Shown here in pieces: positions 1 to 64,000 of a stretch of 64,000 nt of DNA. The notes under the pieces are model-generated. The model saw nothing but the letters and a program-made list of their open reading frames with translations. It did no database searches and had not been told where the DNA came from. A program made the position numbers and the translations under genes. Within the stretch, counting starts at the first letter, position 1, and each line of letters begins with the position of its first letter. The stretch is from positions 18,351-82,350 of the forward strand of contig CAYMWP010000003.1 of the NCBI GenBank assembly GCA_964393895.1, written 5' to 3'. The stretch comes from an uncultured Anaerolineales bacterium (GTDB taxonomy: Bacteria > Chloroflexota > Anaerolineae > B4-G1).

Positions 1-326
1 TCGTTCCTATCCAGACTGAATACTACGCCGCCCACACGCTGCTCTACTTTATCAGGCTGGTGCAGCGCGTGCGAGAAAAGACCAACCCGCGCCTGCAATA
101 TCGCGTGTTGGTGACGATGTACGACCGGCGCAACAAGATCTACCGGGTCATATTGGACCAGATGCAGCGTGGGCTGAGCAAGGTGCTCTTCAAGACGATT
201 ATCGAGGTAGATACCAAGTTGCGGGAAAGCCCGGTGTTTGGCCAGCCGATCACGCTCTACGCGCCGCGCACTCGTGGCGCCATGCAGTACCGCGCTCTGG
301 CCGAGGAGCTGATAAACTATGAGTGA
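1..326 (+). CDS. ParA/Soj-family partition ATPase, C-terminal part (5' end outside window)
   Basis: The frame is open from the window edge. Translation VPIQTEYYAAHTLLYFIRLVQRVREKTNPRLQYRVLVTMYDRRN... resembles the C-terminal half of ParA/Soj ATPases. The stop overlaps the next start by 8 nt. Confidence 0.7.
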   Translation, partial: VPIQTEYYAAHTLLYFIRLVQRVREKTNPRLQYRVLVTMYDRRNKIYRVILDQMQRGLSKVLFKTIIEVDTKLRESPVFGQPITLYAPRTRGAMQYRALAEELINYE

Positions 327-2052
327 TAATGACCTCAGAGATCATCTCAGTGGATTGTTCTCCGACATCGTTCCCGAACCGGATTTGGAGACGGAGGCTG
401 AGGCTGAGGAGGAGGAATTCCTCCCGCTAGAGGAAAGGGTCGTTTTCGGCCTCCTCGAAGATGATGTTGCCTTTGCCGCACCTGAGCGAACGGCGGCGGA
501 ACCAGCGCTATCGGCCCCGGTCGGGCCGGAAGGGAGCGGAGTAGAGGTAGACGTCTCCTCGAGGCGCGTGAAGAGAAGCGCAGCGACTCCTTCCTGGAGG
601 ATAACGCTGGGGAAACGGAGCATCAGTATTCTCAGCCTCCTGCTGTACGGAGTGCTTATTCTCGGAGGCGCCCCTCTCGTTTTCTTACTGGTCCGCTTCA
701 TTTGGCAGGGAGAGGTGGCCTGGTCGAGTTTGCCTTTCTGTCTCACGTTCTATACGCTGGCTGTCGTGGTAACGCTGGTACAATGGTTTTTTAATTCTTC
801 CCTGTCGAAAACTGCCCAGGAGGTAGAGGAGCGGCTCGGCGAGGCGCTGCGCTTGCGGACGTTTCTCGAGGGTCGGGTGCAGGAGATAGCCACCGCCAAC
901 GCTTCGTTGCAGAGACGGGTCTTGCAACTCCAGGCCGGAACCGAGATTTCCCGCTCGGTCATTGCGATACTGGAACTAGACAGATTGCTGCCAGAGACGG
1001 TCAGCTTGATCCGTGACCGCTTTGATCTCTATCACGTTGGCCTCTTTTTGATTGACCAGGCCGTCGAGAGCGCCGATGGGATGTGGGCAGTATTGCAGGC
1101 GGGTACGGGTGAGGTGGGCTTCCAGATGTTGGCGCAGGGCCATAGGTTTGCGGTAAACGACGAGTCGCTGGTGGGGCGTTGCATCCTCGACGCTCGGGCC
1201 CGTATCGCTCTGGATAACGCTGCGGCGCACGATTGGCTGCGGTACGAGGACGAGTCGCTAGGCCCAGGTGAAGAGGCCCTACATCCTGGCGGCGCGATAG
1301 ACGCCGTCGAGTACAATTCTCTATTGCCGAAAACGCGCTCGCAGATGGTCTTGCCACTGCTTGTTGACGGTCGGGTGATCGGCGCGCTGGACATTCATAG
1401 CACCGAGCGTGAGGCGTTCTCCAAAAGAGATATTCCCGCGTTTCAAGCGCTGGCCGATTACGTGGCGGCGGCCATCGGCAACGCGCGGGTATTTGCAGAG
1501 ACCCGATCTCGCCTGGAGGAACTCGTCCAGAGTAGTATCCGTGAACAGCGATCCAGGCTGGCACCTTCTCGCTCTGTTCCGTTGTACGAGCGCGTGCGAT
1601 CGGGCGTGCGGCCGTTTGGCGACGTCGTGCCGCCCGAAATCGAGCATGCGGTGACCGAGCGAGAGGCAGTGGTACGGTCCGACGTGAGCGCCGGCGGCCG
1701 AGAGTCCACACTGGTGGTGCCGGTTGCGTTGCGTGACCAGGTGTTCGGCGCGTTGGGGTTGCAGGAGGTGGAAACCGGGCGGCAGTGGACGGACGACGAG
1801 GTCGCTCTCATCGAGGCCGTGGCTACCCAGATGGCGCTGGCTATCGAGAACGCCCGCTTGTTAGAGGGCACCCGGCGGCGTGCCGAGCGGGAGCGCCTCA
1901 CCTCCGACATCACCGCCCAGGTCCGAGCTTCGACCGACGTGGACACCATCCTGCGCACGGCGATCCGGGAACTAGGGCAGGCGTTGCGCGCGTCTGATGG
2001 AGCGATTCGGCTGGGCGGCGGTGATGCCGGCTCTCTGCTATCTGAAGAGTGA
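319..2052 (+). CDS. Membrane-anchored GAF-GAF sensor protein with no output domain
   Basis: 577 aa ORF with an acidic N-terminus and two hydrophobic helices (ISILSLLLYGVLILGG..., LPFCLTFYTLAVVVTLV). Two GAF-type modules end in IGNARVF and IENARLL, followed by a conserved about 50 aa C-terminal tail. Confidence 0.8.
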   Translation: MSDNDLRDHLSGLFSDIVPEPDLETEAEAEEEEFLPLEERVVFGLLEDDVAFAAPERTAAEPALSAPVGPEGSGVEVDVSSRRVKRSAATPSWRITLGKRSISILSLLLYGVLILGGAPLVFLLVRFIWQGEVAWSSLPFCLTFYTLAVVVTLVQWFFNSSLSKTAQEVEERLGEALRLRTFLEGRVQEIATANASLQRRVLQLQAGTEISRSVIAILELDRLLPETVSLIRDRFDLYHVGLFLIDQAVESADGMWAVLQAGTGEVGFQMLAQGHRFAVNDESLVGRCILDARARIALDNAAAHDWLRYEDESLGPGEEALHPGGAIDAVEYNSLLPKTRSQMVLPLLVDGRVIGALDIHSTEREAFSKRDIPAFQALADYVAAAIGNARVFAETRSRLEELVQSSIREQRSRLAPSRSVPLYERVRSGVRPFGDVVPPEIEHAVTEREAVVRSDVSAGGRESTLVVPVALRDQVFGALGLQEVETGRQWTDDEVALIEAVATQMALAIENARLLEGTRRRAERERLTSDITAQVRASTDVDTILRTAIRELGQALRASDGAIRLGGGDAGSLLSEE

Positions 2053-2073
2053 CCGTGAAAGGACGCGGCAAAG

Positions 2074-4554
2074 ATGGCGCACATGAACAGAGATACAATG
2101 TCTGAAGAGATACACCAGCCAGTGGTCAGGCGGAGTATTAGAACGCGGCTCGTGGTGCTGCTGTTAGGTTTAGCCACGGTGTCGGTGTTGACCGTCGGTT
2201 ACTTGGGCGTTGACTCGGTACAGGACGTGGGTGAAAGCGCGCAGCGGATCAGCGCGGGGGCATTGCGTTCTCAGGCGGAAGAGTATTTGCGCCAGGTGGT
2301 CGTCGGTGATGCGCGGAGGAACGATCTCATATTGAAGCGGATACAAGGAGATGCCGCCAACCTGGCCCAGTACGCCGCAGGAATCTTTGGACAGCCCGAC
2401 GCTTTCACCAGCGGCGCCTATTGGCGGGCCGAGGACCACATGTTCGTTGGTCCCGATGGCCAGTATATGAACGACGAGACTGGCGCGAGCAGCGTCTTTG
2501 TCCCCGATTTCGCGGACGTGGACGAGGAGCTGCAATCGCTTCTGGAGTTGAGCGCCTACCTGGATTTCGTCTTTGCCCCGACCTACGAGAATGACGCCAA
2601 CACGGTGGCGATCTATCTGGGGATGGAGCGAGAAGTGACCCGCTATTACCCCAACGTCAATCTGGGTACTCTCATTCCGCCGGACTTTCAAATCACCCAG
2701 CGCCCCTGGTACGTCTCTGTCGTCCCGGAGAGCAATCCCGAGCGGGCGGTGGTGTGGTCGCCCGTCTACGTGGATGCCACCGGCCAGGGCCTGATGGTCA
2801 CAGCCGCCGCTCCCGTATACGCCGGCGGGGACGAATTCGTGGGAGCTATTGGCATTGACGTCACCCTCGGCGACATCAGCGTCAGCATCGAAGAGACGCG
2901 GTTGCTTGGCAGCGGCTACTCCTTTTTGCTCGACGAGACAGGGCACGCCATTGTCCTGCCAGAAAGAGGGTATCGAGACATCCTGGGACGTGATCCCGAG
3001 CTCGACGAGGTGTGGGCCGATCTGAGTGGAGTGACGACAGAGTTCGCCCCTGTGCTGGAAGCAATGATGGCCGGCTCGGTTGGCTTTGACACTCTGGAGG
3101 TAGGTGGAACGGAATTGTTAGTCGCTTATGCCCCGTTGGAGAGCACGGGGTGGAGCCTGGCCAACGTCGTTGACGCCGAAGCGGTTCTTCAGACTGTGGG
3201 TACGTTGCAGACCGAGCTGGAAGCTTCATCCAAATCACTGGTGCTGGCGCGCATCTTGCCCCTTGGTGGAGGTATCCTCGCCGTAGCGACCCTGGTTGGC
3301 CTTTTCTTCACCGTCCGGCTGGTTGACCCCATCAAAAAACTGGCGACAGCCGCTGTGCGGGTTGGGGCCGGGGAGTGGGATGTTGCGCTTCCACCGGCGG
3401 GGGATGACGAGATCGGCGCGCTGGCTCGAGTGTTCGGGATGATGGTCGCCCAGATACAGGAATTGGTTTCAGGTCTGGAACAGCGTGTGGCCGAGCGCAC
3501 GCGCACCCTGGAGCGCCGCGCTACTCAGATGGAGGCCGCGGCCCTGGTAGCCCGAGATGCTGCCGAGATCCGTGACGTGAACCAATTGCTCGACGAGACG
3601 GTACGGCTTATTTCTGAACATTTCGGCTTTTACCACGCCGGCATCTTTTTGCTGGATGACCAGGGGGAGTACGCGGTGCTGCAGGCTGCCTCGTCTAGGG
3701 GCGGGCAGCGCATGCTGGCGCGGGCGCACAAGCTAAAAGTGGGCGAGGTGGGCATCGTGGGATATGCGGCGGGGACGGGGAACCCTCGCATTGCGCTGGA
3801 CGTGGGGGCCGACGCCGTCTTTTTCGACAATCCCGATTTGCCCGAAACTCGCTCAGAGATGGCGCTGCCGCTAAAGGTACGAGAGCGAGTGATCGGGGTG
3901 TTGGACGTGCAATCCACGGAAGGCGCGGCCTTTTCCAACGAGGACGTGGCAACCCTCCAGATCATGGCCGACCAGGTGGCGCTGGCCATCGAGAGTGCTC
4001 GTTTGTTGGACGAGAGCCGGTCGGCGCTGCGAGAATTGGAATCTCTCTATGGACGAAGGACGCGCGAGTCCTGGCAAGAGCGTGTAAGTGCCTATCGTTA
4101 CACCGGTGTGAGAGTGGAGCAAGTCCCGTCGTTATCTCTCCCAGAGCTGGAGGACTCACTCTCCCGCCAGCAGCCGGCCGTCGTGCGTGAGGTTGACGGT
4201 CCCCGCTTGGTCGCCCCCATTCGCTTACGTGGGCAGGTTATTGGCTCCATCCTCCTGCGCCAGGAGCCTGACCAGGCCCCCTGGTCGTCGGATGAGCTGG
4301 CGTTGATTGACGAGGTCAGCACGCAGATCGGGCTGGCGCTGGAAAACGCCCGCTTGCTGGAGGAGACGCAGAAACGAGCAGAGCAAGAGCAAATGCTGGG
4401 CGAAATGACCGCCCGCTTTACTCGCTCCCTCGACGTGGATGGGTTGCTACGAGCCGCCGTGCGCGAACTGGGGCGCTTGCTGCCGGTCGAAGAGGTGTCG
4501 GTTCACGTGATCCCTCCCGAAGAGACTCGCTCGGCGCCAGCGGACGAGGAATGA
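2074..4554 (+). CDS. dCache-HAMP-GAF-GAF sensor protein with no output domain
   Basis: 826 aa. N-terminal TM helix, a periplasmic Cache-like region with an RPWY motif, a second TM helix, and a HAMP-like segment (DPIKKLATAAVRVGAGEWD...DEIGALARVF). Two GAF modules end in IESARLL and LENARLL, then the conserved tail. Confidence 0.85.
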   Translation: MAHMNRDTMSEEIHQPVVRRSIRTRLVVLLLGLATVSVLTVGYLGVDSVQDVGESAQRISAGALRSQAEEYLRQVVVGDARRNDLILKRIQGDAANLAQYAAGIFGQPDAFTSGAYWRAEDHMFVGPDGQYMNDETGASSVFVPDFADVDEELQSLLELSAYLDFVFAPTYENDANTVAIYLGMEREVTRYYPNVNLGTLIPPDFQITQRPWYVSVVPESNPERAVVWSPVYVDATGQGLMVTAAAPVYAGGDEFVGAIGIDVTLGDISVSIEETRLLGSGYSFLLDETGHAIVLPERGYRDILGRDPELDEVWADLSGVTTEFAPVLEAMMAGSVGFDTLEVGGTELLVAYAPLESTGWSLANVVDAEAVLQTVGTLQTELEASSKSLVLARILPLGGGILAVATLVGLFFTVRLVDPIKKLATAAVRVGAGEWDVALPPAGDDEIGALARVFGMMVAQIQELVSGLEQRVAERTRTLERRATQMEAAALVARDAAEIRDVNQLLDETVRLISEHFGFYHAGIFLLDDQGEYAVLQAASSRGGQRMLARAHKLKVGEVGIVGYAAGTGNPRIALDVGADAVFFDNPDLPETRSEMALPLKVRERVIGVLDVQSTEGAAFSNEDVATLQIMADQVALAIESARLLDESRSALRELESLYGRRTRESWQERVSAYRYTGVRVEQVPSLSLPELEDSLSRQQPAVVREVDGPRLVAPIRLRGQVIGSILLRQEPDQAPWSSDELALIDEVSTQIGLALENARLLEETQKRAEQEQMLGEMTARFTRSLDVDGLLRAAVRELGRLLPVEEVSVHVIPPEETRSAPADEE

Positions 4555-4560
4555 GGAGGA

Positions 4561-6690
4561 TTGATGACGATGCAGTGGCAATACAACCACTACGTGTTAG
4601 CCTTGGTCATAGTTGCGGCTATGTCGGCTGCCATTGCGTTCTTTGCCTGGAGACGCCGCCCGGCCTCCGGCGCTGCAGCGTTAACCTGGCTCATGCTGGC
4701 TGGGAGCGAGTGGGCACTGGTGTACGCGGTGGAAATGGCGAGTCTGAATCCGCCGATCAAGGTTTTGCTGTCTCAGGTGATGTACATTGGCGTTGTCAGC
4801 GTGCCAACGATGTGGTTCATCCTTACGGTGCAATACACCGGCCGGAAAAGATGGCTGACGCGCCGCAACCTGGTTCTCTTGATGATTATGCCGTTATGTA
4901 CACTGCTGCTTGTCTGGACTAGTGGTGTGAACGATGGACACGGTTTGATCTGGCGCGAAATCGAGATTGATACCAGCGTCTCGCCGGCGATTTGGGACTT
5001 GACTCATGGCGTGTTTTTCTGGGTTTATCTAGCGTATAGCTACTTGTTGGTTCTGTCCGGTTCACTCCTCGTTTTCCAGTCGCTCATCCGTTCGCCCAAG
5101 CTGTATCGCGGACAGGCCGTCGCGTTGTTGATTGCTGCGCTAACGCCGTTGGCGGGGAATGTGTTGTACGTCTCTGGCCTCGTCCCGTTTCCGGGCCTGG
5201 ACATCACGCCCTTTGCCTTTGCCTTGACCGGCTTGGCGATGGCCTGGGCTTTGTTTTACTTCCGGCTGTTGGACGTTGTGCCGGTGGCGCGCGAGGCCGT
5301 CATCGCAGGTTTGGCCGATGGCGTGATCGTGTTGGACGCGCAGGACCGTATCGTGGACCTCAATCCGGCCGCGGCACAAATCATCGGCCACCCGGTCGCA
5401 GAGGTCATCGGACAATCGGCCGGACACGTGTTGTTGGGTTGGGGCGACGAGGTCGGACGCTATAGTGATGTGACAGAGACGCGGGAAGAGATCGTTTTGG
5501 GTACAGGCGAGATGCAGCGCACTTTTGACTTGCGCATCTCTCCCCTGTCTGATAGGTACGGACAACTCACCGGCCGGCTGGTCTTTTTGCACGACATCAC
5601 TGAGCGCAGACGAATTGAGGAGGTGCTGCGACGCCGGGCCGTGCAACTTCAGGCGGCGTCAGAGGTGGCCCGCGACGCCGCTGCCGTGAGCGAGTTGGAC
5701 GAATTGTTGTCCCGAACCGTCAACCTGATACGCGAGCGCTTTGGATTCTACCACGTCTCCATTTTCCTGGTGGACGAGCGGGGCGAGTACGCCGTGTTGC
5801 GGGCGGCGACTGGCGAGATCGGCCGCCAGATGCTGGAGCAAGGGTATCGCTTGAAGGTGGGCCAGGAGGGCAGCGTTGGCTACGTCGCTGCGGTGGGTCT
5901 ATCTCGCATCGCCCTTGACGTGGGCGCCGGCGCGACCCGTTTCGACGATCCGTTCCTGCCAGAGACCCGTTCAGAGATGACGTTGCCGCTGCGTGTGGGC
6001 AAGGACACCGTCGGCGCCTTGGACGTGCGGAGCCGGGAGGCGGAGGCGTTCGACGAGAACGATGTGACCGTCTTGCAGACGATGGCTGACCAGTTGGCAG
6101 TCGCCATTCAGAACGCGCGCCTGCTCGGCGAGATGCAGCACATGTTGCACGAACTCCAGGTGGCCTCCGGCCGCCACACCCGGGAAATGTGGCAGGCCGA
6201 ACGGCCCAGAGGGTATCGCTATCGGGGATTGGGCGTTGAGCAACTCGCCGAGCGCCCCCCTGAGGTTGACCAGGCGTGGCAGTGCGGACGACCCGTAACC
6301 ACTCCCCGGCCTGCAGCGGAAGGCGACGGGGGAGACGCTATCGGCAGCCTGGCCGTGCCTCTGAAGCTGCGCGATCAGGTGCTGGGCGTGCTCAACCTGC
6401 GCTTTAGGGACGAGGCTACTTCGCCCGAGATGGCCTCGCTGGTCGAAGAGTTGGCCGACCGGCTGGCGCTGGCCCTGGAAAGCGCCCGCCTGTTCGAAGA
6501 GACCCAGTCCCGCGCCCGGCGCGAGGAAACCATCCGCCAAATCACCGAGCAGATGCGTCGCGCCGTGGACGTGGAGACTATTTTGCAGACCACCATCGCC
6601 CGCTTGGGAGACGCCCTGGGCGCCCCCCGCGTATACGTCCGCTTGGGTACCGATGTCGAAGAGTTGCCCAACGACGATAGAGCGAGTTGA
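4561..6690 (+). CDS. 7TM (histidine-kinase N-terminal 7TM-like)-PAS-GAF-GAF sensor protein with no output domain
   Basis: 709 aa. Multiple N-terminal hydrophobic helices, a PAS-like segment (ADGVIVLDAQDRIVDLNPAAAQIIG), GAF modules ending in IQNARLL and LESARLF, then the conserved tail. Confidence 0.85.
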   Translation: MMTMQWQYNHYVLALVIVAAMSAAIAFFAWRRRPASGAAALTWLMLAGSEWALVYAVEMASLNPPIKVLLSQVMYIGVVSVPTMWFILTVQYTGRKRWLTRRNLVLLMIMPLCTLLLVWTSGVNDGHGLIWREIEIDTSVSPAIWDLTHGVFFWVYLAYSYLLVLSGSLLVFQSLIRSPKLYRGQAVALLIAALTPLAGNVLYVSGLVPFPGLDITPFAFALTGLAMAWALFYFRLLDVVPVAREAVIAGLADGVIVLDAQDRIVDLNPAAAQIIGHPVAEVIGQSAGHVLLGWGDEVGRYSDVTETREEIVLGTGEMQRTFDLRISPLSDRYGQLTGRLVFLHDITERRRIEEVLRRRAVQLQAASEVARDAAAVSELDELLSRTVNLIRERFGFYHVSIFLVDERGEYAVLRAATGEIGRQMLEQGYRLKVGQEGSVGYVAAVGLSRIALDVGAGATRFDDPFLPETRSEMTLPLRVGKDTVGALDVRSREAEAFDENDVTVLQTMADQLAVAIQNARLLGEMQHMLHELQVASGRHTREMWQAERPRGYRYRGLGVEQLAERPPEVDQAWQCGRPVTTPRPAAEGDGGDAIGSLAVPLKLRDQVLGVLNLRFRDEATSPEMASLVEELADRLALALESARLFEETQSRARREETIRQITEQMRRAVDVETILQTTIARLGDALGAPRVYVRLGTDVEELPNDDRAS

Positions 6691-6737
6691 GAAATGGCAT
6701 ACGGCTCAACAGATACGTCGAGTTATTGATCGAGGAA

Positions 6738-7766
6738 ATGACGATGAGTGAGACTTCTCTCGAAGAATACAAACGGCTGCTGGAAAAACAGGGACGGGCG
6801 TTGGTGCAAGTCATCCAATCCGTGGCCCTGGGAGACCTGGACGTAGAGGTCGAGATTCCGGAGGGAATTCAGATGCTCTCCGAGTTGGCCGCCGGGTTAG
6901 AGATGATGATTGACCGTCTGCGGAAGGAGAAGGCTGAGCAAGAGCGGGCAGCGGAGGGCCAGCGTAAAGCGTTGGCTGAGGCGTTGCAGACGACGCGCGA
7001 GCTGACCGAGGAGCGGGATGAGACCCGGAGGCGACTGGAAGAACAAACCGCTCTGCGGGAAGCGGGCCTCATCCTCACCTCTGCACTGGATCAGAGCACC
7101 GTGTTGACCCGCCTTGCCGAGCAGGTATGTCGGGCGGTAGATGGCACCAGCACCTACATTTCGTCCTACGATCCAGAGACGACGGCCGGCGTCGTCTTGG
7201 CCGAGTATTACGGCCCGGAAGCTTGTGCCAAAGAGCGCGTATCCGATCTGGGGGAATCGTATGGCGTCGAGGAAAGCGTCGCTCTCGTCAACGCCGGCGT
7301 TCCTCACCAATATCACGTGGACGACCCTGACCTGGCCGAGTTCGAACGGGCCGCGCTGCGGCAGTATGGAGGCCAATCAGTATTGATCGTTCCCTTGCAG
7401 CTCCGCGCTCGAACCATTGCCTATGTGGAGTTGTGGGATAGCCGAGGACGAAGGGAGTTCACGCCGGAAGAGATCGCCCTGTGCCAGAGCGTCGTGCAGC
7501 AGGCTGCCATGGCTATAGAGAACGCCCGCTTGATCGAGCAGACCCAGGCCCGCGTCCGCCGCGAGCAGGTGTTGCGCGAAATCACCACCCGTGTGCGTAC
7601 CTTCACTGATTCTGATGTCATCCTGCGCGCCGCCGTGCGCGAGCTGGGCGCTGCCTTGGGACGGCCCGCTTTTGTCCTTTTGGGCAGCGCGGAGGAACTG
7701 TCGCCAGTGCTTGCGGAGGTGAACGACGACGACCAGGGGATGGCTTTGCGACAAGGAGACGAGTAG
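6738..7766 (+). CDS. Coiled-coil single-GAF protein
   Basis: The ORF track starts at TTG 6687. ATG 6738 is preceded by GAGGAA and is preferred. One GAF module ends in IENARLI, followed by the conserved tail. The stop lies 1 nt before the next start. Confidence 0.7.
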   Translation: MTMSETSLEEYKRLLEKQGRALVQVIQSVALGDLDVEVEIPEGIQMLSELAAGLEMMIDRLRKEKAEQERAAEGQRKALAEALQTTRELTEERDETRRRLEEQTALREAGLILTSALDQSTVLTRLAEQVCRAVDGTSTYISSYDPETTAGVVLAEYYGPEACAKERVSDLGESYGVEESVALVNAGVPHQYHVDDPDLAEFERAALRQYGGQSVLIVPLQLRARTIAYVELWDSRGRREFTPEEIALCQSVVQQAAMAIENARLIEQTQARVRREQVLREITTRVRTFTDSDVILRAAVRELGAALGRPAFVLLGSAEELSPVLAEVNDDDQGMALRQGDE

Positions 7767-7767
7767 T

Positions 7768-10700
7768 ATGCAAGAACTCGCAGCCAAGATCAGAGACGAC
7801 CTGGATAGGTTGGCGGAGGAGTACGAACGGCTGTTGCTGGAAATTCCCGGCTATCCCGGTATGGCGCAGCAGGCCAGGAGCGAGGCGGCCCGCAATGCCG
7901 TCCAATTGGTCGCCACCGGCCTAGAGGCCGGGGATCAAGATATGTTCGTGCAGTTCGTCCAAGCTGTGGCGGTCGAACGGGCGGCCCAGGGACTTGAAAT
8001 TGACTCCATACAACAGGCGTTGACCGCCCTGGTCGAGGTCGTAGAGCCTCTGCTCGACACTGTCGAGGCCGCCAGTTTTTTGTGGAAAGCGGTGATCCAA
8101 GTTAACACTACGCTCTCCCAGATGGCGATGGAGCGGGCGCGCTCTACCGAGGAGCGCTTCAAATTCCTCGCCGATAACATCACCGTTGGGGTCTTTGTTC
8201 ACCAGGACGGCATCCTGCGCTACGTTGGGCGCGAGGGGGCGCGCATCCTGGGGTACGACGATCCAGCCCAAGTCGTTGGCCGCTCGATCCTCGATTTTGT
8301 GCATCCGAGCGAGCAGAAGCGCATCGCCGACCTGGCCCGTCGCCGCGTCGCCGGCGAGCCGGTTCCAGACCAGTACGAGTCTCGCTTTATCACCAGGGAT
8401 GGCTCCCCTGTGGACGTGCATCTCTACAATACACTCATCGAGTACGAAGGCCGCGTTGCCACGCAGGGAGCGTTCGTAGACATCACCGCGCGCAAAGAGG
8501 CGAACGAGAGGGCTAGACGAGCACAGGAGGCATTACGGGCGATCGTTGACTCTATGCCGTTTGGCGTCATAGTCATCGGTAGAGACAAGATCGTTCGCCG
8601 CGCCAACCAGGCGGCTTTGGAGTTGATAGGGTGTGAATCGCAAGAGCAGATCGTTGGCAAGATCTGCCACGAGACTCTATGTCCGGCCGAAGTGGACAGA
8701 TGCCCCATCCTCGATCTAGGACAGGAACTCGACAGGTCTGAGCGAGTGCTCGTGACCCGAGAGGGGGAGCGTGTTTCCATTCTGAAGAGCGTCGTTCCCG
8801 TGACGCTGGATGGGGAAGAGGCTTTGCTGGAGACTTTTGTAGATATTACCGAGCGCAAGCAGGCCGAGCAGTCTGTTGCCGAGCAGCAAGCTTTCCTGCA
8901 GCGCGTGATTGATGCTGATCCGAACTTTATCTTTGTAAAGGATCGCGAGAGCCGCTTCGTGTTGGTCAATCAGGCCGTGGCCGATGCTTATGGTTCGACC
9001 CCGGAAGAGCTGATCGGAAAATCGGATGCCGATTTCAACCCTAATAGAGAACAAGTCGAAAACTTTCACCGGGACGACCTCAGAGTCATAGACGACCAGC
9101 AGGAGAAATACATTCCCGAGGAACCGATTACCACAGCCTCGGGCAAAGTGCGCTGGCTGCAAACTATCAAGCGTCCCCTAGTAGACGAGGACGGCGTGGC
9201 CCGGCGTTTGCTGGGGGTTTCCACCGACATCACCGAGCGCAAGCGGCTCGAACAAAGGATTCAAGGGTCGTTGGATCGTCGTGGTCGCCAGGTGCAGACC
9301 AGCACCGAGGTGGCCCAGGAGATCGCCGCCGCCACCGAGTTGGAAGAACTGTTCCGCCGTGTGGTCACGTTGATCAAGGAACGCTTCGATTATTATCACG
9401 CCCAGATATTCCGCTACGAGCCGGCGCTGGATGCCGTGTTGTTGGTGGTAGGCTACGGCGAGACCGGCGAGCGGATGCTGGTCGCCGGCCACCGCCTGGA
9501 GCTGGGGCGCGGCGTGGTTGGCACAGCCGCCTTTACCGGTCAATCTGTGTTAGCCTCAGACGTGGCCCAGGACCCCGATTGGGTCCCCAATCCCTTCTTG
9601 CCGGATTCCCAGGGCGAGTTGGCCGTGCCCATCAAGTGGCGCGACGAGGTGTTGGGCATTCTCGATGTGCAGAGCGAGACCGCCGGTGCTTTGACCGAAG
9701 AGGATCAACTCTTGCTCGAAGGGTTGTGTGGGCAGATAGCCATTGCTATCCAAGACACTCGCTTGCGCTTGGAGATGGAGGAGAACCTGCGTGAGCTCGA
9801 ACGACTCACTCGCGCCTCGATCCGCGAGGGGTGGGAAATCTCCCGGCGCGAGAGCGGTGCTGTGGGCTATCGCTTCGACGGGGCCAGCGTCGTCCCAACC
9901 GACGATTCATGGACGCGGGGACCGCAGGCCGGCGGCCGACCAACTGTCGCCACTCCTCTGGCGGTGCGCGGCGAGGTAATCGGCGCGCTGGGCGTGCAGG
10001 ATGACCCGCGCCATCCCCTTTCTCACGAGGACCTGGCGCTGGTCGAATTGGTCGCGGAGCAGGTGGCCCAGGCGTTGGAGAGCGCCCGCCTGTTCGAGCA
10101 GACCCAGGTTGCGTTGGATCAGACCGACGTTCTATACCGCGTTGGCCAGGCGCTCAACGTCGCTGCCAGCTACGATCAAATCGTCGAGGCTTTGAAACTG
10201 CACCCCATCGTCCACCAGGCCAGCCGAGGCGGTATGGGTCTCTTTAACCGTCCGTGGAGCGCCGCCACTGCCGGGAGTCCGTCCGGTGATAGCGTGCCGG
10301 AGTGGGTCGACATGGTCGCCAGTTGGCACGCGCCCGATCAACAGGCCCTCGCTTCCGTCGGTACGCGCTACGAGTTGGAGGCGTTCCCGGTGGCGCGCCA
10401 TTTTCGGCCGGACGAGCCTTTCATCGTCGAAGACATCGCGGACGATCCGCGGCTGGACGATAACATGCGCCAACTCTACCTGGGGCTCTTTCAGGCCCGC
10501 GGAACGATTTTCGTTCCTCTGGTGGCCGGCGAGCAGTGGATTGGCTGGCTCAACGTGCTGATGAACGAACCGGGCGCCTTTCCTGAGGATCAGGTGCGGA
10601 GCCTGATGACTCTGGCTGGACAGGCCGCCGTAGCTTTGCGAAACTTGAGCCACCTGGAGGAGATACGGACCCGCGCCCTTCACGAGCAATCTCTGCGCGA

Positions 10701-11769
10701 GATCGCGGCCCTCATTGCCGCCAGCCAAGACCTGGTGATGAGCTTGCCCGCTATCACCCAACACTTGCGCCAACTGGTCCCCCTGGACGTACTGACTCTG
10801 GCTACTTATACCCCCGGCGACCAGGAATACGTCCTCTTTGCTCCTTCCACCGGCGCGGATACGGAGGCCGATGACTTTGCCCTACCGGGTACTTATCTGC
10901 CGGTGGAGGGAACTTGTCCCGGTTGGGTCATCACTCACCGGGAGCCGTGGCTGGATGCGGACATTCGCCGGGAGATGCTTTTCCTGGAGGACGAACAGCT
11001 CGTCTCGGAGGGAATGATTTCGCGCTTATCTTTGCCGTTGCTGGTTGGGGAGCGGGTTGTCGGTGCCATCAACCTGGGCAGTAAACAGCCCGGAGTCTTT
11101 ACTACAGAGCAGCTGCCGCTCCTGCATCAGGTGGCTGACCAGATGGCGCTGGCTTTGGAGCGCACTCGTTTGTTGCAAGAAACCCGCAATGCCCTGGCCG
11201 AGGCCGAGGCTACCCACCGCGCCTACCTGCAACGTGGCTGGCGCGACTATTTGCGCCAGCAGGAGGCGTTGCGGCGAGGGGCCTTCCTCTACGACCGGAC
11301 GCAAGGAGCCGCCGTGCTGGACGGCTTGACCGAACCGGTAGCCGATCTCTGGCTGCCAGAGATGGAGCGCGCTTTGGCCCAGGGTCTCCCCACCGTAGCG
11401 GACATCGGTGGTGGCGAGGAGAAGCGAACGGGGTTGGCTATTCCCATCGTCCTGCGCGGTCAGACCATCGGCGTGCTGGGCATGGACGACCCCGCTGGCG
11501 AGCACGCCTGGTCTGAGGAAGACCGGGCCGTGATCGAGGCGGTCGGCCGGCAGTTGGCCCAGGCGCTGGAGAACGCCCGCCTGCTGGGAGAGACCCAATT
11601 GCGCGCGCAACGAGAGCGCATCATCGGCGACATCACCAGCCGCGTTCGCGCCTCTATGGATTTGGATAACATTTTGCGGACCACCGTCCGAGAGTTGGGT
11701 GCGGCCCTCGGCACCGATCGTGCCTTCATACGGCTGAACCCAGATGCGCAGTTACCTGAGAAACCCTAA
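7768..11769 (+). CDS. PAS x3 - GAF x5 sensor protein with no output domain
   Basis: 1333 aa. Three PAS-like units, each followed by DITERK or DITARK junctions. Five GAF-terminal motifs (IQDTRLR, LESARLF, LRNLSHL, LERTRLL, LENARLL), then the conserved tail. Confidence 0.85.
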   Translation: MQELAAKIRDDLDRLAEEYERLLLEIPGYPGMAQQARSEAARNAVQLVATGLEAGDQDMFVQFVQAVAVERAAQGLEIDSIQQALTALVEVVEPLLDTVEAASFLWKAVIQVNTTLSQMAMERARSTEERFKFLADNITVGVFVHQDGILRYVGREGARILGYDDPAQVVGRSILDFVHPSEQKRIADLARRRVAGEPVPDQYESRFITRDGSPVDVHLYNTLIEYEGRVATQGAFVDITARKEANERARRAQEALRAIVDSMPFGVIVIGRDKIVRRANQAALELIGCESQEQIVGKICHETLCPAEVDRCPILDLGQELDRSERVLVTREGERVSILKSVVPVTLDGEEALLETFVDITERKQAEQSVAEQQAFLQRVIDADPNFIFVKDRESRFVLVNQAVADAYGSTPEELIGKSDADFNPNREQVENFHRDDLRVIDDQQEKYIPEEPITTASGKVRWLQTIKRPLVDEDGVARRLLGVSTDITERKRLEQRIQGSLDRRGRQVQTSTEVAQEIAAATELEELFRRVVTLIKERFDYYHAQIFRYEPALDAVLLVVGYGETGERMLVAGHRLELGRGVVGTAAFTGQSVLASDVAQDPDWVPNPFLPDSQGELAVPIKWRDEVLGILDVQSETAGALTEEDQLLLEGLCGQIAIAIQDTRLRLEMEENLRELERLTRASIREGWEISRRESGAVGYRFDGASVVPTDDSWTRGPQAGGRPTVATPLAVRGEVIGALGVQDDPRHPLSHEDLALVELVAEQVAQALESARLFEQTQVALDQTDVLYRVGQALNVAASYDQIVEALKLHPIVHQASRGGMGLFNRPWSAATAGSPSGDSVPEWVDMVASWHAPDQQALASVGTRYELEAFPVARHFRPDEPFIVEDIADDPRLDDNMRQLYLGLFQARGTIFVPLVAGEQWIGWLNVLMNEPGAFPEDQVRSLMTLAGQAAVALRNLSHLEEIRTRALHEQSLREIAALIAASQDLVMSLPAITQHLRQLVPLDVLTLATYTPGDQEYVLFAPSTGADTEADDFALPGTYLPVEGTCPGWVITHREPWLDADIRREMLFLEDEQLVSEGMISRLSLPLLVGERVVGAINLGSKQPGVFTTEQLPLLHQVADQMALALERTRLLQETRNALAEAEATHRAYLQRGWRDYLRQQEALRRGAFLYDRTQGAAVLDGLTEPVADLWLPEMERALAQGLPTVADIGGGEEKRTGLAIPIVLRGQTIGVLGMDDPAGEHAWSEEDRAVIEAVGRQLAQALENARLLGETQLRAQRERIIGDITSRVRASMDLDNILRTTVRELGAALGTDRAFIRLNPDAQLPEKP

Positions 11770-11794
11770 CGGTTTTCTGAAATCTCGGGTTGGG
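11761..11794. repeat. Degenerate copy of the GGTTTCAGAAAACC-core palindromic element (inverted orientation)
   Basis: AAACCCTAACGGTTTTCTGAAATCTCGGGTTGGG. The left arm and core are conserved and the right arm is degraded. It contains the stop of the upstream GAF gene. Confidence 0.55.
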
Positions 11795-11805
11795 AGTAGC
11801 AAGCG

Positions 11806-14800
11806 ATGGTAAAGACTAGCGATAAGCAAAAAACCGAGGTGCAATTGGTCGAAGAGTTGCAAGAGCCGGAGGAGCAGCGCAAGTGGGCCGTAGAGTCCTT
11901 GCAGGCGAGCGAGGAAAAGTATCGCGCGATTCTCGAGAACATTGAGGAAGCCTATTACGAGGTTGACCTGGCTGGCAATTTCACTTTCTTCAACTCTATG
12001 CTGTGCCAGATGCTAGGGTACACGGCCGATGAATTGATGGGCGCGAACTACCGACGTTATACGGACGATGTGTACGCCGATATGGTGTACCGGATTTTCA
12101 ACAAGGTTTACCGCACCGGGGAGCCTACCAGGATATTGGATTGGGAGGTCAACAGTAAGGACGGGGCCAGGAAACTGGTCGAGTCATCCGTGTCGCTGAT
12201 CCGTGACGCTGCGGGCAAGCCCGTCGGGTTCCGTGGTATCGTTCGCGACGTCACCGGGCGCAAGTGGACGGAGGCCGAAATCGTCAAACTCAATCGCGAG
12301 CTGACCACCCTCAATAGGGTTGGTCAGGCCCTCACCTCCGCTCTGGATCTGGAAGAGACGTTGACCCTCATCACCGAGCAAGTGACCAATTTGCTGGGAG
12401 TAGAGGCGACCTCGGTGATCCTTCACGACGAGGTCCAGGATGACTTGTGTTTCGCTGCCGCGTCCGGCAGTGGTGCGGATTTCATACTCAATGCCCGCTT
12501 TGAATTGGGCCAGGGTATCGCCGGCTGGGTCGTACAGCACGGTGAAGCGGCGGTGGTACCCGACGTATCCCGGGACGTGCGTTGGTTTCGTGATTTTGAT
12601 CATAAGAGCGGCTTGGAAACTCGCTCGATCTTGTGTGTTCCCTTGCGAGCCAAAGGACAGATCATTGGCGCTATTGAGGCGGTAAATAAGTGGGATGGCG
12701 ATTTTGACCAGGATGATTTGCGGCTTTTGACCTCACTGGCGGCGCCGGCGGCCACCGCTATCGAAAACGCCCGCTTGTTCGGGCAGTCACAGGCTCGCGC
12801 CGAGGAATTGGCGGTACTGAACGAGTTGGGGCAGGCCCTCACCGCCCACCTCGACGTCGAAGGAGTGCTGGACGAAGCTTACCGGGGTGTCTCGCGCTTG
12901 ATGGATACCACTAATTTTTACGTCGCCCTTTGCGAGCCGGGTGAGGAGGAGGTTACGTTCGCCATAGATGTGCTCGAGGGAGAGGTGCGGAGGTCGCGCG
13001 AAACCCGCAGGGCCGGTCGTGGCCTGACCGAGCACGTCATTCAAACCCGCGAACCCTTGCTCATCGAAGAGGAGCTGCCCGAACGGTTGGAAGAGTTGGG
13101 AATTGCGTTGATTGGACGGATTGCTCTCTCCTGGCTGGGGGTGCCCCTCGTCGTCGGCGACCAGGTGCTAGGCGTGATGGCCGTGCAGAGTTACACCAGG
13201 CCCCGTCTCTACGGCCAGCGCGAGCGAGATTTGCTGGTCTCTGTTGCCAGCCAGGCAGCTATCGCCATTGAGAATGCCCGATCGTACGAGCAGGAACAGG
13301 CCCGCGCCAAAGAACTGGCCGTGCTTAACGAGCTGAGCCAGTCTCTCACCGCCAGCTTGAGCGTGGAGGATGTGTTGGAGGAGGCCTACCGGCAGGCCGC
13401 TCGCCTGGTGGACACGACCAACTTTTACATCGGCCTCTACGACTCGGATAAGGAAGAAGTGGCTATTCCCTTCATCGTCTCCAAGTCGGAGATTGACCGT
13501 CACATCACCGTCGTTCCTGCGGACCAGGGCTTTACCGGCTATATCATCCGCAATCGTACCGCCGTGTTAGTCGAAGAGAACGTGATCGAATGGTTGGAGG
13601 AGAACGGGATTAGCGTGATAGGGGAGCCGGCTCTTTCCTGGCTGGGAGTACCTCTGATCGTCGGCGACCAAGTGCTAGGAGTTATGGCCGTTCAGAGCTA
13701 TATCACCCCCCGCCTCTACGGCGAGCACGACCGCAAGTTGCTGACGGCCATTGCCGGGCCGACGGCTATCGCCATCCAGAACGCCCGGTTGTACGAGCAG
13801 GCGCAGCGCGAAATCGGAGAGCGCAAGCGGGCGGAGGCGGAGGTGCGACGGCGAGCGGAGCAGGCGGCGCTGACCTACAAGGTGGGCCAGCGCGTCAGCG
13901 GCGAACTGGCGTTGGACGAACTGCTATCCGAAATCGTGATTGCTGTGCACGATGCCTTTGATTACTATGGCGTGATGTTGTTGCTCGAGGGAGAAGCAGG
14001 TTTTCTGACCCTGCAATCCGCGGCTGGCGGCTATATTGACGTTCTTCCAACAGATATCGAGATCGCCGTTGGGGAGGGAATGATAGGGCGCGCGGCGGCC
14101 AGTGGTGTGGCCCAAGTCAGCAACGACGTCAGCCAGAACCCCTATTACGTGCGCAACGCGAATGAGGATACAAAATCAGAGTTGGCCGTGCCCATCGAGA
14201 GCGGCGGCAGGGTCATCGGCGTGCTCGATCTCCAGAGTGACGAGCTGGACGCCTTCGACGAGACCGACGTGATGTTGATGGAAACGCTGGCCGATCAAGT
14301 GGGTGTGGTGATCGAGAACGCCCGCCTGTACGAGGAAATCCAGCGTGAGTTGGCCGAGCGCGAGCGGATGGAAGGGGTGTTGCAAGAAACGCACGAGGAG
14401 CTAGAAAAATATACAACCATCCTGGAGCGCCAGACCGCGCGACTGCGAGTGGGGGCCGAGGTGACCCGCAAAGTTTCCGCTATCCTCGATGTGCGACAAC
14501 TTCTCGAAGAGACGGTGCGCCTCATCTCTAATGAATTTGGCTTTTACCACTCGGCAGTCTTCCTGGTGGGCGAGTCCGGCGAGTATGCCATCCTGCGCGC
14601 CGCTTCGTCCGCAGGGGGGCGCCGCATGGTGGAGCGAGGTTACCGGGTGCCGCTTGGTGGGAAAGATGCCGTGGGCTACGTCGCAGCGACAGGTGAACAC
14701 TGCATTGCCCTCGATGTGGGTGAGGGTGCCGCGATGCTTCCCTTTGATCGGGGGGGAGCTGTTGCTTTCAATAACCCCGACTTATCTGACACCCGTTCGG

Positions 14801-17800
14801 AAATGGCGCTGCCCCTGAGGATGCGTGGTCGCACCATCGGCGTGCTGGACATTCAGTCCACTCAAGAGGCTGCTTTCTCCGAGGAGGACGTGGCGGGGTT
14901 TCAGACGCTGGCCGACCAATTGGCCGTTTCCATAGATAACGCCCGCCTGGTAGAGCGCACAGGAGAACAGTTGCGTGAGCAGGAACGTCTCTACGGTGAG
15001 TACAGCGCCTCCGCCTGGGCCGAGTTGCTGTCGCCCGTTCGACCGCTGGGTTACATCTACGATCGCATTGACGTCTCGCCGATATTGGATTCGCCGGCGC
15101 CGCTTGATTTGGCCCCGCAGCGCGTCGAGGCGGAGACGACGGGCGCAATATTGACCATGCCCCTCAAGGTGCGGGGTCGCACGGTCGGCATCCTGGGCGT
15201 AGAAGAGAGCGATGCCGCCCGTGAGTGGTCGTCTGAAGAGGTCGCCATCGTCGAGGCAGTGAGTGACCAGGTAGCCATGGCGCTGGATAGCGCCCGTTTG
15301 TTTGGAGAGGCCCGCACTCGCGCCGAGGAGTTGGCCGTGTTGAACGAGTTGGCTCAATCTCTCACTGCCCGCCTGACCGTGGACGATGTGCTGGAAGAGA
15401 CTTACCAGGGCGTGTCTCGCTTGCTGGATACCACTAACTTTTACATCGGTCTCTACGACCCACAAAAGAACGAAATATCCTTTCCTTTTAACATCACCGA
15501 ATCGGCGGTGGACGAACAGATCGTCGCCATCTCGGCCGATCAGGGGTACGCTGGCTACATAATGCGGAACCGCACGAGCCTGCTCCTCACGGAGGACACC
15601 ATAGAGCAGGTAGTGGAGCGGACGGCCAAGATGGGTATTGAGCATATCGGGCAGTTGGCCCTTTCTTACCTGGGAGTGCCGTTGGTGGTCGGCGACCGGG
15701 TGCTGGGGGTCATGGCGGTTCAAAACTATACCGTGCCCCACGTCTACAGCGAGCACGACCGGAACTTGTTGACGGCCATCGCCAGCCAGGCGGCCATTGC
15801 TCTTCAGAGCGCCCATCTTTTCGAGGAAGCGCAACGGAGGGCGGCTCAGTTGGCGGCGGCTGCCGAGGTCGCCCGGGACGCCACAGCCATCCTGGAAGTG
15901 GACCAGTTGCTAGACGAGACGGTGCACCTCATCTCGGAACAGTTTGGTTTCTACCACGCCGGCGTGTTTTTGCTGGACGAACGGGGCGAGTACGCCGTTC
16001 TGCAAGCGGCCTCTTCCGAGGGCGGGCGCCGCATGTTGGAGCGGGGGCACAGACTGAAGGTCGGCGAGGTTGGCATCGTCGGCTACGCCGCGGCCACGGG
16101 AGAACCTCGCGTCGCTCTGGACGTGGGACAGGATGCCGTGCACTTTGCCCACGACGATCTCCCCGATACCCGTTCGGAGATGGGATTGCCGCTCAAAGTG
16201 CGGGAGAGAGTGATCGGCGTGCTGGACGTTCAATCTGACCAGACGGCCGCTTTCTCCGCTGACGACGTCGCGGCTTTGCAGACGATGGCCGACCAGTTGG
16301 CTATTGCCATTGCCAACGCTCGCTTATTTCAAGAGACCCGCTCCGATGTGTTGCGCCGCGCCCTCATCAACGAGGTGCTCCAGGCCGCTACCGCTTCGCT
16401 GGATCCAGAGGAGTTGCTTCACCAGGCCGGAGAGGTCATCTCCCGGCGACTAGAGTCGCCCACCGCGCTCTTTGTCTGGGAGGCGGAGGATAAAGTGTTC
16501 CGTACGGTCGCCGTCCACGACTCCCAGGCTGCCGACGTCTCGTTACCTGGGGTATTTCAGCAAGTGACTCGCGGGGTAGCCCCGGTTCTCTTTGAGGCGG
16601 CGGAGAGTCGGCGCACTGCCGTTTTGGAGCTGACCTCCGATGCAAGCGGCCCGTTGGTCACTGCGGCCAGGTGGGCGCGGGCGCAATCCATCATTTACGT
16701 TCCTCTGATATCCCGTGATCAGGTACTGGGTTTGCTTGGTATTGGGAAACTCGAGGAGCAGCCTGTCGTGGACGTCGAGTTCACCGAACTCGTGGCCGCC
16801 AACCTGACCGTGGCCGTGGAAAACGCCCGCTTGTACCAGGAGGCAGTGCAAACCGCCGAACGCCTGGCAGAGGTAGACCGGCTCAAGAGCCAATTCCTGG
16901 CTAACATGTCCCACGAACTGCGCACACCGCTCAACTCTATCATTGGTTTCTCGCGGGTCATTCTCAAAGAGATTGATGGCCCGCTTACCGATATGCAGCG
17001 CACTGACCTGCAATCTGTCTACGATAGCGGGCAGCATTTGTTGGGGTTGATCAACGATATCCTGGAAGTGGCCAAGATAGAATCTGGCAGGATGGATTTG
17101 GTCTCGGAAGTGGTGAATTTACAGGATATTATCAGGGGCGTCATGTCAACCGCCATCGCGCTGGTCAAGGACAAGCCCGCCGTCGAATTGCAGCAGTCTG
17201 TTCCCCAAGACCTGCCCACGATTATGGGCGACACGCGGCGTATCCGCCAGGCGATCCTCAATCTCGTCTCGAACGCTGCCAAATTCACCACGGAAGGCTT
17301 TATTCGTGTGGAAGCCGAGGTTGTAGATACCGAGGTGATCGTCTCTGTGGCCGATAGCGGTGTCGGCATCCCGCCAGACAAGATTGATATGATCTTTGAG
17401 CCTTTCACTCAGGCCGACGCATCCACTACCCGCGAGACTGGGGGCACGGGGCTGGGCCTTTCCATCACCAGCAGCTTTGTCGAGATGCACGGCGGTCGTA
17501 TGTGGGTGGAGAGCGAGGTGGGTAAAGGCTCTACATTCTACATGGCATTGCCCATTCATACCCTCTCTTCTATTGAGGAACAAGTGGAGGAGGAACAGCC
17601 AGAGTTAGAGCCTGGACAAAGAGTCGTTCTCTGCGTAGAGGATGACGAAGGAGTCATCACCCTCTTCCGCCGTTACCTGAGCAAGCGGGGCTACAGGGTA
17701 GTCGGTCTCTCCAACAGTATGATGGCGTTGGAACGAGCGCGAGAGTTGCAGCCGTTCGCCATAACGTTGGACGTGATGATGCCCGGCAAGGATGGCTGGC

Positions 17801-18369
17801 AGGTCGTTCAGGAGTTGAAGGCTGATCCTGCGACCAGCGATATTCCCGTTATAATGTGTACCATCGTAGGCGAGGAGGAGCATGGCCTTAGCCTGGGAGC
17901 GGCCGATTACTTGATCAAGCCGATTCTCGAGCAGGACTTGTTGGCTGCGCTGAATCGTCTGGACCGGCAGGATGAGCGACACTTGGTGTTGGTGGTGGAT
18001 GACCTGCCGGAAGATCGAGATCTGTTGAGCCGGATGATCGAGAGCCAAGAGGGATACGAGGTTATGGGGGCCGGCGGCGGCGAGGAGGCCATCGCCATGA
18101 TCCGGCAAACGTTGCCCGATATTATTATTTTGGATCTGATGATGCCAAACGTGGATGGTTTTGCAGTACTCGAGGCGGTCAAGACAGACGAGAACACTCG
18201 CTCTATTCCCATCATCGTTGTAACCGCCAAAGATCTGACCCCAGAGGAGCGCGAGGTCCTGACCGGTGAGGTAGAGTCCCTGCTCCACAAAGGAATCTTT
18301 GACCGGCAAGAGTTACTGGCAGACGTGGCAGGGGCGCTGGAGCGCCTGAGAGGCAAGGTAGGAGACTGA
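11806..18369 (+). CDS. Giant hybrid sensor histidine kinase: PAS - about 9 GAF - HisKA - HATPase_c - REC - REC
   Basis: 2187 aa. Nine GAF-terminal motifs (IENARLF ... VENARLY). H-box FLANMSHELRTPLNSIIGF, G-box GGTGLGLSITSSFVEMHGGRMWVES, and two receiver domains (LDVMMPGKDG and LDLMMPNVDG). Confidence 0.9.
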   Translation: MVKTSDKQKTEVQLVEELQEPEEQRKWAVESLQASEEKYRAILENIEEAYYEVDLAGNFTFFNSMLCQMLGYTADELMGANYRRYTDDVYADMVYRIFNKVYRTGEPTRILDWEVNSKDGARKLVESSVSLIRDAAGKPVGFRGIVRDVTGRKWTEAEIVKLNRELTTLNRVGQALTSALDLEETLTLITEQVTNLLGVEATSVILHDEVQDDLCFAAASGSGADFILNARFELGQGIAGWVVQHGEAAVVPDVSRDVRWFRDFDHKSGLETRSILCVPLRAKGQIIGAIEAVNKWDGDFDQDDLRLLTSLAAPAATAIENARLFGQSQARAEELAVLNELGQALTAHLDVEGVLDEAYRGVSRLMDTTNFYVALCEPGEEEVTFAIDVLEGEVRRSRETRRAGRGLTEHVIQTREPLLIEEELPERLEELGIALIGRIALSWLGVPLVVGDQVLGVMAVQSYTRPRLYGQRERDLLVSVASQAAIAIENARSYEQEQARAKELAVLNELSQSLTASLSVEDVLEEAYRQAARLVDTTNFYIGLYDSDKEEVAIPFIVSKSEIDRHITVVPADQGFTGYIIRNRTAVLVEENVIEWLEENGISVIGEPALSWLGVPLIVGDQVLGVMAVQSYITPRLYGEHDRKLLTAIAGPTAIAIQNARLYEQAQREIGERKRAEAEVRRRAEQAALTYKVGQRVSGELALDELLSEIVIAVHDAFDYYGVMLLLEGEAGFLTLQSAAGGYIDVLPTDIEIAVGEGMIGRAAASGVAQVSNDVSQNPYYVRNANEDTKSELAVPIESGGRVIGVLDLQSDELDAFDETDVMLMETLADQVGVVIENARLYEEIQRELAERERMEGVLQETHEELEKYTTILERQTARLRVGAEVTRKVSAILDVRQLLEETVRLISNEFGFYHSAVFLVGESGEYAILRAASSAGGRRMVERGYRVPLGGKDAVGYVAATGEHCIALDVGEGAAMLPFDRGGAVAFNNPDLSDTRSEMALPLRMRGRTIGVLDIQSTQEAAFSEEDVAGFQTLADQLAVSIDNARLVERTGEQLREQERLYGEYSASAWAELLSPVRPLGYIYDRIDVSPILDSPAPLDLAPQRVEAETTGAILTMPLKVRGRTVGILGVEESDAAREWSSEEVAIVEAVSDQVAMALDSARLFGEARTRAEELAVLNELAQSLTARLTVDDVLEETYQGVSRLLDTTNFYIGLYDPQKNEISFPFNITESAVDEQIVAISADQGYAGYIMRNRTSLLLTEDTIEQVVERTAKMGIEHIGQLALSYLGVPLVVGDRVLGVMAVQNYTVPHVYSEHDRNLLTAIASQAAIALQSAHLFEEAQRRAAQLAAAAEVARDATAILEVDQLLDETVHLISEQFGFYHAGVFLLDERGEYAVLQAASSEGGRRMLERGHRLKVGEVGIVGYAAATGEPRVALDVGQDAVHFAHDDLPDTRSEMGLPLKVRERVIGVLDVQSDQTAAFSADDVAALQTMADQLAIAIANARLFQETRSDVLRRALINEVLQAATASLDPEELLHQAGEVISRRLESPTALFVWEAEDKVFRTVAVHDSQAADVSLPGVFQQVTRGVAPVLFEAAESRRTAVLELTSDASGPLVTAARWARAQSIIYVPLISRDQVLGLLGIGKLEEQPVVDVEFTELVAANLTVAVENARLYQEAVQTAERLAEVDRLKSQFLANMSHELRTPLNSIIGFSRVILKEIDGPLTDMQRTDLQSVYDSGQHLLGLINDILEVAKIESGRMDLVSEVVNLQDIIRGVMSTAIALVKDKPAVELQQSVPQDLPTIMGDTRRIRQAILNLVSNAAKFTTEGFIRVEAEVVDTEVIVSVADSGVGIPPDKIDMIFEPFTQADASTTRETGGTGLGLSITSSFVEMHGGRMWVESEVGKGSTFYMALPIHTLSSIEEQVEEEQPELEPGQRVVLCVEDDEGVITLFRRYLSKRGYRVVGLSNSMMALERARELQPFAITLDVMMPGKDGWQVVQELKADPATSDIPVIMCTIVGEEEHGLSLGAADYLIKPILEQDLLAALNRLDRQDERHLVLVVDDLPEDRDLLSRMIESQEGYEVMGAGGGEEAIAMIRQTLPDIIILDLMMPNVDGFAVLEAVKTDENTRSIPIIVVTAKDLTPEEREVLTGEVESLLHKGIFDRQELLADVAGALERLRGKVGD

Positions 18370-18374
18370 CAAAG

Positions 18375-20042
18375 ATGAAACAGAACGGATTCAACCACCG
18401 GGTTTGGCTGGAATGTGCGGATTGTGGGCACCGCACTTTGTTTGTTCGTCCGCTGAGGGCGTGTGAAAAGTGTGGCGGGCAATGGCTCGACGCGACTTAT
18501 GATTATGACCGTATTCGGGAGCAATGGCCGGCCGTGTTGAGCAAGCGCCCTTTCGACATGTGGCGCTATCGGGAACTCTTGCCTTTGCGCGACGACGTCA
18601 ACAAGGTGACGATGGGGGAGGGTGGAACGCCGCTGCTCCACGCCGTCAACCTGGGAGTGATGCTCGGCGCTCCCCACATCTACTTCAAAGACGAGCGGCA
18701 GGGGCCGACCGGTTCGTTCAAAGACCGGCAGGCGGCGTTGGCTATTTCGGTGATGAAGGAGCACGGTGTGACTGAGGCGATCGTCGCTTCTACAGGCAAC
18801 GTTGCCATTTCCTACTCGGCCTACTCTGCGCTGGCCGGTATCAAGATGTGGACTTTTCTCACCAGCCTGGTGCCATCTGAAAAGATGCGCGAGGTGGCGC
18901 TTTATGGGAGTGAGGTCGTCAAAGTGACCGCCACCTACGATCAGACCAAGCGAGTGGCGGCCGATTTTGCCGAGCGTAAAGGGATCTTTCTCGACCGGGG
19001 TATTCGGAGCATCGCGGCCCGCGAGGCTATGAAGACCGTCGCTTTCGAGATGGCCGAGCAGTTACCCCTGCTGGTTGGCTCCGGCGCTACCCCCTGGCGC
19101 GCGCCCGATTGGTACTTTCAGGCCGTCAGTGGGGGAATGGGGCCGGTAGGTGTGTGGAAAGCTTACCAAGAGTTGATAGAGTTGGGTCTGGTGGACAAGG
19201 CGCCCAAATTAGCTTGCATCCAGGCCGCCGGCTGTGCACCGATGGTACACTCCTTCGACAAGGGCTTGGAGGAGGCCGAGCCGATCCTCAACCCTCAGAC
19301 GTTGGTCATCACCATCGCCACCGGAAACCCCGGCCCGGCCTATTCTTTCTTGGCTCGTGTCGTCCGGGAGCACGGAGGGGCCTTTGAGTCCGTGACCGAC
19401 GAGGAGACTTTCCGCGCTATGCACGTGATGGCCAAGTTGGATGGCGTCTCGATGGAACCGGCGGCGGCGGTCGCTTTCGCCGGGTTGTTCAAGTTGCTCA
19501 GTAAGGGTATAATAAAACGTGACGAGGTCGTGGTCGTCAATTGCTCCGGCCATACCTTCCCGGTCGAAAAGCACCTGCTGGGCGGCGAGTGGGCGAGGAC
19601 GGTGGAGGTGCCCTCTGAGAAGCCTACCGTCGAAGAGGGATTGTTAGGTTCTTTGGAACAACTGGATGGCCGGGTACAGAGCATCGCCATCATTGAGGAT
19701 AACCCTCAGGCTACGCTGTTGTTGCGACGTATCCTGCAAACCAGGGGAGAGCATCGGGTTTTCGAGGCGCACGATGGGGCCGAGGGGTTAGAGTTGGTGC
19801 GCCGCGAGCGGCCTGACTTGGTCTTGTTGGACCTGATGATGCCGGGTATGGATGGCTTTGAAGTGCTGGACGCGCTCAAGGCCGACGAAGACTTGAGAGA
19901 CGTGCCGGTGATTGTCATCACGGCCAAAGAGTTGACCGCCGCCGAGCGGCAGCGCCTCAGTGGAAGGATTGACAAATTGATGCAGAAGGGTTCCTTTACC
20001 GATGAAGAACTGTTGGAGGAGATTCTCAAGCGGGCATCATGA
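18375..20042 (+). CDS. Threonine-synthase-like PLP-dependent enzyme fused to a C-terminal receiver (REC) domain
   Basis: N-terminal Cys4 ribbon (CADCGH...CEKCGG). ThrC-type motifs WRYRELLP, GEGGTPL, and PTGSFKDRQAALAIS carrying the PLP lysine. C-terminal REC (IAIIEDNPQ..., LLDLMMPGMDGF, VIVITAKE). Confidence 0.85.
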   Translation: MKQNGFNHRVWLECADCGHRTLFVRPLRACEKCGGQWLDATYDYDRIREQWPAVLSKRPFDMWRYRELLPLRDDVNKVTMGEGGTPLLHAVNLGVMLGAPHIYFKDERQGPTGSFKDRQAALAISVMKEHGVTEAIVASTGNVAISYSAYSALAGIKMWTFLTSLVPSEKMREVALYGSEVVKVTATYDQTKRVAADFAERKGIFLDRGIRSIAAREAMKTVAFEMAEQLPLLVGSGATPWRAPDWYFQAVSGGMGPVGVWKAYQELIELGLVDKAPKLACIQAAGCAPMVHSFDKGLEEAEPILNPQTLVITIATGNPGPAYSFLARVVREHGGAFESVTDEETFRAMHVMAKLDGVSMEPAAAVAFAGLFKLLSKGIIKRDEVVVVNCSGHTFPVEKHLLGGEWARTVEVPSEKPTVEEGLLGSLEQLDGRVQSIAIIEDNPQATLLLRRILQTRGEHRVFEAHDGAEGLELVRRERPDLVLLDLMMPGMDGFEVLDALKADEDLRDVPVIVITAKELTAAERQRLSGRIDKLMQKGSFTDEELLEEILKRAS

Positions 20043-21385
20043 TCGCTAAGGACAGTACAAAGATTCTCTACGTAGAGGACGATCCATCTAGCGCGACTTT
20101 GATGCGTCGCCTGCTCGAAAGCGAGGGCTACCGGGTCGTGCACGCCTCGGATGGCCTCTCCGCCATAGAGGTTGCCAGGTGCGAGTCGCCTGACCTGATC
20201 CTGATGGATATAAACATCGGTGGATTAGATGGCTACGAGTTGACCACTCTCCTGCGCTCCATCGAGGAACTGGAGCACGTGCCCATCGTGGCCGTTACTG
20301 CCGCCACGTTGGATGGCGACCGAGAGCGTGCGCTCATTGCCGGATGCACCGGCTACATCCCCAAGCCGATCAACGTGGACGAATTCCCGAGCCAGGTGTA
20401 TTCCTTTCTCCAGGGGACGAAGGAAGAGATCGAGTCTGCGGAGGAGAAGAGCGAGTACCTGGTCGAGTACAGCCGTAGCCTGGTGGATCGGTTGGAGAGC
20501 AAGATCCGCGAGCTGGAGGGGGCGCATGCCGAGTTGCAGCGCATCGAGAAGGTAAAGTCGGACTTTATCATCCTGGCCAGCCACGAGCTGCGCACGCCGA
20601 TGACGTGCGTCTATGGTTACATCCAGATGTTGCTCGCCAACCCGGATATTCCCGGCGATGCCGACGAGGAGGGCAGCGCCCGCAACTTGCTCCACCGCAT
20701 CGCCTCCGCCACACACCGGCTTGGGCTGGTCTTTGACGAGATCCGCAACGTTTCCCTCATTGACGCCGATCGCCTGGATCTGGCCTGGGAGCCGGTGCCC
20801 CTCAGGTCGCTGATCCGCAACGTGGTGAACAGTCTGGAGAAGGTTGATCCAATGCGGGATTTGAAATTCGATTTTGAGGGAGTTGATGATCTACCGGTGC
20901 TCTATGGGGACGATAAGCGTTTGCACCAGGCGCTATGGAATGTCATCAGTAACTCGATAAAGTACACGCCCGACGGCGGACACATACGCATCGTGGGCCG
21001 TCAAATTCAGGATACGGTGCATCTATCTATCCAGGACAGCGGCGTGGGTATTCCTCCGGGGGAGCAGGAGCACATATTCGATCACTTCTACGTGTTGGAG
21101 GATACCAGCTTTCACCACACCAGTAAAACGGCGTTCAAGGGGGGAGGGTTAGGGCTGGGGCTTACCGTGGCTCGAGGCATCATCGAGAATCACGGCGGCA
21201 AGATTTGGGTGGAAAGCGAAGGGTACGACGAGGAGCGGTTGCCGGGCAGCACCTTTCACATTCTCCTGCCGTTGCGTGAAGCTTCGCTCTCGTTGTACGA
21301 TACATCTATTCCAGCTTCCATTCCAGGGGAACATTACCCTCTGCCAGATGCATCCCTGGATCGCGAGACATCAGAATCAGACTGA
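20039..21385 (+). CDS. Response-regulator receiver - HisKA - HATPase_c hybrid histidine kinase
   Basis: ATGA overlap with the upstream stop. REC (ILYVEDDPSS..., ILMDINIGGLDG), H-box LASHELRTPMTCVYGY, and an ATPase G-box GGGLGLGLTVARGIIENHGGKIWVES. Confidence 0.9.
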   Translation: MIAKDSTKILYVEDDPSSATLMRRLLESEGYRVVHASDGLSAIEVARCESPDLILMDINIGGLDGYELTTLLRSIEELEHVPIVAVTAATLDGDRERALIAGCTGYIPKPINVDEFPSQVYSFLQGTKEEIESAEEKSEYLVEYSRSLVDRLESKIRELEGAHAELQRIEKVKSDFIILASHELRTPMTCVYGYIQMLLANPDIPGDADEEGSARNLLHRIASATHRLGLVFDEIRNVSLIDADRLDLAWEPVPLRSLIRNVVNSLEKVDPMRDLKFDFEGVDDLPVLYGDDKRLHQALWNVISNSIKYTPDGGHIRIVGRQIQDTVHLSIQDSGVGIPPGEQEHIFDHFYVLEDTSFHHTSKTAFKGGGLGLGLTVARGIIENHGGKIWVESEGYDEERLPGSTFHILLPLREASLSLYDTSIPASIPGEHYPLPDASLDRETSESD

Positions 21386-22223
21386 CCCCCAGCAGCCCGC
21401 TCCCCAGCCACTGCACGAGTGTCATCCGCTCGCCCAGCAACAAGAAGGCCAGCACCAGGCTGACTGTGAGTTCCAGTAGGCCGGCCAACGCCGTCTCAAT
21501 TCCTCCCAGCCGCTCCAGCGCGAAAAACATTGTCAACCGAGATAGGGCGGTCGTCAGGCCCAGCGCCAGTATAGCCTCCCATCCGGTGGTCGTTATAGTC
21601 TCCAGCGGCTCCGCTTGTATCACCCGCGCGATGCCGACTATGCAGGCCATGGTCGTCAGGATGTAGAGCGCCGCCTTGCGCGCCGGCACGTCGGTCAGCA
21701 CCCATTGACCCAGCACCAGATGCCAGCCATAAGTCGCTGCCGAGGCGACCATCAGCGTCACCCCTAGCCAGTTCAGTTCTCCGGTACCGGCGCGCGTCAG
21801 CAAATAGATGCCCAGTGTGGAGAGCCCAAGCCGCGCTACGGTGAGGCGCGTCAATGGCTGCCCGGACGCAAAGAGGAAAAGCACCACCCACAACGGGTAG
21901 AGAGTGTTGAGCAAAGAGGCGCGGGAGGCATCTATGTGTAGGAGGCCCGTGTAGTAGAGCAGCGACCCAAAGCCGTTGACTGCGCCTACTCCGATACAGC
22001 CGATGAGATCACGCCAGGATATGATGATTTCGCGGCGCCAAAAGATCACGAAAGCCAGCCAGAGAAGCAATGCTGCTACCACTGTGCGGAAGGCCACCAG
22101 CGTATATGGCGTGACGCCATAGGCATAGGCCATCTTGCCCAGAATGGGCGCCCAGCCCAAAAAGAAGCTGGCCACAACCGTGGCTGCGACTCCCTGACGT
22201 TGTTCACGGCTTAGACTAGACAT
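21306..22223 (-). CDS. EamA/DMT-family transporter
   Basis: About 10 hydrophobic helices and duplicated EamA-like halves. The start was moved to the internal ATG at 22223 (MSSLSREQRQ...), because the longer ORF N-terminus is not transporter-like. Confidence 0.75.
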   Translation of the reverse strand: MSSLSREQRQGVAATVVASFFLGWAPILGKMAYAYGVTPYTLVAFRTVVAALLLWLAFVIFWRREIIISWRDLIGCIGVGAVNGFGSLLYYTGLLHIDASRASLLNTLYPLWVVLFLFASGQPLTRLTVARLGLSTLGIYLLTRAGTGELNWLGVTLMVASAATYGWHLVLGQWVLTDVPARKAALYILTTMACIVGIARVIQAEPLETITTTGWEAILALGLTTALSRLTMFFALERLGGIETALAGLLELTVSLVLAFLLLGERMTLVQWLGSGLLGVSLILMSRDPGMHLAEGNVPLEWKLE

Positions 22224-22281
22224 TTCATCTCCGGCCGGCTCTGCTTCCGTGTTGTGTTGTTGACCTACCTGTGTTACACTC

Positions 22282-22824
22282 TTGGCGATGAGCGGGAAAC
22301 AAAAACTAATCGTAGCAGTTTTGGCAATTGCCAACGCTGTCTTGATCCTGGCTCTGGCGAGGCTGATGCTACGCCCATTCGATGCCGTTACCTCGCCTCT
22401 GCCTACGCCCTGGATCAAGGCTTCCGCGTCGCCTCCTGGATCCGAGGGAGGGGCCGCATCGTTCCCTCACGAGGTCTGCCGATGGGAGGCGGCTCAGATG
22501 CTGGCCCAGGCCGGGCTGGCCGGTACGGCGGCGCTTGTTTCCGATGGCTCACTTTGTTTCGAGATCACACATTCTCTCCCGCCAGGCGCAGAGGCCGACT
22601 CGGCCGCTCAGTCAATTTGGGCGGTCTTTGACGTCGCACTGGCCTTGCAAGAGCGCGATTGCGCGTTCACCCAGATCGAGGTCACTGTCCTGGCTCGGGG
22701 GGCTCAATCCGACGTGCGGGTCGAAGCGAGCGTCGGCGCGGCCGACCTGGCGGCCTTTGGCGCTGGCGAGTTGAGCGAGGATGAACTCATCGAGCGCGTG
22801 ACGTACACTGTTTTTGTTCAATGA
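22282..22824 (+). CDS. Hypothetical protein with an N-terminal membrane anchor
   Basis: 180 aa ORF with N-terminal helix LIVAVLAIANAVLILALARLML. No recognisable domain. Confidence 0.4.
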   Translation: MAMSGKQKLIVAVLAIANAVLILALARLMLRPFDAVTSPLPTPWIKASASPPGSEGGAASFPHEVCRWEAAQMLAQAGLAGTAALVSDGSLCFEITHSLPPGAEADSAAQSIWAVFDVALALQERDCAFTQIEVTVLARGAQSDVRVEASVGAADLAAFGAGELSEDELIERVTYTVFVQ

Positions 22825-24223
22825 CCAGCTCCCGGTCAAATATCTGTTCCAACAGCGACCCCTTGGCTAGCGCCTGCTCTCGCTCCGCTTCCGCGTACCC
22901 GCGCGTGGCGCAGCGCACGGTTATCTGCTGGGGCGAGAGCTCGCACGTGAGTTCTTCCACGACGTTGCGATGGGTGCGATCCAGCCCATCGGCCACCCGC
23001 AGGAGCGCGGCCAAAATGGTCACGCTGCGCCGCTCCTCTGCGTCCAGTGCGGCAAAGTGCTCGTGCTTATCTTTTGGGAGTGCTCCGCGATGGTAGCGGG
23101 CGATTGAGCCAATGATGTGTCGCTCTTGCCTGTCGAATGGCAGGTGGGGTGTTTCGAGAATGATGCGCAAGCTGGTTTTGTGATGCCGCTGCTGTCCCTC
23201 GATCCAGCCGATGTCGTGCAGCAGGGCGCCGCATCTCAGCCAGAAGCGTTCCTCCGCGCCGAGGCCGTGCAGGGATTGCAGCTCGTCGAACAGCTGCAGG
23301 GCCAGCCGCGTCACCTGGTAGGAGTGTTCCACCTCGTAATCGCAGCGCTCTGCCAGTTGCAACACTGCCTTTAGGCGACGCTCTTGCTCCTCCTGCCACA
23401 GAGATGCGCCCGCAGCGGACGTAGCCCGCGTTTCCGGCGTTTCTCTGGGATGTCGTTTATCCACCATGACCGTGTCCAGATCGCGGCCCTGGAGCAGCAT
23501 TTGGGCGAACGCTTCCGGCAACCCACACTCGCGGATTGCGGCCGCTGCCCCGTCCACGTCGTACGCCAGCCGAAAATGCTCCACGTGGACGTCTGGCCCT
23601 GCTTTGCCTGGCCCTATTTCCAGGACGGCGTAGCAAGCGCGAGGGTCGCCGTCGTCGGGCCGGCCCACGCTGCCGGTATTGACGAACCACACGCCCTCCA
23701 CCTGACGTGTGAGGGGCCGGTGCGAGTGCCCGCAGACGATCACGTCGGCGCTCGCCGCGTGCGCCAGTTCGCGCAGCCGCTCATCCGGGGTATCGGAGGT
23801 GATGGGTTCCTCGTTCGAGACGGGACTTGCGTGTGTCAGCAGGATGTGCAGCCCTTTTACTTGCAATCGTATTTCCTGGGGCAGGGAGCGCAGGTAGTCG
23901 TGGTTCTCTGGTGAGAGATGGTCGTGGGTCCATTGGAAGGCCAGGAATTTTTCTGCCCGTTTGCTCTTTTGCCACTTTTGCCTTTTTTCCTCGAACTCCA
24001 GCACTTTGAGGTCATAGTTGCCCACGATGCTGACCACTCGTTCCTGTCGCAGCAACCGTATCACCTGGTTGGGAAAAGCGCCATAGCCGACCAGATCGCC
24101 CACGTTCCAGATTGCCTCTACGTTGCGCTGGCGTGCGTGTTCCAGCACCACTTCCAGCGCCGGCAAGTTAGCGTGGACGTCTCCGATCAGGGCTAACCTG
24201 GCGCGCGAGTCATTCTTCACCAT
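22787..24223 (-). CDS. Calcineurin-like metallophosphoesterase fused to an HD domain resembling the Ppx/GppA C-terminus
   Basis: N-terminus has LALIGDVHANLPALE, NVGDLVGYG, LLTHASP and VCGHSH. C-terminus has HSYQVTRLALQLFDEL...LLHDIGW...HHKTSLRII...IARYHRG. Confidence 0.8.
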   Translation of the reverse strand: MVKNDSRARLALIGDVHANLPALEVVLEHARQRNVEAIWNVGDLVGYGAFPNQVIRLLRQERVVSIVGNYDLKVLEFEEKRQKWQKSKRAEKFLAFQWTHDHLSPENHDYLRSLPQEIRLQVKGLHILLTHASPVSNEEPITSDTPDERLRELAHAASADVIVCGHSHRPLTRQVEGVWFVNTGSVGRPDDGDPRACYAVLEIGPGKAGPDVHVEHFRLAYDVDGAAAAIRECGLPEAFAQMLLQGRDLDTVMVDKRHPRETPETRATSAAGASLWQEEQERRLKAVLQLAERCDYEVEHSYQVTRLALQLFDELQSLHGLGAEERFWLRCGALLHDIGWIEGQQRHHKTSLRIILETPHLPFDRQERHIIGSIARYHRGALPKDKHEHFAALDAEERRSVTILAALLRVADGLDRTHRNVVEELTCELSPQQITVRCATRGYAEAEREQALAKGSLLEQIFDRELVIEQKQCTSRAR

Positions 24224-26372
24224 GCCATATTCCCCGCTGCTCGATCATCCACATCTGAGAATTTAGCTTCGGCCCGTCAGGTTGCGGACGCGCGCGTCTG
24301 TAGCTGCCATCGGGCAACAGTCGCCGGGCTTGCACGTTATCCCTCAGGTGAACACCGAGAATGTGGTCGCGCAATGCGTCCCGCAAATTGGGGTCATCCA
24401 CCGGAAACAACTGCTCTACTCTGCGGTCGAGGTTGCGGGGCATCAGGTCGGCGCTGCCCACAAAGATCTCTTCCTCGCCATCGTTACGGAAGTAGAATAT
24501 GCGGGGATGCTCCAGAAAGCGCCCCACGATAGAGGTGACGGTGATGTTCTCGCTTACTCCTGGCACTCCTGGCCGTAGGCAACAGATGCCCCGTACCTGC
24601 AAATCCACCTTCACCCCTGCCTGTGAGGCCCGGTAGAGCGCCTGGATGCACTCTTTATCCACCAGGGAATTCATCTTGAAGGCCAGGTAGCCCTCCCCGT
24701 GCTGCTCGTGCCGCTCGATCTCGCGCTCGATGCGCGCCAGAATCTCTTGCCGCATCGTCCCTGGGGCCACCAATAGCTTGCGGTATTCTTGCTTGGTGGA
24801 ATAGCCGGTGAGGGCGTTGAACAGATCCGACACGTCCGCGCCGATCTCGGGGTCACATGTAAAAAAGCCAATGTCCGAATAAAGCCGGGCGGTGACGTCG
24901 TTGTAATTACCCGTGCTCATGTGGACGTAGCGCGTGATGCCGTCTCCCTCGCGACGCACCACCATGAGGAGCTTGCAGTGCGTCTTGAGCCCCACCAAGC
25001 CATAGACTATGTGTACCCCCGCCTGTTCCAGCGCCCGCGCCCACACGATGTTGTTCTCCTCGTCGAAACGGGCCTTTAACTCCACCAGCACGGCCACCTG
25101 TTTCCCATTCTCGCGCGCTTTCATCAGCGCTGCCACGATCGGCGAATTCGGGCCGACCCGGTACAACGTTTGCTTGATCGCCAGCACGTCGGGGTCCCGT
25201 GCTGCTTGATGGACGAAATCTATTACCGGGTCAAAGCTGTCGTAGGGGTGGTAGAGTAAAATATCGCGGCGGCGGATCACGGAAAAGATGTTCTCCTCCG
25301 GGGCCAGAGCCGGCGGCACCGACGGTTGGAAGGGCGGATCCTTCAATTCGGGGCGGTTTACGCGGGTCAACTCCATCAGGGCAGCCAGCCCGATGGGGCC
25401 ATCCGCCGTGTATACCTGGTAGGGCGCCAGGCCCAGGTTGGCGACCAGGATGTTGCGCACCTGTTCCGGCATGGTATTATCCACCTCTAGCCGTACCGCC
25501 GAACCAAAGTGACGCATGCGTACACTCTCTTGAATGGCGATCAGCAGGTCGGCGGCCTCGTCCTCTTCGATTTCCGGGTCGGCGTCGCGGGTGACACGGA
25601 AAGGATAGGCGTTCACGATTTCCAGGCCGGGGAAGAGCTTGTCCAGATTAGCGACCACCACTTTCTCCAACCACACAAAGTTGTTGGACGTAGCTTCCGT
25701 CACCAACCCCAGTTTTTGATATTCGTCGGCCGTCTCCTCGCTGGGGATGCGCAGCAGGCGGGGGAACATGTTGGGCACCTTCAAACGGGCGAACCGCTGG
25801 CCGTTCACTGGATCGTTGATCACTACCGCCAGGTTGATGCTGAGGTTGGAGATGTGGGGGAAGGGATGACCTGGGTCGAAGGCCAGCGGTGTGAGGGCGG
25901 GGAATATCTCTTGCTCAAAGTGCTTGCGGAGCAGCTTGCGCTGCTTGCGCTTCAGTTCGTCGTAAGTGAGCACTTTGATCCCGGCCTCGCGGAGTTTCGG
26001 CAACAGGTCATAGTGCCAGCAATCGTATTGCCGCGCCAGTTCCGGGAGCAATTCTCGACGAATAGCGGCCAATTGCTCCGCCGGTGTCATGCTCTCGAGA
26101 GGCGCTGCCAGGGGGCCGGCCTCCAATTGCCTCCGCAAGCCGGAGACGCGGATCATAAAGAACTCGTCCAGGTTGCTGGAAACGATGGACAGGAACTTTA
26201 CCCGTTCCAACAGGGGATGGCGCTCATCCAGCGCCTCCTCCAGAACCCGGTGGTTGAACTGGAGAAAGCTCAGCTCGCGATTTATATAAAGATCAGGGTC
26301 GTTCAGATTTGGGCCCTTTTTGTCTTTCTGGGAGCTGGTTTGCGGCTGGCGGTTCTCTTTTTTTTTCGGCAT
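24210..26372 (-). CDS. ppk1: Polyphosphate kinase 1
   Basis: YINRELSFLQFNHRVLEEA...LERVKFLSIVSSNLDEFFMIRV and the full-length PPK1 architecture. Start chosen at ATG 26372 (MPKKKENRQ), preceded by GAGGA. The ORF track extends to 26420. Confidence 0.95.
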   Translation of the reverse strand: MPKKKENRQPQTSSQKDKKGPNLNDPDLYINRELSFLQFNHRVLEEALDERHPLLERVKFLSIVSSNLDEFFMIRVSGLRRQLEAGPLAAPLESMTPAEQLAAIRRELLPELARQYDCWHYDLLPKLREAGIKVLTYDELKRKQRKLLRKHFEQEIFPALTPLAFDPGHPFPHISNLSINLAVVINDPVNGQRFARLKVPNMFPRLLRIPSEETADEYQKLGLVTEATSNNFVWLEKVVVANLDKLFPGLEIVNAYPFRVTRDADPEIEEDEAADLLIAIQESVRMRHFGSAVRLEVDNTMPEQVRNILVANLGLAPYQVYTADGPIGLAALMELTRVNRPELKDPPFQPSVPPALAPEENIFSVIRRRDILLYHPYDSFDPVIDFVHQAARDPDVLAIKQTLYRVGPNSPIVAALMKARENGKQVAVLVELKARFDEENNIVWARALEQAGVHIVYGLVGLKTHCKLLMVVRREGDGITRYVHMSTGNYNDVTARLYSDIGFFTCDPEIGADVSDLFNALTGYSTKQEYRKLLVAPGTMRQEILARIEREIERHEQHGEGYLAFKMNSLVDKECIQALYRASQAGVKVDLQVRGICCLRPGVPGVSENITVTSIVGRFLEHPRIFYFRNDGEEEIFVGSADLMPRNLDRRVEQLFPVDDPNLRDALRDHILGVHLRDNVQARRLLPDGSYRRARPQPDGPKLNSQMWMIEQRGIWHGEE

Positions 26373-26479
26373 TGCTCTGTCCTCGGCTGGGGGTGGCAGA
26401 CGGTAGACAGGGGAAGACAATTCCCAGTCTCGAGAGAAAAGGCCGGGGTATTCTCTGTTTACCGTCTGCCGTTCGCGGT

Positions 26480-26533
26480 CTACTTCTTTTTCTTCTTCTT
26501 ATCTTTCTTGTTCTTATCTTTCTTCTTGCTCAT
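26480..26533 (-). CDS. Candidate 17-aa Lys-rich micro-ORF (MSKKKDKNKKDKKKKKK)
   Basis: An ATG preceded by GGAGGT with a 7-nt spacer, and a TAG stop. It lies between a PPK2 gene and ppk1. It is too short for the ORF track. Confidence 0.35.
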   Translation of the reverse strand: MSKKKDKNKKDKKKKKK

Positions 26534-26564
26534 AGCTTTGACCTCCGTAGATTAATAGAGTTCC

Positions 26565-27350
26565 CTAATTGGAACCCTCAGCGCTACTTGCTTTTTTCTT
26601 CTTTTTGGTTCTCTTGACTTTTGGAGTCGCGGGTTGATAGTCGAGTTCCTTGCTCAAGACCTGGACGAGCGTGCGCAACGCTTTGACTCTGGCGAACCAC
26701 TTGTCATTCCCCTCCACCACCGTCCAGGGAGCCGTAGCCGTGCTGGTTTTGAGCAGCATGTCCTCCACGGCCAATTTGTACTGATCCCACTTCTCACGGT
26801 TGCGCCAATCCTCGTCGGTGAGCTTCCATTTTTTGTGGGGGGTGTTCTGACGCTCCTGGAAGCGGCGCATCTGTTCATCCTGGCTGATGTGGATCCAGAA
26901 CTTGACCATGATCATTCCAAAATCGACCAACTGGCGCTCAAACTCGTTGATCTCGCGGAAAGCGCGCTTCCACTCGTCTTCGGTGCAGAACCCCTCGATC
27001 CGCTCCACCATGACGCGCCCATACCAGCTTCGGTCGAGGATGAGGATCTGTTTCTCGTCCGGCGGCTTGAGCCGCCGCCAAAAGCGCCACAGGTAGTGAT
27101 GGGTGGCGTCCTCACCCTTGGGCGCGGCGATGGAGAATACTTCATAGCCGCGCGGGTCCAACCGCTCGGTGACGCGCTTGATGTTGCCCCCCTTGCCCCC
27201 GGCGTCCCAGCCTTCGTACACTACCACCAACGTTCGCTGTTGGACGTAGAGTTGGTAGGCCAGTTCTCGTAACTGCAACTGGTAGCGGATCAGGTTCTCG
27301 ATGTACTCCTCTCTCGTGAGACTCTTGCTCAGGTCCACTGTGTCCAGCAT
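26565..27350 (-). CDS. Polyphosphate kinase 2 family protein
   Basis: 261 aa single-domain PPK2. Motifs VVYEGWDAGGKGGNIKRV, RFWRRLPP-type and DRSWYGRV. Lys-rich C-terminal tail KVKRTKKKKKA. Confidence 0.9.
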   Translation of the reverse strand: MLDTVDLSKSLTREEYIENLIRYQLQLRELAYQLYVQQRTLVVVYEGWDAGGKGGNIKRVTERLDPRGYEVFSIAAPKGEDATHHYLWRFWRRLKPPDEKQILILDRSWYGRVMVERIEGFCTEDEWKRAFREINEFERQLVDFGMIMVKFWIHISQDEQMRRFQERQNTPHKKWKLTDEDWRNREKWDQYKLAVEDMLLKTSTATAPWTVVEGNDKWFARVKALRTLVQVLSKELDYQPATPKVKRTKKKKKASSAEGSN

Positions 27351-27359
27351 AATTTCCCC

Positions 27360-28139
27360 CTATCCTTGTGGCTCGGCCTGGAGTTCTTGCTCGGCGTGGG
27401 CTTCTAGTTCTTCCGGCAGCGGGAAGCCGCGATTCACCAGCGCCTCTTCCAGGGCGCGGATGATCGTCTCAAAGACCTTGACCCGCGCCCAGCGGTAGTT
27501 GGTCGCCTCCACGATCGTCCACGGGCCCCACTCGGTTTCGGTACGCTCCAGCATCTCCTCGACGGCGAGCAGGTATTCGTCGTATTTGCGGTGATGCTCC
27601 CAGTCCTCCGGTTGGACGTGCCAGCTCTCGAGCGGATCTTTTTCCAATTTCTTAAAGCGCTTTTTCTGTTCTTTCTTGCTGATGTGCAGCCAGAACTTTA
27701 TAATGACGTAACCATCGTCGGCGATGGTGCGCTCAAAATTCACAATGTCCCGATAGGCCTTGCGCCACTTTTCCTCGGGCGTAAAACCCTCCACCCGCTC
27801 GACCACCACGCGGCCATACCAACTGCGGTCGAAAATGGCCATCTCGCCATAGTTGGGCAGCTTTTGCCAAAAGCGCCACAGCCAGGGCATGTGCGTCTCG
27901 AACGTGCGCGGGGCCTGGATGGGGTAGAGCTTGAAGCCACGCGGCTCGAGTCTCTGGGTAAGCGCCTTGATGGACGTTCCCTTGCCGGCCGCGTCCCAGC
28001 CTTCAAAGACGATGATGCTGGGAATGTTGGCATCCCAGCACGCCTTTTGTAGGTCGTACAGCCGGGAGCGCAGACCGGGCATCACTTCTTTGTACTGCTT
28101 CTTTTTCAGCTTTTTGGTCAAGTCTACTTTTTCTAACAC
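27360..28139 (-). CDS. Polyphosphate kinase 2 family protein (second tandem copy)
   Basis: 259 aa. Motifs IVFEGWDAAGKGTSIKAL and DRSWYGRVVVERVEGF. Paralogous to the adjacent gene. Confidence 0.9.
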   Translation of the reverse strand: MLEKVDLTKKLKKKQYKEVMPGLRSRLYDLQKACWDANIPSIIVFEGWDAAGKGTSIKALTQRLEPRGFKLYPIQAPRTFETHMPWLWRFWQKLPNYGEMAIFDRSWYGRVVVERVEGFTPEEKWRKAYRDIVNFERTIADDGYVIIKFWLHISKKEQKKRFKKLEKDPLESWHVQPEDWEHHRKYDEYLLAVEEMLERTETEWGPWTIVEATNYRWARVKVFETIIRALEEALVNRGFPLPEELEAHAEQELQAEPQG

Positions 28140-28159
28140 TTTTCGCCTCCCCCGATTGA

Positions 28160-28190
28160 GACCCTGGGGGTTTCAGAAAACCCTAGAGTC
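28160..28190. repeat. Palindromic element copy (imperfect)
   Basis: GACCCTGGGGGTTTCAGAAAACCCTAGAGTC lies between PPK2 and adk. The adk stop codon lies inside it. Confidence 0.75.
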
Positions 28191-28851
28191 TGTTTACAAC
28201 AGCACGCAGTTCGGCCTGCACTGTCTCTATGGATTGGTCGCCATTGACCTCGACCAGCACACCCTGGTCTCGATAGTAATCAATCAGCGGGCTGGTCTGT
28301 TCCCAATAGACTTGGAGTCGCTTACGAACTGTCTCTGGTTTGTCGTCGTCGCGCTGGTACAGCTCGCCCCCGTCTCTATCACACACCCCTTCCTCTCGGG
28401 ATGGGTTGAACTGGACGTGGTAGGATTCACCACACGTACGGCAGATGCGGCGTCCACTCACCCGCTCGACCAGCACCTCGTCTGGCACGGCGATGTTGGG
28501 TACCAGCTTGATCCTGTGCCCCTGGGCGGCCAGCGCCTCGTCGAGCGCCTCCGCCTGAGCGATGGTGCGGGGGAAGCCATCCAGCAGCGCGCCGCCGGCG
28601 CAATCCGGCCGGCTCAGGCGATCCATGACCATAGCTATGGTGATGTCGTCGGGCACCAGTTCGCCGCGATCCATGTACTTTTTGGCCTCTAGGCCTAATT
28701 CGGTCTCGCCCTTGAGGTTCTCCCGGAATAGATCGCCGCTGGCGACGTGGGGCAGGTCGAGCGCCTGGCGCAATTGGGCCGCCTGAGTCCCCTTGCCCGA
28801 GGCCGGCGGGCCGAGAAGAACGATGAACGTAGGCTCTTTTGCCATAATCAC
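28183..28851 (-). CDS. adk: Adenylate kinase with a Zn-ribbon lid
   Basis: LLGPPASGKGTQAAQL, GDLFRE, and a lid with RRICRTCGESYH...CDRDGG. Confidence 0.95.
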   Translation of the reverse strand: MIMAKEPTFIVLLGPPASGKGTQAAQLRQALDLPHVASGDLFRENLKGETELGLEAKKYMDRGELVPDDITIAMVMDRLSRPDCAGGALLDGFPRTIAQAEALDEALAAQGHRIKLVPNIAVPDEVLVERVSGRRICRTCGESYHVQFNPSREEGVCDRDGGELYQRDDDKPETVRKRLQVYWEQTSPLIDYYRDQGVLVEVNGDQSIETVQAELRAVVNRL

Positions 28852-28882
28852 ACCTCCATTGGGGTTATGTCTTGGAATGTAA

Positions 28883-30796
28883 TCACGATGGCGTCGCTGC
28901 CAATGCCACCGTGCGACTAAAATCGGCGCTATGAAAGTACGCCCAGGCCCGGGGGAAGGTGTCCAACAGATGTTGGATCTCGGATTGCCGGGCTGCCAGA
29001 TAAGCGGCTACGCCGGGCGCTACGATCGTCTCTGTGGGCGAGGTGGTCGCATTGCTGCCGGCCTGGGTGTGGCCCCACGTACCCCAGGTCAAAAAATCGC
29101 GCAGCAGATTACTGGCCACCACCGCATCCTGGAGATCCCCCAGGTGATCTTGCAGCCCCTTTATCTCTTTGATCACCCCCTTGGTTTCGGGCGCCAGTAC
29201 CTCCTCGAAGAATTCGAGCGTGTAGCGCAACCGCTTGGCAGCGATGCGGAGCAGATGCAATCGCTCTAACGGAACGTCGGACTTGGTCACCCACTCGTCA
29301 TAAGCCAGGAAAGCGGCCAATCGCTGGTACACGGCCACCGGCGCGACGTGCCGCAGTCGGTGGGGCAATGGCTCGCCTTTCTCCGAGAGTACAGGGAGCG
29401 CCGCATTGCCCGGATTCTCCAATAACTCGGCGAACCGCTTTTTGAACTGGGCGTAGCGATCGCTATCCAGGTAGGCCAGCATCTTTTCTCTGGCCTTTTC
29501 CCGCTCCGTTTCCCAGGCCGCCCGCAGCGGAGATAGATCGCTCTCCTGTTCTGGAGGCAACGTATCCAGGTAGCGTTCGGTTTTTTCCCAGAACACGTCC
29601 AGGTCTCGCACATTCCCCAGTGCCCGGCCGGTGCGTCGCAAGTCCTTGAGGGTTGGCCTCAACTGCTTCATATCCAGATGATGACCAAACACCCGGAAGG
29701 CGGCCCGCATCCGCCGGGTGGCTACCCGCATGTCGTGCAGTTCTTCGATGTCCTCGCCCAGCCGGGTGCCCGGCTCGTGGTACAGCATGTGCTGGAAGTG
29801 GAAGTGGAACGTCTTGCGCGCTGCCTCGGCCATCGAGTCGTTCGCTTTTAGCCCTGGCTCTTTGGGTGGTTTTTTGAGCTTGGGAGTTGGACGAACCGGA
29901 CGCGCGACCGGAGGGCGGGCTGGTTCTTTTGATTCTGTGGGGAGGGGATCTGGGGCAACTGGCCCAGTCTTGTCCAGGGCGGCGCCGGAAAAGATGTCCA
30001 GTCGTTCTCGCTGAAAAGCCGCCAGCCAACGCCGCACCGTGCGCGCCGATCTCTGAGCCTGCTCGCCGGCCTCCGCCTGCGTCGCTCCCCCGTCCAGCGC
30101 CAGGAGCGCGCGTGCCCGGAGACCATCCAGATCGTCCCGTCCGGCCACCTGCTGGCAGATAGCGCGCTCCTGAGGCGTCAGCAACCGCTCTTCCAGGAAG
30201 GCCAGCGCCCGCTCGAACTTGGAGCGAGGCTCAGGCTCCAGTCCCCATTCCTCCTGCAGGCAGGCCACGATCGTCGCCAACTCTTCCTCGCTCCCTTGGG
30301 CCGCCAACTCTACCTCCAGCTCCAGATAGGTTTGCTCGGCTCCCTCGCTGGTCAGGCGCACGTCGTCCAGGCTCAACTCGGCCATCGTTTGCCGGCCCCG
30401 TTTCACCTGGCGCACGCTTCGTGTCTGTTGGAGGGAGAAAAGCGGCCGGAGTGGAGCCTGCCCGATCAATGCGAGTACCCGTTCACGCACGGGGCCGGCG
30501 GGCCACTCGGTGGGCGGCGCGGCGGCGGGCAGCAGTATCTCTAACTCCTCCCGCCGGTGGACGGCGCCCTCGGCTCCTCCCAGACCCTTGAGGGTGATCA
30601 GTATCCCTCCCTCCTGTTCTCGCTGGCGGCAGGCGTAACCGGCGGCCAGGATCGGCCGGTCAGCCGCGTCCAGGTAGGTATCGCGCACCTGTTTGACCTG
30701 GCGCGCCGCGAGCGCGAACCCGGCCAGGCGGTCGGCCGCCTGCAAGCGTTGGAAGATTCCCATCGTGGGGACAACGAACTTGGCTTCGATTTCCAT
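28883..30796 (-). CDS. CYTH (triphosphate tunnel) - HTH-like insert - CHAD domain protein
   Basis: N-terminal MEIEAKFVV CYTH start. A central HTH-like stretch (GGATQAEAGEQAQRSARTVRRWLAAF) and a Pro/Lys-rich linker. C-terminal CHAD (LHDMRVATRRMRAAFRVFG ... LHLLRIAAKRLRYTLEFF). Confidence 0.85.
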   Translation of the reverse strand: MEIEAKFVVPTMGIFQRLQAADRLAGFALAARQVKQVRDTYLDAADRPILAAGYACRQREQEGGILITLKGLGGAEGAVHRREELEILLPAAAPPTEWPAGPVRERVLALIGQAPLRPLFSLQQTRSVRQVKRGRQTMAELSLDDVRLTSEGAEQTYLELEVELAAQGSEEELATIVACLQEEWGLEPEPRSKFERALAFLEERLLTPQERAICQQVAGRDDLDGLRARALLALDGGATQAEAGEQAQRSARTVRRWLAAFQRERLDIFSGAALDKTGPVAPDPLPTESKEPARPPVARPVRPTPKLKKPPKEPGLKANDSMAEAARKTFHFHFQHMLYHEPGTRLGEDIEELHDMRVATRRMRAAFRVFGHHLDMKQLRPTLKDLRRTGRALGNVRDLDVFWEKTERYLDTLPPEQESDLSPLRAAWETEREKAREKMLAYLDSDRYAQFKKRFAELLENPGNAALPVLSEKGEPLPHRLRHVAPVAVYQRLAAFLAYDEWVTKSDVPLERLHLLRIAAKRLRYTLEFFEEVLAPETKGVIKEIKGLQDHLGDLQDAVVASNLLRDFLTWGTWGHTQAGSNATTSPTETIVAPGVAAYLAARQSEIQHLLDTFPRAWAYFHSADFSRTVALAATPS

Positions 30797-30951
30797 CTTC
30801 TATACCTCGCGAGTCAAAGATAGGCGGGCTGTTGGAGAGATGTAGTTTAGCCCCTCGTGGGCGGCAAAGTAGTTCAAAAACAGGCACGAGGCTCCATATT
30901 ACCAGGTTCTCCGACGAGCTGCTAGATACGAGTATATACTATCTGGCCGGA

Positions 30952-31176
30952 TTAGCAAAGTTGGCTTGGGGCGTATTCTAACGCCCTGTAGCGTGCTGCT
31001 AACTTTATCCAATCGTGTAGCTCCCAGCCCGGCGGCTCTTCCAGGTACCCGGCGATTTCTTCGGTGACTATCACGACCTCGCCGGTTTCCAGGTCTAGAT
31101 AGCACTGCATCTCCCAGGAACTGTTTTGGAAAGCGCTCTCTAGCTCTATCCAGTCAATCTCGAGTTTGCGGGTCAT
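30952..31176 (-). CDS. Small acidic protein, possibly UPF0158-like
   Basis: 74 aa ORF overlapping the recQ stop by 23 nt. The family assignment rests on weak recollection only. Confidence 0.4.
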   Translation of the reverse strand: MTRKLEIDWIELESAFQNSSWEMQCYLDLETGEVVIVTEEIAGYLEEPPGWELHDWIKLAARYRALEYAPSQLC

Positions 31177-34100
31177 TCGCCCCTTCTTCCTGGCGCTCGT
31201 GCACCAATTCGATCAATTCTGCTCCATACCGCTCCAGCTTGCGCGGGCCGACTCCCTTCAACTCAGCCAGAGCCTCCAGCGTGACAGGCCGGTGCGCGGC
31301 GATGGCCCTCAGGTGGCTATCGTGAAAGATGACGTAGGGCGCGACCTTTTGCGCGCGAGCCTGCTCCAGCCGCCAGGCGCGCAACTTTTGGAACAGCGCT
31401 TCGTCCACGTCCGGCCCTGCGCTCTCTTCTGGGGATGGTTTGCGTGACTGCGGCTCCCTCACCGGAGCGACCAGGCTATCCAACGCGGCCGGGTCTTGCA
31501 GCGCCGCCCGGCCTGCGGGGGCGAGCTCGAGCACATCGCCGCCGTGATAGAGCCGCCGCGCTTGCAGGAACTCGCCGCTTTCCAGGAGGCCCAGCATGCG
31601 CTCGACGGCCGCCGCCGAGCGAAAGGCCAGCTTTCCGAAACAGGCGTTCTCACGGGCTTTTTCCTTGAGGGGCTGCCTACCGTGACGCGCCTCATCGTCG
31701 CCGCGCAGGATGCGGGCCAGCGTGAGCCGTCCCCAGCTCCATTCCGCGTCCGCCACGCAGCGCAGAACGGTCAGCAGTTGCTCCCGCTCGCCGGGCAGGC
31801 CGGTGTCCGGCGGTGGCTGAATCTCGACGCAGTTATCACAGGCGTCGCAACGCTCGATGGCGCGCCCGCCCAGGTAAGAGTTGATGTAGCCGTGACGGCA
31901 GCGACGGGTGCGGGCGTAAGCCGTGATCTCGTCCACCCGCTGGGCCTGCACCGTCTCATACCGCTCCAGCAGCGTCTCGACCCGTTCGGCGGCGTCTGCG
32001 GGCGGCGGCGGCAGCTCCAGCAGCCAGTCCCGCCCGGCCGGGTAATAGTTCAGCCAGCCCGCGTCGGCCCACTCCAACATCCGCCGCTCCACGCCGTCGA
32101 GGGGCAGGTCGGCCCGCCGCGCCACGTCCGCCAGGTCGAGCGTCAGGGATTGGTCGGGCCGCAGGTGGGCGGCCTGGCGGAAGGCGTCAAACTCGTCTGG
32201 CAGGATACTGGCGATCTGTAGGGTCGTATCTTGCCTGACGGCGGCTGTCAGGCGGACGGTCCCGCTGCGGGGAAAATCGGGGCCGCGCCGTAGTAGACCT
32301 GCCTCCTCCAGCAAGCTCAGAGCGACCCGGATGCGCGTTCTGTCGGTTCGCAGGTCGCGCTCCAGGTTCGCCGCCACGATCCGGCCGGACGAGTGCTCAC
32401 CCAAACGGCGCTTGACGGCCCCGTAGACGGCCCGCAGGAACTCGACCGGCAGCGCGTCCCGGCGGATGCGACGGGACAGCACAGCTCGGTCCGACAGGGC
32501 GTACATCAACAGGCAGCGGGCGGGCAACCCATCGCGCCCGGCCCGTCCGGCCTCCTGGTAGTACGCTTCCAGCGAGTTGGCGGGGACAAAGTGAACGATG
32601 AAGCGAATGTCGGCCTTGTCAATGCCCAGGCCAAAAGCGATGGTCGCCACGACGACGCGGATGCGGCCGGCCATAAAGTCATCCTGCACCTCGGCCCGGT
32701 TGGAGATGCCGGCGTGGTAGTGACCGGCGTTGACGCCGTGAGAGCGCAGCAGCGCGGCCAGTTCCTCGCAGCGGGCGCGGGCGCCGGCGTAGATGATGCC
32801 GCTGCCCGGTTCGCTTTTGCAGAAGGACAGCAGGTGACGCAGTTTATCGTCGCTGGCGCGGGCGTAAAAGACCTCCAGTTGCAGGTTGGGGCGGGTCACG
32901 TCGCCGGCGACGACGCGCATGTTGCCCAGGTGGCGGATGATGTCGCGCCGCACGCGGGGCGGGGCGGTCGCCGTCATCGCCAGGAGCGGCGGGTTGCCCA
33001 GCGCCTGCCGCGCTCGCCCGATGGTGAGATAGTCGGGCCGAAAGTCGTGGCCCCACACACTGACGCAGTGGGCCTCGTCAATCACCAGCCGGTTGACGCC
33101 CGCCCGTCGCAGCGCGTGCAGAAAGGGGGGCTGGCGCAGCCGCTCCGGGGCGGCATAGAGCAGGCGGTAGCCGCCGTCGGTGACTTGCCCCAGCCGGGTG
33201 CGCAGCGCGTCCCGTTCCAGGCTGCTGTTGATGGTGGCGGCCCGGCCCCGCACCCCGGCCGGCAGCGAGTCCACCTGATCCTTCATCAGCGCGATGAGGG
33301 GCGAGATGACGAGCGTCGTGCCGCGCTCGGCCAGCAGGGCGGGGAGTTGGTAGCACAACGATTTGCCGCCGCCGGTCGGCAGGACGGTCAGCACGTCCTC
33401 GCCGCGCAGGACGCTGGCGATGGTCTCCAACTGGCCGGGCAGGAGGCTCTCGAAACCAAAGAGCCGCCGGATGGCTTCTGTGATGCGCTCCCGCTCCGCG
33501 TCGGAGACGGGGATTTGGTCAAAGGTGGGGAGGGGTTCGGTGGGTGGGGGTCCCTCCTCCTCCACGGGGCGCGGCGCAGGAGGCGGGCGGTAGTCCGGGG
33601 ACAGGGCGGCCCGCAGTTCGGCCAGTTCATCGGCGTGGCGGCGGGATAGCTCCGCCTCCAGGTCGGCGATGCGAGTCTCCTCGCCGCTGGCCCGAAAGTG
33701 ATCGCGCAACCGGCGCAGGTAGACGGCGGAGAGGGGGCTTTCGTCGGTCGCGGTACGCAGCAAGCGCACGGCGTAGCCGCTGGCCGTAATCCAGTCGTCG
33801 AGCAAGCGGTAGAGCGCGGCCATTCCCAGCAGATAGGCGCGGCTCTGAGGGCGCAGTTCGTTCAGGCGACGGTAGGCGGCCAGCGCGGCGTCGGTATCTC
33901 CCCGCTCCAGCTCGACCTCGCCCAGCAGTCCCCAGGCAGTCACGCTCTCTGGTTGTTCCCTGACCAAGTCGCGGGCGATCCGGTGGGCGGCATCCGAGTC
34001 GGTCCGGGCCAGGTGGACGCGGGCCAGCAGTGCGCGAGCGGTCATGGATGTCCTGATCTGCAACCGCTTTTCCATCACCATCAGCGCGTCGTCGGGCCGC

Positions 34101-34333
34101 TCCTGGGCCAGGAAGGCGCGCGCCCGCAGGTCTAGCAGCGAGACCAGGGAGGGGCGGGCCGGGATGAGCACGTCCAGGCAAGCGTGCAGGGTCTCCAGTT
34201 GCTCCCAGCGCAGGAGAAAGTTGAGCAGCCGGCTGCGCTCGCTGCCCGTCAGCCCGACCATCTGTCGCGGGGCTATCGCCAACTCGGCCAGCACGTCGCC
34301 ATTCGCAGATTCGCTATTCGTAAATTCGTTCAT
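31154..34333 (-). CDS. recQ: RecQ-family DNA helicase with an N-terminal TPR region and a C-terminal HRDC domain
   Basis: LPGQLETIASVLRGEDVLTVLPTGGGKSLCYQLPAL, DEAHCVSVWGHDFRPDY, YYQEAGRAGRDG, the Zn motif CRHGYINSYLGG...CDACDNC, and an HRDC-like C-terminus (LFQKLRAWRLEQA...). The N-terminal 290 aa or so are TPR-like. Confidence 0.9.
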   Translation of the reverse strand: MNEFTNSESANGDVLAELAIAPRQMVGLTGSERSRLLNFLLRWEQLETLHACLDVLIPARPSLVSLLDLRARAFLAQERPDDALMVMEKRLQIRTSMTARALLARVHLARTDSDAAHRIARDLVREQPESVTAWGLLGEVELERGDTDAALAAYRRLNELRPQSRAYLLGMAALYRLLDDWITASGYAVRLLRTATDESPLSAVYLRRLRDHFRASGEETRIADLEAELSRRHADELAELRAALSPDYRPPPAPRPVEEEGPPPTEPLPTFDQIPVSDAERERITEAIRRLFGFESLLPGQLETIASVLRGEDVLTVLPTGGGKSLCYQLPALLAERGTTLVISPLIALMKDQVDSLPAGVRGRAATINSSLERDALRTRLGQVTDGGYRLLYAAPERLRQPPFLHALRRAGVNRLVIDEAHCVSVWGHDFRPDYLTIGRARQALGNPPLLAMTATAPPRVRRDIIRHLGNMRVVAGDVTRPNLQLEVFYARASDDKLRHLLSFCKSEPGSGIIYAGARARCEELAALLRSHGVNAGHYHAGISNRAEVQDDFMAGRIRVVVATIAFGLGIDKADIRFIVHFVPANSLEAYYQEAGRAGRDGLPARCLLMYALSDRAVLSRRIRRDALPVEFLRAVYGAVKRRLGEHSSGRIVAANLERDLRTDRTRIRVALSLLEEAGLLRRGPDFPRSGTVRLTAAVRQDTTLQIASILPDEFDAFRQAAHLRPDQSLTLDLADVARRADLPLDGVERRMLEWADAGWLNYYPAGRDWLLELPPPPADAAERVETLLERYETVQAQRVDEITAYARTRRCRHGYINSYLGGRAIERCDACDNCVEIQPPPDTGLPGEREQLLTVLRCVADAEWSWGRLTLARILRGDDEARHGRQPLKEKARENACFGKLAFRSAAAVERMLGLLESGEFLQARRLYHGGDVLELAPAGRAALQDPAALDSLVAPVREPQSRKPSPEESAGPDVDEALFQKLRAWRLEQARAQKVAPYVIFHDSHLRAIAAHRPVTLEALAELKGVGPRKLERYGAELIELVHERQEEGANDPQTRD

Positions 34334-34337
34334 TCGC

Positions 34338-35048
34338 TCATTCGCTCCCGTAATCTGGTATCACGTGCACTCCGACGACGAGGGGCCAATACTCGCCCCG
34401 CCACTTGCGCCCCAGCCCCAGCGCCAGGTAGAGGGCCTCGGTCTCCAGGCGTTCGAAGAGTTCATCGTGCTCCAATGTCAGGTGGCCGCCTCTTGCGCCC
34501 AGCCAGGCCCGGCCCAGTGATTCCCATTTCAGGTCGGTGACGGTGATGCCGCGCTTGCCGGCGGCGCGGTGGCGGTTGTCCTCGCCCGCCAGCAGAAAGC
34601 CCATCCGCGCTTCGTACTTGCCAGAGTAGGCGTCCAGCGAGAAGTTGGCCCAGACGCGCTCCGGCTGCACCAGGCAGAGCGAGCGGGTGTGGTGGACAAG
34701 CACTTCCTCCGGGGCGCGGTCGAGATAGCGGGGGAAGAAACTGGCGCGCTTTTTCCCTTCCAGGCGGCGCAGCAGGCGCGGCCGGTGATGCACAAAGTCG
34801 GTGAGCCAGTCCTCGACGTGGGGTGGGTTGGGACGCGGCTCGATTAGATTCAGCTCGATCACGTCGCCGCACTGCACCAGCCGGCCATCGGCGTCGGTCA
34901 TGTCGCCCGGTTGGATGGTGTCAAAGTCGCGGATCGGGCGCACCCAGCGCAGGCCGGTCACCGGGTCGGGGTCGGTGGTGAAACCGGCGGTGCAGATGCC
35001 GCTGAGCATTTTGGTCATTGCCAGGATGAGGACTGGTTTAGGTGGCAT
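34338..35048 (-). CDS. Uncharacterised protein, possibly of the dual-OB-fold type
   Basis: Start moved to ATG 35048 (MPPKPVLILAMTKMLSGICTAGF...), because the longer ORF N-terminus is Pro/Arg-rich junk. It lies 4 nt from the recQ start. The family call is tentative. Confidence 0.5.
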   Translation of the reverse strand: MPPKPVLILAMTKMLSGICTAGFTTDPDPVTGLRWVRPIRDFDTIQPGDMTDADGRLVQCGDVIELNLIEPRPNPPHVEDWLTDFVHHRPRLLRRLEGKKRASFFPRYLDRAPEEVLVHHTRSLCLVQPERVWANFSLDAYSGKYEARMGFLLAGEDNRHRAAGKRGITVTDLKWESLGRAWLGARGGHLTLEHDELFERLETEALYLALGLGRKWRGEYWPLVVGVHVIPDYGSE

Positions 35049-35083
35049 GGCTAGAACACGGATTGCAGGACGGTAACGGATTC

Positions 35084-35524
35084 TTACAGATGCGCGACGG
35101 TCAGCGCCGGCAGGTGCTTGGTCCAGTATTCGGCCACCAGGCGGCGGTGGCAGTGGTCGGCGGTCGGCTCGGCGCAGAGGAGACACGGGGCGCGGCGGCG
35201 GGCCAGGATGTCGCGCCCTATTTCCTCGGCGGACCGTTTCTTTAACAGCTGGAGGAAGCCGGTCACATAAGCGGCCCAATCCTCGTCCTCGCGGTAGGCG
35301 TCGAGGATCTCGGGCGTGGGGGACAGTTCGGGATGGTGCTCGTAGGCGATGTGGAACCCCTCGCGCAGCAGGAAATCCAGCGTGTCCCGCTTGGTGTAGC
35401 CGGCCAGGTGGGAGGTGTTGCGCAACCGCACGTCAATCACCGCGTCCACGCCGGCCCGGCGCAGTTGATTGATGAACTTTTCCAGGGGTTTCTCTTTGTA
35501 ACCGATGGTGTAGATGGTTGGCAT
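35084..35524 (-). CDS. DUF488 family protein
   Basis: MPTIYTIGYKEKPLEKFINQLRRAGVDAVIDVR... and CLLCAEPTADHCHRRLVAEY, the typical DUF488 layout. Start at ATG 35524. Confidence 0.8.
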   Translation of the reverse strand: MPTIYTIGYKEKPLEKFINQLRRAGVDAVIDVRLRNTSHLAGYTKRDTLDFLLREGFHIAYEHHPELSPTPEILDAYREDEDWAAYVTGFLQLLKKRSAEEIGRDILARRRAPCLLCAEPTADHCHRRLVAEYWTKHLPALTVAHL

Positions 35525-35570
35525 AGCTGTCTCCTGGGCAAGCACGGGCTGCAAGTTTGCAAGTCGCGAG

Positions 35571-36077
35571 TTAGAAGAGGGAGAGTTGTTGGGCGATGGG
35601 TTCTCCCTCGATTTTCGCACCGTCGGGCTGGATGTGAAGCACGCGCACCCCGCGCGCCAGCAGGGTTTGGCTGATCAGCAGATGGCGGTGGCATTGACGG
35701 TGATCGCCCTCGCTGCACATGACGGCTACTCGCTCGGTGCGGGCCAGTTCGAGCAACCGGTCAATGCCGGCCTGGTATTCGTCGCTCTGCTCCACGCGCC
35801 GGTAGTCGGGGCGCTCCTGGCCGGGATCGTACAGGATCGGGTCGGACGGCCGTCCGCCGAGCGCGTCACCCATAAAGCGGTAGGCTATGCCGGCCTCTTC
35901 CAGGTCGCGGCCCAGCGTCTCCCGGTTGAACTGGTGTGTCCAACGGCTGTAGGGCTGACTGCGCACATCGGCCACGAGGGTTACCTCGTGCTGGCGCAAC
36001 AGATCAATAAAGGCCATCGTGTCGTGGTCGCTGTGGCCGATGGTGTAGACGAGTAGGTTGTTGCTCGGTTGTTCCAT
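35571..36077 (-). CDS. DUF488 family protein (second tandem copy)
   Basis: LVYTIGHSDHDTMAFIDLLRQHEVTLVADVRSQP... and VMCSEGDHRQCHRHLLIS. Confidence 0.8.
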   Translation of the reverse strand: MEQPSNNLLVYTIGHSDHDTMAFIDLLRQHEVTLVADVRSQPYSRWTHQFNRETLGRDLEEAGIAYRFMGDALGGRPSDPILYDPGQERPDYRRVEQSDEYQAGIDRLLELARTERVAVMCSEGDHRQCHRHLLISQTLLARGVRVLHIQPDGAKIEGEPIAQQLSLF

Positions 36078-36095
36078 TCGCGTCCTTGATGCTGC

Positions 36096-36251
36096 TCAGG
36101 TTTCTTGCTGCGCCAGGTGCTTTTGATAAGCTTTCCATCCCGGGCACCATTTGATGTGCCAGTGCCAGAATCGGCCAAACAGCGATTTGGGACTGGCTTC
36201 CGCTCTTTTGCGCATAGGACAATCCTCGCAGCGGATCTGGCTTTTGCTCAT
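36096..36251 (-). CDS. Cys/Trp-rich miniprotein (51 aa) of unknown function
   Basis: ATG 36251 is preceded by GAGGAGG. Translation MSKSQIRCEDCPMRKRAEASPKSLFGRFWHWHIKWCPGWKAYQKHLAQQET carries paired CxxC-like and CPGW motifs. Confidence 0.55.
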   Translation of the reverse strand: MSKSQIRCEDCPMRKRAEASPKSLFGRFWHWHIKWCPGWKAYQKHLAQQET

Positions 36252-36267
36252 GACGGTTCCTCCTCTT

Positions 36268-36909
36268 TCAAATCGTTGGATCACGCGGTTCCAGTGCGGC
36301 TACTCCGGCGATGAACTTGCGTTTTCCTCCGTGAGATGGATGTCTGATGTAGGGAGCCGGCCGGCCGATCTTGGCCAGCGCCCGCTCCGCCACGCGCCCG
36401 ACGGCGTAGGGTCGCGCCGACGGGAACAGGGCCAGGAAGCAACGCAGCACTTTTAGCCCGTCGCCTAAATCCTGACCTGGGGCGCGGTTGGAGAGCGGGC
36501 CTTGCTCGCCGAACGGGTGCCAGGGAAAGGCGTTCCACAATATGCAGTCCGCCCGTTCGCTCAAAGGCTGCCACACGATCTTGGCCGAACGCTCGACCCA
36601 CAGGCTTGCCGCCGTGCTGCTGCGGGCCAGGTCTTGACCCCGCGTCCAGTTCAATCGCTCCGGGCCGACCAGTTGCGCTTCGCAGGTGAACGGAATGCCG
36701 GAAAAGCGGCAACCGGCGTAGCCGGCTCCCTCGCCTACCAGCACGTAGCGCGCGCCGGAGAATATCTCCAGGTAACGGCGTAGGTTGCGGCGGCGTATCT
36801 CTGCCCCGTTAGGGACATCCAGTTCGTGATCAACGTCGCGGTACTGGTTGAACGCCCTGGGGTTGCTGTAGGCGTTCAGTAGCCCAAATAGCTCATCACT
36901 GTCAGTCAC
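36268..36909 (-). CDS. Uracil-DNA glycosylase superfamily protein (non-canonical family)
   Basis: VLVGEGAGYAGCRFSGIPFT matches the UDG-superfamily motif A region. HPSHGG lies near the C-terminus. ATGA overlap with the recJ stop. Confidence 0.75.
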   Translation of the reverse strand: MTDSDELFGLLNAYSNPRAFNQYRDVDHELDVPNGAEIRRRNLRRYLEIFSGARYVLVGEGAGYAGCRFSGIPFTCEAQLVGPERLNWTRGQDLARSSTAASLWVERSAKIVWQPLSERADCILWNAFPWHPFGEQGPLSNRAPGQDLGDGLKVLRCFLALFPSARPYAVGRVAERALAKIGRPAPYIRHPSHGGKRKFIAGVAALEPRDPTI

Positions 36910-39233
36910 GATGTTATCAACGTCTCCTTGGCGGCGCGGGCAAAGTGAGCGCGGTAGGCGGCTGTCTCTCTCAGCAGTTTCTCCAAGCGAGCGGCCGCTT
37001 GGTTCAGCCCTGCGCCTGATTTCTGGTCGCCGATCGTCAGATGTGCCTCGTCGTCTGTGCCTTGAGCCTTCAGGATCCCCTTGGCCTCCAGCCAGGCTAA
37101 CCCGGCCCGCACGGTCGCCTCTCGCTGAGCGGTGGCCGCCGCCAGGGTGGAGATGCTGACCCGGCCTCGATTGGCGTTAAGCGCACGTTTGGTCAGTCCG
37201 AGCAACCGTTTCAGGAACGCCTCGAAATCGTCCAGCCCCGGCTCTGTACCAAAGAGATAGATCGTCTCCGGCGAGACCTTGTCCAGCGCGGCCTGCAATT
37301 CTTTGGGGCCGGGGGGCGTGGTCCAGATGGCGAGAGCTTGTGATGGCTCTAGCTCTCGCCTATCGCGACCCGCGACTTGCGCTCTGGCCTCCGCTTCGCT
37401 CCACACTTGCACTTGCTTCTGCTCTCGCAACTGTTCCAGCAACGTATGCGGGTGAGATTCTTGCCTATAGTCCACCACCTGCAACCTGCGACCGGAGATT
37501 GGGGGATGGAGATCGGGGATGGGAGATCTGACGCGGGCATCTACCCACACCACCTGCACCTCTCGCTGACCGCGATAGTCGCTGGCCTGCACGGCGTAGG
37601 CCAGATCGAACTGACCCTGCGGCAACGAGGACTCGTCCCCCCGCCACCAGAGCACTTTTTGCGTCGCGCCAGCCTCGTCCTCCACGACCAGCCGCAGATG
37701 CTCGCCGGTACGGCCTATGGTGGTGTGGCTTTCCAGCCTCAGCCCCTTGCTCGCCAGAGTCAGCGCGGGATTGCCCGGCCCGAAAGGAGCCAGCCGCTCC
37801 AACTGCTCCACCAGGTCGAGTGACAGGTCGGAGAGCGGCAGGTAGCCATCTATGGGGAGTGTGTTAGACCCCAAGGGTCTCAGAAGACCCTTGGGGTCTC
37901 TCGTTAGCGCGCGACTGAATTCGGGGATGCGCTCTGGCTCGATGCTCAACCCGGCCGCCATTGGATGGCCGCCGAAACGGACCAGCATCTCGCGCTGGGC
38001 GGCTATGGCGGCGTGAATGTCACAGCCTGGGATGGAACGAGCTGATCCCCGGCCCAGCTTGCCGGGAGGGGTGGCGATGAGGATCGTGGGGCGGTTGTAC
38101 TGCTCGGCCAAGCGCCCGGCCACGATGCCGATGACGCCAGCCGGCCAATCGGGATGGCTCAGCACCAGCGCCTTGTACTCCAGCAATGAGGGATCGCGCT
38201 CGATCTGCGTCTGTGCTCCTTGAAGGACCTGATCGCATAGCAGCTTGCGCTGGGCGTTCAACCCGTCCATCTCGGCGGCCAGGATACGGGCGCGGGCCAG
38301 GTCGGCGGTGGTCAGAAACTCGACGGCAATGGTGGCGTCGGCCAACCGGGCCAGGGCGTTGAGGCGGGGAGCCAATGCAAAGCCGATGTGCTCCTCAGTG
38401 AGCCGCTCAGGGTTGAGACCGGCGGCCTCTATCATTGCCTGGAGGCCCAACCGCTCGGTGTGACGCAACGCCTCCAGGCCGCGTTGGAGCAGGTGGCGGG
38501 TGTCGCCGGTTTGGGTCGCCACGTCGGCCACGATGCCCAGGGCCACCAGATCGAGGTATTGTGCTGCCTCTTCCGCTCGGCTCGCTCGCTCGTACAGGGC
38601 CTCGGCCAGTTTGTAGGCCACGCCCACTCCCGGAAGTTCGCGCAATGGATGGGTTTCTGGCAGCAGTTTGGGATTGACCACAGCGTGGGCTTCCGGCAGG
38701 GTCGGGGGCAGATCGTGATGGTCGGTGACGATCACGTCCACGCCCTGCGAGCGGGCGTAGGCAATCGCTGCGTGGGCGGTGACGCCGGTATCGCAGGTCA
38801 GCACCAGTTGCACCCCCTCGGCGATGAGCCGTTCCAGTATGGGAGTGTGAAGCCCGTGCCCCCCTTCCTCACGGTTGGGGATGTAGTAGGTGACGGCCGT
38901 GCCCTGCGGCGAGCCTCGTCGAGCCACCAGCTCCCGCAGTGTGGAGACCAGGATAGTCGTCGCCGTCTGGCCGTCCACGTCAAAGTCGCCCCAAACGCAG
39001 ATCGCCTCGCCCTGGCGGATGGCGCGCTCCAATCGCTCTGCGGCTCGAACCAGGTGCGGCAGTTCGGCCGGCGGGGTGGGCTGATAGCGGGCGGGGTCGA
39101 GGAAGGCGCGGGCCGTTTCCACGTCGGTGAACCCGCGTCGGGCCAGTGTCTCTGCCACCAGCGGGTGCCCGCCGACGGCAGAGCGCAGCGCGTCAGGTAC
39201 TCGCACTTTCTGTGGTTCGATCCAATCTTTCAC
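36906..39233 (-). CDS. recJ: Single-stranded-DNA-specific exonuclease RecJ
   Basis: DHH motifs (WGDFDVDGQTATTIL, TCDTG, VIVTDHH) and DHHA1 (FGGHPMAAGLSI), plus a long C-terminal extension. Confidence 0.9.
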   Translation of the reverse strand: MKDWIEPQKVRVPDALRSAVGGHPLVAETLARRGFTDVETARAFLDPARYQPTPPAELPHLVRAAERLERAIRQGEAICVWGDFDVDGQTATTILVSTLRELVARRGSPQGTAVTYYIPNREEGGHGLHTPILERLIAEGVQLVLTCDTGVTAHAAIAYARSQGVDVIVTDHHDLPPTLPEAHAVVNPKLLPETHPLRELPGVGVAYKLAEALYERASRAEEAAQYLDLVALGIVADVATQTGDTRHLLQRGLEALRHTERLGLQAMIEAAGLNPERLTEEHIGFALAPRLNALARLADATIAVEFLTTADLARARILAAEMDGLNAQRKLLCDQVLQGAQTQIERDPSLLEYKALVLSHPDWPAGVIGIVAGRLAEQYNRPTILIATPPGKLGRGSARSIPGCDIHAAIAAQREMLVRFGGHPMAAGLSIEPERIPEFSRALTRDPKGLLRPLGSNTLPIDGYLPLSDLSLDLVEQLERLAPFGPGNPALTLASKGLRLESHTTIGRTGEHLRLVVEDEAGATQKVLWWRGDESSLPQGQFDLAYAVQASDYRGQREVQVVWVDARVRSPIPDLHPPISGRRLQVVDYRQESHPHTLLEQLREQKQVQVWSEAEARAQVAGRDRRELEPSQALAIWTTPPGPKELQAALDKVSPETIYLFGTEPGLDDFEAFLKRLLGLTKRALNANRGRVSISTLAAATAQREATVRAGLAWLEAKGILKAQGTDDEAHLTIGDQKSGAGLNQAAARLEKLLRETAAYRAHFARAAKETLITS
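37866..37897. repeat. Palindromic element copy inside the recJ coding sequence
   Basis: GACCCCAAGGGTC tcagaa GACCCTTGGGGTC has perfect 13-bp arms. It is read in frame as DPKGLLRPLGS. Confidence 0.85.
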
Positions 39234-39236
39234 GTC

Positions 39237-40088
39237 TCAGTACTCGATCTCTGCGATCTGCTCAAAGTCAAGCGATATGTCGAAATCTTGGGTCAATTCG
39301 TCCTCCATCTTGTCCAACGGGCCGGCCTCGACCCCGCGCTGGCACAGCGAGCGGTAGCGGCAGTAGCGGCAGTTCCGCTCGTCGGACGTGCGCGGGTAGG
39401 GAGGATCGCCGATCTGCCCTACGAGCGAGGTCAGGTAAGCCTCGTCCGCCTTGTACTGGGCCGCGCTGTAGGGGAAGCGGGCGGGATCGTCTGGAAAGTT
39501 GGCGAACCAGTAGACCATCTCCACCTGTTCGGGCGCGAGCGGCTGCCCGCCGTTGAGGTGGTCGCCCGCCAGCACCAGCAGGTAGGGGTAGACCTTGGTC
39601 TGCAACCGCTCGGCCAGGTATTTGCGCTTGGGTCGTCTGCGGGACGTCTTCCAGTCCAGGATGACGGCCCGGCGCCCAGGGTCTACTGTGACGAGGTCGT
39701 ACTTGGCGACCAGGCGGTAGTCGCCCAGCGGCGCGGACAGGACGATCTCTGGATGGCGAGACGCGGGTAGATTCTCTGGCCCGTGCGTCAAATAGTTGTG
39801 CCACCAGCGGCGCAGGTCGGCGTCGGTTGCGGCGCACGCGAGTTGTTCTTCTGGGATGCCCAGCAGGTGTTGGTGCATCAGGCGGTGGAAGGCGGCTCCT
39901 TGCTGCATGTGGCGCTCGTTTTCCAGGGCGGGTTGCGCCTCGTGGGCGGGCCAGTCCACGTGCTCCACGTAGCCGAGTTGGAAGCGGCGCGGGCAGTCGG
40001 CGTAATCCTGGAGGCTGGCCTGATTGTATGAAGTAGGGAGTAGGGAGTAGGGAGTAGGGGGAGTGGAGGGAGTAGGTGTTGTTGTCAT
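39237..40088 (-). CDS. PD-(D/E)XK (Cas4/AddB-like) nuclease with a C-terminal Cys cluster
   Basis: Start at ATG 40088 (MTTTPTPS...). YADCPRRFQL at the N-terminus, DLV...ILDWKT in the core, and CRYCRYRSLC at the C-terminus, typical of Fe-S PD-(D/E)XK nucleases. Confidence 0.8.
   Translation of the reverse strand: MTTTPTPSTPPTPYSLLPTSYNQASLQDYADCPRRFQLGYVEHVDWPAHEAQPALENERHMQQGAAFHRLMHQHLLGIPEEQLACAATDADLRRWWHNYLTHGPENLPASRHPEIVLSAPLGDYRLVAKYDLVTVDPGRRAVILDWKTSRRRPKRKYLAERLQTKVYPYLLVLAGDHLNGGQPLAPEQVEMVYWFANFPDDPARFPYSAAQYKADEAYLTSLVGQIGDPPYPRTSDERNCRYCRYRSLCQRGVEAGPLDKMEDELTQDFDISLDFEQIAEIEY
40032..40059. repeat. Tandem heptamer array (AGTAGGG x4)
   Basis: Four perfect AGTAGGG units, followed by degenerate units up to about 40077. 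They encode the nuclease N-terminus on the minus strand. Confidence 0.9.
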
Positions 40089-40540
40089 TGGCGGCGCTCC
40101 GTGCTGGCGACGAGGCCGTTGAGCAGGCGGCCTACTGTCTCTGATTGGGCCATCAAATCGGTATAGGATGGAATGTATTTCAGGTCTTGGGATGACTTTC
40201 CTGAAAAAAGGTGTTGGTTTGTTCGTCGGTGGGGATAAAATGCCCAAAAACCAGGTTTTTTGGTGAGATATTCCCACAAACACGTCAATTTTGAGCCAAA
40301 AGTGGGACGCTGTCCCATAAAACCATTGAAAAACCTGGTTTTTTCAGTGGGGTCTTGGGATAGGATGAAAAAGTATTCTAGCTCTTCCAGAGAGCCTTCC
40401 GAGATGTTGTAGAAGCGGATCTTGTCTCGAACCCCGCGTCGTTTGAACCCCTCGGCGATGTTGGCCGGTACTGAGACCGCCGCCCGTTTATGAGCTTCCT
40501 GCCACGTCTCTAGTTGTCGAAAATGCGAGATCTTCCCCAT
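40085..40540 (-). CDS. Four-helix-bundle protein (23S rRNA intervening-sequence protein family), apparently decayed
   Basis: RAAVSVPANIAEGFKRR...GSLEELEYFFILSQD...VGRLLNGLV matches the family. About 28 aa are missing after WQEAHK, and 56 unrelated codons are inserted. The ORF is still open. Confidence 0.55.
   Translation of the reverse strand: MGKISHFRQLETWQEAHKRAAVSVPANIAEGFKRRGVRDKIRFYNISEGSLEELEYFFILSQDPTEKTRFFNGFMGQRPTFGSKLTCLWEYLTKKPGFWAFYPHRRTNQHLFSGKSSQDLKYIPSYTDLMAQSETVGRLLNGLVASTERRQ
40194..40350. mobile_element. MITE-like 157-bp insertion flanked by an 11-bp direct repeat
   Basis: GGTCTTGGGAT occurs at 40183-40193 and 40351-40361. The insert carries the palindromes AAAAACCAGGTTTTT and AAAAACCTGGTTTTT, and its ends are CTGAAAAAA and TTTTTTCAG. 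Confidence 0.45.
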
Positions 40541-40545
40541 ACTCT

Positions 40546-40566
40546 CTACTCCTTACTCCCTACCCC
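40546..40566. repeat. Tandem heptamer array (TACTCCY x3), inverted relative to 40032-40059
   Basis: TACTCCT TACTCCC TACCCCC, the reverse complement of the permuted AGTAGGG unit. It encodes the helicase C-terminus and stop. Confidence 0.8.
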
Positions 40567-42819
40567 CTCTTCCTCCCAGAACGTCTGCAAAGCAATGAAC
40601 GGCGCTGCCGGCTGCTGGTCGCCGCGCCGGCCGGTGTTCCAGGTGACGATCAGTTCCTTCTTGGCGCGCGTGATGCCCACGTAGAGCAGGCGCAGCCGCT
40701 CGGCGGCGTATTCCTGCCGCGCCTCCTGGGTCACTTGGCGCTCCTGGTATTCGTACACGGGCAGGTCGCCCTCGGCCAGGACCGCCTCCAACTGGGCCAG
40801 GGCCTCCGCCTCCAGGTTTATCCGCTCGCGCACGAACCATTTCTCCGAGATGAACTGGTCGTGGGGGCGGGCGGAGGGAAAGTTATAGTTGTTGACCGAC
40901 ATCAGGTAGACCCGGTCCCATTCCAGCCCCTTGGCCTTGTGGATGGTGGCGATCACGACCTTGCCCTTGTGCCTTTCGGGGTCAAAGCCTCTGTCGTCGG
41001 CGCTCAGCCCCAGGAAGCGGCGCTCGTTGCGGGCCACGACCGCCAGTTCCTCGACCAGCTCCGGCAGTCGCCAATCGGGATGGCTGGCGCTCATGCGCCG
41101 CAGGACGCCGGCCAGTTTGTGAGCCACGGCCAGGTCGGCCGGTTCCTCGAACAGGTCTTGGGCCAACGTGAGGATCAGTTGATCCACCGGCAGCAGGGTG
41201 CCCCCCTGCCAGCGCCGAATCAATACGCGGAACTCGGCCAGTTGCTCGTGGATCCTTCGGCCATACTCAGGACAGGTATTGGGGAACTCGGCGGCCATCT
41301 CCAGCCCGGCCAGCCAGTCCCGATCCACCTGGGGCCACACGAAATCCTCCACCCGCCGACATTTGCTCAACCTCCTGGCAATCCACTCGAGTTGTTCCCT
41401 GGTCTCTTTGTCCTCGCGGTCGTCTCGCCGCCACACTTTGTAGGCGGTCGCCAGTTTACTGGGGGAGGCGGGGTCGGCCAGGTACTTGAGGACATTGCCC
41501 AGAGCGCCGGCCGTCTCGCGGGTCTCTCGCGTGCTGCGCAGGAGCTCGACGTATTCCAGGCCGCGTCTCTTCAACTCGGCCGCCAGCTCAAAGCCGCGAT
41601 TGTTGCGCGGCACGAGCACGGCCACCGTCTGGTCGGGGCGGTCTGGCAGCCAGCTTGATAGGGAATCGGCCACGGCCCGCAGCTCTTCCTGGGGTGTGAA
41701 CTTTTGAGCGACGATGCGCACTTTGTCGGGGTCGTCGGGCGGGTTGGGCTGGGGGTCGCCGGGCGGGGCCGGCTCGATGTGCGGTGGGGTGAGCGCCTCC
41801 CGCACTGCCTCCACCGGGTGCCGGGTTTGCGTCCAGTCAATGAGATAGTTGGCCAGCGCGATGATGCTGCGGGTGGAGCGGCCAGAGTTGGGCAACTCGC
41901 GGGCTTCCACCTCCTCCTCTTCCAGGAAGGTGCGCAGGTATTTCGGATCGGCGGTGGTAAAGGTCTCATAGATGGCCTGGTTGGGGTCGCCGACGCGCAC
42001 CCAGTTGCCGCCTGGCCCGCAGAGGAGGCGCAGGATTTGCTCCTGCAGGCGGCTGCTATCCTGGGCCTCGTCCTCCAGGATAAAGGGCCATTGGTGCTGC
42101 AAGCGTTCCAGCAGGTCACGGTCCATCTCCAGGGCTTGCAGCGCCAGGCGGATCAGGTCGTCGAAATCCACCGCGCCGCGATAGCGCAGCGCGCGCTGGT
42201 AGTCGGCATAGATGGCGGCTCCCATCTCGACCAACGGGAACGAGGGCGAGCGTCGTTCCAGGCGGCCCTGGATTTTATCCGGCGTGCCCTCCAGGTCCTT
42301 GGCCCGCTTGATAAAGCTGCGGGCGACGCCGGTCACCAGGTCGGGCCACTGACCGCGGCGCACCCAGTTCTGTTTTCCCTCTTCCAGGTCTGGCGATATG
42401 AACTCGTCGGCGACGTGAGGGTTGGCCCGCAGCCAGGCGGCCGCCGCCTCCTGTAGGATCCCGTCCGCCTCCCGCTCGTCCACGATCTGGAAATCGTCCG
42501 CGAGGCCGACCAGCGCCGGCCGCTCGCGGACGATGTCGTGGGCCAGGCCGTGCAGTGTGCGCACCCGGTAGCCCAGGTTGGGCAGCAGCCCGCGCTCCTG
42601 GACAAAGGCGGCCACGCGGCCGGCGAAATTATCCACGGCCGAGTTGACCAGCGTCACGACCAACACTTCTTGATCGTCCGCGAGCCGTCCGCTGGCGACG
42701 ATTTGCGCGGCCAGGGCGGAAAGCGTGAGCGTCTTGCCGCTGCCGGGCACGGCCGCGACGCCCATCTTGCCGCCGATATAGTCGAGAACTTGCTGCTGTT
42801 TGGGTCGTGGTTTAAACAT
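40546..42819 (-). CDS. UvrD/PcrA/AddA-like superfamily 1 DNA helicase
   Basis: Walker A AVPGSGKTLTLSA, FILEDEAQDSS, VIATIHKAKGLEWDRVYL and LLYVGITRAKKEL. Confidence 0.9.
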   Translation of the reverse strand: MFKPRPKQQQVLDYIGGKMGVAAVPGSGKTLTLSALAAQIVASGRLADDQEVLVVTLVNSAVDNFAGRVAAFVQERGLLPNLGYRVRTLHGLAHDIVRERPALVGLADDFQIVDEREADGILQEAAAAWLRANPHVADEFISPDLEEGKQNWVRRGQWPDLVTGVARSFIKRAKDLEGTPDKIQGRLERRSPSFPLVEMGAAIYADYQRALRYRGAVDFDDLIRLALQALEMDRDLLERLQHQWPFILEDEAQDSSRLQEQILRLLCGPGGNWVRVGDPNQAIYETFTTADPKYLRTFLEEEEVEARELPNSGRSTRSIIALANYLIDWTQTRHPVEAVREALTPPHIEPAPPGDPQPNPPDDPDKVRIVAQKFTPQEELRAVADSLSSWLPDRPDQTVAVLVPRNNRGFELAAELKRRGLEYVELLRSTRETRETAGALGNVLKYLADPASPSKLATAYKVWRRDDREDKETREQLEWIARRLSKCRRVEDFVWPQVDRDWLAGLEMAAEFPNTCPEYGRRIHEQLAEFRVLIRRWQGGTLLPVDQLILTLAQDLFEEPADLAVAHKLAGVLRRMSASHPDWRLPELVEELAVVARNERRFLGLSADDRGFDPERHKGKVVIATIHKAKGLEWDRVYLMSVNNYNFPSARPHDQFISEKWFVRERINLEAEALAQLEAVLAEGDLPVYEYQERQVTQEARQEYAAERLRLLYVGITRAKKELIVTWNTGRRGDQQPAAPFIALQTFWEEEGVGSKE

Positions 42820-42829
42820 TGTTCCTCAA

Positions 42830-42857
42830 ACGTAAGACGTAAAACGTGAAACGTAAT
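42830..42857. repeat. Tandem degenerate heptamer array (ACGTRAN x4)
   Basis: ACGTAAG ACGTAAA ACGTGAA ACGTAAT, immediately upstream of the helicase start at 42819. Confidence 0.85.
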
Positions 42858-43000
42858 GATTGGGGTGTGTTTCAAACGAGTTGTGGATTGGGTGGCATAG
42901 CCCCTCGTGGGCACCTTATAGGCCATTTAACGGGCACAAGGCCCTACACTACAACCGAAATGAAACACGCCCTAATGATTTTCGGGCCACTCTCTTGCGC

Positions 43001-43029
43001 ATTACGTATTACGCATTACGCAATTACGT
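43001..43029. repeat. Tandem degenerate heptamer array (ATTACGY x4), inverted relative to 42830-42857
   Basis: ATTACGT ATTACGC ATTACGC AATTACGT, overlapping the 3' end of the upstream helicase gene. Confidence 0.85.
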
Positions 43030-45127
43030 TATCACGGAGGACACGCTGGATGGCTTGCAGCAGCGGCCCTTTTTGCTCGCGGCCGTTCTCGCCTAGCTCG
43101 CTCAACCCCAGGTAGACCCGGCGGCGGCAGCGGCGGACGAGGCCCTGGACGAGGCGGTGCAGTGTCTCCTGGCGAGCCTCGTGCTCGGCGGCGTCAGTCC
43201 AGACGTCGCCCCTCGGCCAGCCCCGGCTGAGCACGTAGGGCTGGGTGAGCGGTTGGTACAGCCTCTCCCACCAGCCGCGGCTGCCGACGTCGAGCCAGAA
43301 CTGGACGTCCACCGGACGGTTGCTCATCAGAAAGGTGTAGGCCGGGGCCAGGAGCACCGCGTCCTGGGGGCGGAGCTGCCAACTGTGGATGTATTGGGCG
43401 GCGATGACGCCGTCCTGAACCATCTCGATGTACTCTTGTCCCAGTGGTTTGTCGTCGTCGCACCGCGCCACCCAGCGGAATTTTTGCACCGATTCGATCA
43501 GGTTGAACGCCACCCGTCCGGCATCATAATTGCGGTGGAAGCCGAATCCGGCCTGTGAGAGCACTTCGCCGAACAGGCCGCTCAGGAAATGATCCAGTTC
43601 CGCCGCCAGGCCCGCAGCGTATTCCTCGACCCAGGTGCGCAGCCACTCGTACCGCTCGCCCAACACAAAAGTGAGGCGCTCCTTCATCTCTGGCACGATC
43701 TGGTCGAAGGAGGTCAGCGCGGGACGGCCATCAGTGGGGCGGTAGACGATCTGGGTCAGCAGTTGCGCCCGCACCAGGTCCAGGCCGTCAATCGCCTGCA
43801 TCAGGGCGTAGGCCACGTCAAAGCTGGTGGGGCAGATACCCCAATCCGGGTGGGCGATGGCGGTCAGCGTCAGCAGGCAGCGGGTGGCGGGTTCATCTCG
43901 CAGGGCGCGCGAGGGGCGGTGGGAGCGGGTGGGGACGTCCCGCGCTTCCAACCGGTTGGTCAGCGCAAAGCGCAGCGCGTCCGGTAGGAAGGGAGCCAGC
44001 ACGACGATCTCCTGCGGCGGGACGCCTTCGTCCTGCACCAGCTTGGCGATTTCGTCGGTGACCCAGTCGAGCATTTCGGGGTAGTAGCGGTGATAGGCGT
44101 ATGAGAGTGGAGATTGGGGCGACGCCTGATGGGCCGCTTGGGAGATTGGAGAATGTTCTCTGGGCCGGTTCAGGCTGCGGGCCAACTCTGCTCCGAGGGC
44201 CTCCATATCCGGCGAGGTGACGAATGACTTGGTGAAGGCGATCCGCTCGTCGCACAGCTCGCGCAGGGCGTGACCGCTCTCGGTGTCGGCGCCCAGGAAG
44301 CGACGGTAGCCGGCCTCGCGGTCATAGATCAGCAGCGCCGATTGGCAGTGGGGCAGCCAATCCCGCAGCAGGTCGTGGGCCACGGGGGTATCTTCCTCGA
44401 CGTTGTCGGCGATGACGTGGGTGTAGGTCTCCAGCAAATAGTTGCGGCACAGCGGCATGGTCCACAGGTGGTTGCGGAACAGCTCGAGCTGGAGCGAAAA
44501 GTCGAGCAGGTTGTGGGTCAGGCAGTAGCGGCGGAAGAGCGCGGCGCACTCCTGGGCTTCGTCGTAGATGCGGCGCTGGCTCGATTCACCCCCCCATGCT
44601 GCCTTGAGCCGCCGGCCGATCTCGGCGTGGGGAAAGCCGACCACGGCGGCCTTGTTGAGGTTATCCAGAATCTGGCTGTAGAGGCGATTGTGGTCAATAG
44701 TGATGGTCTCAAAATAGCCCTGGTCGAGCAGGGGGCGCACCAGGCGGGCCATATAGTACTGGGCCGTCTCCAAAGTGAGAAAGGTGGGCGGGTCCTCGGG
44801 ATGGCCAAAGCCGCCCTCCTCGACCACCAGCGGCCAGAAGAGATCAACCGTGCGCTGGGCCAGGCCGCCCACGGTCGAGACGGTCACCTCCCCGCCCGCG
44901 CGGACGGTCGCGCGGCGCAGCGCCTCGTAGTAGGGGGAGGCCAGCGTGCGCTGGGGCACGATGACCAGGATGGCATCGGCCGGGACGCCCGCTTCGATCA
45001 GGTGCAGGAGGCGGGCCACGCCGGCGGTGGTTTTGCCGGCGCCGGCTGGCCCTTCGAGGAAGAGCTTGCGCTCGATGGACCGCTCAATGAGAGAGCGCTG
45101 GTGGTCTGTGGGAACAAATTCTGGCAT
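43016..45127 (-). CDS. UvrD/AddB-like helicase-related ATPase (second subunit candidate)
   Basis: Walker A LEGPAGAGKTTAGV and VIADNVEEDTP (DExx-like). Large and divergent. Adjacent to the UvrD-like helicase and the PD-(D/E)XK nuclease. Confidence 0.75.
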   Translation of the reverse strand: MPEFVPTDHQRSLIERSIERKLFLEGPAGAGKTTAGVARLLHLIEAGVPADAILVIVPQRTLASPYYEALRRATVRAGGEVTVSTVGGLAQRTVDLFWPLVVEEGGFGHPEDPPTFLTLETAQYYMARLVRPLLDQGYFETITIDHNRLYSQILDNLNKAAVVGFPHAEIGRRLKAAWGGESSQRRIYDEAQECAALFRRYCLTHNLLDFSLQLELFRNHLWTMPLCRNYLLETYTHVIADNVEEDTPVAHDLLRDWLPHCQSALLIYDREAGYRRFLGADTESGHALRELCDERIAFTKSFVTSPDMEALGAELARSLNRPREHSPISQAAHQASPQSPLSYAYHRYYPEMLDWVTDEIAKLVQDEGVPPQEIVVLAPFLPDALRFALTNRLEARDVPTRSHRPSRALRDEPATRCLLTLTAIAHPDWGICPTSFDVAYALMQAIDGLDLVRAQLLTQIVYRPTDGRPALTSFDQIVPEMKERLTFVLGERYEWLRTWVEEYAAGLAAELDHFLSGLFGEVLSQAGFGFHRNYDAGRVAFNLIESVQKFRWVARCDDDKPLGQEYIEMVQDGVIAAQYIHSWQLRPQDAVLLAPAYTFLMSNRPVDVQFWLDVGSRGWWERLYQPLTQPYVLSRGWPRGDVWTDAAEHEARQETLHRLVQGLVRRCRRRVYLGLSELGENGREQKGPLLQAIQRVLRDNVIA

Positions 45128-45134
45128 ATTTGAC

Positions 45135-45485
45135 TCAACACGTCAAATGGAGCGCGGCGGCGACGGCTCGCTCTTCGCGCAGGCGGTTGTACGTCTCCAC
45201 GGCTTCCTCGGTAGGCAGGGCAACGAGTTCGATGTCGGCGGCCTGGAGCGCCTGCCTGGTTTCCGCCGTCACTCTCATTCGGCTAAAAGTGCCCTGCCCC
45301 ACGACGAGCAGTTCTGGCGCGGCCTCGAATACCGGCCCAAGGTCGCCGGGGTGTAGCCGATGCCCCTCCTGGCGCCACCACCCACCGACCACTCGATCTG
45401 GCAAGATGATGACGTCCAGGGTGTGAGCCTGCCCATCAATGACGATGTGCCCAGAACGGTAGGACTCTATCTGTGGGTTGGACAT
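45135..45485 (-). CDS. Mth938-like (DUF498) domain protein
   Basis: 116 aa. IESYRSGHIVIDGQAHTLDVIILPDRVV...LLVVGQG... resembles the Mth938/NDUFAF3 fold family. Confidence 0.65.
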   Translation of the reverse strand: MSNPQIESYRSGHIVIDGQAHTLDVIILPDRVVGGWWRQEGHRLHPGDLGPVFEAAPELLVVGQGTFSRMRVTAETRQALQAADIELVALPTEEAVETYNRLREERAVAAALHLTC

Positions 45486-45539
45486 ATCCTGTCAAGGGTT
45501 GGTAGTAAGCCACGAAGCGCAGCGGAGTGGCGTCGATCA

Positions 45540-46100
45540 TTACTGCTCGATCTCTCTAATCACCCTGGCCGGATTCCCCGCCACGACCGTATTCGCTGGA
45601 ACGCTGCGGGAGACGACTGCCCCTGCGCCCACCACGGCATTCCGGCCTATCCTCACCCCTGGCAAGGGGACGGCGCTGCCCCCTAACCACACATTGTCCT
45701 CGATCACTATCGGTTTGGCTACTTCCCAGCCCTGGATCCGGGGTTGCGCCTGAAGGAGATGGGCGGCGGTATAGATCTGGACGCCAGGCCCGATCATGAC
45801 ATGGTGGCCAATACGCACCTCATTGCAATCCAGAATGGTGCACAAGTAATTCAAAAAGACGTGATCGCCGATATAAATGTTCTGACCGTAGGCACAGTAG
45901 AAGGGTGGCTCGATGATCGAGTTCTGACCGATTTGTCCCAGCAATTGCTCGAGGATGGCCTGCCGTTCGGGCGCGGCTTTGGTCAGATTGTAGAGGCGGA
46001 GCAATCGCTTGGTCTCTTGGCGTTCGGCTTCCAGGTCGGGATCAAGGCAGTTGTAGGTTTCCCCGGCCAACATTTTCTCTTTTTCGGTTCTTACGAGCAT
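45540..46100 (-). CDS. Maltose/galactoside O-acetyltransferase-like hexapeptide-repeat acetyltransferase
   Basis: N-terminal EKEKMLAGETYNCLDPDL plus left-handed beta-helix hexapeptide repeats (IGDHVFLN, IGHHVMIGPGVQI, IGRNAVVGAGAVV). Confidence 0.85.
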   Translation of the reverse strand: MLVRTEKEKMLAGETYNCLDPDLEAERQETKRLLRLYNLTKAAPERQAILEQLLGQIGQNSIIEPPFYCAYGQNIYIGDHVFLNYLCTILDCNEVRIGHHVMIGPGVQIYTAAHLLQAQPRIQGWEVAKPIVIEDNVWLGGSAVPLPGVRIGRNAVVGAGAVVSRSVPANTVVAGNPARVIREIEQ

Positions 46101-46362
46101 CTCGTGCCTCCTGTTTGACTTTTGCCGCCCAACTGACTAACAGAAGTCCGCTCACTCGCCTATATACGGAAACAACACCCCATCCATAATTATACACAAC
46201 AACGTCTCCCGCACAATTGCCAAAAGCTGCCACATCCCCTCGCACATCGGCTTTGCCGCCATCGCATGTGGACGGGGCCACTCCTCCATAGCATAACAGG
46301 GCCAGACATCACATCCGACCCTGTTGTGCTTGTGCTACGGAAGTTCAACAGACAAGCGTGCC

Positions 46363-46776
46363 CTAACCAGCCTGCGGCAGCCAGTGGATGCGTAGAACCT
46401 TCTCCAGCAGGTGGAACTCGGGGTCGCCGGTTACCAACGCGGCGTCGGTCTGCATTGCCAGAGCGGCGGCAAAGGCATCGGCGTAGGCCAACGGGTGAGT
46501 CGCCTTGATGCGGGCCGCTGCCAGCGCCAATGCTCGCTCCACCGGGACCATTTCAATGGTCGTTGCCTCCAGTGTCCCCAACACCTGATGCAGCCGCGTC
46601 TGTCCCCAGCGGTGTTCCACTATGTAGGCTACTTCTCCCACGTTGACCCAGGTCATCAGAAGGCGCGCGTCACCGCTCTGCGCCTGCCTTAGGAGGCGGG
46701 CCACATCTTCCCCGCCCGGCTCGCTGCCAAGCAGAGCGAGAAGAGCAAAGCTATCCAAGACCCAGGTATCACTCAT
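46363..46776 (-). CDS. vapC: PIN-domain toxin VapC
   Basis: 137 aa with acidic PIN residues (VLDSFALLALL, ...DAFAAALA...TGDPEF). Overlaps the upstream antitoxin gene by 8 nt. Confidence 0.85.
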   Translation of the reverse strand: MSDTWVLDSFALLALLGSEPGGEDVARLLRQAQSGDARLLMTWVNVGEVAYIVEHRWGQTRLHQVLGTLEATTIEMVPVERALALAAARIKATHPLAYADAFAAALAMQTDAALVTGDPEFHLLEKVLRIHWLPQAG

Positions 46777-47017
46777 AGGGGGCTTCCTCTCGCGTTCGCT
46801 CTCGCGCCCGTTCAGCCAGTAGCTCCTCTGTCAGCGACGGCCCGCCCTTCAACATCCCATGCAGCATCTCCACCGGGTCTTCGGGCAGCGGCAGCAGAGC
46901 CAGCACGTCGCCGTAATCCACCACCTGCACCTGCATTCCGGTCTTGAGGCCGTATTTCTCCCGCAGAGGCTTGGGAATGACCACCCATCCCTTGGTCGAG
47001 ACCTTTGCTGTGTACAC
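46769..47017 (-). CDS. AbrB/MazE/SpoVT-family antitoxin (VapB-like)
   Basis: YTAKVSTKGWVVIPKPLREKYGLKTGMQVQVVDYG is a swapped-hairpin AbrB motif. GTG 47017 is the likely start; the ORF track extends to 47092. Confidence 0.7.
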   Translation of the reverse strand: MYTAKVSTKGWVVIPKPLREKYGLKTGMQVQVVDYGDVLALLPLPEDPVEMLHGMLKGGPSLTEELLAERARERTREEAPYE

Positions 47018-47196
47018 CTGATCCTCCTCCTGTGGTATGTCAATCGCCTTCAGTATACCACATATCCGTTGCAAGTGCAACAGATGCATCATTGGTATTA
47101 CTGCGCCTCTGGTAAGTTACCCTCAACTGTATAAAGGTGGATCAAGGCGGCATCTCCTGTCAGGCCTCGAAGGTTTCCTCAGACAAACCTCCCCAT

Positions 47197-47340
47197 TCAG
47201 GCAGCCAGTTCCTCCAGCAGCGCGGCGATGTAGCGCGTCTGGGCGCTAAAGTCGGGGATGCGGATGTGCTCGTTGGGGGCGTGGGCGCGCGAGCCGGCGT
47301 AACCCACGCCGGCGGTGACCAACGGCCCTCGCACAAAAAA
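47197..47340 (-). pseudogene. 3' remnant of an M20-family peptidase/deacylase gene
   Basis: Only the C-terminal 45 aa or so look M20-like (GPLVTAGVGYAGSRAHAPNEHIRIPDFSAQTRYIAALLEELAA). The upstream part of the ORF is unrelated. Confidence 0.45.
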
Positions 47341-47574
47341 AGCGGGCTGATACTCCCAAACCTGGTGGTAGTACCTTACCAGTGAAATTCTGGCACATTG
47401 GGCAGGAAAATTCACCACCACGAAGAACAAAGAGCACAAAGGAGGTCTCTTCGTGTACTTGGTGTCCTTTGTGGTTCTGGTTTATCCAGGTTAGGGCATT
47501 ACGCGTAACACGCCGTGTTGTCGGCACAACAACGGCGTGTTTGAATCACCCCAATTTGCGGGCTTGTAAACTCG

Positions 47575-48798
47575 CTAACACATAGAGCGCCAGCGGTCGG
47601 CCAGGCTTTGCGATTGGGTGGCCTGCTGTATCAGCGTTTTGGCCGAGGGCCTGGCCCACGAGGGGGTTGGCGTGTCATAGTCGAACCCCGGCAGGGTCTC
47701 GCGCTCAATCTTGCGGCCCAGCAGGTACTCGATGCGATGGATCAGCGGCTCGTCGTCGGGGGTGGTGAGCGTGATGGCGTCGCCGTCGGCCTCGGCGCGG
47801 GCGGTGCGTCCGATACGGTGCACGTAATCCTCGGGGTGTTCCGGCACGTCATAGTTGATCACGTGCGAGATCCCTTCCACGTCCAACCCTCGCGCGGCGA
47901 TGTTGGTGGCGACCAGGACGCGGTGCTTGCCCGACCTGAACCCCTCCAGCGCGGATATCCGTTCGCGCTGTTTGAAATCCCCGTGAATGCAGGCCACGGC
48001 GACTTTGGCCTGGCGCAAGTGGCGGGTTACGACGTCGGCCCCTTGCTTGGTCCTGGTAAAGACCAGCATACTGTTGACCTCCATCTGCTCAAGTATAGCC
48101 AGGAGCAGTTGAAGCTTGAGGTGCTTGGGTACCGGATAGAGGGCCTGTTGGATCGCCTCGGGAGGCTGGGCCATGTCTATCTCGATATTCACCGGGTCGC
48201 GTTGGAACTGGCGGGCGAGGTCTGCAACCGTCGAAGGTATCGTGGCCGAGTAGAGCATAGTTTGGCGCTGGCGCGGCATGCGATTGATGATCTGTTTGAT
48301 GTCGGGCAGAAAGCCCATGTCCAACATCCGGTCGGCCTCGTCCAACACGAGGACCTCCAAGTCTCCAAAGTTGACGTTCTTGCGGCGCATGTGATCCATC
48401 AGGCGGCCTGGCGTGGCGACGACGACGTCTACGCCCCGGCGCAGCTTGTTGGTCTGTTTTTTCATCCCGGCTCCACCGTATATGGGGGCGACGCGCAGTG
48501 ACGTGCGAGCGGTCAGTTTCCGGGCCTCCCCGGCGATCTGGATAGCCAGCTCGCGGGTCGGCTCCAGGACCACCACTCGGGGGCGACTGGTCTCGGTTTG
48601 ATTCCGCAGCAAACGGTCCAACGCCGGCAGAAGAAAGGCCAACGTTTTGCCGGTGCCAGTCTGGGCGCAACCGACGATGTCGCGTCCCTGCAAACCAGGC
48701 GAGATGGCCTGGGTCTGGATGGGGGTCGTTTCCTCGTACCCCAATCCGCTGATTGCCTCTTGCAAAGGCTTGCTTAAATCTAGTTCTGTGAAACGCAT
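47575..48798 (-). CDS. DEAD-box ATP-dependent RNA helicase
   Basis: Q-motif region FTELDLSKPLQEAISGLGYEETTPIQ, AQTGTGKT, DEAD (VLDEADRMLDMGF), SAT and HRIGRTARA. Start at ATG 48798. Confidence 0.9.
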   Translation of the reverse strand: MRFTELDLSKPLQEAISGLGYEETTPIQTQAISPGLQGRDIVGCAQTGTGKTLAFLLPALDRLLRNQTETSRPRVVVLEPTRELAIQIAGEARKLTARTSLRVAPIYGGAGMKKQTNKLRRGVDVVVATPGRLMDHMRRKNVNFGDLEVLVLDEADRMLDMGFLPDIKQIINRMPRQRQTMLYSATIPSTVADLARQFQRDPVNIEIDMAQPPEAIQQALYPVPKHLKLQLLLAILEQMEVNSMLVFTRTKQGADVVTRHLRQAKVAVACIHGDFKQRERISALEGFRSGKHRVLVATNIAARGLDVEGISHVINYDVPEHPEDYVHRIGRTARAEADGDAITLTTPDDEPLIHRIEYLLGRKIERETLPGFDYDTPTPSWARPSAKTLIQQATQSQSLADRWRSMC

Positions 48799-49028
48799 TA
48801 AACTCCTGTGTTGTGCTACTTGACGTGGGTTTGGGTCATCATAAAAAACCGCCCCGATTGCGCGAATCGGAGCGGTGAAAGATGCCAAACCGATTGTTCT
48901 AACAGTGGCAATTATACCAGCGAACGGGGTTTGTGTCAAATCGCGGTTAGTGCGTGGTTGATTTCAATCGCTAGCCCGATCTCGAGGGAGTGATTTGGGC
49001 AGACGATCTTGGCGCTTCCAGGTCAACG

Positions 49029-50057
49029 TCAACTGGGAGCATCGAAGGCGCTGAATCCCCATCCTCTCACCTCCGCCGCCCGGCTGACGATGACAAAGGC
49101 GTGCGGATCGGCCTGGTGCACGATCTCTCTCAGGTGGCCCGTTTGCACGTCGGTCATGGCGCACAGCAGCACGTCCCGCACCTCGCCGGTGTACATCCCC
49201 GTCCCTTGCAGCGCCGTTACCCCCCGTCCCACTTCCTCCATGAGCCGGGAGGCGACTTTCTTCCCGCGACTGGTGATGATGGTCGCCATCCGCTCTTGGA
49301 GACGGGGCTTGGGCGCCAATGGGCCGGCTGCCCTCTGGAACGTCGTCGCCAGCCGGCGCAACGGCTGTGGCAGAGCCTCCCCCCACGCAGTCGGCATACC
49401 CGCAGCGACTGCCAGTGCTACCAGCGCTCCGTATACCACCCCGACGGCGGCCATCATCCAAGCTCCGGGAATCGCTCCGACGGCGGCTCGCTCGACCGCC
49501 GTGGCCACATCCGGCACTGTCGCCGGGTGGAGGGCCAGTTTGCCTACCCAACTGACGAGCAGCAGAGTGATCAGCCAGATGTAGGTGCGGCGGAATCGCA
49601 GGCCAATTGCCTTCCACTGGGTGAGAGGGAAAGTGGGGCGAAGCAGACTTTCCGCCAAGAGGTCGGCCCAGTCTGCGGAGGGTTGAAAGGGCGGTGCAAG
49701 CATCGCGGCGAGAAATTCGCTTTCCATCAAACGCACCCGGTATGACCAGAGGGCATAGTAGCGGTAGCGGCGGGCCTCGATATACAGGAAAGTGAGCACC
49801 AGCAGAAGCACCAACAGGAGCACAAAGTGAGGGTTCTGCTGCGCGCTGAAGGAAAAGGTAAGCGCGCCACCCACGGTTACTACGGCCCAGTTGGTGGTGG
49901 TGTCCAACCGGGTGCGCCAGGTGGTGGCCCGTTGTATCTCCCCCCGGTAGAAATGGATCATCGCCGTGGCAAAGTCGGCCAGGTCCAATTGGCCGCCTCG
50001 GAAGGTCCACGCGCGGGCACCTTGTTCGTCACTCAATGATTCGGTCTGCTCAGTCAT
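49029..50057 (-). CDS. Membrane protein, DUF2270-like N-terminus fused to a DUF2179 (YitT C-terminal)-like domain
   Basis: Four or so TM helices after FYRGEIQRATTWRTRLDTTTNWAVV. C-terminus GRGVTALQGTGMYTGEVRDVLLCAMTDVQTGHLREIV...FVIVS. Preferred over the overlapping Arg-rich ORF at 48964-50010. Confidence 0.65.
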   Translation of the reverse strand: MTEQTESLSDEQGARAWTFRGGQLDLADFATAMIHFYRGEIQRATTWRTRLDTTTNWAVVTVGGALTFSFSAQQNPHFVLLLVLLLVLTFLYIEARRYRYYALWSYRVRLMESEFLAAMLAPPFQPSADWADLLAESLLRPTFPLTQWKAIGLRFRRTYIWLITLLLVSWVGKLALHPATVPDVATAVERAAVGAIPGAWMMAAVGVVYGALVALAVAAGMPTAWGEALPQPLRRLATTFQRAAGPLAPKPRLQERMATIITSRGKKVASRLMEEVGRGVTALQGTGMYTGEVRDVLLCAMTDVQTGHLREIVHQADPHAFVIVSRAAEVRGWGFSAFDAPS

Positions 50058-50116
50058 TAGTCCTCACCTTCTTCCACTACTCTGGTACGGAGAGGCAAGT
50101 TGCTCGCGCAATCACC

Positions 50117-51802
50117 TTATCTCCCAACCACTATCTCCTTCTGCCGCTCTTTCCTGGCCGTTTCTTTTTCCACAAAGATGCGCTCGCCGCTGAACGGGTC
50201 CGTCTCGGTGTGGTACATCAGGCTGGAATAGGTGGACGGGGTGGGGGTAAAGACCTGCACCTGCTCTGGATTGATCTTTAGCTCGCGGCTGGTGAACCGC
50301 TTCAGCGCTCGCATGTCCTGCTCGGTGCAGCCGGGGTGGGCGGCGATCAGATAGTAGGTGAGGAATTGCTTCTTGCGGGCAGCCTTTGTCAGCCTGTAGA
50401 ACAACTCTTTGAACTTGAGCAGGGCTTTTCCGCCCGGCTTGCCCATCAGCCGCAGGACGCGATCAACCGTGTGCTCGGGGGCCACCTTCATCTGGCCCGA
50501 GACGTGATACCGCACGACCTCCCTCAGGTAGGCGACCCCGTGCTTTCTATCGGCGAGCAGCAGGTCGTAGCGGACGCCCGAGGCCACAAAGACCTTCTTG
50601 ACCCCCTTCACCTTGCGCAGCCGCTTGAGCAGACTGAGCTGCCTGCTGTGGTCGGGGTTCAGTTGCGGGCAAATTTCGGGATAGACACAGCGCCTATCCT
50701 CGCAGCTTCCTTTGGTCAGTTTTTTCTGGCACTCGAACCCGTACATATTGGCCGTCGGGCCGCCCACGTCCTGGATGTATCCTTTGAAATCGGGGTGCGC
50801 GGCCAGCCGCCGCGTCTCTCTCACCACAGAGTCCGCGCTGCGCCACCTCACCGTCCGCCCCTGGTGGACGGCGATGGAGCAAAAGTTGCACTCGCCGTAG
50901 CAGCCCCGGTGTGTGGTGATGGAGAACTTGATCGTCTCCAGCGCCTTGACCGGGCCCAGTCTCTCGTAGAATGGATGCTGGGCGCGTTCAAAGTCCATCT
51001 CGTATACTTGGTCCAGCTCCTGCTGCGTCAGGTAGGGTGCGGGTGGATTCTGGATCAGGTAGCGCGTGTCCTGCTGCTGGCATAATCCCTGGGCGGTAAG
51101 TGGATCGTTGTTGCGGTAGAAAGCGTGAAACATCTCGGCGAAGGCGCGCTTGTCTCGCGCCACCTCTGCGTAGGAGAGAAGCTCGATACAGCCAGGTCTC
51201 TTCTCCGGGGAGATGTAGCAGATGGACCTCAGATCCTCGATCCCCGCTTCCGTTCTCAAACGCTCGGCCAGCTCCACCACGGTCTTTTCCGCCATGCCGT
51301 AGACGAGCACGTCCGCCTTGGCGTCGAACAGAATGGACCGGCGCACGCTATTCGACCAAAAATCATAGTGGGCGATGCGTCGCAGGCTGGCCTCGACGCC
51401 GCCCAGCACGATCGGCTTTGTCTCCTTAAAGTACCTGCGGATCAGGTTGGCATAGGCGATGACGGCGCGATTGGGGCGGCGGTCGTTTCGCCCGCCGGGG
51501 GTGAGGTCGTCCGATCTTTTGCGCTTCTTGGTGGCCGTATAGTTGGCGACCATAGAGTCAATACAGCCGCCGCTGACGCCCCAGAACAGCTCTGGCTCCC
51601 CCAGCCGCCCGATGTCCTTCTCCGAGTGGACGTCGGGCTGGGCGATGATGCCCACCCGGTATCCGGCCTTTAGCAGCACCTGGCCGACGACGGCCACGCC
51701 GACGAAGGGGCTATCCACGTAGCTATCCCCCGTGACGAGGATGACGTCGAGGGTTTGCCAACCTAGTTGGTCTAGTTCCTGTCTCGTGGTGGGGATGAAC
51801 AT
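50117..51802 (-). CDS. ygiQ: YgiQ-family (UPF0313) radical SAM protein
   Basis: MFIPTTRQELDQLGWQTLDVILVTGDSYVDSPF and the radical SAM cluster HRGCYGECNFCSI. Start at ATG 51802. Confidence 0.85.
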   Translation of the reverse strand: MFIPTTRQELDQLGWQTLDVILVTGDSYVDSPFVGVAVVGQVLLKAGYRVGIIAQPDVHSEKDIGRLGEPELFWGVSGGCIDSMVANYTATKKRKRSDDLTPGGRNDRRPNRAVIAYANLIRRYFKETKPIVLGGVEASLRRIAHYDFWSNSVRRSILFDAKADVLVYGMAEKTVVELAERLRTEAGIEDLRSICYISPEKRPGCIELLSYAEVARDKRAFAEMFHAFYRNNDPLTAQGLCQQQDTRYLIQNPPAPYLTQQELDQVYEMDFERAQHPFYERLGPVKALETIKFSITTHRGCYGECNFCSIAVHQGRTVRWRSADSVVRETRRLAAHPDFKGYIQDVGGPTANMYGFECQKKLTKGSCEDRRCVYPEICPQLNPDHSRQLSLLKRLRKVKGVKKVFVASGVRYDLLLADRKHGVAYLREVVRYHVSGQMKVAPEHTVDRVLRLMGKPGGKALLKFKELFYRLTKAARKKQFLTYYLIAAHPGCTEQDMRALKRFTSRELKINPEQVQVFTPTPSTYSSLMYHTETDPFSGERIFVEKETARKERQKEIVVGR

Positions 51803-51930
51803 CTTGATCCTGCGTAACTGCTCAGCTTGGTAGCTGTTTAGACCTCCGAGGTCTGACTGAGCAGTTACCACTGTTCTTGGCATTTTTTATCACAAATGGC
51901 GCGAAATAAGAACGCCCTCCACGGTTCACT

Positions 51931-53181
51931 CTAGGGAGCGACGGCGAATAGACATTTGAGATACTCGCCCTCTTTGAAACCGACCGGATGATCCAGCGGA
52001 TGCCCGGTGCGTTCGATCTCGCGCAGCGGGCGGCCCGCCTGTGCGGCGGCGCGGTTGACTTCCTCGAAGAACGGTTCCGCGCCGACCCGGCTGGAGCAGG
52101 AAGCCTGCACCAGCGTCCCGCCCGGACGCAGCACGCCCAGGCTCATGCGGGTCAGACGGGCGTAGGCCGCGAGCGCCGGCACCACCTGCGTCTGTCTCCT
52201 CGCGAAAGCGGGCGGATCCACGATCACCACATCAAAGCGGCGGCGGCTTTTCCCCAGCCGGGCCAGCCCCTCGAAAGCGTCCTCGACCAACATCTCGTGG
52301 GAGGCGGCCGCCACCGACGGATGATGGCGGTTGAGCGCCAGGTTGCGGGCCGCCGATTCCAGCGCGGGCGCGCTCGCGTCCAGGCTGACGACAACCCGCG
52401 CCCCGCCTCGCGCCGCGTACAGCGAGAACCCGCCCGTGTAGGCGAAAACGTCCAACACGCTCTTGCCCGCCGCCAATTCTTCCACCCGCGCCCGGTTCTC
52501 TCGCTGATCCAGAAAAAAGCCCGTCTTTTGCCCGCGAACTGGATCGGCCTCGAAGCGTAGCCCGTTCTCCGAGAACAACACAGCGCCCTCCAGCGGTGGG
52601 CCGGAGAGGATCATACCATCGCGTAGGGGCGAGGCATCGCCTCGCCCTAACGTCCGTCCCAGCCGCAGCACCACCCGCTCGGCCGGCGCAGCTTTAGCCA
52701 ATGCGGGCAGCAGGTCGCGCAGGCGGGGAAGCCAGGCGGACGTGTAGAGTTTCAACACCAACGTCCGCTCGTACCGGTCAACGACCAGCCCCGGCAGCCC
52801 GTCGTTCCCGCCGTGGACGAGCCGGTAGCCGGTGGTCTCTTGTGCGAGCAGGGGGGCGCGCAACCGGGCCGCCTCCGCCAGCCGGGCCGCGAACCAGGCC
52901 CGGTTGATGGCGGCCGGTTCCCCGCGCTGCAAGATGCGCGCGCGGATCGTCGAATGGGGATCGTACAACCCCACGGCCAGGAAGCGGTCCTTGCGGTCAA
53001 AGACGACGGCCAGATCGCCGGCTTGTCCCTCGTGGCTCTGCCGCGTGATCGCCCGCTCGAACAGCCAGGGATGCCCGCCCCGCAGCGCCCGCTCCGCTTC
53101 TGGGGTCACGCGCAGGGCAATGCGCCGGTCGGATGGCTCAACCAGGTGCGACATTCGCACATTCGCTCTGTTCGTGTTCAA
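51931..53181 (-). CDS. rlmI: Class I SAM-dependent rRNA (cytosine-C5) methyltransferase, RlmI-like (PUA + MTase)
   Basis: GHPWLF PUA-like N-terminus, VLDVFAYTGGFSLYAA SAM motif, and DVVIVDPPAFA. Confidence 0.8.
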   Translation of the reverse strand: MNTNRANVRMSHLVEPSDRRIALRVTPEAERALRGGHPWLFERAITRQSHEGQAGDLAVVFDRKDRFLAVGLYDPHSTIRARILQRGEPAAINRAWFAARLAEAARLRAPLLAQETTGYRLVHGGNDGLPGLVVDRYERTLVLKLYTSAWLPRLRDLLPALAKAAPAERVVLRLGRTLGRGDASPLRDGMILSGPPLEGAVLFSENGLRFEADPVRGQKTGFFLDQRENRARVEELAAGKSVLDVFAYTGGFSLYAARGGARVVVSLDASAPALESAARNLALNRHHPSVAAASHEMLVEDAFEGLARLGKSRRRFDVVIVDPPAFARRQTQVVPALAAYARLTRMSLGVLRPGGTLVQASCSSRVGAEPFFEEVNRAAAQAGRPLREIERTGHPLDHPVGFKEGEYLKCLFAVAP

Positions 53182-55144
53182 AGAACTGTCTCACGTCGGC
53201 GATTCTGCGCGTGCGGCGGGCGCGAGGCAGGCTGGCGACGATCTGCTGGCCGTACCGCTTGGTGTTGATGCGCGAGTCGAGGATGGCGATCACGCCCCGG
53301 TCGGTCTCGGTGCGGATGAGGCGACCCACTCCCTGCTTTAGCGCCAGGATCGCCTCGGGCAGCGTCATCTCGTTGAAGGGGTTGCCGCCCTGATCTCGGA
53401 TGTGTTGCTGGCGATGTTGCACCACCGGGTCAAAATGAGGTGTGAAGGGGAGCTTGTCAATGATGACCAGCGACAGCGATTCGCCGGGCACGTCCACCCC
53501 TTCCCAAAAACTCTTGGTGGCAAAGAGCACCGCGCCGCCGGCGTCATTCTGGAACAGTTCGAGCAACTCGGCGCGGGAGAGCCCGTCACCCTGGCAGTAG
53601 CAGGCGTACTCCAGATGCGGGCTGATCAGTTCGTGCAACTCGTTCATACGCCGCCGGCTGGTGCACAGCACGAACGCCCGCCCCCGGCTGGCCTGGATCA
53701 AGCGCCAAATCTCGCGGCCCAGGTTGAGCGCGTACGTCTCCTCGCCCTCTCCGTATTGGGGTATCAATCCGTTGGGCGTGTAGAGGAGGGCCTGGTTGGC
53801 ATAGTCGAAAGGGCTTTCTATCACCCGCTCGATGGCGCGCTCGCGTGGGGCGCCGGTCTGCTGGCAAAAGTAGCCAAAGCCGCCTGCCACCGCGAGCGTC
53901 GCGCCGGTGCAGATTGTCCGTTTGACCGGCTCGAACAGCGCCTCCTGCAAAAAGTCGGCCACCTGGATCGGTTCTCGGTAGAGGATGATGTTGCCCGGCC
54001 CGGTCAGTCTCCCTCGCTCCTCGCAATAGCGCACGTGGTCGGCGGGTGGTTCCTCGGCCAAGTCGTGGATCATGTCGGCCAGCTCGGCCGCCCAGGCGAT
54101 GGTCGCCTGGTGACGGGCGTTTTCCTCGTTTTCCTCGTCCCCCTCCACCGGTGGGTAGGCGCGCAGCAAAGCCTTGTGGATTTTGTTGATCCGGTCGGCC
54201 AGCGATAGTCCCTCTTCGAGCTCGCCTGGCACGGCCCAACGCCGTTCCCGCTCCGATGGCTTGTGAGAGAGGGCCTCGAACAGGGAACTGTTGAGGAGCA
54301 CCGCCCCCTGACGCAGTCTGTCGGGGGCGTGGCGGAGCACCACGCTATCGTTGATGAACTGGGGGATCGTGTCGTACTCCATCCCCAAGCGCAGCGCGTT
54401 GACGACGTACCTTTCCAACTCGTGCGCCTCATCCACGACGATCACCGGGCGGGGCGAGAGGAACGGCACGATCAGGTTGAACGCCAGCAGCGCGTGGTTG
54501 ACGACGACGATGTCGGCCTTTTCCGCCCGCAGCTTGGCCCATTCGTAGTAGCAGCGGTCGTGGAGCGGGCACTCGCGCCCCAGGCAATCGTGTCGCCCGG
54601 CGGTCACGGCCTCGCGCAAGCGTCCAGAGAGGCGCATCTCCCCCACATCGCCAGAGATGGCGCCGTCCTCGGCCTCGTAGATGCGGGCCGCCAGATCGGC
54701 GATGGTTTGCTCCTGACCGGGCAGCGTCAACTGCTGCCTCGCCTTTTGCAGCTTGAGGTGGCAGATATAGTTCGCGCGCCCCTTGAGCAGCGCGACCGTG
54801 AACGGGCGCGGCGAGACCTTTTGCAACGTGGGGATGTCCTTCTCCCACAACTGGGTCTGCAGGGTCTTGTTGGCCGTGGAGACAAAGGCCCTGGCCCCCG
54901 ACGCGATCAGCGGGATCAGGTAGGCGAAGGACTTGCCGCAGCCGGTGCCCGCTTCGAGCAGCGCGGGCCGCTCTTCGACCAACGCCTGGCGGACGAGTTG
55001 CGCCATCTCCACCTGGCCGGCCCGGTAGCGGTACCTCTGGCCCAACGCGCGGGCGACCATGCCGTCGCGGGCAAAGGCCGGCGTGACGTCGGGCACCTTG
55101 ATGCGCTCTTCTTCCGTTTCCAGGGGATGGCGTGCTTCAGGCAT
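53138..55144 (-). CDS. dinG: DinG/XPD(Rad3)-like Fe-S DNA helicase
   Basis: EAGTGCGKSFAYLIP, four Cys (ANYICH..., HDCLGRECPLHDRCYY), DEAHELE, and the C-terminal motif GVGRLIRTETDRGV. Start taken at ATG 55144; the ORF track extends to 55225. Confidence 0.85.
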   Translation of the reverse strand: MPEARHPLETEEERIKVPDVTPAFARDGMVARALGQRYRYRAGQVEMAQLVRQALVEERPALLEAGTGCGKSFAYLIPLIASGARAFVSTANKTLQTQLWEKDIPTLQKVSPRPFTVALLKGRANYICHLKLQKARQQLTLPGQEQTIADLAARIYEAEDGAISGDVGEMRLSGRLREAVTAGRHDCLGRECPLHDRCYYEWAKLRAEKADIVVVNHALLAFNLIVPFLSPRPVIVVDEAHELERYVVNALRLGMEYDTIPQFINDSVVLRHAPDRLRQGAVLLNSSLFEALSHKPSERERRWAVPGELEEGLSLADRINKIHKALLRAYPPVEGDEENEENARHQATIAWAAELADMIHDLAEEPPADHVRYCEERGRLTGPGNIILYREPIQVADFLQEALFEPVKRTICTGATLAVAGGFGYFCQQTGAPRERAIERVIESPFDYANQALLYTPNGLIPQYGEGEETYALNLGREIWRLIQASRGRAFVLCTSRRRMNELHELISPHLEYACYCQGDGLSRAELLELFQNDAGGAVLFATKSFWEGVDVPGESLSLVIIDKLPFTPHFDPVVQHRQQHIRDQGGNPFNEMTLPEAILALKQGVGRLIRTETDRGVIAILDSRINTKRYGQQIVASLPRARRTRRIADVRQFFEHEQSECANVAPG

Positions 55145-55279
55145 ATCGTCGAGTATATTACGTCGGATGCCGATATAAGTCAAGCTCCGCGCGTGCTCTT
55201 GCCAGACACTTGACAGGCCGAACACCTGTTCGTATAATGGGGCAGTGTAGGTATCCTCTCAATAACCTGGGGTTTGAAA

Positions 55280-55320
55280 GGCAAGAAACCAGGTTTTTTT
55301 GAAAAACCTGGTTTCTTGCC
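55280..55320. repeat. Perfect 19-bp inverted repeat with a 3-nt loop in a divergent intergenic region
   Basis: GGCAAGAAACCAGGTTTTT ttg AAAAACCTGGTTTCTTGCC, read directly from the sequence. It shares the AAACCAGGTTTTT/AAAAACCTGGTTT core with the insertion at 40194-40350. Confidence 0.9.
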
Positions 55321-55417
55321 CCGAACTATTGAGATGATACCAGTGTAGGGTGTCGTTGGTTTGATCTCACCTGCTCGATCAGTCGTCGGGCGCAGACCAC
55401 AACCCAGGAGGCCGCGT

Positions 55418-56134
55418 ATGAAAACCAAAAAAGCCAGGGAATTGGGCGCACGAATCGCCGCGCTCGTTCGGGTCGGGCGGATGGACCAAGCCTGCGCTCT
55501 TCTATCCCCAGTGCTGGCCGAACGCACGCCCTTTCGCTTGTTGGGGCTGATCGGTGAGGCGGTCGGCGCGGGGCCGCTGGGGGAGGTGAACCGTTTCCTG
55601 GAGCGCGTGGCGGCCGCAAGGACCGAGGGCGGCTGGGTGGTCATCGGCAAGGCTCTGGGCCAACAGCTAGAGCGTGACGCAGCGGGCGCTTTCGACCGCT
55701 GCCGGGGCTACATCGTCGCCGCCGACGTCTGGTATGGCGCGGACATCCTGGGAGAGCGGGTGCCCGGCCCGGCGTTGGTGGCCGACTTTCGACCGGCCCT
55801 AGAGTTGCTCGCCCCCTGGCGGGAGGATGCCAACCCCTGGGTGCGGCGGACGGTCGGCGTCGCCGTGCACTTTTGGGCCAAGCGTGCACGCGGAGAACGC
55901 GCTGCCGAGGCGGAAACGCTGCTGGCCTTCCTGGAGCCGATGTTCGGCGAGTGGGAGATGGACGCCGTCAAAGGCGTGGGTTGGGGGTTAAAGACGTTGG
56001 GCAAGTATTATCCTGACTTGGTGGCAGGCTGGTTGCCACACCAGGTTGGCCGGCCTCATCGGGCGTTGATGTTGCGCAAGGCGCTGACGTATCTTGCGGA
56101 GGAACAGACCCTAAAGGTTTCAGAAAACCTTTAG
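55418..56134 (+). CDS. HEAT-repeat DNA alkylation repair (AlkC/AlkD-like) protein
   Basis: ATG 55418 is preceded by AGGAG. Helical repeats include ANPWVRRTVGVAVHFW. The family call is moderate. The C-terminus TLKVSENL and the stop are encoded by a palindromic repeat. Confidence 0.6.
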   Translation: MKTKKARELGARIAALVRVGRMDQACALLSPVLAERTPFRLLGLIGEAVGAGPLGEVNRFLERVAAARTEGGWVVIGKALGQQLERDAAGAFDRCRGYIVAADVWYGADILGERVPGPALVADFRPALELLAPWREDANPWVRRTVGVAVHFWAKRARGERAAEAETLLAFLEPMFGEWEMDAVKGVGWGLKTLGKYYPDLVAGWLPHQVGRPHRALMLRKALTYLAEEQTLKVSENL

Positions 56135-56139
56135 GGTCT
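56106..56139. repeat. Palindromic element copy (perfect 15-bp stem, 4-nt loop)
   Basis: AGACCCTAAAGGTTT caga AAACCTTTAGGGTCT spans the stop of the AlkD-like gene. Confidence 0.9.
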
Positions 56140-56146
56140 TGGAATA

Positions 56147-57277
56147 ATGATGGAACTCGAGTTCCAAGAATACCGCGCCCGCAAGATTCTCAACGTCCAC
56201 AAGCACGTGGACGGCCCCTGGTTCTGGGGCAAGTACACGGCGCATCCCTACGTCGGTTGCCGCAGCGGGTGCGAGTTTTGTTACTCGCGGGGCAGCCGTT
56301 ACCTGGGACGGCGCGATCCAGATACCTTTGACATGCTGATCGGGGTCAAGGTCAACGCGGTGGAATTGCTGCGCGGCGAGCTTTTTGGCCGGGAGGACGA
56401 GATCGTCTCCGTAGGCGATTGGCAGCAGCCGGCCGAGAGCCGCTACCGACTCTCGCGCGGTATGTTGGAGGTGGTGCGCGACCTGGGCTTTCCTCTGTTC
56501 ATCGTCGAACGCTCACCGCTCCTCACCCGCGATCTGGACTTGCTCGTGGAAATCAACCGCCAATCCTGGGTGGGCGTGCTCTTTAGCATCAGCAACGTGG
56601 ACCCGGCCCTGAAGCGAGCGTTCGAGCCGCGCAGCCCAGGCGTCAAGCGCCGCCTGCGGGCAATGGAAAAGCTGGCGAGCGCCGGTATCCTGGTCGGCAG
56701 CTCGATGATGCCCGTAATTCCCTTCGTGGGCGACGACGAAAAACACCTGGAGGACCTGATCCGCGCCACCAAAGATCACGGCGGCTCGTGCGTGCTGGCC
56801 GGCGGGCTGACGATGGACGGCGTCCAGGCCCAACGTAGCCTGGTGGCGGCCCGGCGGCTCGACCCGGCGCTGGAACCCCGCTGGCGGGAGTTGTACGGCT
56901 GGGAGGAGGGCGGGAAGCCGAACTATAGCCCGCCGCAGGGGTACAGCGCCTGGCTGGGGCTGCTGGTGCGCGAGTTGTGCGCCCGCCACGGCCTGCTGGA
57001 TCGTATGCCGCGCTACGTGAGGCCAGGGCCGTTGGCGGTCAACAAACGGGTCGCCGAGTGGCTGTTCCTCAAGACCTACGACCTGGAATTGGAGCAGGCG
57101 AAAGAATATCGCATCTGGGCCTATCGCAAGGCAGCCTGGACGGTGGACGAGTGGCCGCAGAGCGTGGCCGAGATATACCAGGCCCAAGGCGAGGCAGGCT
57201 TGCGGGAACTGCCGGGCATCGGCAAGAGTTTGGCGGCGCAGATTATCGAGACCCTAAAGGTTTCAGAAAACCCTTAG
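56147..57277 (+). CDS. SplB-like radical SAM DNA repair photolyase fused to a PolX-type helix-hairpin-helix tail
   Basis: The radical SAM motif is HPYVGCRSGCEFCYSR. The C-terminus YRIWAYRKAAWTVDEW...GLRELPGIGKSLAAQIIE resembles the Pol X N-terminal HhH module. Confidence 0.8.
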   Translation: MMELEFQEYRARKILNVHKHVDGPWFWGKYTAHPYVGCRSGCEFCYSRGSRYLGRRDPDTFDMLIGVKVNAVELLRGELFGREDEIVSVGDWQQPAESRYRLSRGMLEVVRDLGFPLFIVERSPLLTRDLDLLVEINRQSWVGVLFSISNVDPALKRAFEPRSPGVKRRLRAMEKLASAGILVGSSMMPVIPFVGDDEKHLEDLIRATKDHGGSCVLAGGLTMDGVQAQRSLVAARRLDPALEPRWRELYGWEEGGKPNYSPPQGYSAWLGLLVRELCARHGLLDRMPRYVRPGPLAVNKRVAEWLFLKTYDLELEQAKEYRIWAYRKAAWTVDEWPQSVAEIYQAQGEAGLRELPGIGKSLAAQIIETLKVSENP

Positions 57278-57281
57278 GGTC
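57250..57281. repeat. Palindromic element copy (one mismatch)
   Basis: GACCCTAAAGGTTTCAGAAAACCCTTAGGGTC spans the stop of the radical SAM gene. Confidence 0.9.
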
Positions 57282-57301
57282 TGGGAAGTTAAAGGAGCGA
57301 C

Positions 57302-58108
57302 ATGCCCGAACTGCCAGAGATAACGGCTCGCGCCCGCGAGATGCAAGGGTTGGTGGGCAAGAGGATCGCCCGTATTGAGGTGCTGCAACCCAAGTGCCTC
57401 AACGTCCCGCCGGAGACGTTCGTCGAGGCGCTGACCGGCGCGCGCGTGCTCGCCGTGACCCATCGTGGCAAGTGGATTTTCGTCGAGACGACCCAGGGGT
57501 GGTTGTTGCTCAATCTGGGGATGGGGGGCGAGCTTTTGCTCGTCACGCGCGATGCGCTTCCGGAGAAACGTCGCCTCGTTTTTGACTTTGACGATGGCGC
57601 CTGCCTGACCGTCAATTTCTGGTGGTTTGGCTATGCTCACCACGTTCCTGCTGGCGAGTTGGATAGCCACGCCATGACGGCCAAGCTCGGCCCAAACGCG
57701 CTCGACTTGACGGCCAACGATCTGTGGGATCTGCTCCAAGGCCGGCGCGGGCGGATCAAATCGTACCTGTTGGATCAATCTCACGTTGCCGGTATCGGCA
57801 ACGCCTACATCCACGACATTCTCTTCATGGCGCGGCTGCATCCCTTACGCAAGGCAAACACGCTGACCGATGCTGAGGTGGATGCGCTGGCTGAGGCGAT
57901 TCGGGCCGGGCTTGAGCCTAGCATCGAGAAGGGTGGGGCCTTCTACGAGATGAACCTCTACGGGCAGAAGGGCGGCTTTGCGATGGATGACATCCTGGTT
58001 GGCTACAAGGAAGGCAAGCCCTGCCCGGTCTGCGGCGCGCCGATTGAAAAGATCAAGACCGGGAGCAACAGCAGTTTCGTCTGCCCTCGTTGCCAACCCC
58101 TGGAATGA
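57302..58108 (+). CDS. mutM: Formamidopyrimidine-DNA glycosylase (Fpg/Nei family)
   Basis: N-terminal MPELPEI, an H2TH region (LLDQSHVAGIGNAYIHDILF), and the zinc finger CPVCGAPI...FVCPRCQ. Confidence 0.9.
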   Translation: MPELPEITARAREMQGLVGKRIARIEVLQPKCLNVPPETFVEALTGARVLAVTHRGKWIFVETTQGWLLLNLGMGGELLLVTRDALPEKRRLVFDFDDGACLTVNFWWFGYAHHVPAGELDSHAMTAKLGPNALDLTANDLWDLLQGRRGRIKSYLLDQSHVAGIGNAYIHDILFMARLHPLRKANTLTDAEVDALAEAIRAGLEPSIEKGGAFYEMNLYGQKGGFAMDDILVGYKEGKPCPVCGAPIEKIKTGSNSSFVCPRCQPLE

Positions 58109-58242
58109 GGGTGGGCGGTAGCGACCGACTCAGAATCCGAGTTCAAACCGGTTGGCGCCAGTGATGACAGAGCACTGACCCCGGCCAGAGCCGCGCTGCG
58201 CCATCCTCGTGGCGACGGGAACGGCCGCTCGGCGCCCCACAT

Positions 58243-58271
58243 TTGCCCTTCTCCACCCATCATGCTAAAAT
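58243..58271 (+). promoter_or_regulatory. Candidate sigma-70-type promoter for hsdM
   Basis: TTGCCC (58243-58248), a 17-nt spacer ending in TGC, then TAAAAT (58266-58271), which gives an extended -10 TGCTAAAAT. It lies about 80 nt upstream of the hsdM start. Confidence 0.45.
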
Positions 58272-58349
58272 CCTTACACAAGACAAAACGCCTCGCGTCA
58301 AGATGCGGCCGGCTTTGTTTTACTTGCATTGCTCACAAGGAGCCATTCA

Positions 58350-59918
58350 TTGCCCGCCAACAACAACGACCTCGAAAAACGTCTGTGGGACGCCGCCGAC
58401 GAGCTGCGCGCCAACTCGCGCCTGCGCGCCGCCGAGTACTCGGTCCCCGTCCTGGGGCTGATATTTTTGCGCTACGCCGACCACCGCTTTGCCGCAGCCG
58501 GTGCGGCGATCCAGGCCGAGCGGGCCACGGCTACCGAGGCGGGCGGCCGGCAGCGCCCGGTCTCGCCGCTGGACTACCAGGCCCGCGGCGTGCTCTACCT
58601 GCCCCAGGAAGCCCGCTTCGCCCACCTGGTGGCGCTGCCCGAGGGGAGCGACATCGGCCGCGCCATCGGCGACGCGATGAAGGCGGTTGAGACCCACAAC
58701 CCCGACCTCAAGGATGTGCTGCCCAAGACCTACAATCGCTTCGAGAACGCCACCCTGCGCGAACTGCTGCGCATCTTTAACGGTATCTCGATGGACGTCC
58801 AGGGGGACGTCTTTGGCAAGATTTACGAGTACTTTTTGAGCAACTTTGCCAGAGCCGAGGGCCAGCGCGGCGGCGAGTTCTTTACCCCCACCGCCCTCGT
58901 GCGGTTGATCGTCGAGATCATCGAGCCTTTCCACGGCTACATCTTCGACCCGGCCTGCGGGTCGGGCGGCATGTTCGTGCAGAGCGCGCGCTTTGTGCAG
59001 CGCCACCAGGGGCAGACGACCGACGTCTCCATCTACGGCCAGGAGCGGGTGGCCGGCACGGTGCGGCTGTGCAAGATGAACCTGGCCGTCCACGGTTTGG
59101 CCGGCGATGTGCGCCAGGGCAACACCTACTACGAGGACATCCACCAATCCCGAGGGCGCTTTGATTTCGTGATGGCGAATCCCCCCTTCAACGTCAACCG
59201 GGTGGACAAGGACCGCCTCAAGGACAGCCCCCGCTTCCCCTTTGGCCTGCCGCGGGTGGACAACGCCAACTACCTTTGGATCCAGCTCTTTTACAGCGCG
59301 TTGAACGAGATGGGCCGGGCGGGGTTTGTGATGGCCAACTCGGCCAGCGACGCCCGCGGCTCGGAGTTAGAGATCCGCCGGCAGTTGATCCAGAGCGGCG
59401 CGGTGGACGTGATGGTGGCCGTAGGCTCGAATTTCTTTTACACGGTGACCCTGCCCTGCACGCTGTGGTTCCTCGACCGGGGCAAGCCGGAGGAGCGGCG
59501 GGACAAGGTGCTGTTCATCGATGCGCGCCACGTCTATACCCAAGTGGACCGCGCCCACCGCGAGTTCACGCCCGCGCAGATCGAGTTCCTGGCCAACATT
59601 GTGCGGTTGTACCGCGGGCGCGAGGCAGAGACGGACCAGGGCAGCGCGGAGCTGATGGCCGAGCACTTTCCGGAGGGCGCGTACCGGGACGTGGCGGGCT
59701 TGTGCAAGGCGGCCACCCTGGACGAGATCGAGGGCCAGGGCTGGAGCCTCAACCCCGGCCGGTACGTGGGCGTGGCCGAGCGGGAGGTGGACCCCGACTT
59801 TGACTTTGCCGAGCAACTGGAGACGCTGCACGAGGAGTTGGAGGTGCTCAACGCCGAGGCGCACGAGTTGGAGGAGCGGATCGCGGAGAATGTGGCGCAG
59901 TTGTTGAACAGCCTGTGA
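58350..59918 (+). CDS. hsdM: Type I restriction-modification system methyltransferase subunit HsdM
   Basis: The N-terminus [19 protein letters not shown] is HsdM_N-like. Also [22 protein letters not shown] and NPPFN. TTG 58350 after AAGGAG is the likely start; the ORF track starts at 58329. Confidence 0.9.
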
Positions 59919-59935
59919 TAACTGGAGCAAGAATA

Positions 59936-60751
59936 ATGGTCAACTATGACTATACAGAGAAGCAGGGCCAGTACCTGGCCTTTATCTACAACTATACCGT
60001 GATCCACGGCCAGCCCCCATCGGAAGCGGATATGCAGCGCTTTTTCCGCGTGACGCCCCCTTCCGTCCACCAGATGGTGCTCAAGCTGGAGGAAAAGGGG
60101 TTCATCAGCCGGGTGCCGAGGAAAGCCCGCACCATCCAGGTGCTGGTGGAACCCGAACAACTCCCAATACTCAGGAGGCAGGAAATACCCAAAAAGACAG
60201 TTTCAAAAGCGCCCATCTACCAGATCAAGGTCACGCTGGAAGAAAGCAAGCCGCCCATCTGGCGGCGACTGTTGGTGCCCGGCGACGTCACGCTGGAAAA
60301 GCTACACTACATCATCCAGGTGGCGATGGGCTGGACCAACTCTCACCTGCACCAGTTCATCGTTGATGGCATCTACTTTGGCGAGCCAAATCCCGACTAT
60401 GGCCCCACTATGCATGACGAACGGCGCATCCGGCTAAATGGGGTCACGACTGAGGAAGGGTTCAAGTTCACGTACGAGTATGACTTTGGCGATGGCTGGA
60501 TGCACACGCTGCTGGTGGAAAAGATTCTGGAGCCAGAGCCGGACCAGCAATACCCGGTGTGCGTCAAGGGCAAGCGCGCCTGCCCGCCGGAGGACGTGGG
60601 CGGCGTGTGGGGCTACGAAGAGTTCCTGGAGGCCATCCGGGACCCCGACCACGCCGAGCACCAGGTGTACCTGGAGTGGATCGGCGGCGAGTTCGACCCG
60701 GAGGAGTTTGACCTGGAGGAGACGAACGAGATTCTGCTGGACCTGCGGTGA
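59936..60751 (+). CDS. LexA-like winged-HTH fused to a pRiA4b ORF-3-like (PRiA4_ORF3) domain protein
   Basis: N-terminus TEKQGQYLAFIYNYTVIHGQPPSEADMQRFFRVTPPSVHQMVLKLEEKGFISR. C-terminus IYQIKVTLEESKPPIWRRLLVP...MGWTNSHLHQF...YEYDFGDGWMHTLLVE...CPPEDVGGVWGYEEF. Confidence 0.8.
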   Translation: MVNYDYTEKQGQYLAFIYNYTVIHGQPPSEADMQRFFRVTPPSVHQMVLKLEEKGFISRVPRKARTIQVLVEPEQLPILRRQEIPKKTVSKAPIYQIKVTLEESKPPIWRRLLVPGDVTLEKLHYIIQVAMGWTNSHLHQFIVDGIYFGEPNPDYGPTMHDERRIRLNGVTTEEGFKFTYEYDFGDGWMHTLLVEKILEPEPDQQYPVCVKGKRACPPEDVGGVWGYEEFLEAIRDPDHAEHQVYLEWIGGEFDPEEFDLEETNEILLDLR

Positions 60752-60765
60752 GGTCCGGTGCGCCT

Positions 60766-60834
60766 AACGCCGAGGCGCACGAGCTGGAGAAACGGATCGG
60801 GAAGAATGTGATTGAAATTCTGGAGGCAAACTAG
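60766..60834 (+). pseudogene. Orphan duplicate of the hsdM 3' end (23 codons including the stop)
   Basis: It encodes [22 protein letters not shown], against [22 protein letters not shown] at 59850-59918. By hand alignment, 40 of the first 45 nt are identical. It ends 3 nt before the hsdS ATG. Confidence 0.65.
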
Positions 60835-60837
60835 TAG

Positions 60838-62097
60838 ATGTTTCCAAATTTACCGCCTACTTGGACCACAAAGAAAATTGGCGAACTATGTGATGTGAGC
60901 CGTGGAGCATCCCCTAGGCCAATACATGACCAACGCTATTTCGAAGAGGGAACAATCCCCTGGATAAAAATTGCAGATGCAACAAAGTCTGGAAAATACT
61001 TGTATGAAACCAAGCAGTATGTGAACGAATTTGGGGCGTCATTTAGTAAACTATTGCCACCAGGAACAATTCTGGTTGCAGCAAGTGGTACTTTGGGTTA
61101 TACACAAATTCTCGGGGTCGAAGGCTGCGCTCATGATGGGTGGCTAATACTCCAGAACCTTCGCGAATTCGACCGAGACTACGCTTACTACACTCTTCAA
61201 TGGATGGAACGGCATTTTTACAACAGTGCTTATGGTGCTGCTATTCAGAACATCAATACAACCATTCTTAAAGAAACTGAAATACCATATCCCCCCCTCC
61301 CCACCCAGCGCAAGATCGCCGCCGTGCTCTCCGCCTACGACGACCTGATCGAGAACAACACCCGCCGCATCGCCGTGCTGGAGGAGATGGCGCGGCTGCT
61401 GTACCGTGAGTGGTTCGTCCGCTTCCGCTTCCCCGGCCATGAGGACGTGGCGATGGTCGATTCGGAGCTGGGGCCGGTGCCGCAGGGGTGGGAGGTGAAG
61501 CCGCTGGGTGACTTTGGCGAGGTCATCACTGGCAAGACGCCGAGCAAGAAAGTAGCGGAGTATTACGACGACTACATGCCATTTATCAAGATCCCTGATA
61601 TGCATGGCAAGATATTCTGCATCCAAACCGCTGACAATCTCTCGGAAGCAGGTGCAGATTCACAGAAGCAAAAAACTCTGCCCCCAGACAGCTTATGTGT
61701 AAGCTGTATCGGTTCTGCTGGCTTGGTCACGATTACCACGGTTCCTTCTCAAACCAATCAGCAGATTAACTCGATTATTTTGAAAAATAAAGTGGATCGT
61801 GAGTTTCTCTATTTTGCACTTGTAGGGCTAAAAGAGACCATCAACCAATATGGTGCGACAGGCGCTACAATGGTCAATCTTAGCAGAGGTAAGTTTGTTG
61901 GCTTGCAGGTCATCTATCCTGACCAGGAAACCCTGGTTGCTTTCCACGGAATGACTTTTCCTCTTTTTGAACAGATCAGGGTAGCACAACTCAAGAACGA
62001 GGTTCTCCGTCGCACCCGCGATTTGCTGCTGCCGCGCCTCGTCTCCGGCCAGGTGGACATATCAGAGCTGGAGATTGACGCAGGACAAGTGGGATAA
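60838..62097 (+). CDS. hsdS: Type I restriction-modification specificity subunit HsdS
   Basis: Two TRD halves are separated by a central conserved region (LPPLPTQRKIAAVLSAYDDLIENNTRRIAVLEEMARLLYREWFVRFRFPG). The distal conserved region is LRRTRDLLLPRLVSGQVD. Confidence 0.9.
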   Translation: MFPNLPPTWTTKKIGELCDVSRGASPRPIHDQRYFEEGTIPWIKIADATKSGKYLYETKQYVNEFGASFSKLLPPGTILVAASGTLGYTQILGVEGCAHDGWLILQNLREFDRDYAYYTLQWMERHFYNSAYGAAIQNINTTILKETEIPYPPLPTQRKIAAVLSAYDDLIENNTRRIAVLEEMARLLYREWFVRFRFPGHEDVAMVDSELGPVPQGWEVKPLGDFGEVITGKTPSKKVAEYYDDYMPFIKIPDMHGKIFCIQTADNLSEAGADSQKQKTLPPDSLCVSCIGSAGLVTITTVPSQTNQQINSIILKNKVDREFLYFALVGLKETINQYGATGATMVNLSRGKFVGLQVIYPDQETLVAFHGMTFPLFEQIRVAQLKNEVLRRTRDLLLPRLVSGQVDISELEIDAGQVG

Positions 62098-62160
62098 TAG
62101 TCACGATTGTTCACTCCCTACTATCGCGGACTACAAAACAATTGATTCAGGGAATATGCA

Positions 62161-63201
62161 ATGAATATCAACACAACACTGCTTGACGAGACCAGAGGTC
62201 AAACTGACGCAGAGACTTTGGAATCGCAAGATGATCTCCTTGAGAAATACGATTGTTGGCGCAATCAAATCGAGCAATTTATTACCTATGAAGGGCCATT
62301 TCTTGATAGACAAAAAAAAGCCATCAATATCGTCGAAGAGATAATGATGCGTCATGGCAAGGCAAAAATCCTGAAATGTGTGACGGAGCTAGCACGAGTA
62401 GAATACGGCATCCGTGATATAGAACCTTGGGTCCGTGACCATGTAGTCCACGCTCTGCTCAGCTTTGTGCTGGGTATTTTCCTCAACGAGAGATTCCTCA
62501 GGCCCAAAAATGCAGTTGGTGTTTTTCAGTGGAAACTTGCTGGTTTGCTGCATGACGTCGGCTACCCAGTTCAGATTGCTAAAGATATTCTAGAGTCCTT
62601 TGGAGCCAAGATGAACGAGATAAAGCAACTCTTGGATGTACCTGCTCCAGATATCGGATTTAGGATAGTACCAGTGGGTCTAGCGCGTCTGGCAAATGGA
62701 GCCGACAGTTTGAACTTGATCCAGGATTGTCTTGAACAATGGGATCTAGACATCGATGCTAAGCGCGAATATTCGATGATGATGGAAACTGGCCAAGTCT
62801 GCCACGGTATGATTAGCGCGCTCTCAGTTTTGTATTTGCTCGATCTCATGTACGCAGCGCACAATTCTGCCAGAGCGTATACCGATGCACTGGACGAAAA
62901 TACAGGCATCGATTGGAGCCAAGATTTCTTCGATCAAGATATCGTACCTGCCTGCTCTGCCATCTTCACCCATAACCTGCCTGAGGAATGCTTTACAAAA
63001 GCCAAGATCAGACGGGACGTAGCACCTCTGCCTTTTCTCCTTAGATTGGCAGATTGCCTACAGGATTGGGAAAGGCCAAAGAAGAAGAATCCTAAAGGAA
63101 CACCCGCCACTCGATACAACATCGAGGTTACTCCCAATGGCTTGATAGTGTCAAGTAGTCTTGACATTTGGTGGCAGAGCCATCTGTACTCTCACCTGTA
63201 G
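62161..63201 (+). CDS. HD-domain-like protein of unknown function
   Basis: Low-GC 346 aa ORF. H...HD-type spacing: DHVVHALLSF, LAGLLHDVGYP, CHGMISA, LLRLADCLQDWER. The 3' end overlaps the transposase gene by 51 nt. Confidence 0.5.
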   Translation: MNINTTLLDETRGQTDAETLESQDDLLEKYDCWRNQIEQFITYEGPFLDRQKKAINIVEEIMMRHGKAKILKCVTELARVEYGIRDIEPWVRDHVVHALLSFVLGIFLNERFLRPKNAVGVFQWKLAGLLHDVGYPVQIAKDILESFGAKMNEIKQLLDVPAPDIGFRIVPVGLARLANGADSLNLIQDCLEQWDLDIDAKREYSMMMETGQVCHGMISALSVLYLLDLMYAAHNSARAYTDALDENTGIDWSQDFFDQDIVPACSAIFTHNLPEECFTKAKIRRDVAPLPFLLRLADCLQDWERPKKKNPKGTPATRYNIEVTPNGLIVSSSLDIWWQSHLYSHL

Positions 63202-64000
63202 TTTTACAATCGAATATTCGGGGCAGTCCGGCTGTGGCAAATGCCACAGGGTGGCCCACTGTGCAGAATCAAAGCGACGTACGAGATCCAAGCCAATCAG
63301 ATTTCGTACTCCCGGTGTGCTCCATCTCACTCCCACATCTGTCCGACGGTTGATCTCGCGCATCTGCCTTTCCAACGGACTGGTTGAACTGATAGCGCGG
63401 GGTTCCATTCTTCGATCATCGAAGAACATACCGTCTGGCTGCTCGCGGTAAGTGAAGACGTAGGGAGCAGCGGCTTCCAAGTAACCCGCAGCATTGGTGA
63501 GTCCTTCTTGATGCAGTTGGGTGATCAAGCTCTCCATCTCGGCTCGGGAACGTGGCACAGTGTACCTTGGGTGATAGATGATCTTGCCCAATCGTCCCAT
63601 CCACACCCTGGCTTGCATCTTGCTCAACCCATCTTCCCACAGAGGCCAGTAGAGTTGAGAAACTACGTGCCACACGCCACGTTGCTTATGTGTATCTGGA
63701 AACATGCTCTCCAGCCAATTGACAAGCCCTTCATCGCCATCAAACAGGATGCGAGCAGGTTCAGTTTCAGCCAAGGCCTGACCAGTTTTGGACCAGCTTT
63801 CGCCTACCCCAAAGCACACGGGGGCGACCTTCAAGCGCGGACGTCCTCCTATCCAGCACCGGCCTTGGATACTCAACCCCAGGTTGAGGGAGCAGCCCCG
63901 TCGTTTATCACCAGATCGCACCTTGGTGGAATCTAGGAGGAGCGGATGGCCGTTGGTTTGTTCGGTTGTAAAGGCAACCTCCTGGCCCTTGTCTTGGACC
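63151..64000 (-). mobile_element. DDE transposase gene (ISLre2/ISKra4-like pattern), 5' end outside window
   Basis: The frame stays open to the window edge (…LLLDSTKVRSGDKRRG…). Motifs are FDGDEGLVNWLESMFP...WHVVSQL and SPLERQMREINRRTDVGVRWSTPGVRNLI. The family assignment is tentative. Confidence 0.7.

Follow-up and report, generated by a model that had tools for sequence, protein, structure and literature searches.

A receiver domain fused to a threonine synthase-type PLP enzyme in Anaerolineae: a putative phosphorylation-gated enzyme encoded between sensor kinases

The analysis of a 64-kb stretch of DNA from an uncultured Anaerolineales bacterium (the window) has revealed a gene in which a PLP-dependent enzyme of the threonine synthase (ThrC) lineage is fused to a receiver (REC) domain. 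As judged from the alignments, the PLP-binding site and the phospho-acceptor site are both complete, and strong purifying selection acts on them across Chloroflexota, mostly in the class Anaerolineae. The fusion protein is proposed, with a probability of roughly one half, to be a phosphorylation-gated PLP enzyme that would serve a multi-kinase relay as its catalytic output and would be coupled to a transporter. The features of the fusion gene are the following:

18375..20042, plus strand: fusion gene (Zn-ribbon, ThrC-like PLP domain, linker and REC), 555 aa plus stop, ATG start.
18414..18473, plus strand: Cys4 ribbon C14-x2-C17-x12-C30-x2-C33, weak match to DUF7129, kept in 79/79 orthologues.
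18606..19547, plus strand: fold-type-II PLP domain of the ThrC lineage, aa 78-391 (Pfam PALP, E 7e-60).
18720..18722, plus strand: codon of Lys116, the predicted PLP Schiff-base lysine, aligned with K61 of Thermus thermophilus ThrC (1uim), 79/79.
19575..19673, plus strand: interdomain linker, aa 401-433, with a conserved EEGLLxxLxQLD helix (alignment consensus).
19683..20021, plus strand: receiver domain, aa 437-549 (Pfam Response_reg, E 3.5e-21).
19830..19832, plus strand: codon of Asp486, the predicted phospho-acceptor, aligned with CheY D57, kept in 78/79.

The original prediction had described this open reading frame, the Cys4 ribbon, the ThrC-type motifs, the PLP lysine and an intact REC, and this anatomy was borne out by Pfam and by the alignments. 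The protein contains the motif PTGSFKDRQAALAIS, and in the alignment its Lys116 falls on the lysine that forms the Schiff base in solved threonine synthases. The score of the receiver domain against Response_reg (PF00072) was 75.9 bits, with a gathering threshold of 30.2 (aa 437-549), and after proper alignment with CheY the acidic pocket was found intact, with E441/D442, D486, T516 and K538 at the positions of D12/D13, D57, T87 and K109. No helix-turn-helix (HTH) domain was detected in the fusion protein with Pfam. The structure model (pLDDT 84) has a mean pLDDT of about 90 in the ribbon region (aa 11-40), and the linker includes a helix at aa 423-428, with low pLDDT at 408-421. In the REC a beta1-alpha1-beta2-alpha2-beta3-alpha3-beta4 succession followed by helices was modelled, with pLDDT 75-93 up to aa 515 and below 50 from aa 516, the last 40 residues (aa 516-555) being of low confidence.

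Conservation, counted in 79 orthologues (77 for some REC positions), is 96-100% for the PLP lysine and the residues that bind PLP, for the four ribbon cysteines and for the phospho-acceptor set of the REC. K116, F115, S139, G141, N142, G253, G256, P257 and H393 are present in all 79 sequences, T140 in 78 and G254 in 77, so that the PLP-binding residues other than the lysine, including the Gly-rich loop, are also kept (77-79/79). Position 391, which is presumably in contact with the ring nitrogen of the cofactor, is occupied by S, T or C in an 11-sequence alignment. In the REC, D442 is found in 79/79 sequences and D486 in 78/79, position 516 is T or S in 78/79, and K538 is found in 75/77; counted over 77 sequences, the residues of the set E441/D442, D486, T516 and K538 are kept in 75-77. 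On average the sequences are 71% identical to the query in the PLP domain and 64% in the REC, which argues that neither domain is decaying.

Such a gene could alternatively be an artefact of assembly, of a frameshift or of gene calling, or could encode a pseudo-enzyme in decay, and the probability of this is considered almost negligible. An identical fusion protein was found on 7 contigs, and the fusion recurs at full length in hundreds of independent assemblies, which rules out the artefact; the frame is uninterrupted, and the linker is conserved among the relatives. Decay of the enzyme was ruled out by the near-invariant PLP-site residues, and a degenerate REC was ruled out for the subfamily of the query by the conserved acceptor set, the functional residues being near-invariant in both domains. 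The only weak points on the other side are the low model confidence at aa 516-555 and the degenerate REC present in one distant subgroup (P0127).

The fusion was found in more than 240 protein clusters, several of which are still separate at 50% identity, and the 120 best clusters (78-100% identity) all carry both PALP and REC. In species-representative genomes, the clade motifs SFKDRQA and E[AS]MKT are present in at least 577 matches; the best 80 of these all belong to Chloroflexota, mostly to the class Anaerolineae, and align with the query up to residue 527-555, i.e. into or through the REC. A second subfamily, with the architecture PALP-REC-REC, occurs in the same class. Thus, the PLP-REC fusion that had been described as unusual was confirmed as such a fusion, but it is not a one-off, as it belongs to a large, lineage-wide Chloroflexota family. 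A non-fused clade (P0122) with a cyanobacterial-looking gene context is nested among the fused proteins, and this position makes a loss of the REC more probable than an ancestral state. Another non-fused protein, the outgroup P0134, is adjacent to radical-SAM/SPASM, TauE and Fe-ADH genes, which suggests another chemistry and is too distant to be transferred to the fusion.

The genes surrounding the fusion in the window are the following:

319..11769, plus strand: five tightly packed sensor-only genes with no transmitter domain (Pfam; ORF spacing 21, 6, -4 and 1 nt).
11806..18369, plus strand: giant hybrid histidine kinase, 2187 aa (Pfam: PAS, about 9 GAF, HisKA, HATPase_c, REC-REC).
20039..21385, plus strand: REC-HisKA-HATPase kinase, 448 aa (Pfam), with an ATGA overlap with the fusion stop.
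21306..22223, minus strand: EamA/DMT-family transporter, 305 aa (JGI call; Pfam EamA, weak TIGR00950 match).

The phosphorelay embedding of the original prediction was corroborated by the kinases located on both sides. The giant kinase (HisKA at aa 1694-1761 and HATPase_c at aa 1808-1917) ends with a TGA at 18367-18369, and after 5 nt (caaag) the fusion ATG is found at 18375, with an AGGAG sequence 8-12 nt upstream of this ATG. At the other end, the ATGA at 20039-20042 includes both the fusion stop and the start of the downstream kinase. In 58 of the 70 loci with enough flanking sequence, the fusion is immediately preceded by a GAF-rich kinase with a homologous C-terminus, and in 55 of 73 it is immediately followed by an orthologue of the REC-kinase. 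The five sensor proteins, with the Pfam architectures GAFx2, dCache-HAMP-GAF, 7TM-PAS-GAF, GAF and PASx3-GAFx5, are probably encoded in the same operon as the fusion. Neither an HPt domain (the giant kinase included) nor a DNA-binding regulator was found with Pfam in the operon.

The EamA gene is convergent with the operon and overlaps the 3' end of the downstream kinase gene by 80 nt, and its product matches weakly TIGR00950, 'carboxylate/amino acid/amine transporter'. An EamA orthologue was found within 3.5 kb downstream of the fusion in 40 of 62 loci, in four arrangements that include 7 loci in which it directly follows the fusion on the same strand. Since this gene stays close through the rearrangements, a functional link between the transporter and the fusion is likely. 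In the PALP-REC-REC subfamily the giant kinase is upstream in 4/4 loci, which also contain extra single RECs and a GNAT acetyltransferase gene. The two subfamilies differ in how the receivers are distributed: in the first, REC-REC belongs to the kinase and a single REC to the enzyme, and in the second the kinase lacks a REC, REC-REC is on the enzyme and free RECs come after it.

Both sequence and structure searches place the PLP domain next to threonine synthases, the best matches being 2d1f, 2zsj and 1uim in a phmmer search of the PDB and 6nmx, 2d1f, 2zsj and 1v7c with Foldseek (E about 1e-28). Bacterial ThrC proteins (1UIM/1V7C from T. thermophilus, 2D1F from M. tuberculosis, 2ZSJ from A. 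aeolicus and 6CGQ from B. subtilis) share with the fusion about 30% identity, the fold-type II, the PTGSFKDR lysine motif, the STGN loop, the N-terminal (W)RYR.LLP and the EPA.A motif. In comparison with them, the fusion adds the N-terminal Cys4 ribbon and the C-terminal REC, and its neighbours are signalling genes and not threonine-pathway genes. It has to be considered that the fusion could be the genuine, and possibly the only, threonine synthase of the organism, with the REC as a regulatory appendage by which threonine synthesis would be phosphorylation-gated. These top matches by sequence and by fold speak for this alternative, as do the ThrC-typical WRYRELLP segment and STGN loop, invariant in the alignment, and the name 'threonine synthase' given by PGAP to some members of the family. 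The non-fused P0122 passes both PRK08197 (305.5, cutoff 303) and TIGR00260 (180.9, cutoff 167.1), which together with these PGAP names leaves room for a genuine threonine-synthase activity. A distant member with a degenerate REC adjoins argF, argD and pyk instead of kinases. Moreover, no second ThrC homologue was found by tblastn with the T. thermophilus ThrC in the 64-kb window or in 88 loci (about 20 kb per genome). As parallels, NC10 bacteria have ThrC-like proteins to which a LeuA_dimer regulatory domain is fused, and plant threonine synthase (2C2B) is activated by S-adenosylmethionine via an added N-terminal region. In both cases a regulatory module is likewise appended to a ThrC-type core, but the control is exerted by a non-covalent metabolite, whereas in the fusion it would be a phosphorylation switch driven by sensor kinases.

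Against a housekeeping role, the window protein is under every curated ThrC cutoff (PRK08197, 267.5 against 303; TIGR00260, 155.5 against 167.1; PRK05638, 178.7 against 421). Four motif positions that are invariant in solved bacterial ThrCs are replaced throughout the fusion family, and the substitutes are themselves conserved. Residues T88, N154, S155, R160 and N188 (T. thermophilus numbering), identical in 2d1f, 2zsj and 1uim, are V143, R208, G209, A215 and G253 in the query; in T. thermophilus ThrC they presumably hold the phosphate of O-phosphohomoserine. Correspondingly, 'NSVNPxR' is 'DRGIRSIAA' in the query (DRGxRSxxx) and 'GNAGN' is 'SGGMG' (SGGMGP). The conserved partners of the fusion are kinases, EamA or GNAT, with no conserved hom or thrB in the neighbourhoods examined or among the window ORFs scanned, and the existence of a PALP-REC-REC subfamily in the same class suits specialised signalling proteins better. 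A role as housekeeping threonine synthase is therefore regarded as unlikely, and the 'ThrC-type' assignment of the original prediction holds as far as fold and descent are concerned, but does not extend to specificity.

Another ThrC-derived enzyme, cysteate synthase/CapA2 (TIGR03844; PDB 9K3C; about 400-430 aa), was also matched (Foldseek E 2e-24, TM 0.75), the fold match spanning most of the first 430 residues or so of the query, before the REC. The QAVS..MG-type PLP-phosphate loop is common to the fusion and the cysteate-synthase-like relatives. The identity as cysteate synthase was rejected by a TIGR03844 score of 114.7 against a cutoff of 324.9; besides, cysteate synthase has no REC and the neighbourhood of the fusion has no coenzyme-M or sulfonolipid genes.

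According to the preferred reading, the fusion would be a response regulator with a ThrC-descended PLP enzyme as effector, and one or both adjacent kinases would phosphorylate Asp486. The phosphorylated REC would then turn the catalytic domain on or off via the linker helix, REC dimerisation or both. ThrC-type enzymes are dimeric and their small domain closes over the substrate, and a switch of this kind would fit them for that reason. The substrate may be an activated amino acid that undergoes beta- or gamma-elimination or replacement and is bound in a different manner from O-phosphohomoserine in canonical threonine synthase. The EamA transporter would move the product or the substrate, and in the PALP-REC-REC subfamily the adjacent GNAT acetyltransferase would modify it instead. 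Among the observations that count against a gated enzyme are the absence of EamA at about one third of the loci and the C-terminal location of the fused REC, the usual place for relay or sink receivers and not for those of effector-driving regulators.

This location is also a point in favour of a PLP domain that works as a ligand sensor, in which occupancy by an amino-acid external aldimine would control acceptance or release of phosphate by the REC, the protein being a metabolite-gated sink or branch between the kinases. In GabR/MocR regulators an amino acid forms an external aldimine with PLP, and GabR is a precedent for PLP-based sensing; only this idea carries over, as GabR/MocR proteins combine a fold-type I aminotransferase-like domain with a winged-helix domain, whereas the fusion is of fold-type II (PALP) and has no HTH. 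The same possibility would agree with the position of the gene between a hybrid kinase and a REC-kinase in an operon lacking both HPt and DNA-binding regulators, with the shift of RECs between proteins across the two subfamilies, typical of relay or sink modules, and with the fact that the fused REC most resembles the last REC of the kinase encoded upstream (41-52% identity). Nevertheless, binding of PLP and ligand would suffice for a sensor, yet the ThrC core is about 71% conserved and keeps many invariant pocket-type residues, and a transporter or an acetyltransferase recurs as partner, which suggests a flux of a small-molecule product or substrate. In addition, we know of no REC that is controlled in this sense by an enzyme-like domain N-terminal to it. 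A sensor role is accordingly considered rather improbable, and a phosphorylation-controlled enzyme is tentatively favoured over it because of the conserved EamA link or, in the second subfamily, the GNAT.

The preferred organization, an enzyme controlled by its own receiver, resembles the CheB methylesterase, the PleD/WspR diguanylate cyclases, the HD-GYP protein RpfG and the PP2C-type regulators, in which an intact REC is likewise combined with a catalytic domain and cognate-looking kinases are adjacent. The fusion differs from all of them in that its effector is a PLP enzyme of amino-acid metabolism, and not a signalling or second-messenger enzyme, and in that its REC is C-terminal instead of N-terminal. 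A PLP-dependent synthase, LqsA or CqsA, is also found with sensor kinases and a response regulator in the Lqs/Cqs autoinducer systems (PMC3376566). The analogy is in logic only, a PLP enzyme for a small amino-acid-derived molecule being encoded with two-component proteins; LqsA/CqsA are fold-type-I acyl-transferring enzymes not fused to REC, and no homology to the Anaerolineae fusion is implied.

A more extended proposal, which is distinctly doubtful, is that the kinase, the ThrC-REC protein and EamA form a self-contained module by which filamentous Anaerolineae make and release a small molecule. The giant GAF-rich kinases would integrate intracellular cues, REC phosphorylation would gate a neofunctionalised ThrC-type enzyme making a non-proteinogenic amino acid or a signal, and the dedicated EamA would export this product. 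If true, the synthesis of a metabolite or signal would be under post-translational two-component control without a transcription factor.

The outputs of two-component systems are nearly always transcription or second-messenger enzymes. No paper describing a PALP-REC (ThrC/PLP-receiver fusion) regulator was found in literature searches and, to our knowledge, this architecture is absent from Galperin's response-regulator censuses. With a receiver fused directly to a PLP enzyme of amino-acid chemistry, sensor kinases would control a metabolic reaction directly, at the post-translational level. The family is abundant throughout a class of bacteria that dominate their environments and are poorly cultured, the Anaerolineae of sediments, digesters and activated sludge, and almost always accompanies characteristic giant multi-GAF kinases, for which it could supply an output. 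The database labels 'threonine synthase' and 'PLP-dependent enzyme' are probably misleading for metabolic reconstructions. Once worked out, the reaction would reveal what these kinases have as output, and may provide a new chemistry or mode of regulation in the ThrC family and a phosphorylation-switchable PLP enzyme scaffold.

Translation of the ORF and Pfam analysis bore out the anatomy of the fusion protein in the original prediction, with an N-terminal Cys4 ribbon (Cys-x2-Cys-x12-Cys-x2-Cys, a weak Pfam match to DUF7129), a PLP-dependent domain related to threonine synthase (ThrC) and a receiver (REC) domain. The junctions were also found as described, since the fusion ATG, preceded by AGGAG, is located 5 bases past the TGA (18367-18369) of the giant hybrid kinase and its stop codon shares an ATGA overlap with the start of the next REC-kinase gene; all elements of that description of the locus were thus confirmed.

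18375-20042, + strand, fusion gene, ORF of 555 aa
Residues 78-391 of the fusion, PALP (PLP-dependent enzyme domain), Pfam E 7e-60
Residues 437-549 of the fusion, Response_reg (receiver), Pfam E 3.5e-21
11806-18369, upstream hybrid kinase, PAS-GAFx9-HisKA-HATPase-REC-REC, 2187 aa (Pfam)
Starting in the ATGA of the fusion, downstream kinase, REC-HisKA-HATPase (Pfam)

A protein identical to the fusion was found on seven metagenome contigs, and PF00291 and PF00072 were both present in all 120 best clusters (78-100% identity, from Chloroflexi and Anaerolineae MAGs), which excludes an assembly or frameshift artefact. The N-terminal 434 aa, searched without filters against 1.84 billion representatives, yielded more fused clusters (P0121 and P0123-P0127, about 50% identity), of which two have two REC domains. 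When one genome per GTDB species was scanned with the clade-specific patterns SFKDRQA[AS][LV] and [RVK]E[AS]MKT[IVL]A[FY], at least 577 confirmed relatives were found. The best 80 of these all belong to Chloroflexota, mostly class Anaerolineae (Anaerolineales, Caldilineales, Thermoflexales, Ardenticatenaceae, Promineifilaceae, Aggregatilineales and Ca. Leptofilum), and each of their alignments reaches query residue 527-555 and thus enters the REC domain or runs through it. P0122 (420 aa, cyanobacterium-like context) is the one close relative that is not fused. It has nearly exclusively PALP-REC proteins as nearest sequence neighbours beyond its own small group (57-65% identity) and, being nested among fused proteins, looks like a case of REC loss.

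A second, equally large subfamily has the architecture PALP-REC-REC (about 700-725 aa, more than 120 clusters). Its members were examined in four loci.

L005, 10001-13429, PALP-REC-REC locus
L008, 10001-14050, PALP-REC-REC locus
L089, 8001-11868, PALP-REC-REC locus
L090, 8001-11463, PALP-REC-REC locus

The gene order in all four was giant GAF kinase, PALP-REC-REC protein, one or two single RECs and a GNAT acetyltransferase (about 290 aa), followed in two of them by an alpha-amylase gene. In L005, the single locus of this subfamily with readable REC positions, no C-terminal REC is seen in the upstream kinase while the enzyme has two, and REC domains thus seem to have shifted from protein to protein within the module. 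Of the fused members P0290 (L006 10001-15462, 49% identity) is the most distant. It has a degenerate REC with a weak Pfam match, and its cluster representative P0127 has lost the acidic pocket and the lysine. The gene adjoins argF (ornithine carbamoyltransferase), argD (acetylornithine aminotransferase) and pyk (pyruvate kinase), with no signalling kinases alongside, and this lineage may have abandoned the phosphorylation switch.

Orthologues were translated from each locus and aligned, and conservation was counted over 79 fused orthologues. The four ribbon cysteines, H393 and K116, the predicted PLP lysine, which aligns with K61 of T. thermophilus ThrC, were present in 79/79. F115, S139, G141 and N142 were likewise invariant (79/79 each) and T140 was found in 78/79. 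The Gly-rich loop S252-G-G-x-G-P257 keeps its serine, its first and third glycines and its proline in 79/79 and G254 in 77/79. At S391, the position expected to contact the cofactor ring nitrogen, only S, T or C occurred in an 11-sequence alignment. The REC residues D442 (79/79), D486 (78/79), T516 (T or S in 78/79) and K538 (75/77) align with D13, D57, T87 and K109 of CheY, so that the acidic pocket is present and the REC is intact, as had been proposed. Mean identity to the query among the orthologues was 71% in the PLP domain and 64% in the REC. With these counts and the evidence against an artefact, therefore, none of the three grounds for rejection named in the original prediction (loss of catalytic residues besides the lysine, a REC without its acidic pocket, an artefactual fusion) was found.

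The best PDB sequence matches were all threonine synthases (2d1f, 2zsj, 1uim and 6cgq; E 1e-47 to 1e-39). An AlphaFold2 model of the fusion had a mean pLDDT of 84. Values were around 90 or higher over the greater part of the catalytic core and below 50 past residue 516, the latter probably due to a shallow alignment over the REC. Its top structure matches were the same ThrC structures (E about 1e-28), followed by CapA2 cysteate synthase (9k3c) and then by threonine deaminases and serine racemases. The ThrC-typical WRYRELLP N-terminal segment and STGN loop are invariant in the 11-sequence alignment, and descent of the PLP domain from ThrC is clear. However, the window protein missed all NCBIfam equivalog cutoffs (PRK08197, 267.5 vs 303; TIGR00260, 155.5 vs 167.1), and scored 114.7 against a cutoff of 324.9 with the cysteate synthase profile. 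In the alignment with characterised ThrCs, the positions T88, N154, S155, R160 and N188 (T. thermophilus numbering), which from the T. thermophilus analogue complex we take to hold the phosphate of O-phosphohomoserine, are identical in solved bacterial ThrCs and all differ in the query (V143, R208-G209, A215 and G253). The motif 'NSVNPxRxEGQKT' is changed to 'DRGIRSIAAREAMKT' and 'PVGNAGN' to 'AVSGGMGP'. The replacement residues are kept in the family (D207 76/79, R208 62/79 plus 6 K, G209 79/79), as are M219-K220-T221 (77-79/79), and by these alignments the pocket is remodelled, not lost. The ThrC-type assignment thus holds for fold and descent and fails for specificity: among the features that define threonine synthase proper, the protein fell short in two that were tested, the score against the curated cutoffs and the residues at the motif positions. 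The rival reading as a genuine threonine synthase regulated by a REC, with which fold and descent would agree, is unlikely given these two failures.

Canonical-motif ThrCs (P0163, P0196, P0203 and P0250) align from the ribbon region onward, and therefore the Cys4 ribbon is probably not a distinguishing trait of the fusion clade. In other ThrC-like fusions (P0177, P0253 and P0247) the partner is a LeuA allosteric/dimerisation domain at the C-terminus (about 619 aa, NC10 bacteria) or, at the N-terminus, an inositol-monophosphatase domain (718 aa) or an RNase H/RVT_3 domain (571 aa). P0134, a non-fused ThrC-like relative with a Zn-ribbon (44% identity), is encoded in L092 within a series of genes that all point the same way (218-6140). 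The other products of the series are an unknown 619-aa protein, a radical-SAM/SPASM enzyme, a TauE-family anion exporter and an iron alcohol dehydrogenase, and it may be a small biosynthetic cluster.

The neighbours of the fusion were mapped onto 77 independent loci. A homologous kinase C-terminus was found within 400 nt upstream in 58/70 loci with enough flank, and a REC-HisKA-HATPase gene start within 500 nt downstream in 55/73. An EamA/DMT transporter gene was located within 3.5 kb downstream in 40/62 loci, past the REC-kinase on the same strand (18 loci) or convergently, as in the window (13 loci), or directly past the fusion on the same strand (7 loci) or convergently (2 loci). That the gene stays adjacent in spite of such reshuffling speaks well for a functional link. 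Members of the EamA family typically export amino acids and amino-acid derivatives, and the one in the window weakly matched the NCBIfam 'carboxylate/amino acid/amine transporter'. Its gene (-) and the REC-kinase gene (+) have an 80-nt convergent 3' overlap (21306-21385). The fused REC has its closest match in the terminal REC of the hybrid kinase upstream (41-52% identity), and neither an HPt domain nor a DNA-binding regulator was detected by Pfam in the window's operon. A PLP-based ligand sensor that gates a relay or sink receiver might account for such a kinase-like REC, and is a doubtful reading of a protein with a conserved PLP site and a transporter gene kept nearby.

319-11769, + strand, five sensor-only genes directly ahead of the 2187-aa kinase, gaps 21, 6, -4 and 1 nt
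22787-30796, - strand, polyphosphate gene cluster (Pfam-scanned ORFs)
31154-55225, - strand, DNA-repair-type gene run
58329-64000, type I restriction-modification methylase (HsdM)

The sensor-only products (GAFx2; dCache-HAMP-GAF; 7TM(HisKA_7TM)-PAS-GAF; GAF; PASx3-GAFx5) had no transmitter or other output domain in Pfam. In the comparison locus L003 one 2472-aa kinase contains a dCache-HAMP-GAF module, an arrangement that points to gene fission or to modular sensor subunits; L003 also has a Schlafen/AlbA_2 plus HATPase_c_4 gene (1139-2305), which separates the giant kinase gene from the GAF-protein gene upstream. The ORFs scanned in the rest of the window were related to polyphosphate metabolism, DNA helicases and nucleases, and the methylase, with no threonine-pathway gene among them. 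The polyphosphate cluster (a Metallophos plus Ppx-GppA domain III/HD protein, PPK1, two PPK2, adenylate kinase and a CYTH-HTH-CHAD protein) was not conserved beside the fusion in the other loci examined. The following run encodes a RecQ-like helicase (N-terminal TPR, C-terminal HRDC, 1059 aa), RecJ, a PD-(D/E)XK nuclease, two UvrD-like helicases, a DEAD-box helicase and a DinG-like helicase. The G+C content peaks at 0.70 at 32-34 kb and drops from about 0.64 to 0.50-0.53 across 60-64 kb, a drop that is a possible sign of a horizontally acquired island.

Beyond the observed domain anatomy, conservation and genomic coupling, the favoured reading, with a probability of about one half, is a REC-gated PLP enzyme that is phosphorylated by the kinases and coupled to EamA. 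The adjacent kinases would phosphorylate D486, and phospho-REC would control the ThrC-type domain by way of the EEGLLxxLxQLD helix conserved in the linker, by dimerisation of the REC or by both. The reaction would be a PLP-dependent elimination or replacement, the substrate being an amino acid held otherwise than O-phosphohomoserine, and the transporter would carry the product or the substrate.

The fusion, which shares fold and descent with the ThrC lineage, would work like CheB, PleD and RpfG, response regulators with an enzymatic effector. The SAM-activated plant ThrC (2c2b) and the LeuA_dimer fusions of NC10 bacteria are precedents for a regulatory module appended to ThrC or ThrC-like enzymes. 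To our knowledge, no phosphorylation switch on a ThrC-type enzyme is known; a full-text literature search found no description of a ThrC/PLP-REC fusion, and databases label the family proteins as 'threonine synthase' or 'pyridoxal-phosphate dependent enzyme'. The interest of the fusion is limited because receivers are known fused to many enzyme types, and it exceeds that of a singleton because the fusion forms a module that spans a lineage and is locked to its genomic context, in a bacterial class that is abundant and little studied.

Follow-up and report, generated by a model that had tools for sequence, protein, structure and literature searches.

A thirteen-gene DNA-processing array in a Chloroflexota genome probably juxtaposes two independently conserved modules

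Do thirteen closely packed genes on one strand, among them helicases, nucleases and a glycosylase-like protein, form a single DNA-processing system, or do separate units lie side by side? The question arises from a sequence-only reading of a 64-kb window (the whole stretch of DNA analysed, 64,000 nt) from an Anaerolineae/Thermoflexia-like member of the Chloroflexota, in which the array was described as one super-operon serving either recombination or defence against foreign DNA. All 13 minus-strand ORFs are present in the window at the positions given for them, the four quoted junctions (45127/45135, 39233/39237, 36906/36909 and 34333/34338) are exact, and nearly all of the domain calls proved correct, by profile searches and, for the UDG-like protein, by a structural model. 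The gene inventory and its DNA-processing theme were therefore borne out. The features, in their order along the minus strand, are:

45135..45485, minus strand: DUF498/Mth938-domain protein, 116 aa (PF04430, E = 3e-23)
43016..45127, minus strand: divergent SF1A (UvrD-like) ATPase, 703 aa, the 'AddB-like' partner; module A, gene 1
42838..43020, strand not given: imperfect inverted-repeat element, ~185 nt, occupying the 196 nt that separate the ATPase gene from UvrD
40546..42819, minus strand: UvrD/PcrA-type SF1A helicase, 757 aa, without a nuclease domain; module A, gene 2
40085..40540, minus strand: decayed four-helix-bundle (23S rRNA IVP family) ORF, 151 aa, inserted between the UvrD and nuclease genes
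39237..40088, minus strand: stand-alone Cas4/AddB-type PD-(D/E)XK nuclease, 283 aa from M66; module A, gene 3
36906..39233, minus strand: RecJ 5'-3' ssDNA exonuclease, 775 aa; frequent fourth gene of module A
36268..36909, minus strand: UDG-superfamily protein, 213 aa, predicted SMUG1-like fold
36096..36251, minus strand: Cys-rich miniprotein, small ORF, 51 aa, CxxC...C
35571..36077, minus strand: DUF488a, 168 aa (PF04343, E = 1e-24); module B, gene 1
35084..35524, minus strand: DUF488b, DUF488-N3a subclade, 146 aa from M33; module B, gene 2
34338..35048, minus strand: DuOB dual-OB protein, 236 aa from M78; module B, gene 3
31154..34333, minus strand: TPR-RecQ helicase, 1059 aa; module B, gene 4
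30952..31176, minus strand: small acidic protein, 74 aa; found at some loci as a fifth gene behind RecQ

Spacing was computed with three refined start codons, which probably lie at 40088 (nuclease), 35524 (DUF488b) and 35048 (DuOB). The gaps are 7 nt from DUF498 to the ATPase gene, 196 nt from there to UvrD and 5 nt to the four-helix-bundle ORF, which overlaps the nuclease gene by 4 nt; RecJ follows after 3 nt and overlaps the UDG-like gene by 4 nt, and the remaining junctions measure 16 nt (to the miniprotein), 18 nt (to DUF488a), 46 nt (to DUF488b), 35 nt (to DuOB), 4 nt (to RecQ) and a 23-nt overlap (RecQ with the small acidic protein). From the nuclease through to the small acidic protein, nine genes are spaced by at most 46 nt, which suggests that co-transcription, and with it a local co-regulation of RecJ and RecQ, may hold here. 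However, co-directionality does not mark the array as the distinctive unit it had been taken for: the minus-strand run extends from ~21.3 to 55.2 kb, or ~34 kb, and also holds polyphosphate genes, a PIN toxin, a DEAD RNA helicase, a radical-SAM protein, an RlmI-like methylase and a DinG-like helicase.

We surveyed 157 loci, comprising 77 DuOB loci from Anaerolineae/Chloroflexota genomes and 80 ATPase loci from metagenomes, and counted neighbours over loci with room, that is, with enough flank for the neighbour gene to show. Two sub-modules are conserved: ATPase-UvrD-nuclease(-RecJ), here module A (45127-36906), and DUF488-DUF488-DuOB-RecQ, here module B (36077-31154). UvrD follows the ATPase gene in 50/51 loci with room, the nuclease is present in 36 of 44 such ATPase loci, and RecJ comes after the nuclease in 19/31. 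The DUF488 pair accompanies DuOB in 58 of 62 loci with room and RecQ follows it in 59/60, module B synteny being kept in ~95% of loci with sufficient flank; the identities of DuOB and RecQ are correlated across loci (r = 0.88). Orthologues are ~60-85% identical over dozens of species (~60-80% for module B across 77 species), module B is single-copy in all Anaerolineae loci observed, and the flanks of the modules elsewhere are ordinary (ValRS, sigma-70, ffh, rimM, topA, dprA). Linkage of module A to module B was found in 0/157 loci. Neither RecJ nor UDG-like, nuclease, UvrD or ATPase genes occur in the flanks of the 77 DuOB loci (46 of them with at least 6 kb upstream), and none of the 80 ATPase loci has a UDG-like, DUF488, DuOB, RecQ or DUF498 gene. 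The co-occurrence with RecJ or RecQ that had been proposed for checking is seen for DuOB and the DUF488 genes with RecQ, and not with RecJ (0/77 DuOB loci). Because the linkage is unique to one lineage, an outcome that the sequence-only reading had itself named as refuting, the single 13-gene super-operon is not sustained. We consider it probable (about 65%) that, in this lineage, two DNA-processing modules, each conserved on its own and inherited vertically, have come to lie together with some hitch-hikers in an array that is not one system, with module A likely performing split AddAB-like resection and module B RecQ-centred processing, mainly in housekeeping repair, which is the most likely role of the array.

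The first gene of module A encodes an ATPase with an intact Walker A motif (GPAGAGKT) and otherwise degenerate helicase motifs. It matches PF00580 (UvrD N-terminal) weakly (E = 3e-6), and searches of NCBIfam and of PDB sequences returned nothing. Its predicted structure is of low confidence (pLDDT 54.7), and the top Foldseek matches of the model are all UvrD, PcrA, Rep, AdnB, RecB or AddB (E = 1e-15 to 1e-10). The neighbouring helicase matches PF00580 at E = 1.8e-42, together with UvrD_C and UvrD_C_2, and scores under all equivalog cut-offs for PcrA, Rep, UvrD, AddA and RecB. The nuclease belongs to PDDEXK_1 (PF12705, E = 4e-27) and, as read off its sequence, carries four cysteines in the pattern C...CxxCx5C and a D...DxK motif. 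RecJ lies above its equivalog cut-off (TIGR00644, 503 bits versus 396.9), with DHH, DHHA1 and RecJ_OB domains and a C-terminal extension of ~200 aa. Module A is most likely a split analogue of AddAB/AdnAB, with two SF1A motor-like subunits and a nuclease spread over three polypeptides. If these assemble into a complex, the two motor-like subunits would engage a double-strand end, the lone PD-(D/E)XK nuclease would cut one unwound strand, and RecJ would degrade the 5' strand.

Module B is the more interesting half, since it ties RecQ to a candidate cassette of three genes that is found elsewhere in plasmid defence islands. DUF488a and DUF488b are paralogues (DUF488b: PF04343, E = 4e-20; PF22751, 41 bits versus a cut-off of 27), and both retain D-[VI]-R and C-x-E-x5-C-H-R; an hhalign comparison of DUF488 with RapZ gave a probability of 2%. 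In 2023, Burroughs and Aravind are said to have placed DUF488 in the rhodanese-phosphatase superfamily. DuOB matches PF22557 (61 bits versus a cut-off of 27), and a search of 1.84 billion representatives gave only 191 clusters (50% identity) at E <= 1e-3. RecQ combines an N-terminal TPR region (TPR_16) with DEAD, Helicase_C, RecQ_Zn_bind and HRDC domains, RQC scoring below its cut-off, and its Helicase_C is separated from the Zn-binding domain by an insert of ~190 aa. The small acidic protein gave no match in Pfam and NCBIfam searches; its homologues lie immediately 3' of RecQ in four loci (L017, L028, L031 and L033; 55-72% identity), and L002, L003 and L035 contain shorter matches.

Fusions bind DuOB and RecQ more closely. 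P0365, P0503 and P0474 have DuOB joined to RecQ or HRDC in one protein. A bacterial metagenome contig (L181) encodes DUF488, DUF488-N3a and a DuOB-RecQ fusion whose RecQ portion shares 41% identity with the window RecQ across 793 aa, the TPR region being replaced by DuOB. A Syntrophoarchaeum-like archaeon shares this layout; in a second archaeon two DUF488 genes come after DuOB-RQC-HRDC, and in L185 a DEAD helicase gene lies 8 nt downstream of a distant DuOB. Module B is most likely a RecQ-centred unit for processing DNA ends or gaps, in which RecQ would unwind the DNA and DuOB, to judge from the fusions, would hold ssDNA or a DNA end. DUF488a and DUF488b, proposed as enzymes, keep an invariant Cys/His/Arg site; they would act on a phosphate-linked group at the DNA end, removing or transferring it by a putative phosphatase-type chemistry.

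The hitch-hikers of the array are DUF498, the miniprotein and the UDG-like gene. DUF498 is a local neighbour outside both conserved modules, no homologue being found at the 80 ATPase loci (55 with at least 1 kb upstream). The miniprotein had been listed for a check of co-occurrence with RecJ or RecQ; its tblastn matches (E <= 1) are confined to contigs of the same organism, and Pfam and NCBIfam searches were empty; it is lineage-specific, and may be a genuine gene or a spurious ORF. A Pfam search with the UDG-like protein itself was also empty. Some homologues of 74% identity match PF03167, and the NCBI name for some is uracil-DNA glycosylase; its model (pLDDT 76, pTM 0.79) resembles SMUG1 structures 5h9i, 5h93 and 1oe4 (E = 3e-5 to 4e-4, TM 0.5-0.6), and the family has the invariant motifs GE..GY.GCRFSGIPFT, WNA.PWHP and IRHPS. 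Its coupling to RecJ is limited to the window and the closest sequenced relative (L091), in which the overlapping RecJ-UDG-like pair is the sole part of the array retained. In L010 an orthologue of 72% identity is isolated among metabolic genes. The pair is compatible with base-excision repair.

How do other explanations fare against this evidence? That all 13 genes form one integrated DNA-surveillance or anti-foreign-DNA system would fit their shared direction and mostly tight spacing, and their generic matches to the defence models GajB, DpdF/PsyrT, Cas4 and PDC-M45. The GajB, DpdF and Cas4 matches, however, stem from generic UvrD, RecQ and PD-(D/E)XK cores, RecJ itself counts as a genuine equivalog, the co-directional run covers unrelated genes, and the array is broken differently in the nearest relative and at the L010 locus; given the survey, in which no locus joins the halves, this reading is largely refuted and we regard it as extremely improbable. 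It is very unlikely that module A alone is a Gabija-like or Cas4-like defence system rather than an end-resection machine. UvrD does match GajB models (up to 6.6e-45), the nuclease weakly matches Cas4 and a pAgo-associated nuclease model, and one copy (L013) adjoins SIR2-STAND and TIR genes. The GajB matches nevertheless represent generic UvrD similarity, a GajA-type OLD/TOPRIM ATPase is lacking from the module, module A is very common and well kept among the Chloroflexota (at least 509 matches in metagenomes, 56-85% identity), recJ is often linked, and the L012 copy lies amid ffh, rpsP, rimM, dprA, topA and xerC. A damage-inducible repair operon, in which juxtaposition has adaptively joined RecJ and RecQ with the glycosylase and the AddAB-like module, is a possibility that we entertain tentatively. 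RecJ and RecQ are the classical resection pair of the RecF pathway, and their cooperation is established for E. coli RecFOR. The nine closely spaced genes with overlapping stops and starts, and the RecJ-UDG-like overlap common to the nearest relative, are in keeping with such an operon, as is the lack of a terminator-like site from RecJ to RecQ, although terminator and promoter scans alike are uninformative for Chloroflexota. Yet the arrangement is confined to a single lineage, and these genomes routinely pack unrelated genes co-directionally, even within module A: an M28 peptidase, an FG-GAP protein and a histidine kinase are inserted there in other lineages, so tight co-directional packing is no proof of common function.

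The earlier hint of a defence role finds an echo in module B, which could be a RecQ-armed form of PDC-M45 acting on invading DNA ends or ssDNA of phages or plasmids, with module A left to housekeeping. PDC-M45 is the PADLOC defence candidate formed by DuOB and two DUF488 genes without RecQ (or by DuOB-DUF488-DUF4326), and was derived by guilt-by-embedding at loci of BREX, DISARM and type I RM systems. DUF488a and DUF488b match PDC-M45B (E = 7e-54) and PDC-M45C (E = 3.5e-44) strongly. On plasmids, the RecQ-less trio adjoins type III CRISPR genes (Csm6, Csx16, Cas1), cas4-cas1/cas2 and CBASS, the DUF4326 variant is cargo of small plasmids, and a HerA-like ATPase and a Dam-type methylase are encoded upstream of the Syntrophoarchaeum-like fusion. 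Conflict roles have reportedly been predicted for the DUF488 clade, again by Burroughs and Aravind. PDC-M45 is nonetheless a predicted candidate system, and DuOB of the window matches PDC-M45A weakly and with partial model coverage (E = 1.5e-9) and has no tblastn match to any plasmid. The single-copy Anaerolineae modules, similar across species, sit amid housekeeping genes, the second archaeal copy lies amid MCM, TBP and aRF1, and no RM, BREX or CRISPR genes adjoin module B in the 64-kb window. We therefore judge a defence role for module B unlikely.

Module A has also been interrupted in the window itself. The ATPase and UvrD genes overlap in L012 and L013; here the gap between them is filled by the inverted-repeat element, which consists of two nested inverted-repeat pairs, has a 20-mer confined to this site within the window (expected 0), and found no match in Rfam. 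UvrD and the nuclease gene likewise overlap directly in those two relatives, with no four-helix-bundle ORF between them. In the window this ORF is broken up by palindromic DNA (palindromes at 40229-40363), PF05635 and TIGR02436 cover profile positions 36-81 only, and yet the ORF ends in an overlap with the start of the nuclease gene (ATGA). Two ENA contigs from the same organism (L007 and L008) end at this ORF.

Scans with Pfam, NCBIfam and PADLOC upheld nearly all of the domain labels assigned in the sequence-only reading, and the gene junctions it quoted matched exactly, with 13 minus-strand ORFs at the proposed positions within 30952-45485. The starts of three ORFs were revised, to 40088 for the nuclease, 35524 for DUF488b and 35048 for DuOB, in agreement with the gene calls on public contigs from the same organism. 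Identical proteins are encoded on NCBI, ENA and JGI contigs of about 86.7 kb, and the close homologues all came from Anaerolineae, Thermoflexia or other Chloroflexota MAGs. The genes are as follows, in their order along the minus strand.

Genes of the array, with the matches on which each label rests
45135-45485, minus: DUF498/Mth938 protein (E = 3e-23)
43016-45127, minus: divergent UvrD-like ATPase, 703 aa; weak UvrD N-terminal match (PF00580, 3e-6), Walker A intact
40546-42819, minus: UvrD-type helicase (PF00580, 1.8e-42)
40085-40540, minus: fragmentary four-helix-bundle (23S rRNA IVP) ORF, covering profile positions 36-81 only
39237-40088, minus: PD-(D/E)XK nuclease, 283 aa (4e-27), with cysteine set C...CxxCx5C
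36906-39233, minus: RecJ (TIGR00644, 503 bits against a cut-off of 396.9)
36268-36909, minus: UDG-like protein, without a Pfam match of its own
36096-36251, minus: miniprotein, 51 aa, without a family match
35571-36077, minus: DUF488a (1e-24)
35084-35524, minus: DUF488b, N3a subclade (4e-20; PF22751, 41.2 bits against 27)
34338-35048, minus: DuOB (PF22557, 61 bits, cut-off 27; match over the full profile, 1-210 of 210)
31154-34333, minus: TPR-RecQ, with TPR, DEAD, Helicase_C, RecQ Zn-binding and HRDC regions
30952-31176, minus: acidic protein, 74 aa, without a family match

The minus-strand run spans about 21.3-55.2 kb and is wider than the array; co-directionality is not specific to these 13 genes. 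It also holds an EamA-family transporter, polyphosphate genes, a maltose acetyltransferase, a putative PIN toxin pair, a DEAD-box RNA helicase, a radical-SAM protein, an RlmI-like methylase and a DinG-like helicase. Spacing within the array is uneven, with a gap of 196 nt between the ATPase and UvrD genes and an interval of 457 nt between the UvrD and nuclease genes, and both gene pairs overlap directly in related loci (L012, L013). The first gap (42838-43020) is filled by nested, imperfect inverted repeats that form an element of about 185 nt, present in a single copy in the window. The element may be a structured RNA or an insertion of MITE type, and an Rfam search of the window, this element included, returned no match. 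The second interval is filled by the decayed four-helix-bundle (23S rRNA IVP/Avd-like) ORF, which carries palindromic insertions at 40229-40363 and, though truncated, still shares its stop with the nuclease start (ATGA). This ORF is also where the contigs of two independent ENA assemblies (L007, L008) of this organism break, suggesting a repeat or strain variation.

To quantify gene linkage we used two surveys. In the first, GTDB was scanned with DuOB at one genome per species, which yielded 77 loci, and all 13 window proteins were then run against these loci by tblastn; the alignment used was narrow and the sample was almost entirely from Chloroflexota. Where the flank reached 2 kb or more, the DUF488 pair lay directly upstream of DuOB in 58 of 62 loci and RecQ lay directly downstream in 59 of 60, while RecJ, the UDG-like protein, the miniprotein, the nuclease, UvrD, the ATPase and DUF498 were found in none of the 77 loci, 46 of which had at least 6 kb of upstream sequence. 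An ATPase-based metagenome scan yielded 80 loci, and among those with room downstream of the ATPase, UvrD was present in 50 of 51, the nuclease in 36 of 44 and RecJ in 19 of 31 (about 60%); the UDG-like protein, DUF488, DuOB, RecQ and DUF498 appeared in none of the 80. Genes for an M28 peptidase, an FG-GAP protein or a hybrid histidine kinase were inserted co-directionally between UvrD, nuclease and RecJ in some Chloroflexota (L096, L098, L099). Of the array, the closest relative with a sequence, Thermoflexia GCA_011192155.1, retains just the overlapping RecJ-UDG-like pair, with different neighbours on both sides. Another orthologue of the UDG-like protein (72% identity) is isolated, with a KARI-aldolase gene on one side and a LacI-family gene on the other.

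Because these surveys show no linkage of the whole array, we regard it as a lineage-specific juxtaposition of two conserved modules and several singletons. The single 13-gene super-operon or system proposed earlier is unsupported, the 77 DuOB and 80 ATPase loci being without cross-linkage, and the 13-gene 'system' itself is an ordinary, chance neighbourhood. The sequence-only reading had named linkage unique to this genome as grounds for giving up its proposal; the linkage of the whole array is of that kind, whereas the sub-modules are conserved. Of its two functional proposals, housekeeping end resection and recombination is broadly right for the parts but not as one system, and an undescribed defence system survives for DUF488-DuOB(-RecQ), already catalogued as the candidate PDC-M45, but not for the rest of the array. 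Tight co-directional packing in these genomes is no indication of shared function. Two further candidates for membership were rejected: the four-helix-bundle gene as a regular component of the ATPase module, being absent from 80 of 80 ATPase loci, and the miniprotein as a component of the DuOB module, a homologue occurring in no related locus.

The first conserved module (module A, 45127-36906) comprises the ATPase, UvrD, the nuclease and, usually, RecJ. The ATPase is 56-85% identical among Chloroflexota orthologues and 12-17% identical to the UvrD-family structures matched by its model; it had no NCBIfam match and no PDB relative at the sequence level, and hhalign of its profile against the window UvrD gave a low probability. 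Its AlphaFold model was poor (pLDDT 54.7) and was used for family-level fold matches only, the top Foldseek hits all being to UvrD, PcrA, Rep, AdnB, RecB or AddB (E = 1e-15 to 1e-10). UvrD scored 72-90 bits against the addA/addB/recB-type equivalog models, below all of their cut-offs (696-861). A Pfam search found a nuclease domain in neither helicase-like protein, and a single PD-(D/E)XK nuclease is encoded separately. The nuclease had no useful sequence match in the PDB, and its cysteines, read from the translation (C32 and C-x2-C-x5-C, NCRYCRYRSLC), match the AddB-type set and would be predicted to bind an Fe-S cluster. RecJ passed the TIGR00644 equivalog cut-off, with DHH, DHHA1 and RecJ_OB all present; a C-terminal extension of about 200 aa past that model (36906-37520, residues ~570-775) is conserved in L012 and L013. 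In L012 the module is set among ffh, rpsP, rimM, dprA, topA and xerC.

Like AddAB and AdnAB, module A has two adjacent SF1A UvrD-like subunits, one of them degenerate, and a RecB/Cas4-type PD-(D/E)XK nuclease with the AddB-like C...CxxCx5C cysteines. Unlike those complexes, in which one nuclease is fused to each subunit, its nuclease is a single, separate polypeptide of 283 aa, it meets no AddA, RecB, UvrD, PcrA or Rep equivalog cut-off, and its usual fourth gene is RecJ. With its one unfused nuclease and scores below every equivalog cut-off, module A is not AddAB in the strict sense; it is most likely a split, three-polypeptide AddAB/AdnAB analogue that would work with RecJ in double-strand-end resection. 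In a large, little-studied phylum, an AddAB-like machine of this kind, split over three polypeptides and accompanied by RecJ, appears to be the standard equipment for end resection.

The UDG-like protein, whose gene overlaps that of RecJ, has no PF03167 match of its own, and some 74%-identical homologues do match PF03167; a sequence search of the PDB gave no useful match. An AlphaFold model built on 29 homologues (pLDDT 76, pTM 0.79) had SMUG1 as its best Foldseek match (E = 3e-5, probability 1.0, TM 0.5-0.6), followed by UdgX and family-4 UDGs. The modelled fold is nearest to the family 3 uracil-DNA glycosylases of Geobacter, human and Xenopus (SMUG1), and a motif-A-like GE..G...F (GE..G...PF) and a motif-B-like HPS are invariant in the UDG-like protein; by fold and motifs it belongs to the UDG superfamily. 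Against this likeness, the protein is only 14-20% identical to SMUG1 and lacks a Pfam UDG match, and the low-confidence loops of the model (62-76 and 134-146) coincide with the conserved motif regions. E. coli RecJ has an established dRP-removing activity, and the RecJ-UDG-like pair fits base-excision repair.

The second conserved module (module B, 36077-31154) consists of DUF488a, DUF488b, DuOB and RecQ. The DuOB family is small: of 1.84 billion representatives searched, matches at E <= 1e-3 amounted to 191 clusters (50% identity). A sequence search of the PDB with DuOB returned nothing relevant. Its coupling to RecQ extends to fused genes. A protein from a bacterial metagenome contig (P0365) is laid out as DuOB, RecQ core, Zn-binding domain, RQC and HRDC; its RecQ part and the window RecQ share 41% identity over 793 aa, with DuOB in place of the TPR region. 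A protein from an archaeon like Candidatus Syntrophoarchaeum (P0503; cluster member OFV67186.1 annotated as RecQ) has the same layout, and upstream of both fusions lie DUF488 and DUF488-N3a genes with overlapping stops and starts. A third fusion (P0474) has DuOB, RQC and HRDC without the helicase core and is followed by a DUF488 and DUF488-N3a pair, amid genes for MCM, TBP, aRF1 and eIF2-beta. A DEAD helicase gene also lies 8 nt downstream of a distant DuOB (36% identical), and across the 77 loci the percent identities of DuOB and RecQ co-vary (r = 0.88).

The window RecQ scored 3e-24 for DEAD, 3e-14 for Helicase_C, 32.6 bits against 25 for RecQ_Zn_bind and 4e-25 for HRDC, with RQC at 18.2 bits, below the cut-off of 23. 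Two of its features are non-canonical, the TPR region at the N-terminus and an insert of about 190 aa. In one lineage (L004-L005, gene 10841-14389) the orthologue bears an additional N-terminal DUF559 (Vsr-like endonuclease) domain. DUF488a scored 25.2 bits against DUF488-N3a (PF22751), just under the cut-off of 27, and is assigned to general DUF488 only; it had no useful sequence match in the PDB. Both DUF488 proteins keep D-[VI]-R and C-x-E-x5-C-H-R, with C117, C125, H126 and R127 invariant, and because these catalytic-type motifs are invariant in both, the two are probably active enzymes. [quoted passage not shown]

Partnerships of RecQ helicases with OB-fold proteins are established for SSB-RecQ in bacteria and for BLM/Sgs1-Top3-RMI1/2 in eukaryotes, and serve as analogies. 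As in these, a RecQ helicase, here one that carries Zn-binding and HRDC domains, has an OB-fold protein as its dedicated partner in module B. There are also differences: DuOB is not detectably related in sequence to either SSB or RMI, module B lacks a linked topoisomerase, its two DUF488 enzymes are obligatory partners, and RecQ carries the TPR region and the insert. Alongside the observed domain identities, synteny, fusions and conserved catalytic-type residues, we infer complex formation, a substrate, a chemistry and a biological role. DNA would be unwound by RecQ; DuOB, tethered through the TPR region in the window and covalently in the fusion proteins, would hold single-stranded DNA or a DNA end; and the DUF488a/b pair would remove or transfer a phosphate-linked group at the DNA terminus.

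The same trio is known without RecQ. PADLOC matched PDC-M45B to DUF488a (7e-54), PDC-M45C to DUF488b (3.5e-44) and PDC-M45A to DuOB (1.5e-9, positions 5-87 of 230). PDC-M45 is a three-family cassette among 145 untested phage-defence candidates (Payne et al., bioRxiv 10.1101/2024.01.29.577857), which were put forward on account of their location inside BREX, DISARM or type I RM loci. In plasmids from PLSDB the cassette occurs in the following contexts, none of which includes RecQ.

DUF488-DuOB cassettes in PLSDB plasmids
Allochromatium plasmid: DuOB-DUF488-DUF488, between Csx16/Cas1 and Csm6
Agrobacterium plasmid: DuOB-DUF488-DUF488, with a CBASS with HORMA and an AAA-family ATPase, ImmA, TcmP and an integrase
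Rhodothermus marinus pRMAR01 (L175), 6983-10756: DUF488-DUF488-DuOB, the window gene order, 123 nt upstream of a cas4-cas1 fusion
Rhodovastum linear plasmid: DuOB-DUF488-DUF488, with a zinc-finger protein and a giant SNF2 protein
Acinetobacter and Citrobacter small plasmids (L179, L180; 10-23 kb): DuOB-DUF488-DUF4326, otherwise with replication, partition and toxin-antitoxin genes only

The Rhodothermus marinus neighbours constitute a type III CRISPR locus (cas4-cas1 fusion, cas2, cas6, csx2, csm6), and this context and that in Allochromatium may link the cassette to spacer acquisition. No tblastn match was found in plasmids for the window DuOB or for a distant DuOB, nor in phages for a plasmid-type DuOB. 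In the small plasmids DUF4326 takes the place of one DUF488. We take PDC-M45 to be the DUF488-N3/DuOB systems of Burroughs and Aravind (2023), who reportedly predicted DNA-end processing in conflict systems. This view is consistent with the DUF4326-for-DUF488 substitution and with the assignment of DUF4326 to a rhodanese-phosphatase clade by the same laboratory (PMC9503650). Our literature searches on DUF488, DuOB and PDC-M45 returned no functional study.

The window shares with PDC-M45 the DuOB, DUF488 and DUF488-N3a families, adjacent and co-directional. It differs in that the trio is fixed to TPR-RecQ in the window and in 59 of 60 relatives, whereas the plasmid forms lack RecQ and have CRISPR, CBASS or toxin-antitoxin surroundings, and in that archaea and a bacterial metagenome contig have DuOB joined to RecQ or HRDC in one protein. 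The window DuOB belongs to a divergent branch, with a Pfam score of 61 bits against 195-220 for three plasmid copies and 43 for the Rhodothermus copy. Furthermore, PDC-M45 was found through its embedding in defence loci, whereas module B in the window adjoins no known defence system: it is flanked by the RecJ and UDG-like genes on one side and, beyond RecQ, by polyphosphate genes on the other, and the flanks in relatives are housekeeping.

High conservation, a single syntenic copy per locus and ordinary flanks favour genome maintenance as the role of module B in Anaerolineae. A defence role is conceivable because the RecQ-less cassette keeps the company of defence genes, and we consider it unlikely for module B itself. 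A more novel reading, to which we assign a probability of only about 0.3, is that two DUF488 proteins and DuOB form an uncharacterised DNA-end-processing machine, with a RecQ-coupled chromosomal form in genome maintenance and a RecQ-less mobile form in defence or spacer acquisition. The machine would carry out phosphatase or phosphotransfer chemistry on a DNA terminus gripped by a dual-OB clamp. The chromosomal form would be that of Chloroflexota and Archaea, with RecQ either a separate gene with an N-terminal TPR region or fused to DuOB; the mobile form would be that of plasmids, adjoining cas4-cas1/cas2, type III CRISPR and CBASS genes. If this DNA-end-processing reading is true, the cassette in the window is either the repair-side counterpart of an immune module or that module's ancestor.

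The new element in these data is the conserved coupling of the DUF488-DuOB cassette to RecQ across domains of life, backed by fusions, which was not found in the literature searched. This partnership, with independent bacterial and archaeal fusions, provides a first concrete functional handle on DUF488 and DuOB, families so far represented by Pfam and PADLOC entries, and suggests that RecQ unwinding feeds a terminus-modifying activity. Because the RecQ-less cassette adjoins CRISPR adaptation genes and CBASS, DUF488-DuOB chemistry could bear on the exchange of parts between defence and repair.

The surroundings of the array hold several further features. Directly downstream lies a minus-strand polyphosphate cluster (22787-30796) encoding a CYTH-HTH-CHAD protein, adenylate kinase, two PPK2 and PPK1, together with a metallophosphoesterase fused to a Ppx/HD domain (Ppx-like phosphatase). 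On the other side, also on the minus strand, a 137-aa PIN-domain protein preceded by a 107-aa ORF without a family match (46363-47092) lies between acetyltransferase and DEAD-box RNA helicase genes and looks like a VapBC-type toxin-antitoxin pair. The DEAD-box helicase is one of a group upstream (47575-55225, minus) that includes a YgiQ-type radical-SAM protein, a PUA/RlmI-like methyltransferase and a DinG/XPD-like helicase (Helicase_C_2). Two very large ORFs, of 1333 and 2187 aa, occupy 7768-18369 on the plus strand. The last stretch of the window, 60001-64000, has a G+C content of 0.50-0.53, compared to 0.59-0.70 in the rest, and may be foreign DNA.

Follow-up and report, generated by a model that had tools for sequence, protein, structure and literature searches.

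The region analysed here occupies positions 34,338 to 36,909 of a 64,000-nucleotide stretch of DNA from an uncultured Anaerolineales bacterium (hereafter the window), and contains five flagged open reading frames on the minus strand, all of which were confirmed in the window sequence (Table 1). Because the products of all five are conserved in other genomes, we consider them to be genes and not chance reading frames. As described in the first-pass annotation, the gene for a UDG-like protein overlaps the stop codon of recJ (its GTG and the recJ TGA, 36908-36906, together read GTGA), an overlap that couples the two genes translationally in the window. The next gene encodes a 51-aa protein with the motifs CEDCP and WCPGW, preceded by a strong Shine-Dalgarno sequence (AAGAGGAGG, 8 nt upstream of the ORF), and the two genes after it are DUF488 paralogues, as had also been noted (about 30% identity to each other; both products above the Pfam DUF488 cut-off). 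The last, DuOB, is indeed 236 aa long with its stop 4 nt from the ATG of recQ (at 34333), but its N-terminus reads MPPKPVLILAMTKMLSGICTAGF, and the string earlier quoted as its beginning really starts at residue 7. A promoter and terminator scan within the region returned nothing informative. The region is made up of three independent units side by side: the UDG-like gene, the 51-aa gene, and a cassette of four genes, of which the first three fall within the region.

Table 1. Features of the region and its immediate surroundings, in window coordinates.
Feature	Coordinates	Strand	Remarks
recJ (context)	36906..39233	-	TIGR00644 503 bits, cut-off 396.9
UDG-like gene	36268..36909	-	GTG at 36909, TGA at 36268; 213 aa
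51-aa gene	36096..36251	-	ATG at 36251, TGA at 36096
DUF488A (DUF488 #1)	35571..36077	-	168 aa; first cassette gene; motif MCSEGDHRQCHRH
QLSLF pentapeptide, DUF488A C-terminus	35574..35588	-	residues 164-168
DUF488B (DUF488 #2)	35084..35524	-	146 aa; second cassette gene; ATG at 35524 most likely start, stop TAA at 35084; motif LLCAEPTADHCHRR
DuOB ("236-aa protein")	34338..35048	-	ATG at 35048, TGA at 34338; third cassette gene
TPR-RecQ-(insert)-Zn-RQC-HRDC helicase	31154..34333	-	1059 aa; fourth cassette gene
Small ORF, 74 aa	30952..31176	-	23-nt overlap with recQ 3' end

Sequence and profile searches of Pfam, NCBIfam and the PDB returned no significant match for the UDG-like protein, and PF03167 did not match it even at E-values up to 10; among 120 listed homologues (of more than 2300), about 20 carry a precomputed PF03167 match. 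Comparison of its AF2 model (pLDDT 80.6) using Foldseek revealed that the top 15 PDB matches were all SMUG1, followed by another UDG (5gn2) and UdgX; the best SMUG1 matches (5h93, 9gk0 and 1oe4) had E-values of about 1e-6 and TM scores of 0.54-0.65, and matches in BFVD were also UDGs. By this model the protein has a true UDG-superfamily fold, closest to SMUG1, so the earlier glycosylase-like call was right at the level of the fold. In an alignment of 27 homologues, almost every position of the motifs GE(G/A)AGY...SGIPFT, LWNAFPWHP and YIRHPSHGG is invariant, including the HPS of motif B (H190, P191 and S192); residues 59-75 read GEGAGYAGCRFSGIPFT. Motif A is an atypical GE(G/A)AGY without Pro, in a part of the model that is poor (pLDDT below 50 at residues 62-66). 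The protein shares its alpha/beta fold with UDGs of families 3 (SMUG1) and 4, and carries a family-4-like GE(A/G)xG...G-x-PF motif and the HPS of motif B. It differs from both families in that no UDG of Pfam or the PDB matches it in sequence, in that its motif A has no Pro, and in that it has a private FNQY motif near the N-terminus and lacks an Fe-S cysteine pattern. These proteins define a sequence-orphan clade within the UDG superfamily, spread across Chloroflexi and in some cases translationally coupled to RecJ.

Of seven contexts of the UDG-like gene, three have recJ as the upstream neighbour (the window, L003/L004 and L092) and four do not (L001/2, L005, L093 and L098), and L003/L004 have the same UvrD-PD(D/E)XK-RecJ block as the window. 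Elsewhere the gene has unrelated surroundings. The UDG-like gene lies outside the cassette and either belongs to the upstream repair block, whose tail it would form, or stands alone. The 51-aa protein has the pattern CxxC...WCPGW, and its homologues fall into 32 clusters (52-84% identity; one named Anaerolineales by its source). Nothing in the neighbourhoods of three of them (L009-L011) is tied to DNA metabolism, and the gene is missing from all 80 DuOB loci as well as from L003 and L092. It is an independent small conserved gene at the junction of two blocks, and a member of neither.

The cassette runs in the order DUF488A, DUF488B, DuOB and a TPR-RecQ-HRDC helicase, with most intergenic gaps shorter than about 100 nt. 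Locus counts were drawn from 80 species-representative genomes carrying DuOB/DUF488. The DUF488 pair was found in 71 of the 80 related loci; both DUF488 genes lay directly upstream of DuOB, in the same order and on the same strand, in 61/66 loci, and RecQ directly downstream of DuOB in 58/60. Over 80 species from a single class, the orthologues show 56-80% identity and a fixed architecture. The four-gene cassette is conserved across Chloroflexi; three of the five flagged genes belong to it, and recQ, which the first-pass annotation had placed at the boundary of a core of five genes reaching to recJ, is its fourth member. RecJ, UvrD, PD-(D/E)XK, UDG-like and 51-aa genes were present within 10 kb in none of the 80 genomes, which speaks against that core. 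Homologues of the 74-aa ORF follow RecQ in L007, L016, L027, L029, L031 and L032; profile searches returned no family match for this ORF, a possible lineage-specific fifth gene of the cassette.

Fusions tie DuOB to RecQ in two different RecQ subtypes. In one protein (P0277) DuOB takes the place of the TPR domain, and the RecQ part is collinear with that of the window (41% identity over residues 286-1049, including the unusual insert at 626-790). In another (P0415) DuOB is joined to a RecQ of the canonical type, which passes the TIGR01389 cut-off with 787 bits, and a third (P0386) has the architecture DuOB-RQC-HRDC. A DUF559/Vsr-like endonuclease domain is fused to RecQ, or inserted before it, in L008 and in 7/80 loci. 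Distant triads (L094-L097) have the same three-gene order DUF488A-DUF488B-DuOB. In L095 no RecQ was found across the roughly 11-kb locus (about 6.7 kb upstream and 2.2 kb downstream), where ThiG follows the triad, and five loci have DuOB without DUF488, with RecQ confirmed directly downstream in three. Given the triad without RecQ and DuOB without DUF488, the four proteins are not strictly obligate partners.

Both DUF488 proteins match Pfam PF04343 above its cut-off (22.2 bits), DUF488A with 87.9 bits (1e-24) and DUF488B with 73.9 bits (2e-20). Against PF22751 (DUF488-N3a, "active N3 subclade"; cut-off 27 bits), DUF488B scored 41.8 bits (1.5e-10) and DUF488A 25.2 bits, below the cut-off. Conserved residues of DUF488A that are common to DUF488B are G14, D37, R39, S44, Y66, P77, Y92, C121, E123, C129-H130-R131 and H148; with all shared invariant residues kept, both paralogues look active. 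DUF488 is a large, prokaryote-wide family. The DUF488 profile had no match in the PDB, and in PHROGs its domains matched families of unknown function only. Literature searches on DUF488, DuOB, PDC-M45 (see below) and YeaO returned no mechanistic paper, and no functional literature was found for E. coli YeaO, in agreement with the earlier statement that DUF488 has no assigned biochemistry.

DuOB matches Pfam PF22557 over the entire profile (62.6 bits, 7e-17, positions 1-210/210; cut-off 27 bits). It belongs to a rare family that is known from its Pfam entry only, with 762 homologues and 191 representative clusters among 1.84e9 proteins. Alignment of 47 diverse members revealed invariant E79, S123 and D172 and near-invariant W35, R37 and P38. 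The dual OB fold is a prediction taken from the Pfam name; the AF2 model is beta-rich but poor (mean pLDDT 56, N-terminal half below 50), and its Foldseek matches (ATP-grasp, Ig domains) were discarded as meaningless. The helicase has DEAD, Helicase_C, RecQ_Zn_bind and HRDC domains above the Pfam cut-offs, together with matches to TPR_16, TPR_19 and RQC, and retains the motifs LPTGGGKS, VIDEAHC and CRH...CDACDNC. It scores above the cut-off for TIGR00614 recQ_fam (361 bits; cut-off 219.8) and below that for TIGR01389 (504.7 bits in two stretches; cut-off 640.2), and is not the canonical bacterial RecQ equivalog. Its extras are an N-terminal TPR extension, conserved in that orthologue alignments start at residues 2-15, and roughly 165 aa inserted between Helicase_C and the Zn domain.

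DUF488A ends in the pentapeptide QLSLF (the last five of its 168 residues), which follows a variable linker. The pattern Q[LM]x[LMFI][FLWM] occurs within the last 12 residues of 69 of 70 DUF488A orthologues, as QL[S/T]LF at the C-terminal end, and all four distant triads end in QLSLF, QLPLF, QLMLF or QLALF. It was found in none of 73 DUF488B proteins, and DUF488B of the window has no C-terminal tail; nor was it found in any other window protein. A set of 929 crude ORFs taken from these loci contained 34 carriers, each of them DUF488A, and 0 of the remaining ORFs, about 895 in number, had it. PolC binds the clamp through QLSLF as its canonical motif (PMC12309361), and we consider the DUF488A tail a candidate beta sliding-clamp-binding motif on the strength of these five residues. 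Like the beta-clamp clients that carry a QL[SD]LF motif (PolC, Pol II/IV, MutS and others), DUF488A has an identical pentapeptide at its extreme C-terminus after a flexible linker; in contrast to them, the carrier is a small DUF488 domain and not a polymerase or mismatch-repair protein, and binding is predicted.

We favor, with a probability of roughly 0.55, the reading that the cassette is a clamp-tethered, RecQ-coupled and self-contained DNA-processing module, serving maintenance rather than forming an immune island. RecQ, with its helicase and Zn motifs intact, would unwind forked, gapped or otherwise abnormal DNA. DuOB would be its dedicated OB-fold partner, holding the displaced single strand or docking on the N-terminal TPR domain. 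DUF488A and DUF488B, which both retain the same Cys/Glu/Cys-His-Arg/His set, would be the catalytic effector acting on the exposed nucleic acid, most likely as a heterodimer, and the QLSLF tail would tether this effector to beta clamps loaded on DNA, at replication forks or repair gaps. As for the DUF488 chemistry, our guess is that a lesion, adduct or end is hydrolysed in a metal- or thiol-dependent reaction. We observed which genes these are and in what order they are kept, that DuOB and RecQ occur fused, and that the tail motif is conserved; clamp binding, formation of a complex and DNA, rather than RNA, as the substrate are what we infer. The nucleic-acid role suggested for the DUF488 pair in the first-pass annotation is now much better founded, through the linkage to RecQ, the fusions of DuOB with RecQ and the putative clamp-binding tail, and not through the adjacent glycosylase or RecJ from which it had been argued.

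RecQ helicases with a dedicated OB-fold partner are familiar from RecQ-SSB in E. coli and BLM-RMI1/RMI2 in eukaryotes. The cassette resembles these in pairing a RecQ helicase with an OB-fold protein, here fixed as gene fusions, and differs from them in that DuOB has no detected sequence similarity to SSB or RMI, its OB fold being predicted only, and in that two DUF488 proteins are added. In a casual, non-systematic look, topoisomerase III was not noted among the called genes of the examined loci.

The main rival reading, which we hold to be unlikely, sees in the cassette an immune system directed against phages or mobile elements, in effect PDC-M45 (see below) extended by a RecQ-type helicase, in which helicase and OB protein sense foreign or replicating DNA, the DUF488 pair is the effector and the tail could target replicating invader DNA. 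The triad is already catalogued as PDC-M45, a PADLOC phage-defence candidate (Payne et al., bioRxiv 10.1101/2024.01.29.577857) whose tally is given as 68 where the supplement lists cassettes; the RecQ linkage, the fusions, the tail and the Vsr-like nuclease additions are new here. The PADLOC HMMs for PDC-M45 all match contiguous window genes (DUF488A: PDC-M45B, 7e-54; DUF488B: PDC-M45C, 3.5e-44; DuOB: PDC-M45A, 1.5e-9), the last in part, covering profile positions 5-87/230 and the N-terminal third of DuOB only. What defines PDCs is that they were found inside BREX, DISARM or type I RM loci of RefSeq (10.1101/2024.01.29.577857), a context that favors immunity, but PDC-M45 is a candidate only by its authors' own listing. 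The cassette shares with it the three adjacent families and their order (triads L094-L097); PDC-M45 comprises three genes in defence loci, whereas here TPR-RecQ is a near-constant fourth in a housekeeping context. In the flanks of the window and in L006-L008 and L095, no known defence system adjoins the cassette, and the neighbours are housekeeping genes: the window has polyphosphate genes, signalling proteins and RecJ/UvrD repair genes, L006/L008 have ValRS, sigma-70 and fatty-acid genes, and L095 has ThiG and XdhC. RecQ-like helicases are known in defence systems, and the DpdF and PsyrT HMMs match the cassette RecQ, but such matches are expected for any RecQ. Also on the side of immunity, DUF488 has been reported near prophages and defence islands, and toxin-antitoxin-like, HEPN and DUF3800-like genes lie within the cassette in about 12/73 loci. 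Genomic location is variable, with no flank family common to more than 9/80 loci; at such divergence, flank-synteny clustering is uninformative on vertical versus horizontal inheritance. Against immunity, the orthologue identity and fixed architecture across one class look like vertical inheritance, and no copies of DuOB or the cassette were found on plasmids or viral contigs. For this Chloroflexi lineage, a maintenance role on the chromosome seems to describe the cassette better than a mobile immune island does.

TPR domains commonly bind C-terminal peptides, and the QLSLF tail might accordingly bind the TPR domain at the N-terminus of the cassette RecQ and be no clamp motif, making the module clamp-independent. 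The conserved TPR repeats and the position of the tail at the extreme C-terminus agree with this proposal. We nevertheless judge it improbable, as distant triads in which RecQ was not detected (e.g., L095) conserve the tail to the same degree and the tail sequence is an exact fit to the clamp consensus (PMC12309361).

A functional core joining the UDG-like, 51-aa, two DUF488 and 236-aa proteins (for example, an extended base-excision pathway), as the first-pass annotation had envisaged, could appeal to the real UDG fold and to a layout in which all genes share a strand, lie 4-46 nt apart or overlap, and have no convincing terminator between them, so that they may be co-transcribed in the window, but it is highly improbable and largely refuted by the neighbourhood statistics given above, by the closest UDG-like relative (L092, 80% identity), where RecJ-UDGl is followed by YjbQ and RF-1 and the cassette is absent, by 51-aa homologues that elsewhere adjoin unrelated genes, and by unrelated DUF488 and UDG-like profiles. 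A kinship of DUF488 with the UDG-like protein was rejected (hhalign probability 0.2%).

For the clamp-tethered, RecQ-coupled module, the almost obligate linkage to RecQ, two independent fusions of DuOB with RecQ, a canonical clamp-motif tail conserved over great evolutionary distance and an occasional Vsr-like nuclease yield a concrete and cheaply testable hypothesis, namely that the proteins bind the clamp, form a complex and act on DNA with forks or gaps, and it bears on whether PDC-M45 serves immunity or genome maintenance. More tentatively, and with some doubt, we suggest that DUF488A/DUF488B may represent a new class of sliding-clamp-tethered DNA-processing enzyme that, with the dual-OB protein (and a dedicated RecQ in Chloroflexi), forms an unrecognised replication-coupled repair or surveillance pathway. 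If true, this would provide the first mechanistic foothold for the widespread DUF488 family, including E. coli YeaO.

All five minus-strand ORFs that the first-pass annotation had placed between recJ and recQ were confirmed, and since all five products are conserved in other genomes, none is a chance ORF. The two DUF488 ORFs (DUF488A and DUF488B) encode paralogues of ~30% identity; both scored above the Pfam PF04343 cut-off, and the second also above that of PF22751 ('DUF488-N3a, active subclade'). The 236-aa protein, previously listed as poorly characterised, turned out to match a named Pfam family over its full length (PF22557, DuOB, 'dual OB-containing domain'), which is rare (191 representative clusters among 1.84 billion proteins). 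PADLOC assigned DuOB and the two DUF488 proteins to the phage-defence candidate PDC-M45 as components A, B, and C.

Coordinates of the features discussed in the text
Feature	Position	Strand	Remarks
UDG-like ORF	36268-36909	-	GTG start at 36909, overlaps recJ stop as GTGA
51-aa ORF	36251-36096	-	AAGAGGAGG 8 nt 5' of its ATG
DUF488A ORF	36077-35571	-	C-x-E...C-H-R present
DUF488B ORF	35524-35084, most likely	-	C-x-E...C-H-R present
DuOB ORF (236 aa)	35048-34338	-	stop 4 nt ahead of recQ ATG
RecQ insert	about 31964-32458		~165 aa, residues ~626-790
74-aa ORF	30952-31176	-	23-nt overlap with recQ 3' end; no family match
Block upstream of recJ	39237-45127	-	helicase-like 703-aa protein, UvrD-like helicase, Cas4-like PD-(D/E)XK nuclease; UvrD-to-nuclease gap ~260 nt, nuclease-to-recJ spacing tight
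Polyphosphate cluster	22787-30796	-	metallophosphoesterase/Ppx-HD, PPK1, two PPK2, adenylate kinase, CYTH-HTH-CHAD
Signalling series	319-21385	+	very large multi-GAF/PAS proteins
Hybrid histidine kinase	11806-18369	+	2187 aa, 8 GAF domains
GAF/PAS protein	7768-11769	+	1333 aa

We sampled the neighbourhoods of DuOB orthologues (56-80% identical) at 80 loci from different species-representative genomes, almost all Anaerolineae or Thermoflexia, and scored each position only where the contig leaves room. DUF488A and DUF488B lay directly upstream of DuOB, in the same order and on the same strand, at 61 of 66 loci, and a TPR-RecQ lay directly downstream at 58 of 60, with gaps mostly <100 nt. RecJ, UvrD, the PD-(D/E)XK nuclease, the UDG-like gene, and the 51-aa gene were found within 10 kb of DuOB at none of the 80 loci. 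The unit that is actually conserved is the cassette DUF488A-DUF488B-DuOB-RecQ, with what its sequence indicates is probably a clamp-binding tail. In five species (L020, L028, L059, L071, and L089; L numbers denote loci fetched from other genomes) DuOB occurred without any DUF488 gene in the fetched flanks; RecQ directly follows in L020, L028, and L059 and lies ~5 kb downstream in L089, while the contig of L071 ends before RecQ could be reached, indicating that the DuOB-RecQ pair can persist without the DUF488 pair. The DUF488B-DuOB gap is an insertion hot spot for small selfish or TA-like genes (PIN/VapC-like, nucleotidyltransferase/HEPN-like, DUF3800-like, GxxExxY-like; L016, L021, L024, L026, L031, L034, L037, L038, L052, L075, L077, and L087). 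Among the closest loci, six (L007, L016, L027, L029, L031, and L032) have a homologue of the 74-aa ORF 3' of RecQ.

In the recQ product (1059 aa), an N-terminal TPR domain precedes the full helicase core, after which come an insert, a Zn-binding motif, RQC, and HRDC; the protein scores above the cut-off of the RecQ-family model and below that of the canonical-RecQ equivalog. The insert, between Helicase_C and the Zn-binding motif, had no family match and is missing in canonical RecQ. It is shared with P0277, a DuOB-RecQ fusion in which DuOB stands where the TPR domain would be and whose helicase aligns collinearly with the window RecQ (41% identity). A second fusion, P0415, joins DuOB to a RecQ of the canonical type, above the TIGR01389 cut-off, and P0386 has the architecture DuOB-RQC-HRDC. 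That DuOB was joined independently to two RecQ subtypes strongly supports a physical partnership between DuOB and RecQ. The cassette RecQ of L008 bears a DUF559 (Vsr-like endonuclease) domain fused to its N-terminus (11203-12216), and such a domain, fused to RecQ or inserted immediately ahead of it, occupies the same position, between DuOB and RecQ, at 7 of the 80 loci (L013, L018, L020, L024, L030, L031, and L033). The 206-aa P0284, from the representative search, begins with ~45 DUF488A-like residues (YSIGHSDH...VDVRSQPYSRW) and the remainder corresponds to DuOB's C-terminal half; the protein is a deletion chimera or else an artefact of assembly.

QL[SD]LF is the consensus for clamp binding. 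DUF488A has a short C-terminal tail ending QLSLF, which DUF488B lacks, and the pattern Q[LM]x[LMFI][FLWM] occurs within the last 12 residues of 69 of 70 DUF488A orthologues, behind a variable linker. It was absent from all 73 DUF488B proteins and from every other window protein, and among 929 crude ORFs of the same loci only DUF488A carried it. Four metagenomic triads (the first three cassette genes), with DuOB only 23-30% identical to that of the window, have tails reading QLSLF, QLPLF, QLMLF, or QLALF. QLSLF is the canonical beta-clamp-binding motif, found for example at the PolC C-terminus (PMC12309361), and by its tail DUF488A would group among clamp clients. Both DUF488 copies retain the invariant set G14, D37, R39, S44, Y66, P77, Y92, C121, E123, C129-H130-R131, and H148; both therefore look active, which favours a two-subunit enzyme over an active subunit with a dead partner, and their shared Cys, His, Glu, and Arg residues hint at a hydrolase assisted by a metal or a thiol.

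With gene identities, linkage, fusions, and motif conservation as our observations, we infer a RecQ-centred, clamp-tethered DNA-processing module, to which we assign a probability of roughly 0.55; clamp binding, complex formation, the DNA substrate, and the chemistry are its conjectural elements. RecQ would unwind DNA, DuOB would hold the displaced strand or bridge to the helicase N-terminus, and the DUF488A/B pair would be the chemical effector, carried by the DUF488A tail to clamps loaded on DNA at a fork or gap. SSB and RMI1/2 are dedicated OB partners of RecQ helicases, and the cassette would resemble such pairings functionally; homology of DuOB to SSB or RMI1/2 was not detectable.

It is possible, if rather doubtful, that the cassette is an immune system. 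The triad is PDC-M45, one of 145 candidates selected because in RefSeq they occur embedded within BREX, DISARM, or type I RM loci, with a tally of 68 in the cassette list (Payne et al., bioRxiv 10.1101/2024.01.29.577857). DUF488 has been reported close to prophages and defence islands, cassette location is variable, TA-, HEPN-, or DUF3800-like ORFs lie inside the cassette in ~12 of 73 loci, and a triad without RecQ in L095 fits the three-gene PDC-M45 definition. The putative clamp-binding tail would equally suit an effector against replicating invader DNA. Genomic context gives the cassette a housekeeping flavour: in the window it is flanked by genes of polyphosphate metabolism, giant GAF/PAS signalling proteins, and repair genes; ValRS, sigma-70, and fatty-acid genes surround it in L006 and L008, ThiG and XdhC lie beside the L095 triad, and DuOB searches found no plasmid or viral copies. 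That the tail binds the TPR domain of RecQ instead of the clamp is improbable, as RecQ-less triads retain it.

Sequence searches of Pfam, NCBIfam, and the PDB gave no match for the UDG-like protein, even using a 27-sequence profile. In a PDB structure search with its AlphaFold model (pLDDT 80.6), the top hits were all uracil-DNA glycosylases, bearing out the earlier glycosylase-like call; SMUG1 from Geobacter, human, and Xenopus (E about 1e-6, TM 0.54-0.65) was followed by UdgX, and viral UDGs ranked first in BFVD. The family motifs GE(G/A)AGY..SGIPFT, LWNAFPWHP, and YIRHPSHGG are invariant at nearly all positions, and they look similar to motif A of family 4, the Asn strand, and motif B, respectively. 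Taken with the modelled fold, this points to a sequence-orphan gene that is a new clade of the known UDG superfamily, with >2300 homologues almost exclusively in Chloroflexota. RecJ precedes it in three of seven distinct contexts (the window, L003/L004, and L092), and the other four have unrelated neighbours; L092, its nearest relative, has the identical 4-nt RecJ overlap and no cassette 3'. The order UvrD-PD(D/E)XK-RecJ-UDG-like recurs in L003/L004 (L003 1331-9919), and the UvrD-PD(D/E)XK-RecJ block could represent end-resection machinery of the AddAB/AdnAB type, coupled to RecJ. The 51-aa protein has 32 homologue clusters (52-84% identity), and its three sampled contexts show no tie to DNA metabolism.

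These contexts and the neighbourhood counts contradict a core formed by the UDG-like, 51-aa, two DUF488, and 236-aa genes, which we regard as very improbable; the nucleic-acid role proposed with it is supported. The 'core of five' is three parts, namely the tail of the UvrD-PD(D/E)XK-RecJ-UDG-like block, a solitary small gene, and the first three genes of the cassette, of which recQ itself is the fourth. Their juxtaposition is local to this genome, where all these genes may be co-transcribed, given the small gaps and no convincing internal terminator in a promoter/terminator scan of the region.

RecJ can remove 5'-dRP during base-excision repair, which makes the occasional RecJ coupling of the UDG-like gene of interest, separately from the cassette. 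The triad is identical to PDC-M45, whereas the Chloroflexi version has a constant TPR-RecQ and a non-defence context; the cassette is a novel form of a catalogued candidate system.
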